A stretch of DNA of 64,000 nucleotides from Xylographa opegraphella. Its lineage: Eukaryota. Positions 1-64,000 of this stretch are shown here, one piece after another; position 1 is the first letter of the stretch; each line of letters starts with the position of its first letter. The notes below the pieces were generated by a model that ran no database searches, was not told the DNA's origin, and worked only from the letters and a program-made list of their open reading frames with translations. The stretch is taken from the NCBI GenBank assembly GCA_022813865.1, contig JALDZX010000076.1:1-64000 (forward strand). The letters are read 5' to 3'. The translations under genes were made by a program, and so were the position numbers.

Positions 1-693
1 TGTTAATATATCGCGATAAAACATGGGTGGTGAAATGCTGGGGGGGTGTGCATTGGCATCGGGCTGTGCATTAACCCGGGAAAACTCCTAAGTTGGATCA
101 CTCTTTAGCGAGGAACTTTGCTCTTGCAATGGAAAATCGTACCACAAAAGGCGGGTATTAAGTGAATAGATGGCGGCCTCCCTGTTGTTTCAGCCAATTG
201 AGGCTATACTCGTATTTTACAGCTGGTATTGATACCGATATGCCAGTGGCACCGCTCTACACTTGCTTTATGAGTAGGATAATGGGCTGTGCTCCGATGC
301 TCGGTCCTTCAACTTTCTCAATTGACAGAGAGCTGGTGCGCATTTGGGATCTTCTTGACACATATGCTACTATGGGGTCGTGAATATTTTGAGGACTTCA
401 AGCCAAACAATGCTAGTGCCGCGTTTTGATTAGTTTGTTTGCTTGTCTATGGCATGCTGCATCAATATGAAATTGGTATTACTTGGATGCCGCGTTTCGT
501 TCCATTGTTTATTCCCTTCACAAACAGGTCCTACAAATACGCTCGAGAAGATTGGGGGAGCAACCCATACATCGAAGACCATTGAGTGTAAACATACATA
601 TGTACAGGTACCTAGATCAAAGAAAAGTGGCTTAGTAATCTTAAATTCCACTGCCACTGTTTTTGGATTGTCTTATCCCTTGCTCGTGAGACA

Positions 694-3600
694 ATGCAAG
701 AATCTTCGGGAAATGAAAGTGAAGGCACCATCGACACCGAAACGATGGGATCACGCTACACGACAACAGTACTGAACAATTATCGAGGTCCAAGGAAGAC
801 TACTGGTAGAAAGAGGAAGATACGTTTGGAGACATCCAGAACACCAAGCTCGAGGAAACGCGCCTAGGCAGATTCCACCGATTCGGAACTTGAGTTCGAT
901 GTCAACGAAGATGAACAAGAGATTGAGGACAATTCTCGTACGGGAAGGAAATTGAGGAACATACAGATCAGATTTCCACAGCTTGTTTTCCCGAAGTCGG
1001 CGTTCATTGGATGGGAGCCACCCTTACCAGTTGAAGCCGAAAGCGCACTTCTAGCAGAACTTTTGGCAAGTTGCTTTCTGCATCAAGTATGATTGTTAAT
1101 GTTCTAACGATGACAGACCAGGAAGGGAATCAGAAGAAATGCCAGCTTTGGTGGCTCGTATTTTACCTCTCTAGATCTTGAACAATTTAGAATCTATCAA
1201 CCACCACCAGAGGATGGCGGTGGCAGATATTCTGATGAGCTTTTTGCGCTCCACGACCCTATTACCACAACATCACGCACTCCTTGTTACTCTGATGGGA
1301 TCATACTTGAGGGCAATGACCGGCACTATGTTCAAAAAGTCGCTTTCACATCTCTTTCCATTGGGGGATATGACGACTTGGACACTCACACTGTCGAGGG
1401 CCAAATATGGATACAAATCCAACTTGGAGCAAAAGTCAATGATGGAGGCATGTGGTACCGATTAAAACCCCCTTCGGATGAGTATGCTCGTTATCACATG
1501 CCGTTTCTTTGGGTAGCGGACCTCGCAAAACATGTGCTCGATTTCTTGAATCATCATATGGAGGTTACCCTTAACATGTTTAAACATACATTCTATGTAT
1601 GGTTAAAGAAGATCCATGGAAATACCGCCTCATTGAACAGCTGGTTATAGGAGTACGGAGACACAGATTTTCGAAGAGCCGTCAATGCACATTCCAAATA
1701 TCTCTTGAGTCAGTCTTTACAACTTGGTGATTCTTATGAATTGCATCCGGTGTGGGGAGAAGTGGGCCCAAATCTGAACCAATTGAATGCTGTGGTGAGA
1801 CAAACAGACAGAGTCCAACTCACCGTTGTCACACCGTTCGTATATCAATGTTTCAAGGATATGGCATTCTCGCGATTCTTGAGTCCACAGAAGCCAACAA
1901 AGCTTGCAGGGGATACCTCTCAATGGCGGAAATCCTGTCAAAGCACTCAGTCGTCGACTCGGATGTTCGAATATTCGCGTGGCTTGACCATCAAGACAGC
2001 GACAACAGGCGCTATTGGCCATGGTGATGTTGTTAAGTTAGTTCGCGATAATTCGAAAGACTCGAAATGGAAAGATGACGAACCTTTCTGGTATGCATAT
2101 GTTCAATAAGTGGAACAAACATCAACCGGCAAAGGACTTCGTGTCTTATGGCTTGACGCTCCTTCACACACGACATGCTCTACAATGCAGTACCCAGTGA
2201 AACAGGAATTGTTTCTTTCGGATCACTGTAACTGTGAGGAACGACATCCCATACCGATCGAAGAGGTTGTTTCAAAGACCTCTGTTTCTTTCTTCTGTGG
2301 TCCTGGCAAGCTTACGACAGAGTTCTTTGTCCGTCAACGATTTTCTCGTCAAGGTTCATATTTCATAGATCTAAGGACTGAGCATTTTGATTGTGGGTGT
2401 GGCAAATCACAAGAGAAGAAAAGATACAATGACGGCGATACTGTACTGGTCATATATCCTACGACTGGTGATGCCATGATTCTAGAACCAGTAGTGTTAA
2501 TGAGCTCAGTGAGCTCTACGAGACCAGGTGCACCGGATACTGTCCGAGTTAGAAGACTGCTGCGGAAGGGGAGAGACTTCCAGGATTGTTATGCTGAACC
2601 TAATGAATTAGTCTATAGTCACACGTTTGAGACCGTATCCACTGATAAGATTGTACGGCCATACCTCGTGGGATTCTACACATTGGAGGACCGAGCCAAT
2701 CGGAAAATTCTAGTACCTTACTGTCGGCAAGGGACAGCAGATGCGTATTACATCATTTTTGAACAGTCCGTCACTGGCGATCTGCGACCAGTGAATGTTT
2801 CATCCCTTGATCCACTGAAACAAGGCTTCGACCCACATGAAAGACTCCCAATGCCGAAGCTAAAAGGATTGAGCTTGTTCTGTGGATCAGGAAATTTCAG
2901 TCGGGACATTGAAGAAGGCGGCGTTGTTGAAGAGCTTTGGGCGGTGGACATCAACGGACATGCTATCCATACTTGTCGAGCCAACCGCGCACAACCCGAC
3001 AAAGTCAAGCTGTACCTCGGTTCTGTAAACGATTATTTGCAGCTGGCAATGCAGGGCTCTGATAACAATCTGATCGCACGTCGTGATGAAGTCGAAGTTA
3101 TCATTGGTGGAAGTCCGTGTCAGGGCTTCTCATTTGTCAATTACCGAAGGAGTAACGAAAGTGCACTGAGGAACATGTCTTTGATTGCATGCTTTGCAGC
3201 CTATGTCGACTATTATAGGCCGAAGTATGCACTGCTAGAAAACATCAGTAGCGTGGCTCAGTGTGCAGAAGAGAATCGAGGAAAGAACGTGCTGTCCCAG
3301 ATGCTGTGCGCTTTTACTGCCATGGGGTATCAAGTTCAACAATTTCACCTAGATGCATGGAGTTACGGAAGTCCCCAAAGTCGCTCACGCCTTATCATAT
3401 CTATTGCGGCTCCGGGTTTGGTGCCTATGTCACCACCTGCACCATCGCATTCGCACCCTCCGGGTATCACAAATCGGAGCTTGGGGAAGGCTGCGAATGG
3501 TTCTCCTTTCAGCGAACGAGTCCTTGACGTAGTAACATCTTTTACGTATATCACAATCGGACAAGCGACTGCTGACCTACCAATTGGCTTTGATGCACGG

Positions 3601-4746
3601 ACTACATCTGTGGGTTTTCCAGACCACCGGCCCTCACGATTTGAAGACAACGACTCTCGAATGCGCATATCGTGCATACCTCGATTTCCAAGCCTTTCAT
3701 CAATCGTAGTGGCTCGGGCCGCGGGACTGGTGCCTCAGCCCTTGATTGATGGACATCCCAGCTTCTGGACCCATAAGTTACGGTCAAATCCTCGTACAAA
3801 GGCGTGGACAAGGGCCAATTCGGATACCCTACTGCCAACAGTTACCTGTAGAGCCCTCCCAGCCGATGGCTTTACAGGTAGAGCCTTGCACTGGGAAGAG
3901 GATAGGTGTTTGACCGTCCTGGAAGTGCGCCGTGCTCAAGGTTTTCCAGACCACGAAGTCATCGTCGGTCTCCCGGCCGCCCAGTTCAGACTTGTGGGCA
4001 ATAGCGTCCCTCGAGCCATGGCACTTGTTTTAGGAATGTCTCTTCCAACCGCGTGGCTAGCTAATGCATCCAATCGATCTGCTAATACTGCTTCTCCACT
4101 TGATGCTTCGAAGAAGATGTTACCACCCAGCGATCCTGAATATCTGATTCATGTTCATGAAGAAAACCACGAAACTGTTTACATTTCCAGCGACGAGGAA
4201 GCGTTAGGTTTGGGAGACATCAGAAGCTCCTCTACACCAAGTCCTGCACTGTTGGAGAGGAAGGTGAATATCGGTGAGTCCCATGCGCGAAAGACATTGG
4301 GCCATAGAAGAAAAGGACGAAATATACGAAGTCTGATTGTCGCTGTGCCTACTTCAAAACCACGCGCTGCGGGATCGTTACCCAGAAAGATGGACATATC
4401 AGACATCGAAAGCATTTCCTCTGATTCTGCAGAAGATGAAGTAGTCCGACGGACATCCTTCTTTCAGCAGTCGTCATTCGCAGGCAACCGCATCGTTCAT
4501 GAGGAACCCATAATCAGAGAGTTCACATCTTACAAGAAGCATTCGAAAGTCACAACTATCGCTAACGACGCAGATATCGCCACGGGCGCATTCATTAATA
4601 CCGCTGCTTCCACGTCCAATCCTGTTCGCGGAACAACCAAACTGAAGAAGATGATAATTACTGATAATACACAAAATCCTTTGCCGCCATCGGCGAAGAT
4701 AAGTCATAGCAGATCGGTCCTCAAGGAAACTATTATCATAGATTAG
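694..4746 (+). pseudogene. dim-2: DIM-2-type C5 cytosine DNA methyltransferase, disrupted by in-frame stops
   Basis: One reading frame from ATG 694, with a probable GC-AG intron at 1066-1116. It carries DIM-2 N-terminal motifs (LSIGGY..HTV..IWIQ, WYRL.P..EY, FLWVADLAKH), BAH-like regions (LFLSDHCNC, EPNELVYS) and C5-MTase motifs (LFCGSGNF, SPCQGFS, LLEN, PQSRSR, RAQGFPD, GNSV). In-frame stops at TAG 865-867, TAG 1648-1650 and TAA 2107-2109. Confidence 0.85.
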
Positions 4747-5559
4747 CCACCTCCGTAGAATATTGCTATTCTATTTTTTGCTCAATCATAACTTTTATCA
4801 AAACCAAATCCTTCTGTCTCGCTCGGAAGCACTCGTATTACATTTCTATATAGATCTTGGTCATGCGATCCTCAATCAGTGACTCAATTTTCCAGTGGAG
4901 AATTTCCTGTTACGCGCGACTTTGGGTCCCTCGCCAGGTAGTAGTCTCCACGATGGGACTGGGGAGCGACTGCAGAATGTGTGAGTTCAGTCAGCTCTTA
5001 CTTTGTAAATAAAATACTATGTTGTTCACTTAGCAAAAACTCAAGACACCCATTCTTCGGGTTATCCACCAGCACCTTGCCGTTCTGGGCCTCGGCTTTC
5101 TCACTAGCGGGTCGGATAACAGTAGCGCGGACGTCATATCCATCACGTCAGCCTTACCGGATGTCACAAGCTAATGGAATCTCGAGCTCTGGCCTCCTGC
5201 ATCCCTGAACCAATCTACGTATACACGAATATCCAGACCCTGCAGCTGACTCCAGACTTAATAGCTTAAGTTCCTGTCAGGCAGCACCTTCGCTTCCTGT
5301 TTCTTTCTGTGATTCTGCTTCCCGTGATCTTTAGTCACAGCAGATTTCATTCAGAAACCCGTGTCTGCACCTCGTCACCACGAGGGCAAACACTGGTTTC
5401 CTGCCTTCTGCCACCACGCCTCCTCAGACTCGAAAGCGGAAAGCTACTGACGACTGCTATACCGCGCCTCACGTTACGAAACAGATCAAGTCGGAGAAAT
5501 TCGCGGACGCGGCTCTTCCAACCACGCCGCTCACAAACGCGAGTACCCCACCAGTCACC

Positions 5560-7279
5560 ATGGACTCTGACGACGAATTTATGAGTGGGACCTCGAGTCA
5601 GGAGGAAGCCTTTGGAGATGCACAAGAGAGTGATGATGGGAGCATGGGTACCGATTGCGACTCCTTTCAATTCAAGGTGCACATCCAAGCACCACAGACG
5701 CGTGACTGACCTGGATTTTTCGTGTAGATTTCGACGATGAAGACCAGGATGTTGGATTTTCCCACGAGAAGGATGTCATCAAAACAGTACGAAGACCATA
5801 TGAAGTCGAGTTCAAGGTCCTAAGCCCTGCAGACATTCAAGCACAACAAGATATACAAATCGATGAGGTTGGCTCCATACTCGAACAGCCTCCGGAAGCC
5901 GCCGCTATCCTGTTGCGGTATCTACGATGGAACAAGGAGCGGCTCATAGAGACATATATGGAGAAGCCAGAAGAGTTGTTGGAGGCCGCCGGGTTGAGCA
6001 CTGATAGTTCGGCACCGCCGAGGACGGTCACCATCAAAGGCTTTGTATGCGACATATGTTGTGACGACGAAGAACCAGAGACATACTCACTGAAATGTGG
6101 CCACCGCTACTGTGTGGATTGCTATCGACAATACCTCTGCCACAAAATCAAAGATGAAGGTGAGGCTGCCAGGATACAATGTCCAACGAGTGGATGTAAA
6201 AGGATCGTGGATAGTAAATCTTTGAAATTGTTGGTAACGCCGGAGGTTCAGGAAAGGTTTGTGCAGTGTATCCATTGTCCCAGTGCCTTATCTAATGTCT
6301 ACTCGATAGATATAAAGTCCTCCTTACGCGAACTTATGTGGATGACAAAGACAACCTAAAGTGGTGTCCTGCGCCGAGTTGTGAATATGCTGTTCAGTGT
6401 TCCGTCAAGAAGAAAGACCTGAATCGGATTGTACCCAGCGTGGATTGTGCTTGTCACCATCGCTTCTGTTTCGGCTGCACACTGAACGATCATCAACCAA
6501 CCCCGTGCGGTTTGGTCAAGAAGTGGATCAAAAAGTGCGAGGACGACTCCGAAACCGCGAATTGGATTTCTGCGAATACAAAAGAGTGTCCCAAATGTAA
6601 CTCCACAATTGAAAAGAACGGCGGTTGCAACCACATGACTTGCCGCAAGTGCAAGCATGAGTTTTGCTGGATGTGCATGGGGCTATGGTCGGAGCATGGA
6701 ACCAGCTGGTATAATTGCAATCGATATGAAGAGAAATCAGGCGTTGATTCCCGCGACCAACAAGCCAAGTCTCGGCAATCCCTTGAACGTTATCTCCACT
6801 ACTACAATCGATATGCCAATCACGAACAGTCTGCTAAGCTAGACAAAGATCTGTATATCAGAACCGAGAAGAAGATGATCAGCCTCCAGACCGCCTCAGG
6901 GATGTCCTGGATTGAAGTTCAATTCCTAGAAACAGCTTCTCAGGCCTTGCAGCAATGCAGGCAGACGCTCAAATGGACGTACTCCTTCGCATTTTATCTC
7001 GCCCGGAACAATCAGACGGAGATCTTCGAGGACAACCAACGAGATTTGGAAATGGCGGTGGAGAATTTAAGTGAGATGTTTGAGAAAACCAGTGAGCTAG
7101 CTTCATTGAAAGTTGACATCCTCGACAAGACGGCGTACTGTACTCGGAGGCGAGTGATTCTCCTCAGCGACACCGCCGAGAATCTTAGAGCAGGTATGCC
7201 TCCAGAGTTGCATTCTTTTGTCCAACAACCCTAACTGTTCGCAGGGAACTGGAAGTTCAACACCGACATTACAGGATGA
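5560..7279 (+). CDS. HEL1: Ariadne-family RING-IBR-RING (RBR) E3 ubiquitin ligase
   Basis: Acidic N-terminus, RING1 (CDICC..CGHRYC), IBR, and RING2 (ECPKCNSTIEKNGGCNHMTC), followed by the Ariadne domain (LERYLHYYNRY). Introns at about 5648-5727, 6258-6309 and 7194-7244. Confidence 0.93.
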
Positions 7280-7799
7280 CGTGCCACCTCCTTCGGACGC
7301 GTGTCAATGAATCTCACGATAGCATAATGTTGGCGCAAAGACGGGCTGAGCATGGACGACACGCGACCGCTGGTGGAGTACAATGCAGCATTTTTGGGTT
7401 CCCCTTTGTCCCCGTCCTATATCTACGAGCGCGTAGGAGACGGCGAAACTGTAAATGATCATGTGTCCGGAAGACAATCCATTAGAAACAGCAGTACAAG
7501 TATTACCTAGTCATTTTAATACACGCCATACCTCGTCTTGTACGGTCAGCTCCATGATTATTTGCACGCACACACTCTCTCTCTAGACGTGATTCCGATC
7601 TTGCTCCTATGATGTACAAATATCCTGGGTATCACTATTTCCATGACGACCATTACCCAGTGGAGTTCCCCCTTCCGTTTCCCATCCTATGCTCGCCGTG
7701 TATTTGCACAACGCCTCTCGCTCCTTTTAACCAGCCGAACAAAATTCCTCAGAACCGCTGCAAACACCCCTCCTCGCACGTATGAAAGCTCTCATCAAC

Positions 7800-9582
7800 T
7801 CAATCGATCTCCCACGATCCGCTGCCGTCCCGGTCCTTCGACTCCTCCGCGTTCCGAGACCTACTCGTCCGAGGCAGGAGTTCTCGAAGCGAGATCCCGT
7901 AATCGTCTACGGCCCATACTTGGTCGTGTTCGTTCTCGGCGTCGCTCTGGGCCCATGTGCCTGGGACGACTTGGCCGCGTTCCCCGATGGTGACGGAAGA
8001 AGTGTAGAAAGCACCGCGCGCGATTCGCTGCGCAAGGTTGAGCATTAGTGCGACCAGTTGAATTGGTGGTCCTAGAAGTAAGGCGCATGTTTTCCGCAGG
8101 ATCGCAGCGGTGAGGTGTTGTCCTGACAAACGAGCTTTGGGGAAGTAGAGGTTTCCCGGTGGGGGAAGTGGCGAGAGGGCGCGTCGCCGTCGGCGTAGTG
8201 CTGTACGAGGTGATGGGGTGGCTACTTCAGGCCATAGTTCATCGCTCTGAGAAGCTCCGTCATTGGTTAGCCCTGGTGTCACCGGGTCGAGGGGCGTGGA
8301 TGGACCATCGGTTTGTGGCCATGTTGGCGTCGAAGATGCGTCGGAGAACCCAAAAGACTCTGCGGTTACTGTCAGTTCGGAGACATCCCGTTTGTGTTGG
8401 CGAGAACGAGCGACATCGATGCCGAGGTCAAAGTCTATTCTCTGTGGCGGAGATGGTGGATTTGAATACGGCGGAGAGGGTGGGAGGGGTGATACCGGAC
8501 TGTGGAAAGAACGGAGGGAATAAAAGGACTCGACACTCGAAGCAACACTCGCGGTATCTGAGTCTTGACTTGCAGTTCTTGAAAGCAAGTCCGTGGTACT
8601 TGAGGGTGGTATCGTTTTCAGTATCAGCTGTGGAGGAGCTGTCACCGAACGTGATCCGTTCAGACCTTTTGGCCGTGTAGGAGTGTTGACGGTGTCGAAC
8701 GCATCATCCAGGTCTTTCGAATCCGCCATTTTCAAAATGGCTTTTTCCAGAACTGCTCTATCTTCCTCGTCATCTGTGTTTTCCTCGCTAATATTCCCTA
8801 GACCTACTACCCCTGTAGGCTTGTCTGCTTCACTTTGGTCACTTTTGTCATTGGATAATATTTCTGTCCTTGGGCTTGGACGAGTCCTGGGTGTCCACGG
8901 ACGGTATTGCGTTGGCGTCTTCGGTGATTCGGGTAAATCCACTGTGAACCCTCTCTTAAATGGACACGCTGTTCGTTCATACTGCAGGACTTTTGAAAAA
9001 ACCTCTTTCAGCTCGTCCGCAGTCCTTTGATCTTCAGGCGATGTATTCGGCAATTCGATTCGGTAGTAATGGTTTTCTCTGATCTTAATTGCAAACTTGG
9101 TTTCCCCATCGACACACCAACATTGAGTCTTGGGCAGTATGGGATGAACTAAGCGTCCAGAGTTGAAGTTGAGGAAGGCAGCATTATTGTTGCCACTTCG
9201 GGATACACTGAAGGGACCTGGCAGAAAAGAGGATAAGTGAGCCAGGCTTTAACATACGCAGGAGAAGGAAAGGATAGCTACCAGCTGCAAGTGTACGCTC
9301 GGCGTGAGATTCGAATGGCAATTCTGCAATGGGTGAGCCTTCTTGGTCCAGTCTTGCATGTGAATTTGTATGCGATCTTGTGTAACTATCGGATGGGCTG
9401 AACACAACAAATTTTGTAGAGGGATGAACAAACAGAGTTTCGTTGGCATCTTTATCGACATTATTTTGGAATGACTGAGGCTCCTGAATATTGACCAATC
9501 TCGAAGGTAAGGTGAATGAGCGGCGCAACAGAGGCGATGGTGTGGTAGGTCCTGCAGTGCAAGAAGCCAAAGAGCTGGCCAT
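7800..9582 (-). CDS. INP1: Inheritance of peroxisomes protein 1 (Inp1-domain protein)
   Basis: Motifs ETLFVHP..FVVF, ERTLAAG, FLN..SGRLVHPILPKTQCWCVDG..F.IKIR..YYRIELP and F.KVLQYERTACPF. One intron at about 9219-9281. Confidence 0.8.
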
Positions 9583-9956
9583 TCTGACTATAGTCTCATC
9601 ATATCAATACTAGGATACCGTACAGCCTGACGCTTGACAGCGCAGGTGTCCAACAGCTCCACACTGATATCGTCCGATGAGTTGACTGAGGGGGATGGTA
9701 ATATTGATTGGTTACAGCCTTGCAGATATCCTAGGGATTGGTTGCGCCAAGACTACTAATAAGTCACGAACCAAAGGCTCGGCCAAGGGTGCATCATTCG
9801 CTTAAGGTACTCCGTATGGCACTACTTTATTGCTGCCCTACACCTGTTTACGAACACCAAAAACAAGATTATTTTCTACATCGACTGTGCTGACAGCTCT
9901 CAAGTATGACGGAAAAGTTTGATATAGATGGCTTGGTCCTCGAAGCTAAGCATTCG

Positions 9957-11366
9957 ATGAAGAACTTTGACGCGAACGCCATCTTACGTGGCATACAGCT
10001 CACTGTTGTTGGAGGCATGGCCCCAGAATTGTTGTTTAGTGAAGCCCTGCTGATATCGCAAGCAGCCTATCGAGCTCTTCAGAATCCAGGTCTTTTCAAA
10101 TATGAACATTATCGGCAAGCCGCTATAGCTGTGGGTGCAGGCATCGCTATTCGGCTCCTAATATCGGCTCCTGTAAGACCATTCATTGCTTGAATCCTTC
10201 AACTATGGCTGACAAGTCATTTATTTGTATCAGATATTTGGTATCAAGGCCATCCTGTGGCTTCTTTCATTTATGATTGATTTTGAACATGCTACGTGGG
10301 ATGATAAGCTCGTAGAGGGCTTGGATTTCATCGCCAATTCTGTACTTCAGCTTCCATTTTTCCTAATGAGTTTGATGCGGTACATTACTCCAACACTTGA
10401 TAATATGTAAGTCTTTGGAACCAATAAACTGCCGCCGAGGCTAAACACTTCAGGTTCATGGACTCTTTGACATGGGTTGATCAAACATACATTCAGAAAC
10501 ACAAGACCGAAGATCCATCTACCTTGCGGGCCATGTATTATCCCAACCTTCGACTTTACTCAACTCATGGCGATACAAGTAAGCACAAAGCACCATCGGA
10601 TGCCGCTTTCGCTTTCCTATATCGCTTTGGACGTCGAGCAGCAATTTCGCTAGCTATATATACGCTATCCTACGTACCTCTGGTTGGTCGATTCGTGCTT
10701 CCAGCCGCTAGCTTTTACACATTCAATAGAGCCGTCGGACCGGTTCCAGCGACGGTTGTCTTTGGAGCCGGCATTTTGTTACCTCGAAGGTATCTCGTGA
10801 TTTTCTTGCAAAGCTATTTTTCATCGAGAAGCCTCATGAGAGAGTTGGTACGTCGGAGATGGTTCCGTATTCTGTTCAGTGTTTGCCTGTGTTTCATCGT
10901 GCCGTTCCACTTGACTCTTGCGCGTGTATCCAAGTTTTTGAGAACTTTGGTTTCGTTATCTGGAGTTACAGATGCTAACGCTTTCCATCGTGCAATGTAG
11001 CTTGAGCCATATTTCTCTCGCATTAGGTTCACGAAAGAGCAAAAGAAATTATGGTTTCGTGATAGGGAAGGGTTATTGTTCGGGTTCGGGGTGGGCTTCT
11101 ACGTCTTCCTCCGGATTCCTCTCCTCGGTGTTCTTATTTACGGTATTGCGGAAGCGTCTACAGCTTTCCTTATAACTAAAATCACGGATCCACCACCACC
11201 ACCGGCCTACAGCGAGCAATTTACCGAGAGTCAAGTTCGATGGACCAACAAGCACGAGTTCCTTCACCTTCCAATATCACACATAGATGCCCAGAACATG
11301 CAGACAGACGAGGCGGGCCAACCCCCGATTCGGGTACAAGAAGTGTCAGAAAAGAAATACACTTGA
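9957..11366 (+). CDS. usgS: UsgS-like transmembrane protein (EI24-like), upstream neighbour of formamidase
   Basis: Motifs NAILRG.QLT.VGAYRALQNP, FMDSL.WVDQTY and LEPYFSRI.FTKEQKK.WF.DREG.LFGF. Four introns. An alternative upstream ATG lies at 9906. Confidence 0.85.
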
Positions 11367-11542
11367 ATAGTCTGAGGTGCGGCTCAAGTATCCTAGTACC
11401 ATGGAGTAAAAAAGCACATGGAAAGAGACGATTGGTGGCTGCGACTGAGACGCGTCATCGGTGGTGACAGCAGAAGCGCGGCTAACGTCGAGCTTTACGC
11501 GCCAGACGAGCTAAATTACGCCAAGGGCATTGGTTTGAGGTA

Positions 11543-11657
11543 CCCCGCATGGCCTGGTCTGGTGGGGGTGGTGGGGCTTACCTTAGAGCTTCCTTATTCA
11601 TGGATATTTCCAAAGGCAGGCCAAGCGTGTCCGATAAGGAGCGGCAGCCGTCTTATC
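11543..11657. promoter_or_regulatory. Putative AreA (GATA) and CreA sites upstream of formamidase
   Basis: Inverted GATAAG (11633) / CTTATC (11652) pair. SYGGRG matches at 11543 (minus strand), 11562 and 11571. Confidence 0.5.
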
Positions 11658-11867
11658 ATGAAGCAATAATAATACCCAAAGATTGCCTACTTACCGGCTA
11701 CGTCAACGATGCCGAGGACTGTACGCGAATGGGCGCTCGCCCGGCAATGGCCCCGCTTTCTTTCACTATGACCTCCGCAATCTCCCTCTTACTCATGCAA
11801 AGCACAATACCGCTTTTACAGTTGAATTCCATCGCTCTTCAACCGCTGCTCATCGTCGATTGGAGTC

Positions 11868-13369
11868 ATGGGTCTCAAAGAAATCAGAACTGCCTTGAAG
11901 GTTGACTTGAAGAAACCGGCGGCTGATCAACCTGTACTTCATGTGCGTTTGCCTACCAACCGAGGAAGATACATATTACTGACAATGACATAGAACCGAT
12001 GGCACCCTGATGGTAACTCTGATGGTTGTTGATCGGCAAGCTGCTCGCTGACCAAGTTGACTTCACAGTTCCTTTCGCAGGAACCATTAAGGAAGGCGAG
12101 ATCGTGAAAATTGAGTGTGTGGATTGGACCGGAGGGCAGATTGGAAACAATGATAGCGCCGACGATATGAAGAATGTGGATCTCACCAAAATTCACTACT
12201 TATCGGGCCCATTCGAGGTTGAAACGGCCGAGCCGGGAGATGTTCTGGTCGTGGAGATTCAAGACGTGCAGCCATTTCAGGAACAGCCTTGGGGCTTCAC
12301 CGGGGTATTTGATAAGAGCAACGGTGGAGGCTTTCTAGACGAGATTTATCCCAACGCGTAAGTTGTGTGCACTGAACCATGTGTCCTATACCCACTGACC
12401 GAGTTATGTGTGAAGTGCCAAAGCAATCTGGGATTTCGAGGGAATATTCTGTTCATCGCGACACATTCCGCACGTTCGCTTTCCTGGTCTTATCCATCCC
12501 GGTATCATGGGATGTGCTCCCTCCGCGGAGGTCTTAGCGCTTTGGAACAAGCGCGAAGGCGAGCTGATCCGTACAACTACACTGGAGCGTATCGTTGCTC
12601 AACCTCCAGAGCCCCAGAACGTCCACGCTGGTAGTGCGACCGGAGAGATCAAGGAAAAAGTCGGAAGAGAAGGTGCAAGGACAATTCCCGGAAGACCTGA
12701 ACACGGCGGCAATTGTGATATCAAAAATTTAAGTAGAGGCAGCAAAGTATTTCTGCCCATTCACGTGAAGGGAGCCAAATTCAGTGTTGGAGATTTACAC
12801 TTCAGTCAAGGCGACGGAGAGATTTCCTTTTGCGGCGCTATCGAAATGGCCGGTGTTATCACTCTCAAGCTCTCAGTGATGAAGAATGGAATGGCGGACC
12901 TCGGAATGAAGTCGCCAATCTTCCTTCCAGGACCAGTAGAGCCACATTACGGTCCAGGACGATACCTCACCTTCGAGGGCTTCAGCGTAGACGAGCATGG
13001 GAAGCAGCACTATTTAGATGCGACGATAGCATATCGTCAGACGACCCTGCGATGCATAGAGTATCTCAAGCGTTTTGGTAAGCATCTCAACGACACCAAA
13101 GACCTTTCTCACTGACTGTCGCCAGGTTATGACGATTACCAGATCTATCTACTGTTGAGCTGTGCGCCAGTGCAAGGTCACGTGGCCGGTCTGGTTGATG
13201 TGAGATTAATGTGGATCGTGCTGTTGCGGCCGAATGCTAATTGCGATCACAGATCCCCAACGCATGCATGACCATGGGGCTACCCATGGACATCTTCGAC
13301 TTTGACATCTCTCCGACAGGACCAGCAAAGAAGATGGACATGGGCAGTTGTGCGTTCACAAGCAAATGA
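11868..13369 (+). CDS. fmdS: Formamidase (FmdA/AmdA family)
   Basis: Motifs LHNRWHPD, ECVDWTGGQI, HYLSGP, GGNCDIKNLSRGS, GDLHFSQGDGEISFCGAIEM and DIPNAC. Five introns. Confidence 0.96.
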
Positions 13370-14138
13370 GTGTATTAGCGTACTCTGGTTGCCGGTCACG
13401 GTGTGTGAACGCCTGCGTTTGCAATCGAGTCTTTGCACTAGATACACAAACACATGCTGTCTGTTCTGTATATGCGTGTTGTTTTTCAGATATACCATGC
13501 TTAAGCTCAAAGACCAGTCTTTCATACCGTCTATCTATGCCTGAGCATTCCGCTTCCCCTACCCCGTTGTTTCTCCATTCTGGCTTCCAGCCTTCTCCAT
13601 CCCAAAGTATTTCAACCTTGTGAGGATCTTCCGATTTCAAAAACTTTCCACTTTGCACCCGTTTTGATCACCTAGTCTTCGGCTGTCTACGGTGCACAAA
13701 ACCCTCTTTCGCACGCGCGTTGCACCCGCAAACGTGCTTTTGACCTTGTGTATTCGGGCTCCTGGATGGTGGTGGCAAAATCTCCCATATTTGATAATCC
13801 GGAACTGTGGTCGTTCCGGAGTAGCTGGTTAATTAGGCCTCGGTGCTGGTTCCGAGTCAGCTTTTACTTCCAAGAGCCGAGGATTCACTTTTGTCGGGTC
13901 GTTTTCCTGGTCTTGATTTTCGCTGCACGTCGTGGATGGCACTTGTGTGCGAGGCTGCAATGGTGCTTGTGCTTGGGTGGGCCTTGGCAGCTTGCTACCC
14001 GTTCATCCGCACAAGGAATCGACTCAGTATTGTCCTTCGTTCCATGCTTCGATCAATGCCTGAACGTTTGTCAATGTCTCGTCGCTGGTACTCGTGTACT
14101 GCCCCAGCTGCTGTAGCCTGGGTCGTCTCGATCAATAT

Positions 14139-15394
14139 CTAGAATCCGAATTCAGTCATGAAATCTCTTGCTTTCTGCTTCTTCACCGGTCTGACAAGTT
14201 TTCTCGAGGCAGTTTTGTTCTCCACCGTGTTTTCCAGTGGCCGTTTCTTGTTTGGCTGCGGAAGCGGCGGGGCAGTCTTCCGCGGAATAGCCCTGTGGAA
14301 ACAACGTAAACTGCGGTCGCCGGTCACGTCAACTACCGCATCGATTGGTGCTTTACCGATCGCGAAATGAAGTCGTGGTAGCGTGTCAATTTTGGTGGTA
14401 AGCGACGAGGTATCTGTGGCTAAGCGGATATCTGTAGCCTTCTGGAAGCACGCATGCATCGTTGAGTTCCACGAAGCCACCCGCATGCCGCTTTCCGCAA
14501 GGACCTCACTGAGGTCTTTCCCGGTCGAGTATCCCCACCCCAGGTTTTCGGCGTACGGTTTGTCTCTCGGACCGATGCTACAGCTTTCGACTAGGAAAAG
14601 CGCCAGTGCAGGGAATTCTGTCAGTCTATCGAAGGTTTGGCGCGTGATGAGCAGCTGCATCCTACAAGCAAAGACCTGTAAGGCACTGAAGGCCCCCGAA
14701 TCTGCTGCCGCACGAGACCAAGCACGAACCACGCTGTCATCAATGCCTTTGTAGGTGGAGCTTGACACCTCCACACCGTGCCCAATCGTCAAAGCACCGA
14801 GATTGCTGAACTTGGATAAGTTGATCAAATCGGAATAAGAACAAGTGATATGTGAAAGAGTTAAGAAGGTAATCCACTGAAAGCTTTCGGAACATAGATG
14901 CTTCGTATAATCGGGCAGAACCATGTCGGGGCGTCGGATAACCTGATAACGACGCTTCAGGCTCTCGTTCATCTCATCAGGATATGCAGCCGCGAATATT
15001 CTCCACGCATAGAGGCTGTCGATCTCACTACACGAAAATTTAGTGCAGAAGTCGAAGGGACGGTCTGAACATACAGAGCAACAATGCTCTCCCACAGCCA
15101 TTTAGCAGCCTGCCAGTCCAGGCCGACCAGGCTCTCAGGGGTCAAGTTAACGACGTTTAAGCACGCTTTACGAATGGCCATGGTCAGTAGTGTCGAGCTC
15201 CCTGTTCCTGGAGACCGGAATGCGGCTATTTCTGCAGTACTGCCTCGAGTCTTCCATACCCAGTCTGCTCGCATAGGCGCCGCCCGAACGACCACTTTCG
15301 TGTAAACCAGGCCAGATTTCTCATCGAATGCATGATACTTTGATCGCTGCTCCCGCAAAGGTTGGTAGGCTTTGCTATTGTTTAGGAATGCCAT
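14139..15394 (-). CDS. Hypothetical protein with an LRR-like repeat region
   Basis: Two long ORFs joined by an intron at about 15036-15083. LRR-like LxxLxxLxNLxxLxI segment and a basic C-terminus. Confidence 0.7.
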
Positions 15395-15449
15395 CTCTGT
15401 ATGCTTTGAAACTTTGGTGCAAAGGTCTCCAATGATTGCCCACGGGTGG

Positions 15450-15475
15450 ACGCGTTCCCTATGCTTGGGACGCGT
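15450..15475. promoter_or_regulatory. Two MCB (ACGCGT) elements in a bidirectional promoter
   Basis: Perfect ACGCGT at 15450 and 15470, both in a GGACGCGTT context. Confidence 0.5.
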
Positions 15476-15657
15476 TGAGTGGCTGGCAGCTCGCTAGCGT
15501 AGATCTCGTTAAGGTGATTTAGGGTCGATTCTAGCGCATCCTTCTGGGGCGCCCCGCTAAGTCCGGCTAATCATATTTGACATCACCGATTTTTGAAAGA
15601 GAGAATGCTCTGATCTATTGATATGGACCATCGTGGTGCGATGGCAGTGACCCAACT

Positions 15658-16638
15658 ATGCTGAAAAAGCCAAGCGTGTTGTTCTCATCTTACGGAAGCC
15701 TCCAGAACTTATCCTATCCTTATCCGACATGTTCTCATCTGTCAACGCAACCTCAATGCCGTCATCCGACACGAAAGTCATCTCAACATCGATGCTGGAC
15801 GGCCTCTCAGAGACGCAGTTTTGCCGACGTGAAGTCGGACAAGGGAGATTCTTCTGAAGCACAAGACCTTGAATGGCCCAAGTCCGACAGTGCGACTCAC
15901 ATTCCTACTCCCTACCAGATCTTTCGTCAGCAAAGAAGAGCACCTTATTCGAAACGAAGGTTTTATGAGCTAGCAAAGATATATCACCCAGACAAACATG
16001 CTCACTCGGACGATGTTTCCGATGTCAATTGTGTCTCGCAGGCTGTCAAGTTAGAGCGGTACCGCTTGATCGTCGCAGCGAACGACATTCTCTCGGACCC
16101 TATAAAACGGAGGGCTTATGATGCTTATGGCGCTGGCTGGGACGGGCGGCCTGAGGTGGGTAGCATAAAGGAACATTGGCGCCATGCGCAAGGCAAGGGC
16201 TGGTCCGGCTTCGACGACAACTCATCGCCCGCACGATGTGCCACATGGGAGGACTGGGAGAAATGGTACCAGCGGAACGCGAAGGGGAAGCAAGAGCCAC
16301 TATATTTCTCCAACGGTAGCTTTGTCATTTTGATCATCGTTTTCGCATTGCTGGGGGGCCTTGGCGAGATTTCTCGAGCGGGCAAGATGTCGAGGACGTT
16401 CCTCCAGCAGATCGAGGCCGTCCACGACGAGAGCAGCAAGGACCTTCAGCGGCGGATGAGGGAGTCGCAGGGATTCAAGAACAAAGATGAGAGAGTGCAA
16501 AACTTCCTGAAGACTCGTGACCCGGTGGGCTACGGGGTGACCGATATCCCAGAGGAGGGCTTTCGGAAGTTGTTGCCCGCCCCCGAAATCTGCATGAGCG
16601 GTGATATTGAAGCCCGGGGATCGAGTGCAACATCCTGA
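15658..16638 (+). CDS. JID1: Mitochondrial J-domain co-chaperone Jid1
   Basis: J domain (PTPYQIF..YSK.RFYELAKIYHPD; ERYRLIVAANDILSDP), ATWEDWEKWY motif, and one TM segment. Confidence 0.88.
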   Translation: MLKKPSVLFSSYGSLQNLSYPYPTCSHLSTQPQCRHPTRKSSQHRCWTASQRRSFADVKSDKGDSSEAQDLEWPKSDSATHIPTPYQIFRQQRRAPYSKRRFYELAKIYHPDKHAHSDDVSDVNCVSQAVKLERYRLIVAANDILSDPIKRRAYDAYGAGWDGRPEVGSIKEHWRHAQGKGWSGFDDNSSPARCATWEDWEKWYQRNAKGKQEPLYFSNGSFVILIIVFALLGGLGEISRAGKMSRTFLQQIEAVHDESSKDLQRRMRESQGFKNKDERVQNFLKTRDPVGYGVTDIPEEGFRKLLPAPEICMSGDIEARGSSATS

Positions 16639-16992
16639 TTGCGCAATTGTCCATTCCCGGGTTCTGTGCGTAGCGAGGGGTACATATTATGATCATATAG
16701 CATAGCATGGACAACGGCGTTGAGCAGGGTCCTTTGAATGGCCGACTGAATGTGTTAGCGAATGAGCTACATGAGAGCAAAGACAACCAATCTACACATG
16801 CGAGTAATTCGTAAGACAATGCCGAGGGCAGTGACCTTGAACGCAAAAGCCATCTGTGGCTCTCATTGTGGCTGGCTTCCCACATTGCCGAGGCTCCTCC
16901 GTATCGATAAGCAATGCAACCCTAAGTCAACATACCATCAACGCAACTCGTACCTTTCCGGTTCCCCTTATGCGATACACATCCTCCAAACC

Positions 16993-17981
16993 ATGGCCGC
17001 CATCCTCCCCTCCCTGCCAGACGTCAAGCAGCTCAGCCCCCTCGTGACCCGCATCCTAGGCGGCAATCCCAGCAAGGTCCCGCCCCTCCCCACTGTTGCC
17101 CTCCTCCTCTTCACTAACATGCCCCAGTTCACCCTCCAAGGTTACCCAGCCTGCGCCCGCCCCACCCCACCCAACTAACCCTCCTCCCATCAGGCACAAA
17201 CACCTACCTCATCGGGCGCGGCCCAAGCCGCATCCTCATCGACACGGGCCAAGGCCTCCCGCACTGGAGCCACACGCTCTCCACCCACCTCACAGCGCAC
17301 AACCTCACCATCAGCACCGTCCTCCTCACGCACCACCACGCCGACCACACCCTCGGCATCCCCTCCCTCCTGGCCCTCTGCCCCACGGCCGCCATCCACA
17401 AACACCCCGCCGCGCCCTCCCCGCACGGCCACCACGCCGCCCTGCCCTCCACGCCGCCGCTCCTCCCCCTCGCGGACGAGCAGGTCTTCGCCACCGAGGG
17501 CGCCACCCTGCGCGCGCTGCACACGCCCGGCCACACAGCCGACCACGTGTGCTTCCTGCTGGCGGAGGAGGGGGCCCTGTTCACGGGCGACAACGTGCTC
17601 GGGCACGGCACCGCGGTGTTTGAAGACCTGTCGCTGTACATGGCGTCCTTGGAGCGCATGCGTGCGCATGGAGGCTGGACGGGCTGCGCGTACCCTGGCC
17701 ATGGGGAGGTGGTGGAGAGGGGGACGGCTCGGGTGGCGGAGTATGTGGCGCATCGGCGCATAAGGGAGGAGGAGGTGCTGGGGGTGTTGAGGGAGGAGGG
17801 GTCGCGGGAGGGCAGGACGCCCGGGGAGGTGGTGCGCGTGGTGTACAAGGACGTGCCGGTGAGTTTGCACGAGGCGGCGGAGGGGGGCGTGGTGCAGGTG
17901 CTGGGGAAGCTGGAGGGGGAGGGTAGAGTGGTGAGGGGGGAAGGGGGCCGGTGGAAACTCGCGAGGAAGGAAGCGTTGTAG
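16993..17981 (+). CDS. LACTB2-like metallo-beta-lactamase-fold protein
   Basis: Motifs RILGGNPSK|FTLQ|GTNTYL, THHHADH, HTPGH..DH, FTGDNVLG.GT and YPGHG. Contains a 13-nt microexon at 17128-17140. Confidence 0.9.
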
Positions 17982-18242
17982 AGATGAGGCGACACGGTAG
18001 CCTACATATAGAGGCGATATAGGAAACTTGGTGGCGTGTATCGCGATCGGAGGAACGTGCATAGCTTTCTGATGAATGCCCATTCGGTAAGGTCTATACA
18101 ATTGTGAAACCACCCGCTGTACAATATGTACGCATCTAAAGACTGCTCTCTACCACACAACTCTTCCCAGAAGCATTCAAGGTATTAATCGCACAAAACC
18201 CGTGGAAGCCGTTCCGGAATTACAGCAAAGGTCGCACATCAC

Positions 18243-20017
18243 TCACGCTCCTGTTACCAGACTCTCTTGCAGACGATAATTGCCTTCATGCAAACCTTTC
18301 AATGCCAACCTGCCCTCTTCGGTCAGTTCCGGCTTTCCGACCGGCGTCACACTTCCGGTGAAAAACCTGGGCTTCCACTCCTCGTTTTGATCTTTCCGTA
18401 TTACTACTTTCTCTCGTTGCCGCTCCTCGAGCTCAGTCTTTAGTTTGGTAGCCACTCCATACTGTCGACTCAGGATTGCTGCCGTCACATCATGCCAAAA
18501 TCGTCGACTTTCGTTTGGAAGCTGGTCAACCTCAGGTGGGATGATTTTCCGAATAGGGAACAGTGGCTTAAGGTCCACCAATACCACAGGTTCCTGCGCA
18601 ATGATAATTAGACAAAGGTAGTGAATGAAGCAAACCAAGTTTACCTTCGAGCCTGTCAATGTGTAGAAAACTTGATCATGCCAGCAGCCCTCGATACGCC
18701 CTACGATATCCTTCTCGGGCACGTCTTTAATCTTCATAATTTTATCTGTCTCTGGGTTATATCTGTACATAACGCCTACCACCTTGTTCTGTACCTTTCC
18801 TAGCCAGCCTTCCTCGATATAGTGTAAGATAACTTTCAACTTCGTCTTTGGGCATGTCACGAAACAGACATCGGAGACAGTCACCGAAAGCGAACCACGG
18901 AGTAATCCGCCCAAATGCGCGGCGGGATGAGTGAGCTGGTATTCCTCATTGTTCCTCCGCTGTATGTTGATGAAGATACCAAAGTTATGGGCCCCAGGAG
19001 TGACACGAATGCTTGTCCCAGTGAACTTGGCGCTGAGTTGATCAAATCCTCGAGCGCTGATACCTTTCTCAGGGCAGTCAACCCAGAAAGCCGAGACGGG
19101 AGGGTGATGCGAGGTTTGTTCGGTAAGATATGACACTCTCACGGGCTTATTGGTTGCATTGTTTCGTAGCGCACGGTCCGCATTTGTAACGATAGGTGGA
19201 GCATCATCCGTGACTTCCCAATTGCACTACTTCTGTCTTAGTCAGAGTCGCTTTCTGTGCCTCCAACCTACATACTCGGAAAAACTCCCCCAGTGCAGAG
19301 TTATACGGCTTGCATGGTTTCCCTTTCACGTATTTCTGCGATCATTCAGCATCATACATGGACGCAAAGGACGAGAGTAGCTATACCAAATCTTTCGTGA
19401 ACCAAAATCGCAGCACGGCAAGCATGCGCGCAACCTCATCTTCCGGATCGCCAATACTGTTCAGACCGTCAATCACTTCATCTGCAGACGGAGCAACCGC
19501 ACAACCTTATGAATGTTTCAGGTCGGTCCAAATAGTTCCAATACTCTAAACCGAGTTAGAGTGGCTTGTCATTATGATATCGGTGGTCTGTTCTTGCTCC
19601 GACCGAAATCACATACCGAGATTTGGTGTTGGCTCGAGGAGTTGCGCAGGTAATGAGAACCTGACGGAGGCAATGTCTGCAACACCTATGAACCTATGCC
19701 CGAGGTTAGCAAGCTCTTTTTGCTCCAGTATCACGAGATACCGCTCGGTGTCACTTCTGGGTTAAGGGGAAGCAGGATGTCTGAACCAAGCTGTACGATA
19801 AGATCACGGTCAGAAGAACGCAGGCATTAGGAACACCATACTTTCTTAGTATACTGAGAAAAGTCCTAAGCTTCGATTGATCATCTGGAGTTTTCTCTGC
19901 CCCAGTGGGCGCAATAGGTGGTGTGGATAAGGTAGGTTCTGTGGACATGGTCGAAGGTGCACTGGAAGGGGCCGGCGACTGTCGGTATATACTAGACCCA
20001 GCCGACGACGAAGCCAT
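18243..20017 (-). CDS. Oxysterol-binding protein (ORD only)
   Basis: OSBP signature EQTSHHPPVSAF, plus RFSLPAQLLEP, KPYNSALGEFF and LEERQR. Multiple introns. Confidence 0.93.
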
Positions 20018-23000
20018 AGCGTACACCAGATAGTGTTGTTGGTATCAATACTGGGCGTCGTTGTTGAACCTCCATAGCAGCGTCGTTTGGCTTGATGCTT
20101 TCAAGACCACGATGACATAGTTGCCCTGCGATAGGCTGAACGGCCGGTCCCTAACATGCGCTAGCGTTAGATCGGCTTGGCATATTGGCGACTGACTCTG
20201 CACTCACGCAAAAATCAAACACATGGCCATGAAGTCTTTTGTGTGACCGTCAACAATTCCAATACGCGTCTGGCGGAGAAGGGACCAGCGTCCTGCGTGT
20301 ACGAAGAATAGTGTGCTACTGCGATCTTTGGACTGACACGGAGCCTGGACCCAGGCAAGCCAAAGGCGTTGTGCTGAATTATGCCGTTGAGAGAGTATTA
20401 GACACGAGCTGCAGAATGTGATACTACAGCAACGAATGCTGCTGCCAGTCAAAGTGGTTTCTGATACTGATGCCAAGCTATTATAGCTAGTACTTAACGC
20501 TGGAAGTTGTTCCGCGAAATTCCTTACTTGACCTTTCACACTTTTGCCTGTGCTCAATTTGCTGTCCACTGCACTGTCGGATTTCCGATAAGTGACAGCA
20601 TCATGCTGATCCTTTGTTGCGCCGAGGTTGTCTGCGAGAGCGATATGCCAGAAGCAATGACTACGTGCAGTGGTATTCGGCTGCAAGAAAGGTGCTTCTC
20701 AGAATTCCGGATGATTTGTGTGCTGGCAAGAGTTATGCGCCGGCGAAAGCTGTATGCAGTAGCTCTACATAGCTCACTATCTCCAAGAGTGTTTCTCTTA
20801 GGTCATGTCTGTGCAGAATGGGTGTGGGTGCGATAGGTGTGTATGTATGGAAAGATATAGAGGTAGCAGGGTTCAGCCTCTTGTAGTATCCCCTGCCAGA
20901 CCTTCCGCTGTTGCTGCGAAGTCAAGTCTGATTTGTGGGATTGCTCCTAGAAGGTTCGGAACCGGGTCGTGGGCATCCAGCTGAGCCGACGACTTGCCGT
21001 AAGCATCGGTCTAATCTACGAAGCCGCCTGTGTGCCGGCCTCACCACTACGTCTACGATCACTTGGATACCCTGTTTCGCGCCATGCCAACGACTGTCGG
21101 GTGGCCAACAGCTGAGATTGAGAACTGCCAACCACTAAGATCGCTGTACCGTTGGTGATCTCCACTGCTCTGTGCTCTTGCGAAGTCTGGCTATATTCGA
21201 ACCGAACTCGATAAGAGGGTCAATTTGCTTCCAGCGACTAAATGGATTATAGGCCTCGTATCCAAGCACATTGTTACTTTTTGAGAATTGTCCGGTATGC
21301 CTTGTGGCTTCAGCAGAGCTGTGTCCCCCCAAATAAGGACGAGTGATTAGTCTGGGGTGGATCCCTGTCACACGGCCCTGAGCTGATCTGATCTGATTCA
21401 TGCTACTAAGATGTCAATCTGATTTGGTGAGGCTGGTCGCTGGGATTCATATGCATCAATTCACGGCATATTTCATTGCTCCCATGTTTATTCAGACGCG
21501 GTCAGATTGAAGTTGCACAATAGTTTGGTATTCTTCAAATCACATGTCTGCATTCTTCATTACCGGAACTTGATTTGGGGAAGATTCGTATGGGTCATTG
21601 TACGATTTAGGGCATTGATTGGGAACAAATGTTAAAATCTGCAGGCAACTGAATCCTCAGTGGGGACAGCCTAGACTCATGCAGAGTATAGATGCGAAGA
21701 GTCGACGACACCTTGACGTTTCGAGCAGGAGATGAGCGGCATCCCCTTACAGCTTGGTTCCAGGACAAATTGTCCCTTTTTAGCGGGCTCAGATGGATTG
21801 AAGGGCAAAGTTTGAAAGAGTTTTGCCGTGACGACCAACGAAGCAAGAATCTTGACTCCATGGACACCGAATAGCTGGCAGTTGGATAGATTAGCTTCTC
21901 AGGTGGGAAAATAACAAGCTTCAGCATCTACACGATGCACCAAACAATAGGCGAATAGATTAAGAGCCGTGGGTACACGGTGGCAAGTCACTTGTGGACC
22001 TTGTGGTTGTACTGTTACATCAGGGGCGTCGGGCCAAAATCTATTATGTCAGACTAGTGAAATCTATAAGATGCTGTAGAAGATTATTACCTCATCGGCT
22101 CTTCCAAGCGGTACTATTGAACACCAGGAGCGCTCTGTTGCGCCAAGGTGCTTGATCAGCCACTCATCCTGCCAAGACTGGACCGATTCTTTCAAATTCA
22201 CAACAGAACGCTCACACCAACCGAAAGATCAAAAGATTGACAAACAATCATACCCACAACCTACGCGCGGCTCCTTTCTGATCACACCATGACGACAAAC
22301 GAAAACCCCGTCTAGTGGCGCAAGATGGAAAGCTCACGAACCTAATGATTGATGCCACGCATAAGGATCAGCATCCGCTTGCCGGATTCCTACCTCGCTT
22401 ACACAGAAGGAATGTATCGTCATAGCTGCAATTGCAAAGCCACTGGGGCAAGATGCGGCGCCTAAGATCTGGACTCTCCAGGCGTCGTCAGCTGCTGTTC
22501 CCTTTCGTCGAGATCGACATGCTGCTAAAGCCTCTTGGGTGGAGCCGAGCACGCAACGCCACAGTTGATGATGCAAAGCCACATGTGGCTGGAATGGCCG
22601 ATTGTGGCTGACCGGAAGCCCGACGCCCCACCCACGGAGCGGTCTCCGCACCGCTTTTGCCTGACCAATGACAGGCGCACGAAAGATTACGACGGAGCGA
22701 GATTACAGGGACAAGCGCTAAAGTGGGTTACCAGACATCCAAGGAGAAGGGCGGCGATGAGGCGCTCAGGTGAAACGGGCATCATGGAAGAGTCGTTCTC
22801 GGTCTTGGGCCGCTTTGATTGGATTCATCTCCTCTGGATGCAGAAGTAAGATGAGGCGCCGCAGTCAGGAACCCGCGGCAGCACCTCATCTCGGTTGGCT
22901 GAAAAGATTTCCCTAGGAAAGGGTCCATCGCTCCTGACCTGATCGTGGTCCGTATTAATTTCACGAGAACAGCGACGCTGACTGTGGTCGGCGTGATAGG

Positions 23001-24701
23001 CTCACTGTTTTACAGGTGGGGACCGGTGGAGCGCCCAGCGCACGGCACATCCCACCCTTCATCAGAGACGGCACGTTTTAGGCGCAAAGGGCCCAGGTCG
23101 ATAGCAGCATCAGCATGCGAAGCAGGGGATGTCCAGGAGAGAAGGAGCCACTCCGAGGGCCTCTTGCTGGGAACATGAACATGAACATGAGAAGCTGCAC
23201 GGCAGCGGGAGCAGCGAGGCACGGTACATGCCATCGGCCTGCTCCCCACGATGGCGGGAGTATGGGAAAGATAAAATTGGAAGCACGACGGATAGCACTA
23301 GGGCGGCAGATCAGCATTGCACATCGGAATCATCGATTGTGGCTGAGATGGACTCCTCGGAGTCGAATGGTGCTTTCCCTTTCCCCTTCCATCACCGGTG
23401 ATTGATCGTCGGGGCAGCCCCAATCGCGCTGGCCGAGACGGTGGGACTGGCCGGGCAGCTGTAGCGTGGGCGTTACGTGTACCCGTCCGCCGTTCACTGC
23501 CCGAAGGGGACCCGGTTGACGATGATCGCACGGGAGAGTTTTGGGTGCGACCGAGCCCGCGGGATTCCCTCCCCCTCGCCCAAGTTGTATTTTTTCCACC
23601 CGGGCTCGCCTGACGCAAAAAGACGGGTGCGGGCAGCCGAGTCGGCCTGTTTGGGGAAGTGATCGTCGTGATTCCAGCCACGACGACGTACATCGAACCT
23701 TTTTCGAAGCAGCGTTACGCTGCACCACCCGTAAATTGAGGGGGGGGGCAAGCCACGGAAGACGCGGCGGTGCTGCTGGAAGAGGCAAGGCAGCTCCGAC
23801 CGAGACAGGCCCATTCGCCGTGGCCGCCAAGACGACAGGCATGCTGCAGCGAGGGATGCCCTGTCACACTATGCCCAAAGAGCGCCAAGCGGACGCCCCA
23901 GTCATTTCGTGAATCGTGATGCGGTGCTTCGTCCGGGGTGGGAAGTGTGGCGCGTGCAGGCTAGTCTGTCACCCCATCTGTGAAGGCCCTTTCTTTCTGT
24001 CGTTGCTGCAATTTGAATGCGAATTGGGTGAGTTGATCAAACCCCCTCCCTCCCCCCGGGACTCCGCCAATATCGATCCCACGCATAGGGAGCGTGCCAA
24101 GGGAGCCTGCTAAACACGCTCGCCCTAGCCACGCGTGCCGGCGCCCAACCCTCTCCCCCCTCTCCCTCTACACCACCACCACTACCACTCACCCCCCCCC
24201 CCTGGCCTCTTCCCTTCCCGCCCATCCCATACCCACCGCTGGCCCCCCCCCAACTGACTGCCCCCAAACTGTGTGCTATTCTTCCTCTGCGACACCCGGT
24301 CCACACGAGCACGCGGCTGCTTAGGCCCATCCTGTGACGAAGCAATACCATGGGAGCTGTGCAAGCCCTCGTCGCATCCCAGATGGCGCTACCTCCCTCT
24401 GGCTTCGACTCTATTTAGCTAAACCGATTGGCACTCGCCGTCAACTGCCTGCACACGCTTCACATGCCCGGCTCCATGCTCCCAAGCCCCATGCTCCTTG
24501 CTGGTCAAACAGCACGACTCATCAAATACAATTCTCTGACTGCATCCGCCCCGAGCACCCAGCCTTAAGACTCCGAGCTGTCCCATCACGCTGGATCCCT
24601 CCGCTGCTGCCACATTCACGCCTTTTGGAACAGCCACCTTGATGTCGCTCACCTCACCTGTACCGCCGTGTATGCGAACCTGGTAGCGAAAAGGCAGTGA
24701 A

Positions 24702-27397
24702 ATGTTTCGAAACCGGTACGTACTCGCATCTCTTCATCACGGTGTCGCGCGGAAGTCGGACCTGCGTCGGCGTGTCGACGAAAGATGTGGACATATCACC
24801 TCCGTGCAATTGCTGACTTAGCCGAACAGCAGAAGTTCCCAGAAGCCTGGGGACGACCTGTACGCCTCGTTCAAGCAATCGTTCCCCGACATTGGGCCGC
24901 GGACAGTTCCGTCGTCGGCCGCGACCTCGGAGAACACCACTTCCCTCAGCGATGCTCTAACTGCGTCGACCGTGCAGAATAGGTGAGCCGCGCCCTCTGT
25001 GTTGCCCTCCCCCCCCATGCGCGCCGTTGGAGTCATCCATGGGAACCCGGGAGAGCTTGTGGTCGACTGGGAGGCAATTGAGTTTCGGGGACTAATCATG
25101 CTTTTCCAGGCACTTTGGAGAAACCGAAGGCGTAAAAGATCCAGATATCACGCCGCGAGGCCAAACCGATCCATGGCGATTCACGCCGTCGCTTTTGGAC
25201 ACCAACTCCTTCGCCTTCAGTGCGTTCGCCAACCAGCCGCCGGGCTACTACACCCCGACCCCGGGTGGCGTGAACACGCTCTATCACAACCAGGCCGGGG
25301 ACTTGCACACCCCGAGTATTGGCTTCCATCTGGGGACTCCATTATCGATGCCCATGGCAGATCATACCATGCACACGGGCGCCTCGTTCGACATGCACAC
25401 CTTTCACTCTCAGATGTACCAGCCACAACCCTTTCCGCAGACCCATCCATATGCTCCCCAGCAGTCTTTCGCTCCGAGCTCGTTTGTGCACCAAGATTCG
25501 GGCTACGAAGCAATGGAAGGCTCCCCAGAGCACGACATGAACATGAACCCGGAGGTGCACAAAGAACCGTTCACCACGGTCCCGTCTCATCGATTCGAAA
25601 GTACCATGGCCGCTCCGCCGATACCTTCGGTTGAAAAGTAGGTCATCGAGCTCGTGGAGTAGCGGAGGTTTGGTCGCTAACGATGGACTCAGGTTTCGCT
25701 ACCATGTCACGTTGAACGCGCCGACCGCGATGATCCGCCACTCCGACGAGATCCCCATCACTTACCTCAACAAGGGTCAAGCGTACTCGGTGTCCATCGT
25801 GGACGGCTTGCCTTTGATGCCGTCTCCTCTGCCAGTCAAGTACCGCACCGTCATTCGGATCTCGTTCGAGGACGAGCAGCAGCGGCAACGACCATCCGCG
25901 TGCTGGCAGCTATGGAAGGAAGGTCGCGGCTTAGCTGAAGCCCATCAACGCGGCGGCAAGCTCCAGGCCGTCGAGTACGTAGACCCGCACCTAGGAGGAG
26001 GCGACGACGACGGTCGGCGACCCAGTGTTGAACTCGAGTGCGCTTCATTCGATAGCTTTTCCGTCACCTGGACCCCGAACTCCCTCACGACCGTCGCCGA
26101 ATGCTCCGTCGCTGTGCGATTCAACTTCCTCTCCACCGATTTCAGTCACTCCAAAGGTGTCAAAGGCATACCCGTGCGTCTCTGCGCCAAGACCGAGATC
26201 GTTTCTTCAGCCACACCTGACTCTCCACCGGGACCGACTTCCGAAGTCTGTTTCTGCAAAGTCAAACTGTTCAGGGACCATGGGGCAGAGCGCAAGCTGT
26301 CAAATGATGTTGCCCACGTGAAGAAGACCATCGATAAGTTGAAACAGCAAATCTCTCAGGTGGAGTCTGGGATCAAAGACTTTGGCAAGAGGAAACGAAG
26401 CAACTCGATCGTCGGCAAGGCTGCGGGCGAACGACCGGGGAAGGTCCAAAAGCACAAGAGAACCTGGTCTGTATCCTCTCAAAGCTCTACAGGGCGACCC
26501 GCGCTCGAGGAAGACCTACACCAAAAGCTCGCCACCGTGCAAGACATGTTCACGTCGACCCGACCTGTCAGCGTGCTGTATCTTCGAGGCCTTGACCAGG
26601 ACGACCCCGATCTGTTCCCCGTTTCTCTGCCGGGTGAGCCTCAAGACCTGACCAAAGTTTCCGCTTTGAGCCGCCGCGAGTCCTGGGACACTGCACGGAA
26701 AAGTACCGAGGTTGCTCCGTCGGACACGTCTCTGGTCTCGCCCACGCCCAGCTCCCATTCTATACCGTCCCTTCCTCCCTCGAAAGAGAAACCAGTCCTT
26801 ACCAAAGCTGCAACTTTTCACAATGCGCAACAACTCAGTGAATGGTCGGTTGCGCCGAGGCACAAAGGTCACGACCTATCCTCTACGATGCAACATCTCT
26901 CGGAACCATCGATCACGCCTATCAGGCTTCACCAAAGGGGACACGGGAGTGAGCTGACGAATTGGATCGAAGCCCTGGGGGTCGACTCTTCGTATCAGGC
27001 TCCACCGGAGCGGATCGTGAAGCCGGTTGCTTGTTTTTACGTCCTGATCAAGGTGTGCGGCAAAGCGGCCGACGACGATTACTATCGCGCCGTCTATCTG
27101 TTCTCAAGAACGGTGGAGGATCTTGTGCAGAGCATTGCCGCCAAATGCGACATCAATCCTGGCCGCGTTCACCGCACTCTACGCATCAACCCGCGAGGCT
27201 TCAAGATCGTGGTGGACAACGAAGTCGTGCGTGAGTTACCGGAGGGTCAGGACATGGCCATCGAATTCACGGAAATCGACTCGGATGTGGACATGATGGT
27301 CAAGGAAGAAGACCAGTCTACGGTCGGATCAAACACTCCCAAGGCATCCGGTGGGCGTGACGAGACTCGACCACTGGAGCTGAGACTCGTCTATTGA
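24702..27397 (+). CDS. CP2/Grainyhead-like transcription factor
   Basis: Exon 1 reads MFRNR and exon 2 reads SSQKPGDDL. CP2 domain motifs: TLNAPTAM..EIPITYLNKGQAY, STDFSHSKGVKGIPVRLCAKT and KLFRDHGAERK. Confidence 0.93.
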
Positions 27398-29062
27398 GGC
27401 TAGACTTGGCCGCTGATACGACGACGACGACGATACCCATTTGCTTTTTTCGAACCCCGATCGCGGTTTCCCCGACACCTCGATCGCAAGTGTACCATTT
27501 ATTAGGACGGAGTTCTTGCGGCCACCGCCCGGTCATCATATCACGGCCGGACATTTTCTTACCAGTGCACTCGGAGTGGAAGTGCTCATATCTTGCTATT
27601 TGCTACCAGTTGCCACGGAAATTGTGAATATACCGACATGGGGGGCGGATCACATCTTTTACTTTGATACCATTTTTTTTTTCTTCTTCTTTACTTTTGC
27701 TTCCAGCCTTCTGGGCCGGTTGACTTTGGGAGATGATACACGGGTCTTCGAAGCAACGATTTCACGACACACGATTTAGAGAGCAAAGCCGTTCGATACC
27801 CAGCCGATACCAACCATTCTCCGCGAATTTCCACCGGGGGATTGGTGGCTACTGTTTCATTTATTTGATTTCGTTTTCCGGCCAATTCCGTACACGATTT
27901 GACTCCACTCCCCAGTCGTCCCCCTTCCCTCGCCCTTTAATTTCGTTCGCCAAAACAAGCAAATCTCCATGACACGCGCTGGAGACAAATTCGTGCTCTC
28001 CGGTCCACGGGCTTCCGTTGGCTCCGACCTTTCGAGTTCTCGTTCCGATGGCGGATGAGCAAGCACGGCCGCCAAGCGTCTGCCTATCCCTCCTCACTCC
28101 TCACTCCTCACTTCTTCCTCCTCCTCCGACAAAAAACGACGTGGCACCACCCACCAGGGATTCGGGGGGTGTGGCTGCTCCCTGTGGACCAGTAGAACTA
28201 GCTAGCTAGGGCATAGTCTGCGAGTAAAAAAAAAAAGATGAAACCGCTCTACTCGAGTCCTGTAGTCTGTGCTCCAATCAAAAGCACCGTGGTGGCAGTT
28301 CGGCCCTGTGGCTTTCTCCCGCCAGCAACAGCCGGGAGGAAACAGCGTCGATGTACTGTACTGTACGGTTGCTTGTCACTCGCGCCCCCAGTTTTGGTTC
28401 GGCGCGGACGGTTGGTGTTGATACGCGCCTGGTCACTTGACCTTTGCTTTACTTTACCTAGGTAGCCACTCTTACCCTTACCTTACCCTACTTTACACTA
28501 GTGCTTAGTGCATCCCTGTCCTTCTCATCTGCTGTGGCTCGACCCGCCCTGTCCTTCATGCCGGCTCTGCCTCCGCGGTTAAGCCTCCCCCTCCTTCCCC
28601 CTTCCTTCCCTCCCCTACCGTACCCTACCGATTCCCCTCTCCTGCGTACCTTACCTTACTGTACGTCCCTTACAAAGGCCCCCGGCAGACCGGCTGCCGA
28701 GCACGAACCCCGCTCCCTCAAGCCACGCCAGCCACGCCAGCACAGCACAGCACAGCACCAGCGCGACGCGACGACAAGGGGGGAGAGCCACTCCCGATCG
28801 CGAACGAGAAGACCCTGAAGCGTTAGGCAGGTAGGTAGGTAGATCAGGGTTCGCGTCTGGCTCGCTCCGGCCGGTCCGTGGGGAGCTTCACCTGTATCGT
28901 TGTCATTATTATTGTTATTATTGCAGTTGTTTTTGTGCATGCATGCATGTGTGTAAGGTATGCATAAGGTGGATAGGGTAAGGTAGGGTAGTGGGGAGAG
29001 CTTTCCAGCCCATCCGACTTGCTCGCCACAGCGAAGCGCCACAGGATGTTGTTCGTGCCTGA

Positions 29063-29131
29063 GGTAGGTAAGGTAGGTAGGTAAGGTAGGTAGGTAAGGT
29101 AGGTAGGTAAGGTAGGTAGTCTAGGTAGGTA
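29063..29131. repeat. (GTAGGTAGGTAAG)n / (GGTA)n minisatellite
   Basis: Directly visible 13-bp periodic repeat. Confidence 0.9.
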
Positions 29132-30116
29132 CTGTATGGAGGAGGGAGTACGTGACCCCGCTTTGGCGTGGCGCTGGTGGTGACGCGATTTGTGTGGCGC
29201 GAGGCTGGGGAGGCGGGGGGGTGCACGGCCACGGGGTTGGGGAGTTGTGGTGTTTTTAGGAGGGGCGGGGGCGGTGATTGGGAGGTGCTTTAGAGGAGGA
29301 GGAGGCGGAGGAGGAGGAAGAGGAGAGTTGGTGATTTGGAATCGTGGAGTAGCTTGCTCGAGGCGTGTTTGCGCATATGTGGGATGTGTACGTGTACGTT
29401 CTACGAAGTACCTTTCCTCTCTCGCGCTGCTTGCTTGCTTGCTTGTTTGCTGCGAACCGAGATCCGACCTTCACTGATCGGCACTCTTTTGCGCACCCTC
29501 TCCATTCTTTCTATTTTCGTATGCCTGCGTTCTCTCCGTAATTCTCGTAGCGGCCGGATCGGCACCCCGTCGCTCGGGCTTTACAAAACGTACCTTACCC
29601 GTACGATTCTGTCTACTCCCGACGCGCTGGCAACGGAGTGATCGGCGGTGTGGCGAATGTTCTTCGTCCCTCGATGTGGTTTACTACGTGTGCGTGCGTG
29701 CTTTTCCTACCGAGCGCTTGGGGCGCCGGGGGGGGTCGCTTGGGAAGTTCCGCTTCATGCTGGGAGGACCCTGAGCCGGGGGGGTGGAAGGGGTGCGGCG
29801 TCGATCGTACTCTGGGCGTTTTGGCGAGGTTTGGGAGGGGGGGGAGGATCGGCGGTGGTGTGGCGTGGCGTGGTTGGGTTGGTGTGGCTGCGCTTGGGGG
29901 TTTTGGGAGGGTAGAGGGGGGGGTAACTATGTCGTCGTTCTCGTTTCCGCCGCTCGTTGCGAGTGGCCCGGGCGAGAGAGTGAGGAGGGTGCGGAGATGC
30001 GATGAGATGGAGGGGGGTTTTTTTGGTGAGGAATGGGATCGGGAAGACGGGCTCGTCAGCATCGTTGGTGGGAAAGATCACATGAAGGAGTGGGCTACGG
30101 GGCCAGGGTGGTTGGG

Positions 30117-30166
30117 NNNNNNNNNNNNNNNNNNNNNNNNNNNNNNNNNNNNNNNNNNNNNNNNNN

Positions 30167-30228
<62 letters not shown>
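30117..30228. other. Assembly gap (50 N) followed by a 62-nt poly-G run
   Basis: N at 30117-30166 and G at 30167-30228. Confidence 0.95.
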
Positions 30229-31138
30229 CGCAGGAAGGGGAGCCGGGTGCGTGTGCTGCGCATAAACACCCGTCCAAGTCGAGAGTCGTGCCATTCTTTT
30301 CTCGCTTCTTCAACTGTGAGGATGTCTTGGCACTACCAACGAGCATAGCATGAATAATTCCCCGCCTCGCTCCGTGATTCCGGTTCGCTTATCTATTCAT
30401 GAATCCCTCCCCCGCCCCTCTCCGCCCTCCGTCCTCCACCCCTTGAGATTTGCGACGGGAAATAAGGGAAAAAAAATATCTCGGATTCGATGTTCCCGCG
30501 ACGGCGACGTTGACTTCCCACCCTGCACGAAGCTACGTTGTCTGCCCACCACACGGCCATGATCGATCGGGACTTACCGCTCTGCGGAAATCGCTTGTCG
30601 CTGTTGAAGTGCGTTAATAGAGAGGGAGGCCGAGGATTGAGATGCGCGCGGAGCGGGATGGAGAGCTGGGGCATTGAGGGGAAGATTCTGGGCGTTGGGA
30701 TCCTTCGGGTGGGTTATGTCTGCGAAGGGGGAGATATGTACGTCGCGGTGGGGGTCAGTATCGAAGAGAGGGTAAGGGGCGCGGACACTAGAGGGATTTA
30801 TGCAGTGGTTGGCGGCGTGATGATAGGAGCGCGGATTGCGCATATAATGTACATGCATTCGATACAGTCGATTACGACGGCCTTAGCAACCAGAGAGGCA
30901 AGTAAAAAGCCAGGGACTTTCGCGTTTCCAACTAATCGGTCTTTATATTTTCGATATACGTCTATTCGATGCCCACACGATCCCCAGCCCCAGTTGCGCT
31001 GAAAATACTCCTCCGCACGATACACCACCACTCCGATCCAACCATCTTGCCAGAACCAGCTCTGCACAGCTAATATGACCACACACATAATACACAATAC
31101 TAATCCCCATCCCAACCCCCCTCCCCGGCAACCCCATC

Positions 31139-32882
31139 TCACATCCACAAACACAACTTCCCACTCGCCGTCCCCCCCGCCACCCAGTCTTTCGTCGGGT
31201 GGAACTGCGCCACCGCCGGCACGGCGGTGATGCCATCCCCGCCCAGCTGCGCGAGCTGCTCCCCCTTGGCGGTGTAGATGTCCACGAAGCGGTTCATATT
31301 GCCGATGCAGAAGCGCTGGACGGAATCCGCGGGCTGGGCCTGCCATTGCGCGCGGAGGCTGCGGCACCTGGTGTAAGTACATACATGCACACGCACAAGC
31401 AAGCAGAAGGGGAGAGGGGGGATCCCGAGGCCTACATACATGGTCACCCATCTGCCCGTCTGGTTGTTATGCCGCACCGTCGCGCTCGGCTCCATGGCCA
31501 CTGCCTCGACGGTGTGCCCGGCCTTCCAGCCGCCCATGCCTTCGAACGAGTGGATCTTCACCGTGTCGTCGTAGCTCGCGGTCGCGACCTGCCCGACCGC
31601 GTTGAACGCCGCGTGGCTGACGCTCAGCCGGCTGAGATGCTCCCCCACGCACACCGGCGCCCGCGCGTCGCCTTTGCCTAGCATTTTCCGCAGGTCCCAC
31701 ACCCGCATGAAGCGGTCCAGGCTCGCGGTCGCGAGGAAGTGCGGGTACTGCGGGTGCATGGAGAAGCCGCCGATCTTCTTTTCCGAAAGCTGGTAGACGT
31801 CCGTGGCGGAGGCGGCGGGAGCCCGGGTGTCGTGTCGGCCGACGAAGCCGTCGAGGCGGGAGAAGTAGAGAACGTGTGGGGATAGGGGATCAACTTCGAT
31901 GCCGGAGAGGGGTTCATCGGCGTCGGAGTCAGAGGGGCCGTAGACCTCGGTGGAGGTGGATTTGGTGAGATCGAGGAGGCGGAGGGAGGAGTCGTAGGAG
32001 GCGGTGTAGAGATGAGAGGCGTTGAGAGGGGAGAATTGAAAGGCAGCGATGGTGCGGGTATGGAGGTGGAAGGAGGTGATGGCTGGAGTGGGGAGGTCAT
32101 CATCATCGAGCTCGGGGTCTTCGGGGTCGAGGTCCTCTGCTTTTATAGGTTCGGTTTTAGGCGCCGGATTGGTAGTCTGCGAGGCGTCGAAGATTCCGAG
32201 GTTGCCTAGTTTGTCGCCGGCAAAGATAAGTGCCTTCGACGGCTCGGGGTGGAAGCCAATGGAGTAGATCCGCTCGGGGGTGATTTTGATCCCTACGACC
32301 ATCAGCACCAGAAAATACAACACAACGAAAGCGCATATACTGACTATTCGGCTCGAATCCCTCATACAGCTCCAGACTACTCATCTTCTCCCTCAAAGCC
32401 CTCAACTCCTTGTCCGAAGTCTCCTTCACTTCCGACTCTCCGAAAGTCCGCTCGTACGGCTTCGCACCCCTTGAGAAGACATCCACCAGATAGTTCTCAC
32501 TCTTGTCCCACCCTTTCCCGGCAACAACGATGTCGGTCAAGTCCAGGTTGCCCGATACCCGCTGTCTTTTCGCTCTGGCGGCCTGCTGCACCGCCTCGTA
32601 CTCATCCTCCGCTTTGCGCTTCGCGACCTCGCTGTCGGCCGTCAAACCGGCCAAACGGGAAGACGTTCGGCGGGGAAGTACTTCTTCCTTTACCCGCCTG
32701 ACCGCGGACTTCTTGTGTGCTTTGTTACCGTTAGTAGCAGGTCTGCCGGCGGGTCGCCCAGCGGGCTTTGGTTGGAACGCTGCGCTGGCGGCGTCGAGGG
32801 CCAATTGCTTGATGAGGGCATCTCGTTCAGCGATGTTGGCCTGGCGCTGCTGCTCGTAATCACTGATCTGTACTTTAGCCAT
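31139..32882 (-). CDS. CMR1: WD40 DNA damage-binding protein Cmr1 (WDR76)
   Basis: Motifs [43 protein letters not shown] and [10 protein letters not shown], ending ASGKLCLWM. Two introns. Confidence 0.93.
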
Positions 32883-32946
32883 ATTTCTGTGTGTTCTGAG
32901 GCTTATTGGTACTTCCTGACGACCAATTGTTGGTTGAAATTCAACA

Positions 32947-32993
32947 ACGCGACCTCGACGTCATGAGCTTGACGCGTTAAGTGCGCTTTCGCG
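32947..32993. promoter_or_regulatory. MCB/SCB-like cell-cycle elements upstream of CMR1
   Basis: ACGCG at 32947, ACGCGT at 32972 and TTTCGCG at 32987. Confidence 0.5.
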
Positions 32994-33558
32994 ACGCAAT
33001 CGGCAGCCTCGCTTAGTCCCATTCTAGAATATGTAATGCTTCAATCGCAAGCTGGAGCATAATAAATCCAAAGCGATGCTTGGTGTAAAATCGTTATAGT
33101 TGTTGCTCATCAGGTACAACCACAATCACTGGGAACCGTCGGTGATCAAGTCAGGACAAGAATAGATGTATTGTCCTGAAGCCCACCACCACCCCTGCAT
33201 AGATGTTGCAGGCTATCGATAATTCCTGAAGAATAGATTGGTACAAAACCAACAGAAAGCAAACGCTCGTTGAAACAAGAATGCCTAAGTACCCGGCTGC
33301 AACGCTTGCAAAAAAGCCCAAGAGCACAGCTGCCAGAACAAATTCCCCAACTCCAAATCAAAGTCCCGAACCCTCGCCAGGAAAAACTGGTCTCCAACCA
33401 CTTCACACCCAAAGACTCCCCGATACAACTGTTGGACCTCTAGACTTTGTAATGCAATTTCTTAAAGTCACTGCGCGGTGTTAGTGATTGATTTAGGTAT
33501 GGTGGAGATCAGTATTGCAAGTGACTTACTTCTCCGAGTCATCCCTCAAGCTAACAGT

Positions 33559-33962
33559 TCATGGCACATATCTATCAAGATGTTCATAGGTAGCCCGCCC
33601 CAAGTCCGAAGACCTCCGGGTGCGTTTGCCTGTCTGATGCTGAATGTTGTGCCATGATTTTCCTGCTACAAGGATGTATTAGTTGATGAGACTCAATGAG
33701 TTTGAAAGACGACTTGCGTTTGTGTCTCATAGACCAGACGGACCAGATTCCTCCCCATTTCTTCTGGTCGAATCGAGTTGCCTTTGAGGAGGATGTCAGT
33801 GAATGTAAGGGAGCATTGAGGTGCTGGAAGGCCCGCATACCTGCAAATAATACTCTCCTGGCTGTGCTTGCCAAGCTCGTCTTGCTTCCCCAGTCTCCAT
33901 GTCAATGACCTGTAGGATATGTTAACATGCTGAAAGTGATAGTAAGTAGACGAACATACCAT
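33559..33962 (-). CDS. Putative small (~80 aa) multi-exon orphan protein
   Basis: Introns at 33910-33959, 33782-33840 and 33666-33717 (GC donor) each have a branch point and acceptor. Splicing them gives an open frame from ATG 33962 to TGA 33559. Confidence 0.45.
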
Positions 33963-33996
33963 TGGTCAATATCCTCCGAACTGTACATGCTCCAAC

Positions 33997-34063
33997 TCCA
34001 GTCCAGTAAGTCCAGTCCAGTAAGTCCAGTCCAGTCCAGTCCAGTCCAGTCCAGTCCAGTCCA
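33997..34063. repeat. (CCAGT)n microsatellite
   Basis: Visible pentanucleotide array with two interruptions. Confidence 0.92.
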
Positions 34064-34111
34064 AGATGTCCAAGAGGGCCAGCCAGCTGATCCTCCAGAT
34101 AGCAAAACCCT

Positions 34112-35107
34112 CTAGATTCCTAGGAGTCTGTTGATAAGATCCATAGTCTTCGGATCCGAGCCCCAGTCCGGCATGCTCATAAGTTCGGCAATGCTGACTC
34201 CCTTGTCCGGCTCCGGAACCGGGTCATGATCCTGATCCGGATCGTACTTCGGAGGCCAGATTACCTTTGGTGCCAAGGGGTCCGAAAACACAGAGAGTAC
34301 CAGCACAGTGTTCCTGGATTCGTCGAACCTGACAGTCTTTGGCTCCTTGGCAATGCCCCGCAAGTTCTTCTTGAGAATTGACTCCGGAGCATCTGGGTCA
34401 TATTTCTTGGGCCACACCTTCTTCGGCGCCAAGGGGTTTGAGAACACAGAAAGAACCCATACACTATTCCGAGATTCCTGGAATGTGACAGTCTTCTTCT
34501 CCTTGGTTGTTCCGTTGGAATCCTTCTCGAGTGCAGACCGGAGAGGAAGAGGAGCTAAACTTGCCTTTGATAAAGGGTTGTGACCTACCCGGGAAGATGC
34601 CAATATCGGGGCATGAGAAAGGTTATGACATACCTTGGAAGATGCCAATACCGGGGCATGAGGCTTAGATCCATCCGATCGTGATAGCCTGGAAGAAAGG
34701 TTGTGTCCTACCTTGGAGGATGCCAATATCGGGGCATGAGTCCCAGAATCCACCGGTCGGGGAAGCCTGGAAGAGGGGTTGTGACCTACCCGAGAAGCTG
34801 CCAATATCGGGGCAGAGTTGAGATCCACCTGTGGCCTGGCGGAATCCCTGGAGAACCCGGGCTGCAGCATCTGTCTGGCAAGAGGACTTGGCTGAGAAGG
34901 GGTGATACATACCTGTGCAGGTGAAGCACGTCCGGGAGCCGGTGCAGCAGAAGTTGCCTGGATCCAGGGTCTTGGCCTGGACTCCCTGTGTGCTGCTCGC
35001 TCCTGCATTGTCGATGAAGAAAAGGAACTTGTCCTTGAACTGCTGGATGAACCTGCTAGATGGGGGAGAACCAAAGAAGCCATGAACCTGAGAGATGATG
35101 AAGCCAT
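34112..35107 (-). CDS. Intronless orphan 331-aa protein with internal repeats and RVxF-like motifs
   Basis: Open 996-nt ORF with four copies of AP(I/V)LAxS(R/K)VxHN and two copies of a ~52-aa unit containing KTV(T/R)F. Confidence 0.65.
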   Translation of the reverse strand: MASSSLRFMASLVLPHLAGSSSSSRTSSFSSSTMQERAAHRESRPRPWIQATSAAPAPGRASPAQVCITPSQPSPLARQMLQPGFSRDSARPQVDLNSAPILAASRVGHNPSSRLPRPVDSGTHAPILASSKVGHNLSSRLSRSDGSKPHAPVLASSKVCHNLSHAPILASSRVGHNPLSKASLAPLPLRSALEKDSNGTTKEKKTVTFQESRNSVWVLSVFSNPLAPKKVWPKKYDPDAPESILKKNLRGIAKEPKTVRFDESRNTVLVLSVFSDPLAPKVIWPPKYDPDQDHDPVPEPDKGVSIAELMSMPDWGSDPKTMDLINRLLGI

Positions 35108-35460
35108 TGTGTGTCTTGTGTGTCTAAAAAATGATCAGTGTGGGTGCCCCTCGAACCTTTCTCGGACACCCCGAAGAAATGAAGAGGGAGTGGGAATCAG
35201 CAGATTATATAGAAATTCCCTCTCACATGCGAGCAGCAGTGGAGCAAAGTAAACAAATGATGACGAACACTCGACCATACTGATTAGGCTTTGGGTCCCA
35301 CTTTAGATTAGCCAGAGTGCGGTCTTAAACGCGATTACAACTTAGAACCAGTGCAATTGCAGGTCAAAGCCCAATCAACAAAGCATAATGGAGACTCTAC
35401 CATGGATAGAATACAGTGCATTGATCGGACAGAGTCCACTCGAGCAGGTTTTGAGTTGTC

Positions 35461-35875
35461 TTTCAGCATTATTCTCCAAATAGTGGATCAACACACGGCC
35501 TCTAACCATAATATCAACATAAACACAATACCACGACCCACTCAATCCACAACACTGAGCACTCGACCATCGATCGAACACCGATTATTGCTCGATAGAG
35601 TTCAGTTGGGCAGAAATTGCAATTAACTCCGAGCATCAATCACCCACAAAGTGGATCAATACACGATTTCAAAACCATAAAACCGATAAGTATACTTCGC
35701 AGCCCGACACTCAAGAAAATTTGCAATTGAGTTAATCTTTAATCACCACTCCAGCGATTCGGCACATGACTCCAAACCATAACACCAACATACACAAATG
35801 CTACAACCCACTCAATCAATAATACTGAGTACGCAACCATGAATCAAAGGACTCAGCATTTCTCAAAGCAGTACA
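35461..35875. repeat. Degenerate direct repeats
   Basis: AGTGGATCAA.ACACG..AACCATAA at 35482 and 35650. AACCATAA.A.CAACATA.ACA..ACCCACTCAATC..ACTGAG at about 35504 and about 35776. Confidence 0.7.
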
Positions 35876-36593
35876 TTTGAGCGAATACCTGACAAACTTT
35901 TCGCATTGATGCCCAGCACAGCTTCAACGCATGGTCGGCAAACCGTATTCTTGTACACAACACACGGCCGGTGAAGTACAAGCTCAAGGTTTTGCGAATA
36001 CACTTCGTGAGAATAGCTTATTCAAAATCTTATACAGAGGCACGGCAACATGACTACCGTGCGAGAGGTGACGTCGAAGGTCCTAAGGTAGCCGCTAAGT
36101 CTCGGATCAGCTAGCCGAGGGCGTTTTCGTATAAGCATAATTTGAAGCATAATAAAGCACGTCAATTCAGCTGTCTCGAGCGTGGCACCGTACAGCCAAA
36201 ATACACGACTGACGAAATTAACGTACAAGTGCCGCATCGAAACACAATGGTAGCGCCGAGTACGATAAGCTATGTTGAGGATCAAATCTGACGGCAGCCT
36301 CAGCAAATACATTTCTTAGGAACAATCACACAGAAGGCTGGGTTGGCGACTGCAATATTGGTTTGTACCATGGCGACTTTTCGCGTAGTCACGACGTTGT
36401 TTATTATTCATAAAACGGCAGCACGACATAATAGTATTTTTACCCCTTCCATAGTAGACAATACTACTTATAAATATTGCAGTTGGCACCCCCATACCTT
36501 ATCCCTTATACCAGCGATTCGCCTGAGTGTCGAAAACCCCCAAACTACGCCCTCGGACAGCTTCTGTCCACAAGTACTACCCTATTTGCCCGG

Positions 36594-39259
36594 TCATCCA
36601 CCCCTTTCTCCAAACTCCTTTGCCCAGTCCTCGAATTCCTTCAAGCCCTGCTTACTGACACTCGGCCGGATGTTGACCAAGCTTGCCTCAAAGTCTTCGA
36701 ACTGTATTGGCCGGATCTCGTCCATGGACATATGCAGTAATGCCTCGCCGAGACTGCGTAGCGGCCCCATGGCCGCGTCTTTCGCCAAGGCAGTGATATC
36801 TGAACCCGAAAAGCCTAATGAAAATGAGCCATTAGCATGCGACATTGGTAGTAGAAGGAACAAGGAAATGTTGAGCGTACCATCTGTCAGCTCAACCAGA
36901 ACCTCGATATCCTGCGCATTGAGATTATGTTTTTGGTGACTTAGCAGAGTCTTAAGCTGCGTGGCACGCACATGTCCTTCAGGTAGTGGGATGTATTGTC
37001 TCCTCACGAACCGTCTCCGCGCAGCCTCATCAATGGCCCATGGCAGGTTTGTAGCAGCTAGCACAAGTACACGGCTTGCATCTCCTTCTCGCTTCTCTTT
37101 CTCGGACTGCTCTTTCCCCGCGGCTGCGCGCTGCAGATCTGACCACTGAATCAGGAATTCGGTCTTGATACGTCGTGTGGATTCGTGCTCGCTAGAACCC
37201 CCTCTGGATGAAAGCAGGGAGTCAATCTCGTCGACGAAGATGATACTTGGGGCTAGAGCCTTTGCAAGGGCGAACAGGGCGCGCACTAGCTTTTCAGATT
37301 CGCCCAAAAATTTGGAAGTCAAGCTAGAGGCGGAGATTGCGAAAAACGTAGAATGAGATTCGGTGGCAACGGCTCGGGCAAGCATAGTCTTTCCCGTACC
37401 GGGGGGACCGAAGAGGAGCATACCCCTTGCCGGCTCTCGCAGACCCATAAACAGATCCGGCCTGAGAAATGGATATACCACAGCTTCCTTCAAGGCGGTC
37501 TTTGCAGGTTCCAAGCCGGCGACATCACTCCAATGAACCTCGTCACCCTGGACCACGATTTCGTTGAAGATTTGCTTGGCTGCATTCTCGTCAACGCCTT
37601 TTGGTAAGTGTTTTCTGATGTAAGCTACACGCTCTTCCCAGACTTTGGACTCCAGAGATCCCTCGGGAGAGTCCCGATCTGTTGATCCTGGTGTTATTGA
37701 TGCATCAACAAGCAGCGGCTCAGCCGCTTTCTTCCGAGGCGACTTCTTAGAACCATTTTGCCTTTCTCTACTACTGCTGGTGTTATCGTCTCCACTATCC
37801 GAAGAAGTGAGTGGTCGAATAATGGTCTTGCCTGGACGGTTATCTCTTGGTGATGGGGCGTTCGTGACAGGGCGACGACTGAGAGCTGCTGGAACTGGAG
37901 GACGTGGTTTTCGCAGAGGTGAACGTTGGCGGGCAGATGGTTTTGATAGTGGTAATCCATCATTTTGCCTATGCGGCTTAGCGAGTGCAGCTTGCGCAGA
38001 AGCTTTTGATGCATCTGAAGGCGCAGGATACTCATGTCGATAAGAGATCTCTAAAGGCGATTTTGGATATACTGGTAAAGGTGATTGCCGAGATTGCGTG
38101 TGGCTGTTCTCTGTCAGTTCTAGCTGTGGTGGAGGCGGCGCAAGTGGTTCTAAGCAGATTAGATCTTCAAGGTTTTGGGAATGAGGCTTCACAAGCACGT
38201 TTGCTGTCTTTCGGCTTGTGTCCAACGAACGATCGTCGTAGCTTCTTGTCCTTGGTAATATGGGTGCGGACAAAAGACCAGGTGGGGATCGTGGTCGTGC
38301 AAAACTCTTGCTTCGTGAGCTTGAGGCGTCACCATCGTTGGACGTAGTAGAATCTCTTTTTGAGATACTTTTGTCCTCGAAGCTGTTCCGAGCAGAGGAA
38401 TTGATGGCATTGCTGCTTCCGTTCTGGTTGGTTGGAGCTTGACCAAGACGTTGCCCTGTTGATCGGGAAATCGAGTCCCAAGCAAGACCTGCCGCTTTTG
38501 ATGCAGCCGGAGGATCTGATTTCCGGCCTAACGTATCTCTGGACTTGGAAGGCCTCTTGCCATCCTTATTTGGACGGAGAGTGGTTAACAACCGGCTTCT
38601 CTTCTCGGGACTAGGGCTCCTTGAACTATGTTTGGACAGACTAGGACGTGGCTGAGCACTGTACCGAGGGGGAAAGCGAGACATGTCATTTGATTGATCT
38701 AATCGGGTAATGGGAGATGCTGAGCTTCTTTCGCGGATAACACCAGGCCGTTGAGGCAGTGGGGGCCCCGGACGCGAGAGATCAGGATAGCTCAGAGCTG
38801 GTACAGTACCTTGTCCTATCCACTTTGTGGGTTCCTGCAAGGTATGCTCGGACGGGATCTTGGTAAGAGTGGGTGACGTCCTCCTAAGGGAAGTACTGCT
38901 GTCTTTGTTATCTTTAATTTCCGTTCGGCTTTGCCTCAGGGTCCTCAACAAGTCTACTCTTTCTTTGCATTGCAGCTCCATGTCGTGAAGAGAATCTTGG
39001 AGCGCTTTGTCCGTTTCTGATGCCGGACGGTAGTTCGGTGGCACCCGGTAGGCATTGTGGTAGTAAATTTTGTCGAGGGCAGATTGCCAGGACTTCAGTG
39101 CGTCGGCCTCGTTGTTCTGCGAGCTGTCAGATCGGTGGTAGCGATCAGACTCGGAAGTATTCAGCATACCTTACTCTCGAAATAGACGGCAGTAGAACAC
39201 AACAAATAGCACTCGTCGTACGTCTTCTGCATCGAAGACGAGGTCTTGTTGCGCATCAT
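36594..39259 (-). CDS. Spastin/fidgetin-like AAA ATPase (Sap1/Yta6 group)
   Basis: Walker A GPPGTGKT, Walker B IIFVDEIDS, SRH ATNLPWAIDEAARRRF, and a Vps4_C-like end. Exon 1 reads MMRNK..QKTYDECYL. Introns at about 39117-39169 and 36814-36879. Confidence 0.93.
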
Positions 39260-40127
39260 CGATCACTTGTAGTCTGCAAGGCCTCATGAAGAATTGGCGG
39301 TCATGGTATATAATTATCTCAATACGACGAGTAGCGACACCTATACGGTACAGTAAGAATCCGTGACTCGCGTTCCTGGCGAGAGAATGACGTCGCGCTT
39401 TCCCCTGTCTATTTTGGCAAGCAATCGATGTTACCGGCCGCAGCAGGAGTAATTAACAACTCCGTCAACAGCGTAGGTAGGCAAAAGGAGAGAGTGGTTA
39501 CGAGGTGTCAATTGCAGTACTGCTTTACTTGCAGGTGCACGGAATTGGGAGGTTGCCTGTGCCCACCTTTACTATCGATAACTGAGCCTTGTGATGCTTG
39601 GCACGGGAGTGGAGGAAGCTGTGCTATACTCAGGCACGTGAGTGACTGATGTGCTTGTGATTTTCACAAGTGCGCTTAGCAGCTCGTACACGGTAACTAC
39701 GGTGGATACTTTAGAATGGTTAATGACAACGCAACGATTGTTCCAGCTTGTGTCATTTTGTAGTAGTGAAAAAGCTATGCTTCCACCAACCAGACACCCC
39801 CTAGCTATGTACAGTGGGGAAAATCGCCTCTGCCTCCAAGGCAGCTTTTGTGGCTCGCCGACGCCGAAGAACCGCCTGTAAATGCATGCAATGTGCTGCG
39901 CGCAGGTATCGTACTTAGCATCCCAACCGAGAACCGACCACCAAGTCTATCAGGATACATCCGATGCCGCGGTATGCAACGCCAGAAAGGATGTGCTCTC
40001 GAGTCTTTCCAAGACTAAGAGGGCTAGATAAGAGGTCCGAAAATGCAGGATACCTTAGGTCAGAGTGTCTACGCAGCCTGAGTAGATGCTGCAGCCTTCA
40101 TGAACTCTGTTCGAGGTCGGCTAAAGG

Positions 40128-41440
40128 TCATAATATCGACAAATTATCCGAGTGTTTACTGAAGTATGCTTTGGCCATCTCGTATGAGCTCCTACGACAG
40201 ATATTAGTCGTTTGGTTCCAAAACATTCATAATTCTGAGACTTACCAGCATATTGCTGTGCTTGGCATAGCTGTGATGATTCGCGGGCGCCAGCCACGAA
40301 AGAATCCTCCATAGCCATACTGCTGCTTAATTATCGAAGCTGCAACCCAAAGACCTTTTGCGGATCGAATCCTGGCATCAGTGGCTGTTCCTCTAGTCTG
40401 TAAAAGGGTTTTTATGACATCTAATGGGGTCGTCAAACCAGCTGCGAAGCCTCCGGCTAAGCCACCCGCCATACAATGCGTAAGAGGATCGTAAGCTCTT
40501 GAAGGATTCATGACTTTCGATACAAACTCGTAGGCCATGAATTGGAGCGCAGTATATGGAACAGTCATACAGAGCGTCGTCGGGTAGGAGACATAAAACG
40601 CTTTCAGTCCTTCCTTGTGGTAAACACGCCGAGCACATTGGGTAATCGTCCTGTGAGTGGAGCCATGTATCTGCATACGCTGTTTGATAACTGGTTTTCC
40701 CGTGAGTAAGAGCCCATACACGAAGTTCCACTTATAACCTACCATCGAAGGGATTCATGAGTGCATCGCTAGCAATGGTTGCACATGCTCCACTGGTTGC
40801 TGGGAAATTGTTAACAACCGCATTTTGACCAATATCCTAATAAATCGGCTATACTTACCAGCAGCTAACGGATGGTGTGTGGTTCGATCGTTCCCACCCA
40901 TTGCCTGCTTCACAGCTTCGTATGTAGCAAAGTACACCGCATGCGCCGGACCTGTCTCATTGTTCAGTCATCACCAAAGATTCGGGATTAGACCACCCTC
41001 ACCAGCACCCACGATGACACTGGTCATTCCACGCCATAGAGATTGCGTGCCCTCAATTCTCGTTATTGTCGTGAAAGCATTCGTAAGACCGGAGTAGATG
41101 GCTCCCGGCGAAGGGTTGATGACCTGTAGACGGGTCTAGAGGCCAGTCAGAGACAACGCAGAACACACACTGTTCAAGCACTACCTTGAGTAGATCGACA
41201 GGGTACATAACAGTATGCTCCTACGATCTCATTAGTTCCGATACAGTCATTGCCCTTCCTTTCTGAATCACTAACCGCTATTCCCGCGAATGCGCCAGCC
41301 AGCATATTGTAACCCAAAGTGAAGGTTGGTGGAAGACCTTCATAACTATCGAAAAAATCAGCAGGCAGTTCAGAGCGAATGATCCCACGCAGGTAGACAC
41401 ACTCGTACTCATCCACTTCGAGGGGGTTATGGGCCTCCAT
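40128..41440 (-). CDS. MRS3: Mitochondrial iron carrier (mitoferrin)
   Basis: Motifs YEGLP, MLAGAFAGIAEHTVMYPVD, GAGPAHAVYFATYE, NPFDVIKQRMQ and TTPLDVIKTLLQ. Multi-exon. Confidence 0.92.
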
Positions 41441-42238
41441 CGGTATTGTGGGCCTGCACGACGAGCTGCGTAGGACTCTTGAGGTGATCGCAAGGACGCG
41501 CAGGAGCTATGAGGGAGACGGTGTGAATATTAAATTTGACATAGGGAGGAGCGCAAAGCGGTCAGCGCTTTGTCTGCGCCGAGGGACCACTTTGGTGCAG
41601 AATAGACATTGCACGAAAAACAGTCGCGGCGATGATGATGACCTCAACTTTAAACATTTTCTTCTGTGGTTAGGACCCCTGTATTAAACCCCGACCGTCG
41701 GCCGAACTTCAGTGACCTGATAGATAGATGCCACAATCTACCCCGACTTGGCTTCTTCGTCTTCCCTCATCTCCTGAAGTTCCATGAGGGAATATAACCA
41801 CGTATAGTTCGAGCAAGAGACTGGTATTGCGCGAAATACGCAACCGCGAGTAGCTCAATACGACAGCTCGCTTGTCTCTACTAGGAGGAGATAAATGTTG
41901 GAATTAATACTTAGATTAATAAATATATGGTATATGTGATGGACGCTTGTTCGCGTACATATTCGTGTATAACCCAGTGGAACAGGCTCTTTGCCCAGCG
42001 ACACCACGTCGAAGTCAGACCTAACTTAGTGACACTTGCTGTGCATAGAACATAATCGTACACTTGCCATTTTTGCAAAACGGATGCTGACAAGTGGAGG
42101 CCCAAAAATCCCTGGCTTAACACACGAAAGAGATGCTAGACATGCTGCTTTACCCCTACGGTATAGCATGCATCATTTCGATCAACGCCACCTCGAATGC
42201 AGATCTCCACATACAGCCTTAGAAGAAATGCTATATAA

Positions 42239-45109
42239 CTAGATATTAACGCCAGCTCTCCGGCCTTCTGTTTGCGCCTTGGTGAAATTGGCCATGAGGC
42301 CTAAAATTCCGGGATTATTGTCATTCAAAGATGATGGAATCTCTCCATCAACATTGTCGTCCTCGTCCATAATACCTGCTCGTGTCGTCGTCCAAGATTC
42401 GCCTGTTGTACTGTCGTAAGATTTGCCTGCGTTCGCGCTTACCCGTGACTGGACGTCTGGAGTTTCAGTATGTGCCAATTCACCATCTTCAACGACTTCA
42501 GCAGGGGGTTTCAGAGACGCTTGAAGTCGCGATGGGACTCCCAGCTTATGCTTTGTTTTCGACATTGCTGGCAGAGGTTGATGCTGCGGATCCAACAATA
42601 CAGAGGTCATCGGGGAAGCCAGGCCGCCCAACGGAGCGAAGCGTGGTGTACGCTGGGATACATGAAGGATACCAGGAGGAGCCTGCCGGCCTGAAGATTT
42701 TGGCTGACGATCAGCTCCAATGTTCCTGATTATCCCAGACGTGTGGGCTTGCCCAACGAATGTGGGTGAAGTAAGCCCTGGAAAACTGGGCGGAGGGTGG
42801 AATTGCGGCCGATTCGATTTTGTCTGGTGAAGGTAAGGCGCACCTTGCTTGGGGTTTGTCGCATAATTGTCTAGAAAATTGTAGTAAGACGCCAGCATTT
42901 TGCCGTCTTTCGTAGCAAAGTAGTCTCCACGAAGGTCAGAGGCCTCGTCAGGTCTCGATTGACGTGACTGAGGCGCGTTGCTTCCCCCCTTCTTGAAGTC
43001 GAAGACCGCAAAAGAGCAGACGTGGCCTAGACCATCCACGTGAACAGTAAATTCCCTGAAAAAATCGACAATTCGTTCGCTACACTTTGGTAGACTATAC
43101 CAAAGAACGAACGGTGTGAAGATAATGCTTAGAATTTCCTCAAGAAATATTACAACTTTCATCTGGTAAAGGACTGCGAACTCCTTCCGAACGTCGTCAC
43201 TATGTAATCGGCCCTTCCAGTGGTATGGTTGGTAATGAGTATAGTCTATGACATTGTTAAGCGCGTACTCCGGATCGAATACTAGATTTTCCTCCGGAAC
43301 GACCCCCCTTGCTACAGCCCATATACTGCCAAAGACGCCAAGATAAAAGAGCACTGTTCTTTCTGGTGTGATCTCGAAGCCAAGGAAGATGTCAGGATCG
43401 ATGACTGAGGCTAGTGCTAGAACAGAAGCAAGGGCACCAGTTATGAAGGCAATGAAACGAGAAATTTGGATAGTTTTGTCTTTTGGAAACTGATCAATGT
43501 AACGAGAGGCAAATGGGTATGACATGTTGATTCGCCGCTCAAAAAGATGCCATAGCTCATTGAACTCGCGGAATTTCCATTCCGCAAATGGCGTAAATTG
43601 ACGCGAGGAGAGTTGCGATGGATTGCGTTGATACTCGTTGAAGTACCGGAAAAAATAAAGCATCATGAAATAGGTAATAATGAATGGAGCACAGATGACA
43701 TTCATGACACCAGCGAACATAAATCTATTGCGCAATCCATCACAAAGGGCCTTCCGACGCGAGTCCTTAAGGAAGAGAGGTCTGACTTGACCCTGATCGT
43801 TGAACACGTAGTCAAGAATACACAAACTTAGATTCCACTCAAGGGTTTTCGAGAAAAGAGGTCTGCTGTTCAAGAATGGTATTGGCAAAGTCAGATCCAG
43901 GATGTCCTTGTTGAATAAAGCGATGAGATAATTATCACGCCGCATCAGTCGATTTGCGATATCGTGCGCATCCATACGTTGCTTCGATTGAGTGCCAATG
44001 AATCGACGATGTTTTTCCGATATTCCGCCCGCGGTAGTCGGATTCGCGTCTCTCAATGCCATCAGTCGCTGGACAACATCCTGCCACGCAATAGTTTGGA
44101 TATCAGTATCTGGGATTTCCAAGAGATAGTGATAGAAGTCGTGCATGTACAGTAATTTCCGAATCTCGAGAATATACTGAAATACTTTAATGACCCATAG
44201 AAAAACGAAGAGCCAGATTAAGAGGTTTGCGAGCCCGGACATATTCTTGGTACACTGCGGTATAAGGATCTCGGACATCTCTTTGCTTCCGGGAACCTTC
44301 TTGTAGTCGACGCAGGATGTTAAAAATGTGCCAAATGCAACAACAAAGGCTAAAGTCCTAACAAATTGGGTCAATATAAAGCGAAACGCAGTGAAGCTCT
44401 GCCATACTTACAGAAGGTTCAAGGCCCTACTCAAGAGTATAGACCATATCCCATTACCAAGAAAGTAGTCATATACATCCTTTAAGAAATTGTCCAGATT
44501 CTCCACGTTTGTCCACCTCCAAAGAGCCTTTTCTTTGCGATCTATTATGTGTATTCTTTTCCCTTGGCTGTTCCGATTATCGTAAGCTTGGGTGGCTTTC
44601 GGAACTTGGTGGAGCTTCTGCTGCTCCTGGGAGATTTGCCACTTTGCCCTTGTGGCTCTTGTCACTGGTCCCGGGATTGGGACGGAGTTTGTGTCCTGAG
44701 GCGAGGCATCGGATAAGGGTCGTATCGGGGAAAGTGGTGCGTCGCTGCGGCCGCCTTCAATCAGTAAAGATAGTGGAACGTCGTCATCGCCGTCGTCAAT
44801 TTCAGCATTGTTGTGTGGCTTTCGCATCCATCGAGGTGCTCGTGCTGCCCCTTTTTCATGTCTGTCAATTGCCGTATTTCTAGTAGGGGAGGCGTTCAAT
44901 TCCAGCTGGCTATCCATGGCATCAGCAAGAGCGGGGTCAAGTTGAAAATCGTGGTTAGCTAGGTTCTCTTCGTCCACTGATGCCATGCCAGCCCTCTCCT
45001 CTATGTCACCGGCATCAGATGAGTCGTCATGTTCCCGTAATTCTTCGTAGATCGATGGTGATCCAGCCGTCTGGGGCAGTAGTCGGGAGAACATGTTAGA
45101 TGCCATCAT
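42239..45109 (-). CDS. ATG9: Autophagy-related protein 9
   Basis: Motifs [48 protein letters not shown] and [13 protein letters not shown]. One intron. Confidence 0.97.
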
Positions 45110-45493
45110 GACCCCGCTCCAGCCTTGTTCTCTGCGAACAACGAGCTCGGTGAGTCGAGGAGGTCTGGTAACGAGTCATCGCGGTGTAAGGACAAAGTTC
45201 CCTACCGAGAAGCTCGCGAGTCCAGTACGCACATGATCAACAGGTAGGGTATAGATACTACTAAGTGACTGTACTGCAACTAAATTAACGTAAGAAGCGG
45301 TGTCAGATGGCAGCCTGAAGTATTGGCGTGTGATGCTGTTCGATACACTTAATACGGAGTAGGTGGACGGGAGGGGTGTTGTTCCGCGTCGTGCAGGGAT
45401 GTGCCCGCGCGCTTCGCCGCATTCAACACTACATTCTCATTCTCCTTTGCGGCAGAATATTGATCTTCGTATAGAAGATCTTCTGTCGCTATC

Positions 45494-47640
45494 ATGACTG
45501 CTCTTGACTATGATGCAAATGGGCTAAGTTCGGAATATGAACTGGAACCCGCAATTCTAACACTACCGCAGAGGTCGAACGCTATTTCGACCAAACTGAG
45601 TAGTATTTTGTCCGCGTCGTTCGTCGACGCAGAGATTCGCGAGGCATTACATACCCTAGATGAAAGAGAAACACGCAATACGCCCGAGACTAGAAGAAAT
45701 CTTCGGTTAAATGCTCAAAAAGAAGTCATTGAACACAATGGAGACATCATCAGGGATTTTGGTCACGTTGCGGAGGTTCGTCCTCTAAGCAACCTACCCT
45801 GAATGGGGGCCGTTCGTTACTGAGACACCGCCAGCAATTGAAACGTATTGGCTCAACTATTGAAAGCCTTAATCGCTGCTGTGAGGATCTACGTGAACAT
45901 GTGGCCATCGCACACCGTGAGACGGGTTCGGTGCTTGAGGAAGCAAATTCGCTTTTCATCCGCAAGCAAGAAAGTGAAACTAAGAAACAACTGCTGGATG
46001 CTTTCGTTGAACACTTTGTCATTTCGGAAGACGATTTGGAAACTCTCACTTCACCTAATACACCAGTGGACGACCGATTCTTTGCCAATTTGTCACGCCT
46101 GAAAAAGGTCCATAAAGACTGCCAAGTGCTTCTTGGATCAGAGAATCAACAACTGGGACTTGATCTGATGGACAAGAGCTCTAGAGACCTCAATACGGCA
46201 TTTCAGAAGCTATATCGGTGGATTCAGAAGGAATTTCGCAATCTTAATCTCGAAACCCCTCAAATGAACACTTCAATACGCAGGTCACTTCGAGTGCTCG
46301 CAGAACGCCCAACAATATTCCAAAGTTGTCTCGACTTCTTTGCAGAATCCCGAGAGCGGAACCTCTCCGACTCTTTCTATGCGGCTTTGACTGGGACGCC
46401 GACGAACAATGGGGCCGAGGATCTCACAACTAAGCCTATCGAATATAACGCACACGAGCCACTTCGATTTGTGGGAGATCTACTTGCATGGACGCATTCT
46501 GCAACTGTGTCAGAGCGAGAATCTCTGGAAGTTCTCTTCATTTCCGAAGGCGACGAGATAGCAAAGGGTATTCGGGCCGGTATAGAAAGCGAGCCTTGGT
46601 CGCAAGAGAGTGTCGAGGCTTTTGATGGCCGGAAATCACTAGAACAGCTCGTCAATCGAGATTTGGCTGGAGTAGCCAGGGCACTGCGACAACGTATTGA
46701 GCAAGTCATTCAAAGCGATGAGGACCCGGTACTAGCTTACCAAATTGCAAACCTGATCGACTTCTACCGTGTCACCTTTGACCGTCTCCTGGGTGCAAAG
46801 TCCAGTGTTCTACTTACACTGTCAACACTGCAACAGTCTGCGCTTCGGCAATATCGTACAACTATGCAGGAATACATCAATACTGTTACGGCTCATGTAC
46901 CTAGGATTTCGCCTGATCTCGATATCCCAGAATTCCTGGCCGAAGCATTAGATAGACTGAAAGCTCTGATGAAAAGCTACGATTCATCATTAGCCCCAGC
47001 AGAGTCACGAGGCACAGGTTTCGTGCCAATCTTGCTCGAGGCTTTGGATCCATATCTCGACCTTTGTGAAAAAATGGCAAGTAAGGCCCAAGAGCCTTCT
47101 CAGACAATTTTTACCGTGAACTGCTTTCTAGCAGCAAAATCGTGTTTATCCGAATTTGATTTTAATGTCGAACGAGTCATTGATATCGAGGAAATAATTG
47201 ATGCCCGCATGTCTAAACTCGTCGAATATCAGCATGCTTTCTTCCTCCACATGTCTGGCGTACATCCTTTACTTGCAGCGCTGACTCCCCTCACGGAGAA
47301 TGATGCAGACTTGAAGCGCATCTCAGATCTTGAGCCGTTCCAAGAACAAGCCTTGATTGACGCAAGTCAGATTTTGGATGATTTTCTGCCATCCGCACTC
47401 ATTGATGCAATGGAGAACCTAAGGCTGCTAAAGAACACAAGAATGGCGGAGGACGTCACTGCTGAAGCTGTCAATTTGTTTGGTGAGGACTTTCAATTCG
47501 TGGAGCGAAAGCTCACGGATGCTGATGCACTATATGAGAGAGGTGATGAAAGGATAGATGATGCTTCAGAAATCCTGGGACCTTCACTACGAACACTCTT
47601 TCCAAGAACGAGTGAAGAGATCAGAGTTCTGCTTAGCTAG
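45494..47640 (+). CDS. COG6: Conserved oligomeric Golgi complex subunit 6
   Basis: Motifs [25 protein letters not shown] and KPIE..AH.PLR.VGD.LAW.HSA. One intron at about 45776-45834. Confidence 0.95.
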
Positions 47641-48248
47641 AGCCGTCAGGTTGCCAAATGTGTTGATTAGCAGTTGACGCAGTGGAAGAGGCAGCTCGTT
47701 TATCTGCCGATATTCGGAACGATTCTGGTTTTACTATTCCGAAAAGTTGTGCGCCAGAGCACTGAATACTATAGTGGGCTCGGGTCGGCACAGCAGCTTC
47801 TTCTGCTGAGCATTCCAGATTCTAGCAGCGCTTTTTCAAACAAACACTGCGAGGATGACGGCCAAGCAAAAGCAGTAGACGTGACAACGTCAATGGGAGA
47901 TATGGCAGATGTCATTTTCACAGGCGTTGTGCACAGCTGGCAATATTCCCTGTGTCCTTGTCATCCTCCATCTGACTAAACAATTACGCCATTGTGTGCT
48001 TAAACCGTATGTACGAGATCCATTGTTATGATCCAGTCGGCTTTGTCGTCATCAAGCAAAGCTTCGTGTCATGTAATCTGGCAGCATCGGTCATGCATAT
48101 ATCTCCGCTTTCGTACCATAATTGTATGCATAATGGTTTTGTTGCGGAAGGAAAAAATAGCGGTACAGGATAAACTCAGATGTTCACTCGCAGTTCATGC
48201 CGCTTTCCATCCGAACCTGAATTCCCATCTTACCTGTAGCTGTTTTGC

Positions 48249-48450
48249 GCCTTGCAGCTACTATTCTTGCACAGCTCAGAACTTCCTAGCTCTCCTTGAA
48301 CTATTCTCCCAATCGTATCATCATTAAGCCGGTCTATCAATCATAGCCGTTGTGTGCCTTGCAGCCACTATTCTTGCACAGCTCAGAAACTTCCTCGCTC
48401 TCCTTGAACTATTCTCCCAATCGTTTCATCATTAAGCCAGTCTATCAATC
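48249..48450. repeat. Recent tandem duplication (~95-bp unit, period ~107)
   Basis: 48249-48342 is nearly identical to 48356-48450. Confidence 0.9.
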
Positions 48451-48884
48451 TCCCAAACTATATTATTCTCTTAGCCCTGTACGACCCTTTCTTACTGCTA
48501 CGCTCTCGCTGAAGAGGACATCAAGTGCATCACTCATTATTCCAACAAACAACGCCCACCGCAGCCTATCGACATAGCAGCTCCGGTCCGTCCAGCACCG
48601 CCAAGCGGAGCAGAACAACGTTTCTCAAAGAAAAAAGTGTCCGATTCATAAAAACAGCACGATTGTCAAGTCCGCACAAAGGCAATTGTCCCAAAACAAA
48701 GCCCAAATCGCGAATAAAGAACTAAACCCAAGCCCACATACATACACGCTCCCATCCGATTTCCCTCCCTCCCTCTCCTCTCCTTCTCTGCACACCCGTC
48801 CCATCCACCGCACCCACCCATCACCGCTGCGCCAAAATCTCAAACTCAAACCCACCCACACATCATCCATCCACCCCCCCCCCC

Positions 48885-48920
48885 NNNNNNNNNNNNNNNN
48901 NNNNNNNNNNNNNNNNNNNN
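48885..48920. other. Assembly gap flanked by poly-C
   Basis: 36 N. Confidence 0.95.
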
Positions 48921-49800
48921 CCCCATAACATCCCCCCCCCCGGCACAACAATGCGCCTCCCCCCCCTCCTCACCCTCCTCACCGCCCTCGCCCTCTCCTT
49001 CTCCTCCTCCGGCCACACCTCCCTCCCCCTCACCCCCATCACCCCTCCCCCCTCCCCTCCCCTCCACATCCTCAACCCCGACCCCCCGGCCCCATCCGCC
49101 TGCACCGCGCCAGCCGCGCACACGCCGAGGCGGCCGCAGAGGCCGCGCTGTAGACGGTATACGGGCACTACGGCGGCGACGGGGGTGGTGGGGGGTGGTG
49201 GTAGGAGAGGAAGGGGCAGAGTGGGGAGGGTTGGGGATGGGGGAGCGTGAGGAGCTGGAGATGAGGCCGGAGCCGGGGCTGGAGACTCGGTAGGGGTGGG
49301 AGGTGCGGGTTTCGCGCTGGGCGCGAAGGGGATAGTTTCCGTAGATGGGGGTAAGGTAAGGAGGAGAGGAAGGCGGGAAGGGAGGCAGTACGTCTTTCTA
49401 GTCTAGGGGTTCGCTTTAGCTGGGTCTGACGAGTTGATCCTCCGGTACCTTATTCGATGCGATCGAGGGCGTGGTCGAAATGACGAGATCGGTGTCGATG
49501 TGCGGCCTTCGGGACGATCTGTAGACTAATGACTTGATGACTTAATAACTGAAGGCTCCGAAACGGGCTGCGCCTGCGAGAGTCTTGCGACAAGAGCTAA
49601 ATCTTCTCGGTAGTAGTTAGCTAACCTACAATCAAAACATATTTCGTGTTCATTAACGACAAGATTTTCCGCCATGCGTTGCCAACATGTCTTTTCATTC
49701 CGCGTCTTGCAGAAGCACAAAACCCCGAATTTGCCCAGCGGGCCGAAAGAGTAAATAGTCATACACATCCCTCTTCCCTCTCCCACTTATCGTCCCGCGC

Positions 49801-51408
49801 CTACGCCCTCGCCCCCGTGATCGGCCGCCCGACCTGCTCGCTCTGCAGAATGACAATGCCAAAGGGATCCCTGTCCCGCTCGCTCACCTCCACCAGCACC
49901 CCCTCATCCTCGACGGCATCCTCCCACCCGTCGCCGCTGACGCCCTCGTCCCTGACCTCGGCGCGGACGCGCTTCCACTCCTCCCGCAACACCGCCGCCA
50001 GCTTCTCCTTCATTACGCTGTGCAGGAAGCCCCGCTCCGTGTTGCTGTGAAAGAGCGTGATGACGCTGGCGCCGCGCTCCGTTGCGGCCAGCGCTTCGTG
50101 GTGGGAGAGCTCGCCGGTGAAGAGGAGGTCGGCGTCGACGGCCTTGAGGACGGAGCCGCCGCTGCCGGCGCAGATGGCAGCGGTCGTGATGTGGATGTCT
50201 TCGACTTGTCGGGACTGCGGGATCGCGACGGGGAAGCCTTTCGGGCTGCCGACTCCGCGGGCGATGCGCTCGATGAGGTGTGTGAGGGGTTGGGGGCTGG
50301 TGAAGGTTACGAGTCGGCCCATACCGGCGTTGGGAAAGCCTGCCAGGAACGGGGTCAGAGAGAAGAGTAGGAGGGGGCGATATCCAGATTACCTTCAACG
50401 CCGGTGACGGGATGAATAACGGTACGTTTGTGACTGGCCGAGGAGCTTTGGGTTGAGTGTCAGTGGGTTTTCGCTTTCATGTCTTCTCCTCAACAATATA
50501 CGCACGGAGTCAGATCTGGCTGCTCTTTCTCCCTCTCCCTTTCCTTGTGGTTCGGGTACGTCGGCCTTGAGTATGAGCGCGCTAGCGCCATCCTTTGTAA
50601 CTCTTTCTTATGCGTGCTCTTTTGCGCACTTTTCTCGACGAATGGGTCTTCAAGCGGTTTGGAAATTTGATCATCACTTGAGTCGGTGACTGGAGGGCTT
50701 GACTCGGGCTGCTTTGCGGTTTTAGTGGCGGGTTCAGGTTCTGACAAAGTGCCTGTGAGAATGTCGGCAAGCCAGTCGCCTAGCCCTCCTGGTGCAGCAT
50801 CGACGGCCGTGTGAGGGCTATAGACCTGACTCAACAGACTTAGCATGTCGAAACTCGGACTAGAGATGTCGAGCTTACGCTGATGCCTTCCAAGGCTAGT
50901 CGTAAAAGTGACTGTTGTTGCGAGTCGGCTAAGGTGAGCGACTTGAGGCCCCTGAAAATTATGGGATCTGGACCACGTAAGTCAGATTGGCGACCCTCAT
51001 GAAGTATAGAAAGCATATTTTACGATATGCGACGACTACGCAATGGTTGTTTTCGATGGCCTCGTCTGCGACAGCTTTCGTCAAGTCCACTGTGAGCAGC
51101 ACGGAGTTCATCTGCCTTCGAATGGGGTCGAAAGGAGCCTCGAGTAACACTACAAAGCCGTTAATGACACGAAAATCCAGACTACCGTTGTCCAACAGCT
51201 TACGCCCGGTATTGTCGAAGCTCTTGTCGGCCAATGCTTCCGGGTACCTAAAGTAAACAAAGCCCGTCAGCTTCGTTCGTGCGAACAGTGCTTCCCTACA
51301 AGCGTACAGCTTCCTCATAGAATTCACCACCGCCCTTGTAAAGGGTGAGGCCTTGTCAGTGGTATACGTGCTCATCCTGGCTGCTTGTGCCACTGTTCTG
51401 CGCAGCAT
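49801..51408 (-). CDS. NIF3: NIF3-like protein
   Basis: Motifs LYPEALADKSFDNTGLLL, LLTVDLT, YHPIIF, YSPHTAVD, GMGR, ICAGSGGS, TGELSHHE and HSNTERGFL. Multi-exon. Confidence 0.93.
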
Positions 51409-51636
51409 CGATGTACTTAGGGTTTCTTGTGAGTAGAGTCTGGGTCAAGTTAGCTAGTTTCGTAGATCCTGTTTCACTGGTAGCGATAAGCTTAAACTGC
51501 TAGCGTATATCCGGTTCGCGTGACATCATCGATCAGATTAGATTTTGCAAATCAATTTCGATCACTGTCGAGTTCGGAGCGCAAAGTGTACGATCTTCTT
51601 CATCTAATTCCACTCCTAATAATCCACAGCCTCATC

Positions 51637-52014
51637 ATGAGCGCAGAGACGGATGCCCAAGCGGCCGAACTGGCCAACACGTCTGGCATAACTCCTACGT
51701 CCCTCCAGAAAACACTCACGGAGAAGCTCGACGCCGAGCATGTGACTATCGAGGATATATCCGGTCCGACCGCTAGCCATGTCTTCATGCCGTATCGCTA
51801 AGACGAAACAGGAGGTTGTGGCCAAGCCTTCGAGGCCACGATAGTATCGGCCCAGTTCGCAAAGAAGACTAGTCTGGCACGACACCGCCTCGTCAATTCG
51901 ACGTTGAAGACGGAAATTGCTGCCATACATGCGTGGACGTCAAAGTGCTTTACGCCGGAGGAATGGGAAAGAGAGCGTGTGCAGGAAGGAGAGGGTCTAC
52001 CTGCAGGGGTCTAG
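51637..52014 (+). CDS. BolA-like protein (Bol2/Fra2 type)
   Basis: Motif IEDISG|GCGQAF..IVS..F..LARHRLVN..LK.EIAAIHA. One intron. Confidence 0.9.
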
Positions 52015-52420
52015 ATACAGCTCTGGGGCAATGCTTGCGGTACTGTTTGTGAGACCTGAACTGCAAAGTCCAGGAACCCTACTCAGAGTGAGGGGTCCGA
52101 CGGTGACCGGGACAGAGGAGAGATTTGGTCTGAATGACACTTCCTCACAACAGGGTCTGGCAATTGTAATGGTTTCTTAAGTTTGCCATATCATCGACGA
52201 AAGGCCTTGGAGACTATTCGCAGGTTGTTGACAGAGATGAAGCGCATCAGGAATAGGCCTACGCGATATTGTGGGTGTCAAGATTCAGCGATAATTTAGT
52301 CCGTCGGAGGTCTTCATAAGTAAAGGCAGGTGGTATTGGACACTAAGGTTTTGCAGTACACATGTCTCGAGTCGTCTTCATATTGCGCTAGCATAGCCAT
52401 TGATCATACCGAAACCCTAT

Positions 52421-53439
52421 CTACCAGTCCTTCAGTACCTTTTCAGCTGTTGAGGCTGTAAGGAAGTACTAATTAGCTCCGGAAATAACAATGATCATTT
52501 GATGTCAAGTGGAAATACATACCATCCACGCCCGTGTTGTCAGGCTCTACGTGGACTTGCTTAACCTTTCCGTCTTCGATCACCAGCGCATAGCGCTTGC
52601 TCCTGTCGTCCCCAAACACAGCTGCGCCGTCGAAAGCAAGATCAAGAGCGCGAGTGAATTCGCCCGTCGGGTCTGCGAGGAAGCGAATCTGTAGGTAATC
52701 AGTCATGGAATGAGAAGAACGAGAAGCAAGAAATCGCAAGACAGCATTCAGTTAGTGATATCGACAAGCTGTATCTTAAGGTAGGTAGGTAACTCTAATA
52801 GAGTATGGCCGACTTACGCCGCTAGCGTTGCTTGGGTCGAGAGCTGAGGCCCAGGCCTTCATGCTGTGGTTGTCTGAATTAGCAGGGGCGTGGTCCTAAC
52901 TCAGGACGTGTTTGACTTACACGAAAGCGTCATTGACGGAGACCACAAACACATGTCCAGCCGAAGAGAGTTTAGGGTGATTGATGTAACTGGGTATGTG
53001 GGAATTCGAGCATGATGGGCCTGGAGTGTGTGTACCTTAGAGTCAGCCGAGGTGTTGATGCCCTACTGCTAAGCCGCAATAGGGAGTGAGCTAGTGGGTT
53101 GTCCATTTTGGGAACTCTTTTGGGGTCGCCTGTGAGCTCAACAGAGAGCAAGCATTTATTGATGGGATTGGAAGATGACGCAATAATGCTTGTATGAGTG
53201 TAATGGAGAAACCTACTGAAGGCTGCCGGCACACCGATGATCAGACCGTTGCCCACCAACTCCGTCGCCAGGTTCACCTTATTCCCGGGAGAATTCTCAT
53301 GCAGGACTGCCAAGTTGGGCACGCTATCACCCACGGTGACATATGCGGGAGCGGAAGCATGGAATGCAGCTCGGGCATGTAGCTGTAGCGACGACGTCCG
53401 AGGAAGACGAGGGAGTAGCCGCCGTGTGGAATACATCAT
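52421..53439 (-). CDS. Peroxiredoxin, Prx5 family, with a probable mitochondrial presequence
   Basis: Motifs GVPAAFS|PSCSNSHIPSY, VSVNDAFV, IRFLADP.GEF and RSKRYAL. Arg/Ser/Leu-rich N-terminus. Multi-exon. Confidence 0.92.
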
Positions 53440-54696
53440 TGCAAATGCAATAGGGAATCCTCTATCTATCGAGTCTTGACGACAGCGTCGCACAGGAGGC
53501 AATGATTGTACTACTTGATCGGACGGCCCCTCAGTTATCCAGGTCGAATTGCCGGCCTCTCTCGGGAATGCTTCCGGCGTCAAGGTCGTTGTCGATTGAG
53601 GATAAAACAGAGAAGTCCTTGGTGCAGGGGAGGCCCCAGACTAGGACTAGACGGAGATCGCCGCTCAGGGATAAGTGCTGCTTCGGGCTCATGATCGGAC
53701 GCTGACGTAGCCAATGACATTCATTCTATTCGAATGTTTTCCGCCATGCTCCTGCCGCGCTCGTCGGGATTGGATTGCACAAAGCAGCGGACTTCTCATA
53801 TCGTACTTATGCTACCTGGCGGCGTCGTGATGATGACTGATAGAGATGAATGCCCAATTCGTTCCAACTTAGCAAGTGCACTGCCGCGCACATCTGTAGG
53901 CCGCAACCACCTCCATGTTATCGTTTGTATCGCTTTCATGGACTATGCAGCATGATACACGATTGTGCCATCGCTTTGCCTTGCTGTCGATCTTGACAGA
54001 ATCTCCGGCCGTGGTCCCGCATTTCCGATTACGAGTACGGATGATGGACGGAGGATGGAGTTAACCTTCAACAAGGCCGGCAGCTACCTCAAGCGGCCCC
54101 CAATCGGCCGTGATTTTGCACCCCAACACAACATCAGAACAACGATAATCCGCAGACGACAACGGATGCGAACTGAGATTAGATAATACACTTGACCAAT
54201 CGAGTATAGCATCGTCGAAATCACGAGGCAACGATAGCTTGAAGAAGCCTAGCGGTCTTCCGGCATCCGCTGTGCACCTCCCGCCGCACCCCCCTCCCCC
54301 CCCCCAGGCTCAAGGAATTCCCCCAATTCTCCAGAAAGCACAACTCCATCGCTGTTTCAGCCCCCCCCAACTCGCTGTTCGGCCACATAGGCATCCTGTT
54401 TATCGCACACAGAGCGTCGCTCGTCGAAAGCGCATCTCTAGACCATCCCGTCGTGGTGGTGGAAAACTATTCGCTATCGGAACTGACCTTGCGCCCGGGC
54501 CCCATTCAACATCCACAAGCCCCATTCTTCATTCGGTCTTGTCAGCTAGCCCCCCCCCAGCTTGGAAAACACCTTCTCCGCTTTCACAACGACACATCAA
54601 GGAATGAGCAGGAAGGCGGCATAGCAGCATTGGATCTGACGGCGCTTTGGTGATCCGCATCCTCGCCTCGAGGCTCAACTTGCACATCCCAAGTAA

Positions 54697-56888
54697 ATGG
54701 ATGGAAGTCAGAATGGCGGCGCCGTGGGCGTGAACAATTCGAGTGATTTTGTATGTCGCATGCTGGATCGATAGTCTGTCATGGTCATTCGCTGACGCCG
54801 ACTTAGGTGCGGAAGTTGTACAAGTACGGGGCTCCGAAATCCAGTGGAGACGTTGGGCGGGATCTTGCATGAGTGCGCGATGCTGACGTACAGCATAGGA
54901 TGCTCGAGGATCCATCGTATGCATCGGTCGTCCGCTGGGGCGACGAGATGGATAGCTTCGTAGTACTCGAAGTAAGTACCCTGTCCGGCATTTTGTCAGC
55001 GAACTTTCAGCTGAATTGCGGTGCAGAACGAACGATTCACCAAGTCCATACTCCCTAAGCATTTCAAGCATAGCAATTTCGCAAGCTTTGTCCGACAACT
55101 GAACAAATACGACTTCCATAAAGTCAGACATAACAATGAAGATAATGTGGTGTCGCCTTACGGACCGGGGGTAAGTTCGTGGTCAGAGACGCTATGAAGC
55201 GAAATAGCTGATGGAAGCAGGCATGGGAATTCAGGCACCCTGAATTCAAAGCAAATAACAAAGATGCCTTGGACAACATCCGAAGGAAAGCCCCGGCACC
55301 TCGAAAGCCTACCCAAATATTAGACGAAGCTTTGCCCACACAGCAGATGGACTTGGTCAATACCCAACTCGTAGCAACCCAACAACAACTTCAGCAGCTT
55401 CAGGAACGATATAATGAACTGAGCATGCATCATTCCTTGCTCCTGCAAGAGCTGATTGGGGTGCAGAAGACCGTGGTCAACCACGAACATGTAATGCAGA
55501 ACGTTATGAATTTCTTGCACTCGGTTGATGCGAGGCAACGGCGAGATAGCAGAATTGGCGTACCGTTCCCTCAGGCCGGAACGAATGGCGCGGCCGCGAA
55601 CGCTGGGGAACCGTCATTGGCTCCGTTGGACGATGAGCCCGCTTCGCCGTTGGCCAACGCATCGAAGCTTCTGAACGATCTCAACGCGGATGTCCAGCTT
55701 AACTATAGGAATCTTGAACACATGAACGAGTTGCACAATCGCGCCATCAACATGTCAACACCTCCGCCGGACTCGGCAGGAAGGGCTGCAAGAGCACTCA
55801 CCTCGGGAGGCTCAAGTGGCTCCATGGGTTATGCAAAATTGAATGGAGACCTGGACAATGTTGTGTATCCAGTTGGACAAACCAACGGTATCGACCCCAT
55901 GTACAGTGAGCATGTCCATAATATTCCGTATCCGATGCCGTCCGAGAAACCCAACCCCAATGACCCTCGAAATCACTATAACGATAGTCGTAAGAAGAGC
56001 ACTCAGGTAGATCCCGGGTGGGTACGGGCGCCGCAGATTTTGTTGGTGGAAGACGACCCGACGTGTAGGAGGATAGGGAGCAAGTTCCTATACTCGTTCC
56101 ACTGCGCCATCGATAGTGCTGTAAGTTGTGCTCCCTTTGCATGCAGTTCCAAGCTGATGCTGCGTAGTTTGATGGGCTCGAAGCTGTCAATAAGATGAAT
56201 GCGGGCTCCAAGTATGACTTGGTGTTGATGGATATCATCATGCCCAACCTTGACGGGGTTTCTGCCTGTCACTTGATCCGTCAGTTTGATGCAACACCAA
56301 TCATTGCGATGACATCGAACATCCGGAGTGACGATATCTCCATGTATTTCCAGCACGGTAAGATCCCGTCATGCAGCTTCGGGCGCCGAAAGCTAAACCA
56401 TCGTAGGCATGAACGATGTTTTGCCCAAACCGTTCACCAAGGAAGGCTTGCTGAACATGCTTGAGAAACATCTCAGTCATCTGAAGAAGATGCCGGACGG
56501 GATTGACATGGTGCCAAACACGGCATCGACCATAACCCATAGCTCGAACGCACAATCCGTCAAAGATGAGAGCTCGCCGGGTCAATCGCCTTCGACAATC
56601 TCCAATTGGAATTCGCCGAGTCAATTTTCCGGTATATCTCCAACCGGCTCGAACCAATTTATGCAACCGGTTCATACGCCCACCGCATACGGAATCGATC
56701 ACAACGGCATGCAGTTTCCGCCGCCCCAGACACCCCTCGGAGCACCTCCTCGACCAGCCAATCACCGGCGGCAGATCTCGGAGATGAGTGGTGGAATTGA
56801 CGAGGTTGCGAATGACCCCAAAAGACCCCGGATCTATGCACAGACGAACGCAGCAATCAACACGATGCGCAGAGGTCCGGCAGGATGA
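54697..56888 (+). CDS. SKN7: Stress response regulator with HSF DNA-binding and receiver domains (Skn7/SrrA/Prr1)
   Basis: Motifs SDFVRKLYKMLED and [20 protein letters not shown], a coiled coil, and receiver motifs LLVEDD / LMDI / MTS / KPF. Confidence 0.95.
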
Positions 56889-57774
56889 CCTGAAGCCGCT
56901 GCCATTCGGTCCCTCGGCAACACCCGCTCATGGGAGGAGAACAGGCAGGCATATTGCATGCACGGATTCGCCGCCACGAAGTACACAGCCAAGAAGTGAG
57001 GTCAAGGGCAGGCTGTGATCACCTTAGTGATACTCACTATGTATTAGCCTGCATCCAAGTAGCGGCGCAAGGGGAGGGTGGTCGCATGATTTGGCGCATG
57101 GCGCGTTATATGGATGACTATAGTTCACGACGCCGGCTTCGGTTTGAGCCCATCATGCGGCTATACGGCGATTGATAACCGTATATACCGCACACAGCCG
57201 GGACCATAGGACGGCTTAGCAATTTCTATGAGAAAGCTATTCAATGTACAGCAAGTATTTTGGTGATCAGATTCCATGTGTTTGGCAATATGAGAGTTTG
57301 AGCGAGTCGTGGTTTGCCAAGGTAGTAGTCGTTTGATTTTGGGTACTGACCACGCCTTTACGACGTGAATTCCTTCGGAAGCACAATAAGAACAATGCAA
57401 GTGGGGATTCCATCGCTCTTATGCTCCGGTGAAGACCCCGTCCGGCCACGGAAATCTAGGCCAGCATCCATGTCCCGAGCGTGTGGTCGGCCGCCAGATC
57501 CAGGCCCTCCGCTTTCGCTTGGCAGCGAGAGAATCCGCGATGTTTACCTGCCTCGCCTGCGTTGCCCGCCCCCAACCGTTACGCTAGAGCCTCGAAGCTC
57601 CACTAGCTCGAGAGGTGTCAAGGGGGAAAGCTGTAGGGCTACAGGGGGCAGTTCAGCTAAAGCCCCACTGAACCGGCCAAGCACACCCCCCCCCCCCCAT
57701 CCCTTCGCCGAAAGCAGAGCCGCCCACTATTACTATTTTCTGCGTCATCCAGAGTCTGCCTTGAACAGCTCACA

Positions 57775-60019
57775 ATGGCACCAAGAACTGCAAAGGGCAA
57801 TGCGGCAAAGCAGAAGCCGAAAGAAGAGCAAAGAGAAGATACCTTGCAAGCGGTGGTCAGTTCGGAGACTCTTGCCTTTACAGTGCTTGCCCGACTGATT
57901 TGATCTGGCGTAGGTTCTGACGGATTCGTACGAGCGCAGATTTACACCATTTTCTCTGGAGCGGCCTCGGGTATGAACTGAAGCGATTGAGTGTTTGGCT
58001 TGTCATGGAGTGCTCTGGATGCTTACGGTTGTACACAGTGTCTCCTCCCCCTCGCAAACACCCCATTGATCGAATATACCCTCGAGTTTCTCGCCAATGC
58101 CGGTGTGGAGGATATATTCATCTATTGCGGCGCTCATACCGAGCAGGTTGAACAATATATAAAGTATGTGGTGTGACTATCGGAAGGGATATTTGAGTCT
58201 CCATTACTTATGATATCCCAGTTCTTCAAAATGGAAGCTCCCTACCTCTCCCTTCCATACTCTCACCCTTCTCAAATCGACCGCTACCTCTGTTGGCGAT
58301 GCTATGCGCGATCTGGACAAGAGAGATTTGATATCTGGCGACTTTCTTCTCGTCTCCGGGGACGTTGTCTCCAATCTTGCTATCGAACCTGCTCTGGCGA
58401 AACATCGCAGTCGTCGGGAGAAAGACAAGAACGCCATAATGACCATGGTTCTGCGCGAGGCAGGGTCAGAGCACCGGACCAAAAGTCGAGGGAGAAAACC
58501 AATTTTTATTATAGACCCGAGAAAGGAGCGGTGCTTACATTACGAGGAAATGACTCGAAGGCCTGGCCGAGGGCGGTATGTTAATATCGATCCGGAACTA
58601 CTCAGCACGCACGGAGAGATTGAGGTCAGAGAAGACTTGATTGATTGCTACGTGGATATCTGTACACCAGATATTTTAGGGCTATGGAGTGACAATTTTG
58701 ACTATCAGACCGTCCGGAAGAGCTTTCTATTCGGCGTTCTCAAAGATTACGAACTGAACGGGAAAACGATACATACGTACATCGTACGCGATCAGTACGC
58801 AGCAAGAGTGAGGAGTTTACGAGCATACGATGCAGTGAGCAAGGACATCATAAGTCGATGGACCTATCCGCTGTGCCCAGATAGCAATCTGGTGAAAGAT
58901 CAGACTTATCGCTTGGAAAGAGGCAAGACCTATTTTGAGGACGGGGTGGTTCTGGCTCGAGGTAGCGTGGTCAAATGCAAAAGCATTGTAGGCAAAAACA
59001 CGAGCATTGGGGAGGGGAGCACTGTGGGTGATAGCGTTTTGGGGCGACAATGTCACATTGGCAACAACGTGATAGTTGAGGGCTCTTACATCTGGGACGA
59101 CGCCGTCGTTGGTGACGGATCGGTCATCAAGCAGGCGGTCATTGCGAACGAAGCAGTCATAGGCCGTAACTGTACCATCGAGCCCGGAGCTCTGATCTCT
59201 TATCGAGTCCGTATAGCGGACAATACCACCGTCTCGGGAGACAGTCGACTCACAACCGCTAGTCCACCAAACACCGACACGAGCACGCAAACCGACACCA
59301 ACCTCGTCGGCAAAGGCGGCGAAGGCTACGGCTACACCTCCGACTCCGACGCCGACTCCGACAACAGCGACGACTCAGCCCACCTCATCTACAAGCACCC
59401 CTCCGCCACCTCCTCCGCCTCGTCCGTGTCCACGATCCACCCCGACGACGACACGGGGCCGATGTACGTGCGCGACAGCTCGCGGCGCGAATCCTTCATC
59501 TCCGACCACTCGGACGAGTCCACGGCGCAGAACCGCGACTTCCACGTCGAAGCCACGGCCTCGATCCTCGACGGCCTCTCCAAGGGCGACTCGCCCGACG
59601 TCATCCACCTCGAGCTCCTCAGCCAACGGCTCTCCGCCAACGCCGACGACCACATGATGCGCGCGGCGCTCGTGGCCGCGTTCATGAAGCGCATCTCCAA
59701 CATGACGGACGCCGGCGCCGGCGCCTCCGAGGCCGTCAAGGCCGTCTTCGGCACGTACGGCGATCTGCTCGCCAAGATGGGCATCGCCGACAAGGCGGCG
59801 GAGGAGAAGGCCGATCAGGTCGATTTCTTGGCCCTGGTGGAGCGCGAGTGCGTGGGCAGGGCCAAGGGCGAGAGCTTGCTGCTCTTCGTGGCCAAGGAGT
59901 GCTACGTCCTCGACGTCGTGGAGGCGGAGGGCGTCGAGCAGTGGTGGGTGGCGGGCGCGGGCGCGGACGAGGGCGTGAGGCGGCTGGTGAAGGATTTCGT
60001 CGAGTGGTTGCGCACGGCC

Positions 60020-60052
<33 letters not shown>

Positions 60053-60100
60053 GAGGGGAGTGAAGAGGAGGGGAGTGAAGAGGAGGAGGAGGAGGAGTGA
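57775..60100 (+). CDS. GCD6: Translation initiation factor eIF2B subunit epsilon
   Basis: Motifs LQAVVLTDSY..RF.PF and CLLPLANTPLIEYTLEFL, hexapeptide repeats, a W2 domain, and an acidic tail. Confidence 0.95.
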
Positions 60101-60351
60101 GCGCGCTGGCTGGGAGGGAGAGATGGTGCGGGTGCGTTGTTGGGGGGTCTGTAGGCTGCGGGGTTGGGTTGTAGCGTATCTCGCTAAACGGAGAAAAGAA
60201 AAATATGTAGATGTCTGGGAAACGTGTAGATGAGATGCGGCGTCTGCATCGTGCTGCGTGCTTTGCCTCCGTTCGATATCCACACCAACCGAACAGCACG
60301 CTATGCTCCAACCACATATACACCCCCTTCCCCTTCCCCTTCCCCTTCCCT

Positions 60352-60921
60352 TCACCTCACCCCCTCCCTACACCCCCCCCCCTCCACCCCCCTCTCCCCA
60401 CCCACCATCCGCCTCCCCTCCCCCGCCGCTTGCACCCTCTCCCCCGCCGCTTGCACTCTCTCCCCCACCCTCTCCCCCACCCTCTCCCCCACCCCCTCCC
60501 CCCCCCTCCTCCTCCCCTCCCTCTCCTCCCGCGTCAACACCCTCCCCCTCTCCGCAATCTCCTCCCTCGCCGGCGCCACAATGGCCGTAACGACATGCCT
60601 GATAAGCCGCGAATGCCGCTCCGGCGCCATGCGGATGATATCCCCCGTGCGCAGCGCCGCCGTCGGGTCGCTGACGAGGTGGTGGCGGGAGATGGTGAAG
60701 TGCTAAAAGGCGGGGGGTGAGTGGGTTTGTTGGTTGGTGGGTGGGGGGACGAAGGGGGGGGGGAAAGGGGAGGGGGAGGGGGGGAAGGGGGAAAGAGCAC
60801 GTACTTTCTGGATACGCGCATTGTAGATCTGTTTCGTCGTCCGCACTTTGGCCGCGTTCATCATGCGGCCGGCGGAGATGACGACGGCGGTGATGTCGGC
60901 GAGGAGGGGGGTAGGGTGCAT
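60352..60921 (-). CDS. MRPS17: Mitochondrial ribosomal protein uS17m
   Basis: Exon 1 VVISAGRM..AAKVR..QIYN.RIQK, intron 60703-60804, and exon 2 HF...HLVSDP...LRTGDII...RHSRLIRHVVTAIVAP together match the S17 OB-fold pattern. Confidence 0.75.
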
Positions 60922-61792
60922 GCTTGCTTTTGATTGTGTTGTGTCGGGGTTGGGTGAGGAGAAGTGGTAGTGGTGAAGGAGGATATTAACCCCCCTCGTA
61001 CGCGCGTGAGTCGTGGGATGGTAGCTGGCCGGTGTGAATGCAGCTGCTGATGGCGAGCGCGCAGAAGGCCTGGCGAACTGGCGGGGGCAAGTGCGCTCTT
61101 GTGTGTTCTGGCCGACAGGGTTGTTGTTGTCGTCGTCGTCGTTGCTGGCTCGTGAGCAGATGGATGGATGGATAGATGGAGGTTGGGTTTGGAAGCCGTG
61201 GATGTTTTTGCCGTGCATTGGTGCGGGTGCGGTGCATAAGGGTTTTTTATGCGTCTTGGCATGCATGGGTGGGCAGGGATGCTAGGGCTGAGAACGAGAT
61301 CGGACCGATGCTGCCATACGGAGATACAATAGGTATTGAAATGGAACGCTCCAGCCCAACGTGATAGACGGTCGGGAATCTCGACTGTATAGAAGCCTGC
61401 TACGATGTCAATCTGCAAACTAGCCTGCCTTTTTGACTTTGATGGCTTTGCACATCAGAATGCTACAGCCCAAGCCCTCGAAGGAACGCTGGCTTGATTC
61501 CCCGACACGAATACTTTACTGAAGCATCTGAACATAGCCAGGAAGCTCCAGTGACCACGATACCAAGCCCCCACTGCACATGATGACTTCCACAGGAACT
61601 TGAGACGATCGACTCCATTAATTACCACGACACAAACGTAAACCTACTAAAACACAGCCAAGAAGGTAAAACTAACCCCATCCCCTGTCATTTTCCACCA
61701 TAATAAAATACCCGTGCCTTGCCCGCGCCTTGCCAACCCCATTATTCTCCGTAGCATTACCGAGGTAACAAGCTCGGCCTTCTCCACGCTTT

Positions 61793-64000
61793 TCAGTAAA
61801 TAATCTGAGGCTTCCCATGCTTCGCCGTCCCATTCCCAAGCCCATTATGCCCGCCCGTCTTCCCCGACAGCGGACTCTTGCTCGGCAACCCATCCTCCCC
61901 CGCATGTGCCTCATGCTCCTCGTTATCCCCATGCAGAAGCCGATAAATGGACGCCATGCCCCAGTTGCTCACGGCCCTCATGGCGCCGACCCCCGGCCGT
62001 CGCGGTACGCCGTGGTACACGACCTCGCCCTGCTTGGTGATGTTCTCCGGGTCCACAAACTCCCATCGCTGCGGCGCGACGAACAAGCCCTTGGAGCCTG
62101 GCTTGTCCTCCTTGTTCCACTTCTCGATCGGCTGCGCGGCTTCGAAGTGCTTGTTGCCTTTGTACTCGCGCATGTTGAGGAGACGATCGACGATGCTCTT
62201 GTAGACAGCTTCGCTCTTGTCCCAGCCCCTAAGGCGCTGGTAGCTGTACTTGAGCAGGTCGAGGTGCCGCCGGGCGACTTGCGGGGTCACGGTGTCGATG
62301 GTCCTGTCGTCGTCATCGTCGCCTTCGACGATGAGGCGGAGGATGTCCTCGTGCACACCCATCGCTTCCCGGTAGTGGCCTACGGTCGAGTAAATCTGTG
62401 AGAGAAGCTCGAACATCTCGAGGGCTAGTGGATCGAGTGAGCCTTTGACGCGCCGGAGGTTGTAACAGATATCCTCGCACAGAGGGATTATATCCGACCC
62501 TTTCTGCAATTTGCAGTCGTTGGCTAGGAAGCGAGCCTGCACGTAGCGTTTGCCGATTGCGATTATGTCTTCCGAAGTCCAGCGTTTCTGAACTTCTCGA
62601 GACGACCATAACTCGTTGAGTAGCCACTATAGCATCACACGTTAGCAAACCCCTCTTGCGCATATGCGGGAGCGGCAAACTTACCTGAAGGTCAGTATAA
62701 TTTTGTTGTTCACCTAACAGACCCACGAGGTCGTTGAGCTCGCCCAGCTGCATCCGGACGAACTTAATGTTCGACTCTTTGCAGGCAGTGAGGATCTCGC
62801 GGATTATCGTTAGTGACAGATCCAGCATCTGTTTGTGAAGTTTAGGCTCGATGGCTTTCTTTAGTGGTTGCCCTAGATTGCGTCCGGCCATGTAGGCCGA
62901 AAGTTTGAAGCCATGGCCGACGTTCTGTAGGTGGTGATAAGCACGCTTGTGGTGGATGAAGCGGAATGCACAGTACGCCACTTCGTAAGCCTCTTGGTGC
63001 TTGTCTTCGCGAAGAAGGCGCAAGACTTCGGTGTTGCTTGATATGCATGCGACGTCCCCAATCTCGATATCCCGCCTCACTCGTCCAATCTCCACGAGTA
63101 AGCTCACAACAAAGAGCGAGGTGATCTCCACCCTCGTTTGGATTATCGACTCAAACTTCTTCACGAAAATCTTCATTATCTCTTCGTCAAGCGATGCGAT
63201 TTGATCCGTACGGTGATGAATGACCAGGAATGCACGGAGACGAGCGCTGTGGGTTATGATTACTTCAATGCTGGCTTGCGATTTTATACATCGAGTGTAC
63301 GACTCGTAGAGGGTTGCTTCGTTCAAGAGGCCGGCCATGATCTCGCTGTAGCTGATTGTGAGCGTACCGCGGAGTATTTCCTCAAAGGTTACCAGGTACA
63401 CAAAAGCGACTCTGCCAACAGGCTTATCGAACTTGATGACCAGGCTGCTTCCCGATTTGCTTGTGCCGGTGATGATCCGCCTCCGAATCTCGACGAGAAT
63501 CTCCTGGCCATAGTTACCAAGTTCGCAGAGGACAAAGATCGAGCCCATGATTTTGGCGGCTTCGTGCAGAGTTCTGGAGTGCTTTTCCTTTGAGATGATC
63601 TCAAGTGTTGTCTGAAGAAGCATATTCATGATTATCTTATGAGACTCCTGAGTTTTCAGCTTACTGTATAAGATAACAAGCTCACGAAGGACGGTAAGGG
63701 TTTCAACCCTGGCGCAGCCCAAGGTAATTTTGAGATACTCGAACCGTTCGACAAGTACCTTGATGGCCCTTTCGATGATCGTCGTCGAAGTAGAGCCATG
63801 AGAGCACACCACAATGTATGCTTTTGTGAGACTCTCTTTGATAGTCGTCGTGGTCGTTGTGGAGACTGTAGTTGTCGTCGTCGTAGTTGACGTAGTCGTC
63901 GTTGTCTTGGTCAATACCTTCGCAAGTTAGCCCAAATTACGGGATCTGAGTTTGTGAACGCCTACCTCTTCATATGTCGATATCGCTTCGTGGTAGTATT
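61793..64000 (-). CDS. 3' part of a large alpha-helical-repeat protein with a poly-Thr tract (resembles the C-terminus of fungal NACHT-domain proteins); 5' end is outside the window
   Basis: Long ORFs joined by an intron near 62630-62684. TPR-like segments (YHEAISTYEE, GHYREAMGVHEDIL). The NACHT domain itself is not visible. Confidence 0.65.

Follow-up and report, generated by a model that had tools for sequence, protein, structure and literature searches.

A DIM-2 DNA methyltransferase gene of Xylographa opegraphella that is probably a recent unitary pseudogene

DIM-2 is the writer of most heterochromatic 5mC in filamentous ascomycetes. The Neurospora crassa enzyme, as presented with its structures 9bap, 9baq and 9baz (PMC11315935), comprises in order a tail, an RFTS domain, BAH1, BAH2 and a C5-methyltransferase (C5-MTase) domain, and the same order recurs in the gene considered here, which lies in a 64,000-nucleotide stretch of Xylographa opegraphella DNA (contig JALDZX010000076.1, hereafter the window). 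The likeness extends to the SPC, ENV-type motif VI, QSRSR and GNSVP strings, which remain recognisable, and to both cage tryptophans, which are conserved. Unlike N. crassa DIM-2, however, the window gene has stops in the tail, RFTS and BAH1 as well as private replacements at sites that are the same in 114 lichen-fungal proteins and in N. crassa. In Zymoseptoria tritici dim2 has recently been inactivated in nature, and PMC8016269 reports intact close relatives, alleles called non-functional by premature stops, and altered mutation rates in repeats following the loss. The window gene resembles this case as an apparent one-lineage inactivation with intact close relatives; the Z. tritici gene as described in that report has multiplied, to 23 copies in the reference isolate, and is full of C:G>T:A RIP transitions, whereas the window holds one copy with negative RIP indices and a mixed mutation spectrum. 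A further parallel is offered by the Fusarium graminearum PSC pseudogenes including FgRID1 (PMC10776026, PMC11156358), which likewise carry TAG stops in an otherwise unbroken DNA-methyltransferase-family frame. As set out in those reports they differ from the window gene, which has one uneditable TAA, belongs to a fungal class from which such editing is not known, and shows constraint that is relaxed rather than maintained.

At 694-4746 (+) lies a full-length ortholog of fungal DIM-2, sharing 75% protein identity with the intact DIM-2 of Xylographa soralifera and matching the solved Neurospora DIM2 with an E value of 1.1e-171 (Table 1). Frame 1 extends over about 1333 codons, from ATG 694 to TAG 4744-4746, and a tblastn search of the window with the intact ortholog P0001 as query returned a single HSP in frame +1 (query 5-1324, window 688-4743, 73% identity); dim-2 is therefore free of frameshifts and present in one copy in the 64 kb. 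This agrees with the first-pass annotation, which had described a full-length dim-2 with three in-frame stops (TAG 865, TAG 1648, TAA 2107) and no visible frameshift, and the search for other copies that it suggested gave this one locus within the 64-kb window. PF00145 was detected at E 3.9e-30 (Pfam cut-off 22 bits), and the window reads FCGSGNF, GGSPCQ, LLENI (V>I), SPQSRSR and GNSVPR, C5-MTase strings which we take to be motifs I, IV (PC), VI, VIII and X. Upstream of the MTase, an RFTS-like plus BAH architecture is evident from two stretches aligned to the N. crassa DIM2 chain (220-432 and 533-1251), and the RFTS-like domain keeps the equivalent of the N. crassa W261 cage tryptophan (GQIW). 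Pfam BAH matches to pieces of the window fell short of the E 0.01 criterion, and BAH was recorded for the orthologs P0001 and P0003. The frame for a full-length enzyme is interrupted. Judged from its sequence, the gene is a DIM-2 member by descent without being a working member.

Table 1. Features of the dim-2 locus, in window coordinates
Feature	Positions	Strand	Basis or remark
Exon 1, 124 codons	694..1065	+	ATG 694; poorly conserved N-terminal tail; aligns with P0001, P0003 and P0004 N-termini (MQE...)
Premature stop 1, TAG, codon 58	865..867	+	Orthologs have S/A/P
Probable 51-nt in-frame GC-AG intron (GCAAGT ... CTAAC ... AG)	1066..1116	+	Sequence; P0001 model splice at the same place (between AELL and MKQ)
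Exon 2	1117..4746	+	Normal stop TAG 4744-4746; 73% identity to P0001; C-terminus ETIIID as in orthologs
RFTS-like domain	1276..1881	+	Aligned to residues 220-432 of the N. crassa DIM2 chain; Pfam DUF7893 falls within it at 1501-1767
Premature stop 2, TAG, codon 302, inside RFTS/DUF7893 domain	1648..1650	+	Gln in P0001, P0003 and P0004
BAH1-BAH2-methyltransferase region	1954..4095	+	Aligned to residues 533-1251 of the N. crassa DIM2 chain (domain i-Evalue 4.5e-140)
Premature stop 3, TAA, codon 455, inside BAH1	2107..2109	+	Lys in P0001, P0006 and P0121; Arg in P0003, P0004, P0005, P0007 and P0012
Open frame of annotated 853-aa product P0002	2185..4746	+	Starts MQYPV; 2185-4743 = 853 codons
Seven private replacements	2662..4047	+	C640Y (2662), R643G (2671), P656L (2710), G721D (2905), Y744C (2974), V834I (3244, ENV>ENI), R1101P (4045)
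Catalytic Pro-Cys, motif IV (GGSPCQGFS), retained	3115..3120	+	Aligns with N. crassa S924-P925-C926

All three stop sites hold sense residues in the intact full-length orthologs of X. soralifera, X. bjoerkii and X. trunciseda. The DIM-2 and COG6 trees share one topology, (bjoerkii, trunciseda, (soralifera, (window, parallela-like))), and the COG6 orthologs of the named species are proteins distinct from the window's own COG6; the intact dim-2 genes are therefore orthologs in other species. From the glutamine at stop 2, CAG>TAG is the sole single-step route, and PF25423 matches flank this stop, with the match broken at profile positions 49/51. Stop 3, whose TAA needs an A>T transversion from Lys, lies six codons past the equivalent of the H3K9me3-cage tryptophan W581 (TGG 2089-2091), as placed by counting along the alignment to N. 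crassa DIM2 with the residue numbers given in PMC11315935. Two earlier statements about the frame need adjusting. DIM-2-like sequence was said to lie on both sides of the two downstream stops, which is correct for these but not as a limit, since stop 1 is flanked too; and the three frame stops reported are real, but the same frame holds three more (TGA 1090, TAA 1105 and TGA 1111), all within 1066-1116. That segment is probably a GC-AG intron, to go by its sequence, and the P0003, P0004 and P0121 models open its equivalent with Ala-Ser, which fits a conserved GCAAGT. Of the other introns considered, one of 30 nt (GTATGA 1087 to AG 1116) was dropped because that length is too short for a fungal intron, and one from donors at 1070 because it would span 47 nt and break the frame. 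A second gene with an apparent in-frame stop, ATG9 at 44408, contains an ordinary 54-nt GTAAGT...TAG intron.

The case that constraint has been lost is carried by the distribution of amino-acid changes over site classes. A column counted as conserved when its background conservation was at least 90%, as it was in 243 of the 875 columns. Changes private to the window fell on conserved columns in 14/41 cases, compared with 17/122 in pooled relatives (Fisher p 0.01), and in the C-terminal part alone the corresponding figures are 11/28 and 16/87 (p 0.04). The neighbouring COG6 gene, used as a control from the same genome, gave 5/33 vs 14/68 (p 0.6), with 239 of its 579 columns conserved. In intact P0001, too, conserved sites take a large share of the changes, but these are few (4/14 and 5/20). 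Seven private replacements in the BAH2 and MTase regions affect sites at least 95% conserved across 114 other DIM-2 proteins; N. crassa DIM2 has the consensus residue at 6/7 of them, R1101P lying beyond the part of the alignment shown. Among the drifted residues listed in the first-pass annotation, the D of SRDIEE, the C of AIHTC and the P and T of SLPTAW are private, but the motif I serines (LSLFCGSGNFS) are genus-typical, orthologs reading L[SGA]LFCGSGNF[SHG]RG at this motif; the catalytic PC is indeed retained in GGSPCQ. The overall amino-acid rate of the window DIM-2 is unexceptional once a generally faster lineage is allowed for, as seen in the DIM-2/COG6 terminal-branch ratio of 2.3 against 2.6 and 2.8 in two intact-gene species. 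Tajima counts of 147:55 for DIM-2 are strong taken alone, but they do not differ significantly from those of the COG6 control (55:31; heterogeneity p 0.16), so that overall acceleration was set aside as proof of decay and the decay case rests on the site-class test.

RIP was ruled out as the cause of inactivation by the dinucleotide indices and the mutation spectrum. The indices of the window dim-2 are negative (TpA/ApT 0.60, (CpA+TpG)/(ApC+GpT) 1.25), and among 62 assigned changes 23 are transversions and GC>AT changes outnumber the reverse by 29 to 10, which is as expected for unselected mutation. Changes of the C>T/G>A type occur in a CpA/TpG context in 7/29 cases. One copy in 64 kb, negative indices and 23/62 transversions also set the locus apart from a RIP-inactivated dim2 of the Z. 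tritici type. Together with the A>T route from Lys to TAA, these results uphold the earlier preference for neutral decay over RIP.

We consider it probable that the window dim-2 is a recent unitary pseudogene that arose by ordinary point mutation. In an orthologous single-copy dim-2, nonsense at codons 58, 302 and 455 of about 1333 would stop translation short of both the BAH and the methyltransferase domains, and no full-length DIM-2 could be produced. With constraint lifted, the whole gene, catalytic domain included, would gather substitutions regardless of site conservation; the decay so far would amount to about 1-2% neutral divergence, which would be too little for a frameshift, or a stop within the final 878 codons, to have arisen, and which fits the earlier description of the loss as recent. 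Inactivation by nonsense mutations, proposed in the first-pass annotation, is supported by the sense codons in orthologs, by the recurrence of the stops in a read-derived contig, and by private changes that ignore conservation relative to the COG6 control. DIM-2 protein function, and hence HP1/H3K9me3-directed 5mC, would on this sequence evidence be lost in the species.

It is hardly credible that the stops are sequencing or assembly errors or rare variants in a mixed sample, although a single assembly and a single run contain the stretch. An independent contig built from public reads equals window 600-4800, stops included, with 0 differences over 4201 bases at a word depth of 160; as it probably derives from the same sample as the assembly, it rules out assembly error and is silent on polymorphism. 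Neighbouring genes in the window have long intact frames, and the stops are therefore not a general assembly problem; three separate substitutions of differing kinds are in addition unlikely as errors. Contigs that the same study provides for two other organisms were compared at 80% likeness, one giving a 170-nt piece (2085-2254, 18 differences), with 2107 too near the contig end for listing, and a 40-nt piece, the other nothing. The window copy might instead be a decaying extra copy while an intact dim-2 elsewhere in the genome does the work, given that the single-copy result covers the 64-kb window only. This is very unlikely: the window copy is placed where the species tree predicts the ortholog, the RIP signature expected for a duplicate in a RIP-competent fungus is absent, and none of the 120 best DIM-2 matches (664-2116 aa) is closer than 75% or bears the species name of P0128, even though the contig's proteins (P0002, P0128) are in the collection searched.

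Two further readings, likewise disfavoured, would preserve a DIM-2 product. Sexual-stage A-to-I editing (UAG to UGG) could correct the stops and yield full-length DIM-2 in fruiting bodies only, as might be suspected from a frame otherwise unbroken in which 2/3 stops are TAG and from the 71 such genes described in F. graminearum, including the RID ortholog FgRID1, where TAG often derives from non-TGG codons (PMC10776026). This is highly improbable: the third stop is TAA, UAA edits to UGA, still a stop, and TAA alleles appear as uneditable controls in PMC11156358 and PMC10776026. Genome-wide editing is described in the sources consulted as not found in Aspergillus nidulans and Botrytis cinerea and is not known there from Lecanoromycetes, and substitutions blind to conservation speak against continuing selection on the protein. 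An editing-restored PSC pseudogene would have UAG at all its stops and be under purifying selection, and the window gene has a TAA stop and conservation-blind changes. In 41-nt RNA folds, which are not diagnostic here, the stops at 865 and 2107 have their middle A unpaired and the stop at 1648 has it paired. The gene could also work as a shortened enzyme, the 853-aa product from internal ATG 2185 (part of BAH1, BAH2 and MTase) methylating without N-terminal targeting domains, which we regard as unlikely. The frame of the gene is open from 2110 to 4746 (878 codons), the catalytic motifs are all recognisable with Pro-Cys kept, the product matches the public annotation (P0002), and every stop lies upstream. 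An absent frameshift, the frame still open over 878 codons, and the position of all three stops within the first 455 codons, to which the distribution of nonsense-prone codons gives a chance of about 0.06, count against a pseudogene as well. Such a product would, however, start inside BAH1 and lack the HP1-binding N-terminal segment, the entire RFTS domain and both H3K9me3-cage tryptophans, whereas N. crassa DIM2 activity is reported to require HP1 and H3K9me3, with a W261A/W581A double mutant mostly inactive (PMC11315935). Private changes ignore conservation within its own region too (11/28 vs 16/87), and it carries G721D adjoining motif I, Y744C, ENV>ENI and R1101P.

The annotated product P0002, from an 81,050-bp contig, is 100% identical to the window frame over its 853 aa, and the public annotation of the locus as a methyltransferase of that length is probably the remnant of a dead gene. 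If the pseudogene reading is correct, this would be a second natural DIM-2 loss, here by simple point mutation in a symbiotic fungus that grows slowly and has intact congeners. It would offer a comparative system for asking whether the loss is followed by shifts in transposon content, in the load of CA>TA mutations or in residual 5mC. The kind of gene loss is ordinary and perhaps new for lichens: literature searches, none of which paired lichen with methyltransferase terms, gave no report of a lost DIM-2 in lichen fungi, Xylographa included.

The first-pass annotation had left it between lineage and strain where the loss occurred, and fragmentary gene models in the sister lineage, the X. parallela group, argue for lineage; decay may therefore be clade-wide. 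We tentatively raise the possibility that DIM-2 is decaying across a Xylographa subclade that joins the window species with the X. parallela group and may extend to X. pallens and X. vitiligo, with onset in an RFTS-segment lesion around the stop-2 position. Were this so, lichen-forming fungi would show a natural, RIP-independent and clade-level loss of the heterochromatin methyltransferase, and the intact sisters X. soralifera, X. bjoerkii and X. trunciseda would allow comparison. No named full-length DIM-2 of X. pallens or X. vitiligo was among the matches, though COG6 of both turned up. The 556-aa model P0121 of X. parallela omits 42 residues right around where stop 2 lies and breaks off short of the MTase domain. 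P0006 (931 aa), nearly identical to it, begins at an internal Met and is accelerated relative to P0001 (81:48).

As judged by homology, the interrupted gene is DIM-2 by descent. Of 6183 candidates compared with its read-through protein, 596 matched at E ≤ 0.001. The closest named Dim-2 proteins among the matches listed are those of X. soralifera (P0001, 75%), X. bjoerkii (P0003, 66%) and X. trunciseda (P0004, 68%); many lichen-fungal sequences at 40–60% come next. The Pfam DNA_methylase domain is matched in 2110–4743 (E 3.9e-30), DUF7893 (Pfam) is found on either side of stop 2 with the match split at profile positions 49/51, and the structurally solved DIM2 of N. crassa aligns with the window protein (E 1.1e-171) in two stretches corresponding to RFTS and BAH1-BAH2-MTase. 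Equivalents of both H3K9me3-cage tryptophans, W261 and W581 (numbering from PMC11315935), are retained, and stop 3 lies inside BAH1, six codons 3' of the W581 equivalent. The uninterrupted frame needed for a working DIM-2 is absent.

The first-pass annotation had claimed three in-frame stops, all of which are present, but its count was incomplete, as three further stops lie in frame within a 51-nt segment. This segment is probably a GC-AG intron: its length preserves the frame, and the P0001 gene model is spliced exactly there. The donor would be GC, not GT. The gene models of three other Xylographa species (P0003, P0004 and P0121, the last from X. parallela) treat the segment in three different ways and share an Ala-Ser at its beginning, matching the translation of GCAAGT. 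A tblastn search with P0001 gave one HSP at window 688–4743 (73% identity); because it is single, the gene has no frameshift, in line with the initial claim that none was visible, and no second dim-2 copy was found by this search within the 64-kb window.

Reading frame, stops and introns (that of dim-2 probable) located in the window
Feature	Position	Strand	Basis
dim-2 frame 1	ATG 694 to TAG 4744–4746	+	sequence reading
Stop 1, breaking frame 1	TAG 865	+	sequence reading
Stop 2, breaking frame 1	TAG 1648	+	sequence reading
Stop 3, breaking frame 1	TAA 2107	+	sequence reading
Further in-frame stops	TGA 1090, TAA 1105, TGA 1111, all within 1066–1116	+	sequence reading
Probable intron, 51 nt	1066–1116	+	starts GCAAGT; CTAAC 1104–1108; AG 1115–1116
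ATG9 intron, 54 nt, multiple of three	44358–44411	-	GTAAGT...TAG

All sampled words of 600–4800 were found in one public sequencing run, and a contig derived from its reads shows 0 differences over this interval at a word depth of 160, so this comparison with reads, of the kind proposed in the first-pass annotation, upholds the stops. Since the run is probably from the same sample as the assembly, this excludes an assembly slip but not polymorphism among specimens.

Species relations were taken from the neighbour gene COG6 (45733–47637), whose own protein P0128 is 100% identical and which has separate orthologs in X. pallens and X. parallela (87%), X. vitiligo (85%), X. soralifera (84%), X. 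bjoerkii (83%) and X. trunciseda (80%). The DIM-2 tree, (P0003, (P0004, (P0001, (window, P0006)))), with 5/5 inner branches supported and P0006 representing the X. parallela group, has the same shape as the COG6 tree; this, with the separate COG6 orthologs, indicates that the intact DIM-2 genes are orthologs from other species. No DIM-2 more than 75% identical or named X. opegraphella was seen among the best 120 of 596 matches, the window's own annotated product P0002 aside, which argues against an annotated intact paralog, if less strongly than a whole-genome search would.

Stop 1 falls in the poorly conserved tail, at a site where relatives carry A, S, P or S. Stop 2 corresponds to Gln in P0001, P0003 and P0004 and to Arg, Glu and Asp in the further orthologs P0005, P0007 and P0012, respectively, with CAG>TAG as the sole single-step route, while stop 3 corresponds to Lys in P0001, P0006 and P0121 and to Arg in five others, and Lys to TAA requires an A>T transversion. 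The 80 window-private sites comprise 62 assignable single-step changes, 6 needing two or more changes and 12 that are ambiguous; the assigned changes are 39 transitions and 23 transversions, with C>T plus G>A outnumbering the reverse by 29 to 10. Dinucleotide indices at dim-2 (TpA/ApT 0.60, (CpA+TpG)/(ApC+GpT) 1.25; similar in the rest of the window) gave no RIP signature. RIP as the cause is rejected on these indices, the 23/62 transversions and the CpA/TpG context of only 7/29 changes, and the same evidence supports the earlier view that the mixed substitutions reflect neutral decay over RIP. The changes are ordinary GC>AT-biased mutation. The G+C content of the locus (47.2%, against 52.0% for the whole window) agrees with this bias, though the flanking 4-kb bins are equally low (47–49%).

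DNA methyltransferase loss is common in fungi, and the probable loss of dim-2 here is therefore a known type of event. The literature search, in which lichen and methyltransferase terms were never combined, found no paper describing lichen fungi that have lost DIM-2. The most similar known case is Z. tritici, in which recent loss of dim2 is described as proceeding via amplification and RIP (PMC8016269); here, by contrast, a gene with one copy in the window was probably inactivated by simple point mutations.

Relaxed constraint was assessed by aligning the read-through protein to the best 120 matches minus P0002, the window's own product (119 in all), with 114 rows outside the Xylographa group as conservation background. 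Of the 166 columns with ≥95% conservation in this background, 14 carry a deviating residue in the window protein, compared with 8, 9, 8, 2 and 8 in the five relatives (the final one covering 137 of these columns). Half of the 14 deviations are private (C640Y, R643G, P656L, G721D, Y744C, V834I and R1101P), and N. crassa shares the consensus residue at 6 of these 7. Over columns that can be scored in the window protein as well as in P0001, P0003, P0004 and P0005, of which 243/875 are conserved at ≥90%, 14/41 window-private changes fall on conserved columns, about the random share, compared with 17/122 for the four relatives pooled (Fisher p 0.01); adding P0006, which covers the C-terminal two thirds, gives 11/28 versus 16/87 (p 0.04). 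COG6 of the same genome, tested with three close rows left out of the background, shows normal constraint (5/33 vs 14/68 on conserved columns, 239/579 conserved; p 0.6).

Other results count against decay. Tajima counts against P0001, with P0003 as outgroup, are 147:55 for DIM-2 and 55:31 for COG6, ratios that do not differ significantly (p 0.16), so the raw acceleration of DIM-2 is partly a lineage property. DIM-2/COG6 terminal-branch ratios are 2.3 in the window, 1.4 in X. soralifera, 2.6 in X. bjoerkii and 2.8 in X. trunciseda, and intact P0001 also has a high conserved-site share, albeit on few changes (4/14). The gene lacks a frameshift and its last 878 codons are open, and all three stops lie within the first 455 codons, an arrangement with a chance probability of about 0.06. 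Stops would arise from 515/11,997 single changes in dim-2, so two or three nonsense changes imply about 1.2–1.7% neutral divergence (47–70 substitutions), which is compatible with the lack of a frameshift so far. COG6 itself is faster in the window's lineage than in congeners (Tajima counts 55:31, 56:28 and 49:24), with a terminal branch of 0.11 versus 0.023–0.088.

The open downstream frame could instead encode a working shortened enzyme, the annotated 853-aa product P0002 from ATG 2185, which we regard as improbable. A product starting there, inside BAH1, would be missing the tail that binds HP1, the RFTS domain and the two cage tryptophans; its region is likewise conservation-blind (11/28 vs 16/87). 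N. crassa DIM2 activity is described as requiring HP1 and H3K9me3 and as largely abolished by W261A/W581A (PMC11315935). Rescue of the stops by A-to-I editing of the mRNA has a precedent in F. graminearum, in which 71 PSC pseudogenes including FgRID1 are reported (PMC10776026), but is still harder to credit: stop 3 is UAA, which editing would turn into UGA, still a stop, and TAA alleles have served as uneditable controls (PMC11156358). According to the same source, no such editing was detected in either A. nidulans or B. cinerea, and none is known from lichen fungi.

Decay of dim-2 may extend beyond the window's genome, shared or in parallel, since the sister lineage bears signs, if not proof, of it. 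Of 843 candidates in an N-terminal search, 7 passed E ≤ 1e-10; the top match, P0121, is an X. parallela 'Dim-2' of 556 aa that starts at an internal Met, misses 42 residues exactly around the stop 2 position and terminates at RKGRDF, short of the MTase domain. The 931-aa P0006 starts further downstream, also at an internal Met; it shows, on our reading of the alignment, 5 differences from P0121 across their overlap, and is accelerated relative to P0001 (81:48). Wherever covered, both have sense residues at the stop 1 and stop 3 positions. For X. pallens and X. vitiligo, neither the best 120 matches to the full-length query (664–2116 aa) nor any of the 7 N-terminal matches is a named full-length DIM-2. 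Both species have named COG6 orthologs and no named DIM-2 among the matches listed.

The window, which contains 86 N, carries long clean frames for Ariadne-type RBR, Inp1, DnaJ, oxysterol-binding, CP2, WD40, AAA ATPase, ATG9, COG6 and eIF2B-epsilon proteins. ATG9, the only other gene with an apparent in-frame stop, was considered as a second broken gene and rejected, its TAA (44408) sitting in an ordinary intron.

Follow-up and report, generated by a model that had tools for sequence, protein, structure and literature searches.

Mirror-skewed GC islands at gene 3′ ends in Xylographa opegraphella, a possible scar of long-lived recombination hotspots

A 64-kb stretch of DNA from the lichen fungus Xylographa opegraphella (the window) contains 12 GC-rich islands in which, on the + strand, C-rich sequence gives way to G-rich sequence across a GC peak. 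This observation, first made in a first-pass annotation, is confirmed here: the mirror-skewed islands are real. Most probably they record a long-lasting DNA-level bias, for example at recombination hotspots; the specific cause that we favor, position-stable gene-conversion hotspots with strand-specific heteroduplex repair, we put at a probability of roughly 0.45. The anatomy of the islands, their DNA-level nature, their age and positional stability, and their location at 3′ ends are shown by the data. A strand bias familiar from fungal genes appears here in an extreme, local form; what is new is its amplitude, the fixed ~1-kb paired-arm unit found beside stop codons as well as between convergent genes, and the link with a GC peak.

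A skew scan of the window recovered all nine C-to-G flips listed in the first-pass annotation and three further islands, at ~7.5–8.5k, 54.2–54.9k (weak), and 61.5–62.3k (weak G arm). Island units span ~0.7–1.2 kb and arms 0.2–0.9 kb, and some islands stand in tandem, 0.6–1 kb apart. The islands and one unpaired arm are as follows, in whole-stretch coordinates:

7500–8560: island at the 3′ end of Inp1 (− strand, ORF 7800–9248); C arm ~7564–7838, centre ~7870–7960, G arm ~8089–8563.
16914–18038: island over the entire LACTB2-like gene (+ strand, ATG 16994, stop 17981, two C-rich introns); C arm 16914–17463 (GC 0.66, skew −0.53), centre ~17546–17563 (GC 0.71), G arm 17664–18038 (skew +0.54).
24089–24588: C-only arm upstream of the CP2 ORF (+ strand; GC 0.62, skew −0.41), without a G partner and probably ordinary fungal 5′-end C bias.
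28450–29390: non-coding island in the spacer between CP2 (+) and the CMR1-like gene (−); C arm 28514–28713, centre ~28760–28800, G arm 28889–29388; mirrored microsatellites TACCTTACC / GGTAAGGTA.
29400–30290: non-coding island; weak C arm 29400–29600, centre ~29620, strong G arm 29739–30288 containing an N gap (30117–30166) and a 62-G run.
30300–30900: non-coding island; weak C arm 30300–30550, centre ~30582, G arm 30639–30838.
30964–32163: island over the final exon of the WD40 CMR1-like gene (− strand, ORF 31142–32380); C arm 30964–31213 (3′ UTR and stop), unskewed middle 31200–31780 (GC3 ~0.9), G arm 31814–32163.
48264–49463: island in the convergent spacer between COG6 (+) and NIF3 (−), codon periodicity weak (0.22); C arm 48264–49113, strongest at 48664–49113 (skew −0.73), with an N gap (48885–48920) flanked by C11 and C10; centre 49126–49151 (GC 0.76), G arm 49189–49463.
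49689–50388: island over the last exon of NIF3 (− strand, ORF 49804–50388); C arm 49689–49988, centre ~50038–50088, G arm 50189–50388.
54200–54900: weak island; C arm ~54200–54600, centre ~54598, weak G arm 54700–54900.
59260–60213: island over the final ~850 nt of the eIF2B-epsilon (GCD6) gene (+ strand, stop 60100); C arm ~59264–59713 (C3 0.62–0.82), centre ~59773, G arm 59864–60213.
60264–61288: island over the uS17m gene (− strand, last-exon ORF 60355–60702; ortholog P0241 carries PF00366); C arm 60264–60588 (skew −0.79; G3 0.94 in coding sense), centre ~60626–60661, G arm 60664–61288.
61589–62300: partial island at the 3′ end of gene 61796–63926 (− strand); C arm 61589–61938, centre ~62125, G arm barely developed.

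Skews of −0.27 to −0.79 in C arms and +0.35 to +0.57 in G arms, with z scores reaching −11.9 and +10.6, respectively, return to ~0 beyond the arms; the C arms at 29.4–29.6k and 30.3–30.55k are weak (−0.2 to −0.3). There are 22 skewed arms, whereas 200 permutations of G/C identity gave 0.06 on average and never more than 1. When islands were called from GC content alone, skew was higher on the right than on the left in 10/10 calls with a 200-nt window and GC of at least 0.65, and in 9/10 with 300 nt and at least 0.62. Looser settings gave 11/14 and 6/9, the exceptions being a broad GC-rich region at 23–26k and the merged double island at 59–61.2k. Arms (GC 0.55–0.69, absolute skew 0.3–0.8) coincide with GC peaks. 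The proposed symmetry about a centre holds, since the skew is mirrored about the GC peak: GC was 0.62–0.76 at all six C-to-G flips and 0.44–0.55 at all six G-to-C flips. Arm pairing by itself (six C-to-G and six G-to-C pairs within 350 bp) fits a centre-out and an edge-in geometry equally and does not separate them.

As first described, the cause acts on DNA rather than on protein or codon choice, because the pattern shows in third positions, in the introns of the LACTB2-like gene, which are C-rich, and in islands that lack codon periodicity. GC3 in islands is 0.86–0.97 compared with ~0.45–0.5 in control genes, and C3 or G3 reaches 0.78–0.94, compared with ~0.2–0.3 each in the controls COG6, ATG9, AAA, and OSBP. 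The reported mid-gene switch of third positions was reproduced in the LACTB2-like gene, where C3 falls from 0.78 to 0.14 as G3 rises from 0.14 to 0.78. The islands at 28.45–30.9k lack 3-base periodicity (spread at most 0.21 vs. 0.34–0.57 in coding islands), and GC in non-coding islands is 0.55–0.65. The rise in GC and GC3 is of kilobase scale and affects coding and non-coding DNA alike, as at a hotspot of GC-biased gene conversion. In pooled arms, the major S base increases from 0.245 to 0.465, the minor S base drops from 0.245 to 0.15, and A and T drop about equally, from 0.255 to 0.18–0.21, so that both W-to-S change and G↔C exchange are needed. Pooled AT skew barely flips (+0.04 in C arms, −0.09 in G arms), giving a weak mirrored association of A with C and T with G. 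The centres had also been called CpG-rich: the product of C and G does peak there, but observed/expected CpG is not raised, at ~1 in centres and flanks. The CpG-rich look arises because the skew crosses zero at the centre, where C × G therefore peaks; across islands as across flanks the ratio is ~0.9–1.4, which does not distinguish them as CpG islands.

The gene map of the window bears out the reported location at gene 3′ ends and in convergent intergenic DNA, with islands at five of the six convergent pairs. In all seven genic islands (Inp1, LACTB2-like, CMR1-like, NIF3, GCD6, uS17m, and gene 61796–63926), the distal, sense-G-rich arm contains or adjoins the stop codon and ends within ~50–300 nt past it. 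In the five long genes (GCD6, CMR1-like, NIF3, Inp1, and gene 61796–63926), the C arm abuts the G arm no farther than ~0.4–0.9 kb from the stop, and toward the 5′ end skew is absent or reversed: GCD6 and NIF3 show none over their 5′ two-thirds, and the CMR1 5′ region (32300–32700) is G-rich in sense. A C arm placed beside the G arm fits an island unit better than an effect of the two gene ends. A weak gradient in the same sense as the islands runs the length of the AAA and OSBP genes, and a DNA-methylase gene (2110–4746) has a slight one in the opposite sense. The skew scan found no islands at the 3′ ends of OSBP, genes 14139–15493, and ATG9.

The islands have also left a trace in proteins. 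The LACTB2-like protein is rich in H/P/T/S/L in its N half and in G/V/R/E in its C half. In four Xylographa species, Lambiella, and Trapelia, the expected codon-position-1/2 skew is −0.24 to −0.52 for the N half and +0.31 to +0.61 for the C half; in five outgroups it is ~−0.18 to +0.28 and +0.10 to +0.43, respectively. By this amino-acid proxy, the H/P/T and G/V/R enrichment is derived in the trapelioid clade; runs X2 and X3 proved too distant to polarise DNA substitutions. The LACTB2-like island is common to Lambiella and Trapelia at the amino-acid level and is therefore old and fixed in position. GCD6 shows a smaller shift in amino-acid skew than the LACTB2-like protein. Every uS17m ortholog finishes in a variable G/E/R/V tail, and arm sequence is not conserved. 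Protein composition is dragged along by the island bias, which is strong enough to rewrite conserved proteins, as in the two halves of the LACTB2-like protein and the G/E/R tails gained by uS17m; for lichen fungi this is relevant to phylogenomics, to scans of dN/dS, and to annotation. Amino-acid divergence is no more than slightly raised in islands, and the island parts are less conserved in outgroups as well, which counts against the recombination reading.

In more than 60 fungi, the coding strand leans toward C upstream and toward G at the 3′ end (McLean and Tirosh 2011, PMC3315797), and the cause of that skew has been open since 2011. [quoted passage not shown] The polarity of the islands had been said to override the coding strand, an argument that fails: a bias following the coding strand predicts the same C-left/G-right order on the + strand. 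The reverse complement of a C-then-G pattern is again C-then-G, and polarity on the + strand is therefore fixed in both gene orientations; for the same reason, the data remain compatible with a skew that follows the transcription strand, an outcome that had been named beforehand as refuting the proposal. Like the published skew, all seven genic islands are C-rich upstream and G-rich toward the stop in sense (PMC3315797), A/T is nearly constant, and silent sites, non-coding DNA, and amino-acid usage are affected. Unlike the skew in that account, a modest genome-average gradient scaled to the gene and strongest at promoters (PMC3315797), the islands are discrete ~1-kb units with absolute skew of 0.5–0.9 and GC3 at or above 0.9, centred on a GC peak, anchored near stops at any gene length, and present in non-coding spacers. 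Neither a C bias strongest at the 5′ end and spanning the gene nor a modest amplitude negatively correlated with GC was found. Xylographa opegraphella presents the skew as separate units of near-saturating strength, and many sister species in its clade have been sequenced, so that substitution spectra could be polarised and rival causes separated.

In the gene-conversion explanation, a long-lived, position-stable, non-adaptive bias would drive A/T to G/C in units of ~0.7–1.2 kb, together with a strand-specific G/C swap that would leave the strand running 5′ to 3′ toward the centre C-rich and the strand running away from it G-rich. The driver would be recurrent meiotic or other homologous recombination at fixed hotspots, sited some hundreds of bases upstream of stop codons and within convergent intergenic DNA. 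Through GC-biased gene conversion, GC would increase across roughly one conversion tract, and the skew would stem from a fixed strand make-up of the heteroduplex, in which the 3′ tail of the broken chromosome is paired with a donor-type complement. If, for example, G/G mismatches were corrected to the donor and C/C mismatches escaped, C would be transmitted in excess on the 3′-tail strand, yielding C-left/G-right. The C/C-escape step is one that we infer; in yeast, C/C mismatches at ARG4/HIS4 are repaired 3–5 fold more poorly, and post-meiotic segregations show a 5-fold enrichment of G↔C SNPs (PMC3218862).

The island unit is of the size of yeast conversion tracts, 560–2100 bp (cited in PMC3390403), which counts for the recombination reading. 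In Cryptococcus, GC-rich peaks of ~0.6 kb are proven gene-conversion hotspots conserved in position and not in sequence (PMC3390403), and yeast hotspots show GC3 peaks (PMC2997560). The islands resemble such fungal hotspots (Cryptococcus MAT flanks, RPO41-BSP2 spacer) in being sub-kilobase to kilobase GC peaks at a conserved place; at the hotspots, too, sequence is not conserved, and the GC peaks are attributed to GC-biased conversion (PMC3390403). They differ in that the hotspot accounts, in the sections used here, report no strand-skew flip (PMC3390403, PMC2997560), and the Xylographa islands are known from sequence alone. At human hotspots, C>N and A>N mutations arise in the resected flanks, on the 3′ tail left single-stranded (Hinch et al. 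2023, PMC7615360). These meiotic break hotspots share with the islands a mirror-like, kilobase-scale strand asymmetry, there centred on the break and attributed to resection and gap filling; however, the human signature would remove C from the strand on which islands are C-rich and, as a mutation-rate effect, builds no GC3-saturated islands (PMC7615360). Tail mutation of the human type alone, with breaks at island centres, would give the opposite polarity, G-left/C-right, which counts against recombination. That strand-specific, G↔C-biased gene conversion leaves a lasting polarity mark around fixed hotspots, through C/C escape and G/G conversion, we regard as unlikely. If true, the islands would reveal hotspot centres and the lengths of heteroduplex tracts from sequence alone, in a fungus not amenable to crossing, and the same drive in weaker form could underlie the 5′-C/3′-G skew of fungal genes generally; if the islands are recombination hotspots, they would offer a recombination map for organisms very hard to cross. 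Also counting against recombination, the stop codon at the distal arm in all seven genic islands links islands to transcription units as much as to anything else, and budding yeast hotspots sit in promoters. The C bias of the coding strand at fungal 5′ ends would not be predicted at promoters by the C/C-escape model.

A lesser possibility, still to be taken seriously, is transcription-coupled mutational asymmetry: the known fungal gene skew strongly amplified in some transcription units, for example where R-loops form or the polymerase pauses close to termination; the non-coding islands would then reflect read-through or unannotated transcripts. The published skew has the same coding-strand polarity, with G bias peaking at stops (PMC3315797), where the G-rich arm lies in 7/7 cases, and the weak gradients of AAA and OSBP and the C-only arm upstream of CP2 agree in sense. 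The weak mirror-image AT skew, in which A accompanies C and T accompanies G, has the direction expected from exposed-strand C-to-T loss; such deamination, however, would lower GC, and GC3 of 0.9 or more is unexplained by a skew that falls as GC rises (PMC3315797). The C arm is away from the 5′ end in 5/5 long genes, with the 5′ two-thirds of GCD6 and NIF3 unskewed, the CMR1 5′ region (32300–32700) the wrong way round, and the DNA-methylase gene (2110–4746) slightly reversed. Two arms of similar strength and length flank a GC peak, a layout that unrelated 5′ and 3′ processes would not yield.

It is rather improbable that the islands are selected bidirectional terminators or insulators shielding closely spaced convergent genes, with polymerase from either side stopping in the distal arm, G-rich on the non-template strand and prone to R-loops or G-quadruplexes. 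Placement at 5/6 convergent pairs and distal arms ending ~50–300 nt beyond the stop suit this role. G4-capable runs follow the island arms and lie on the outward strand (+ motifs 9/9 in right arms, − motifs 12/16 in left arms). GC-skewed CpG-island promoters and terminators reportedly form R-loops (Ginno et al., 2012 and 2013), and terminal GC skew is said to occur at closely spaced human genes (Ginno et al., 2013). The islands resemble such regions in being GC-rich with a G-rich non-template strand and in terminal skew at tightly packed genes; unlike them, they have observed/expected CpG not above flanks, centres inside coding exons, and an equally strong upstream C arm. Selection would, moreover, have to hold GC3 at 0.9 over ~1 kb and remodel conserved proteins, turning the LACTB2-like N half, for instance, to H/P/T/S/L. 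One island spans an entire gene, three stand in tandem within one spacer, the 3′ ends of OSBP, genes 14139–15493, and ATG9 are island-free, and arm sequence is not conserved.

Replication origins, one of the causes suggested earlier, are very unlikely. An origin would make the leading strand G-rich to either side of a fixed initiation site, and C-left, G-right is the polarity of bacterial origins and of human skew jumps; the islands share this C-to-G change at a fixed point, and the weak association of T with G and A with C fits. Origins, however, are sparse, with one switch per replicon or domain and skew persisting over its whole length. The islands are dense (12 in 64 kb, some 0.6–1 kb apart), short (skew limited to 0.2–0.9 kb, then zero), and centred within conserved coding exons, and their large GC rise would be unexplained.

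That the islands are assembly or sequencing artefacts, or true quasi-palindromes or foldback elements, is scarcely credible: the N gaps, the 62-G run, and contig breaks in low-complexity arms speak for artefact, but the LACTB2-like, GCD6, NIF3, and CMR1-like frames stay open across islands and align end to end with orthologs, orthologs of other species carry matching amino-acid bias, a second assembler gives most of the island sequence from the same reads with no differences and at even depth, and the arms are not complementary in sequence, as those of a foldback would be. An inverted-repeat origin, also proposed earlier, was rejected, as arm-to-arm complementarity is confined to low-complexity poly-C/poly-G: the best inverted matches are 30–54 nt at only 71–77% complementarity, plus short 22-nt matches. 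Both N gaps do lie inside island arms, beside homopolymers (G62; C11 and C10), as had been noticed, and the island bias breaks short-read assemblies. Logan contigs, from run X1 and probably the same source reads and thus only partly independent of the assembly, are interrupted in low-complexity arms; they match 49088–60011, 60124–60313, 60530–61114, and 61189–62500 with 0 differences and at an even depth of ~155–164.

All nine transitions from C-rich to G-rich composition listed in the first-pass annotation are visible in composition profiles at 400, 200, and 100 nt, and the window holds three more, at ~7.9k, ~54.6k, and ~62.1k; the observation as a whole is confirmed within the window. Each transition is the centre of an island, a GC-rich unit with a C-rich arm on its left and a G-rich arm on its right on the + strand. 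Arm skews range from -0.27 to -0.79 (C) and from +0.35 to +0.57 (G) over lengths of 150-625 nt (z up to 11.9), left and right arms being alike in strength and length, and 22 arms were observed compared with 0.06 per run when G/C identity at G-or-C positions was permuted (200 runs, maximum 1). With islands called by GC content alone, the right side had the higher skew in all 10 islands of the strict call and in 9 of 10 of another. Looser GC thresholds gave 11 of 14 and 6 of 9, where a broad GC-rich region at 23-26k and one merged double island depart from the pattern. GC content is 0.62-0.76 at six well-paired C-to-G flips and 0.44-0.55 at six G-to-C flips, which form the valleys between islands, and AT skew is almost without a flip (+0.04 in C arms, -0.09 in G arms). 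The centres had been called CpG-rich: the product of C and G does peak there, but observed/expected CpG is ~1 everywhere, so there is no CpG enrichment proper and the description reflects only the C x G maximum where skew is zero. Judged by eye, no shared motif is visible within +/-60 nt of the 12 centres. The region at 22.4-27k is moderately GC-rich throughout (0.54-0.64) and lacks the island pattern, and a solitary C13 run lies outside every island at 57686-57698, close to the 5' portion of GCD6.

The islands were placed on a rough gene map built from open reading frames (ORFs) and Pfam matches. Clustering between convergent genes, as the first reading had proposed, is borne out, with at least one island at five of the six convergent pairs in the window and additional non-coding islands in the CP2/CMR1 and COG6/NIF3 spacers. 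All seven genic islands have the stop codon within the distal arm or at its edge, with the centre 120-430 nt upstream of the stop. No islands were found at the 3' ends of OSBP, ATG9, or the gene at 14139-15493 in the window.

Stop codons within the distal arm of genic islands or at its edge, and the C-only arm
Inp1, stop at 7800
LACTB2-like, stop at 17981
CMR1-like, stop at 31142
NIF3, stop at 49804
GCD6, stop at 60100
uS17m, stop at 60355
gene 61796, stop likewise within the distal arm or at its edge
24089-24588, C-only arm without a G partner, upstream of the CP2 ORF (skew -0.41, C11 and C9 runs)

The cause operates at the level of DNA rather than protein. The switch of third codon positions from C to G within genes was reproduced: along the LACTB2-like exon C3 falls from 0.78 to 0.14 while G3 rises from 0.14 to 0.78, GCD6 has a C3 of 0.82 at 59264-59413 and a G3 of 0.64 at the gene end, and G3 reaches 0.94 in the last exon of uS17m. 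GC3 is 0.86-0.97 in islands versus ~0.45-0.5 in COG6, ATG9, the AAA gene, and OSBP. Both LACTB2-like introns match the surrounding exons in C-richness, and codon periodicity is absent from the three islands at 28.45-30.9k (spread at most 0.21, versus 0.34-0.57 in coding islands). Protein composition is dragged along by the island bias, the LACTB2-like protein being enriched in H/P/T/S/L in its N-terminal half and in G/V/R/E in its C-terminal half. In the pooled arms the major base of the G/C pair rises from 0.245 to 0.465, the minor one falls from 0.245 to 0.15, and A and T fall from 0.255 to 0.18-0.21, so both a change of A/T to G/C and a net replacement of the minor base by the major one are needed. 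An 878-aa ORF at 2110-4746 (+) contains a DNA methylase domain of the C-5 cytosine type (PF00145, E 3.9e-30). CpG at ~1 of expectation shows no trace of CpG loss through methylation in the window.

Xylographa opegraphella is a lichen-forming Lecanoromycete, and the analysis as a whole draws on the 64-kb window and the proteins of relatives. For three window genes the top protein match is a 100% identical X. opegraphella protein. Orthologs of window genes were found in seven other Xylographa species, Lambiella insularis, and Trapelia coarctata. In four species the locus-tag numbers of LACTB2-like and GCD6 differ by 13-24, indicating approximate conservation of gene order. Amino acids alone were used to compute the expected skew at codon positions 1 and 2. 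For LACTB2-like in four Xylographa species it is -0.24 to -0.52 over residues 1-160 and +0.31 to +0.61 over residues 201-311; Lambiella and Trapelia shift as Xylographa does, with one bin down to -0.11; values in Icmadophila and Thelocarpon are intermediate; and five outgroups give ~-0.18 to +0.28 and +0.10 to +0.43 over the same residues. GCD6 shows a like-directed but weaker shift (bins 401-450 and 601-650). The C-terminal tails of uS17m orthologs from three other Xylographa sources (P0241, P0242, and P0243) are G/E/R/V low-complexity stretches of varying sequence and length. Together, the LACTB2-like and GCD6 shifts and the variable tails indicate that island positions are long-lived while their sequence turns over. 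Per-bin amino-acid identity is slightly lower in islands, a difference confounded by the fact that these parts are poorly conserved in outgroups too. In the window, the G arm at 60355-60552 (-) is translated as the fast-changing uS17m tail; a Pfam search of this last exon itself gave no match, and the putative identity of the gene rests on its ortholog P0241, which carries PF00366.

Both N gaps were said to fall in island clusters, and both (30117-30166 and 48885-48920) do lie in arms, beside homopolymers. A 62-G run immediately follows the first (region 30117-30228) and may be real or else an artefact of assembly or chemistry; C11 and C10 runs flank the second (region 48874-48941). Most island sequence is matched without differences and at even depth by contigs from a second assembly (Logan) of sequencing run X1, which end in the low-complexity arms. 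Run X1 probably consists of the source reads themselves and was the only run found in the search for the window; no RNA run with window sequence was found, and no independent read support came from runs X2 and X3, which are from distant organisms, match the window in nothing but short conserved stretches 80-90% alike, and are of no use for polarising substitutions. An artefactual origin of the islands is ruled out, since the reading frames are intact and orthologous and relatives share the amino-acid bias.

The polarity had been held to override the coding strand, an argument that is flawed: a C-then-G pattern is its own reverse complement, so equal polarity for + and - genes is automatic if the coding strand is C-rich upstream and G-rich downstream. 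In the portion of their report drawn on here, McLean and Tirosh describe that arrangement in more than 60 fungi, with A/T flat, with fourfold sites, untranslated regions, and amino acids affected, and with the cause unknown (PMC3315797). It is the closest known phenomenon. Skew following the transcription strand had been named as a result that would refute the first reading, and that result may well apply, the observed polarity also being that predicted by the coding-strand rule. The islands differ from the known skew in several respects. Their arms are extreme, near-equal, and centred on a GC peak; in five of five long genes the C arm adjoins its G partner close to the 3' end rather than occupying the 5' end; and this unit is also present in non-coding spacers. 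GCD6 and NIF3 show no skew in their 5' parts, and the CMR1 5' region is skewed in the wrong direction. Amplitude, geometry, non-coding occurrence, and arm equality favour a self-contained, centre-symmetric unit. The islands take the known fungal strand bias to an extreme, in discrete units, and are a novel form of it; no description of such islands was found in the searched main-text literature on lichen fungi and Xylographa. The report "Runaway GC evolution in gerbils" was rejected as a precedent, its "GC skew" being an A/T-to-G/C bias and not a strand skew.

A kilobase-wide, place-stable push to a GC3 of 0.9 in coding and non-coding sequence alike is what GC-biased gene conversion at fixed hotspots classically looks like. 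The island strand bias is probably coupled to such a recombination-type GC drive. In Cryptococcus, the parts of one report used here describe GC-rich peaks kept in place but not in sequence as proven conversion hotspots (PMC3390403). We propose, as an inference, that the skew originates in heteroduplex on either side of a break, where the 3' tail of the broken chromosome would pair with donor-type complement. G/G mismatches would be corrected, mostly to the donor, and C/C mismatches would largely escape repair; the sections consulted of PMC3218862 give 3-5 fold poorer repair of C/C and a 5-fold enrichment of G<->C SNPs among post-meiotic segregations. For each pair of events, C alleles on the tail strand would then increase by u(k-0.5) copies, where u denotes the share of C/C that goes unrepaired and k the share of G/G corrected to the donor; such a gain would give C-left/G-right without AT skew, matching the observation. 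Against the proposal, the C>N and A>N changes on the tail in human hotspot flanks, as described in part of PMC7615360, predict a polarity opposite to that of the islands. Alternatively, the events may sit at the AT-richer valleys rather than at the centres; arm pairing leaves "centre-out" and "edge-in" geometry tied, 6 versus 6.

If the islands were instead selected R-loop/G4 terminators, their location at convergent 3' ends would fit, as would the distribution of G4-type runs, in right arms on the + strand (9 of 9 motifs) and in left arms on the - strand (12 of 16), but selection would have to keep 1 kb saturated at the cost of rewritten proteins. Transcription-coupled mutation would account for the polarity and for the association with stop codons but not for the GC rise, the long-gene geometry, or the symmetry. 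Replication origins do not occur densely enough to account for 12 islands in 64 kb, and palindromes are excluded by an inverted-repeat search of the window that returned no true palindromes. The earlier interpretation is partly supported: its DNA-level cause and mirror symmetry about a GC peak stand, and its claim on the coding strand fails.

Around the centre at ~28760-28800, one microsatellite is expanded as a mirror image, with TACCTTACC-like repeats on the left (28440-28660) and GGTAAGGTA-like repeats on the right (29066-29130). The deposited LACTB2-like protein (P0001, 311 aa) carries a 17-residue insert, VPPLPTVALLLFTNMPQ, missing from 12 of 12 aligned orthologs and corresponding to an in-frame, stop-free 60-nt intron (GT...CACTAAC...AG) at ~17069-17128. 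Its absence from the orthologs and the intron signals suggest that the deposited annotation probably retains an intron.
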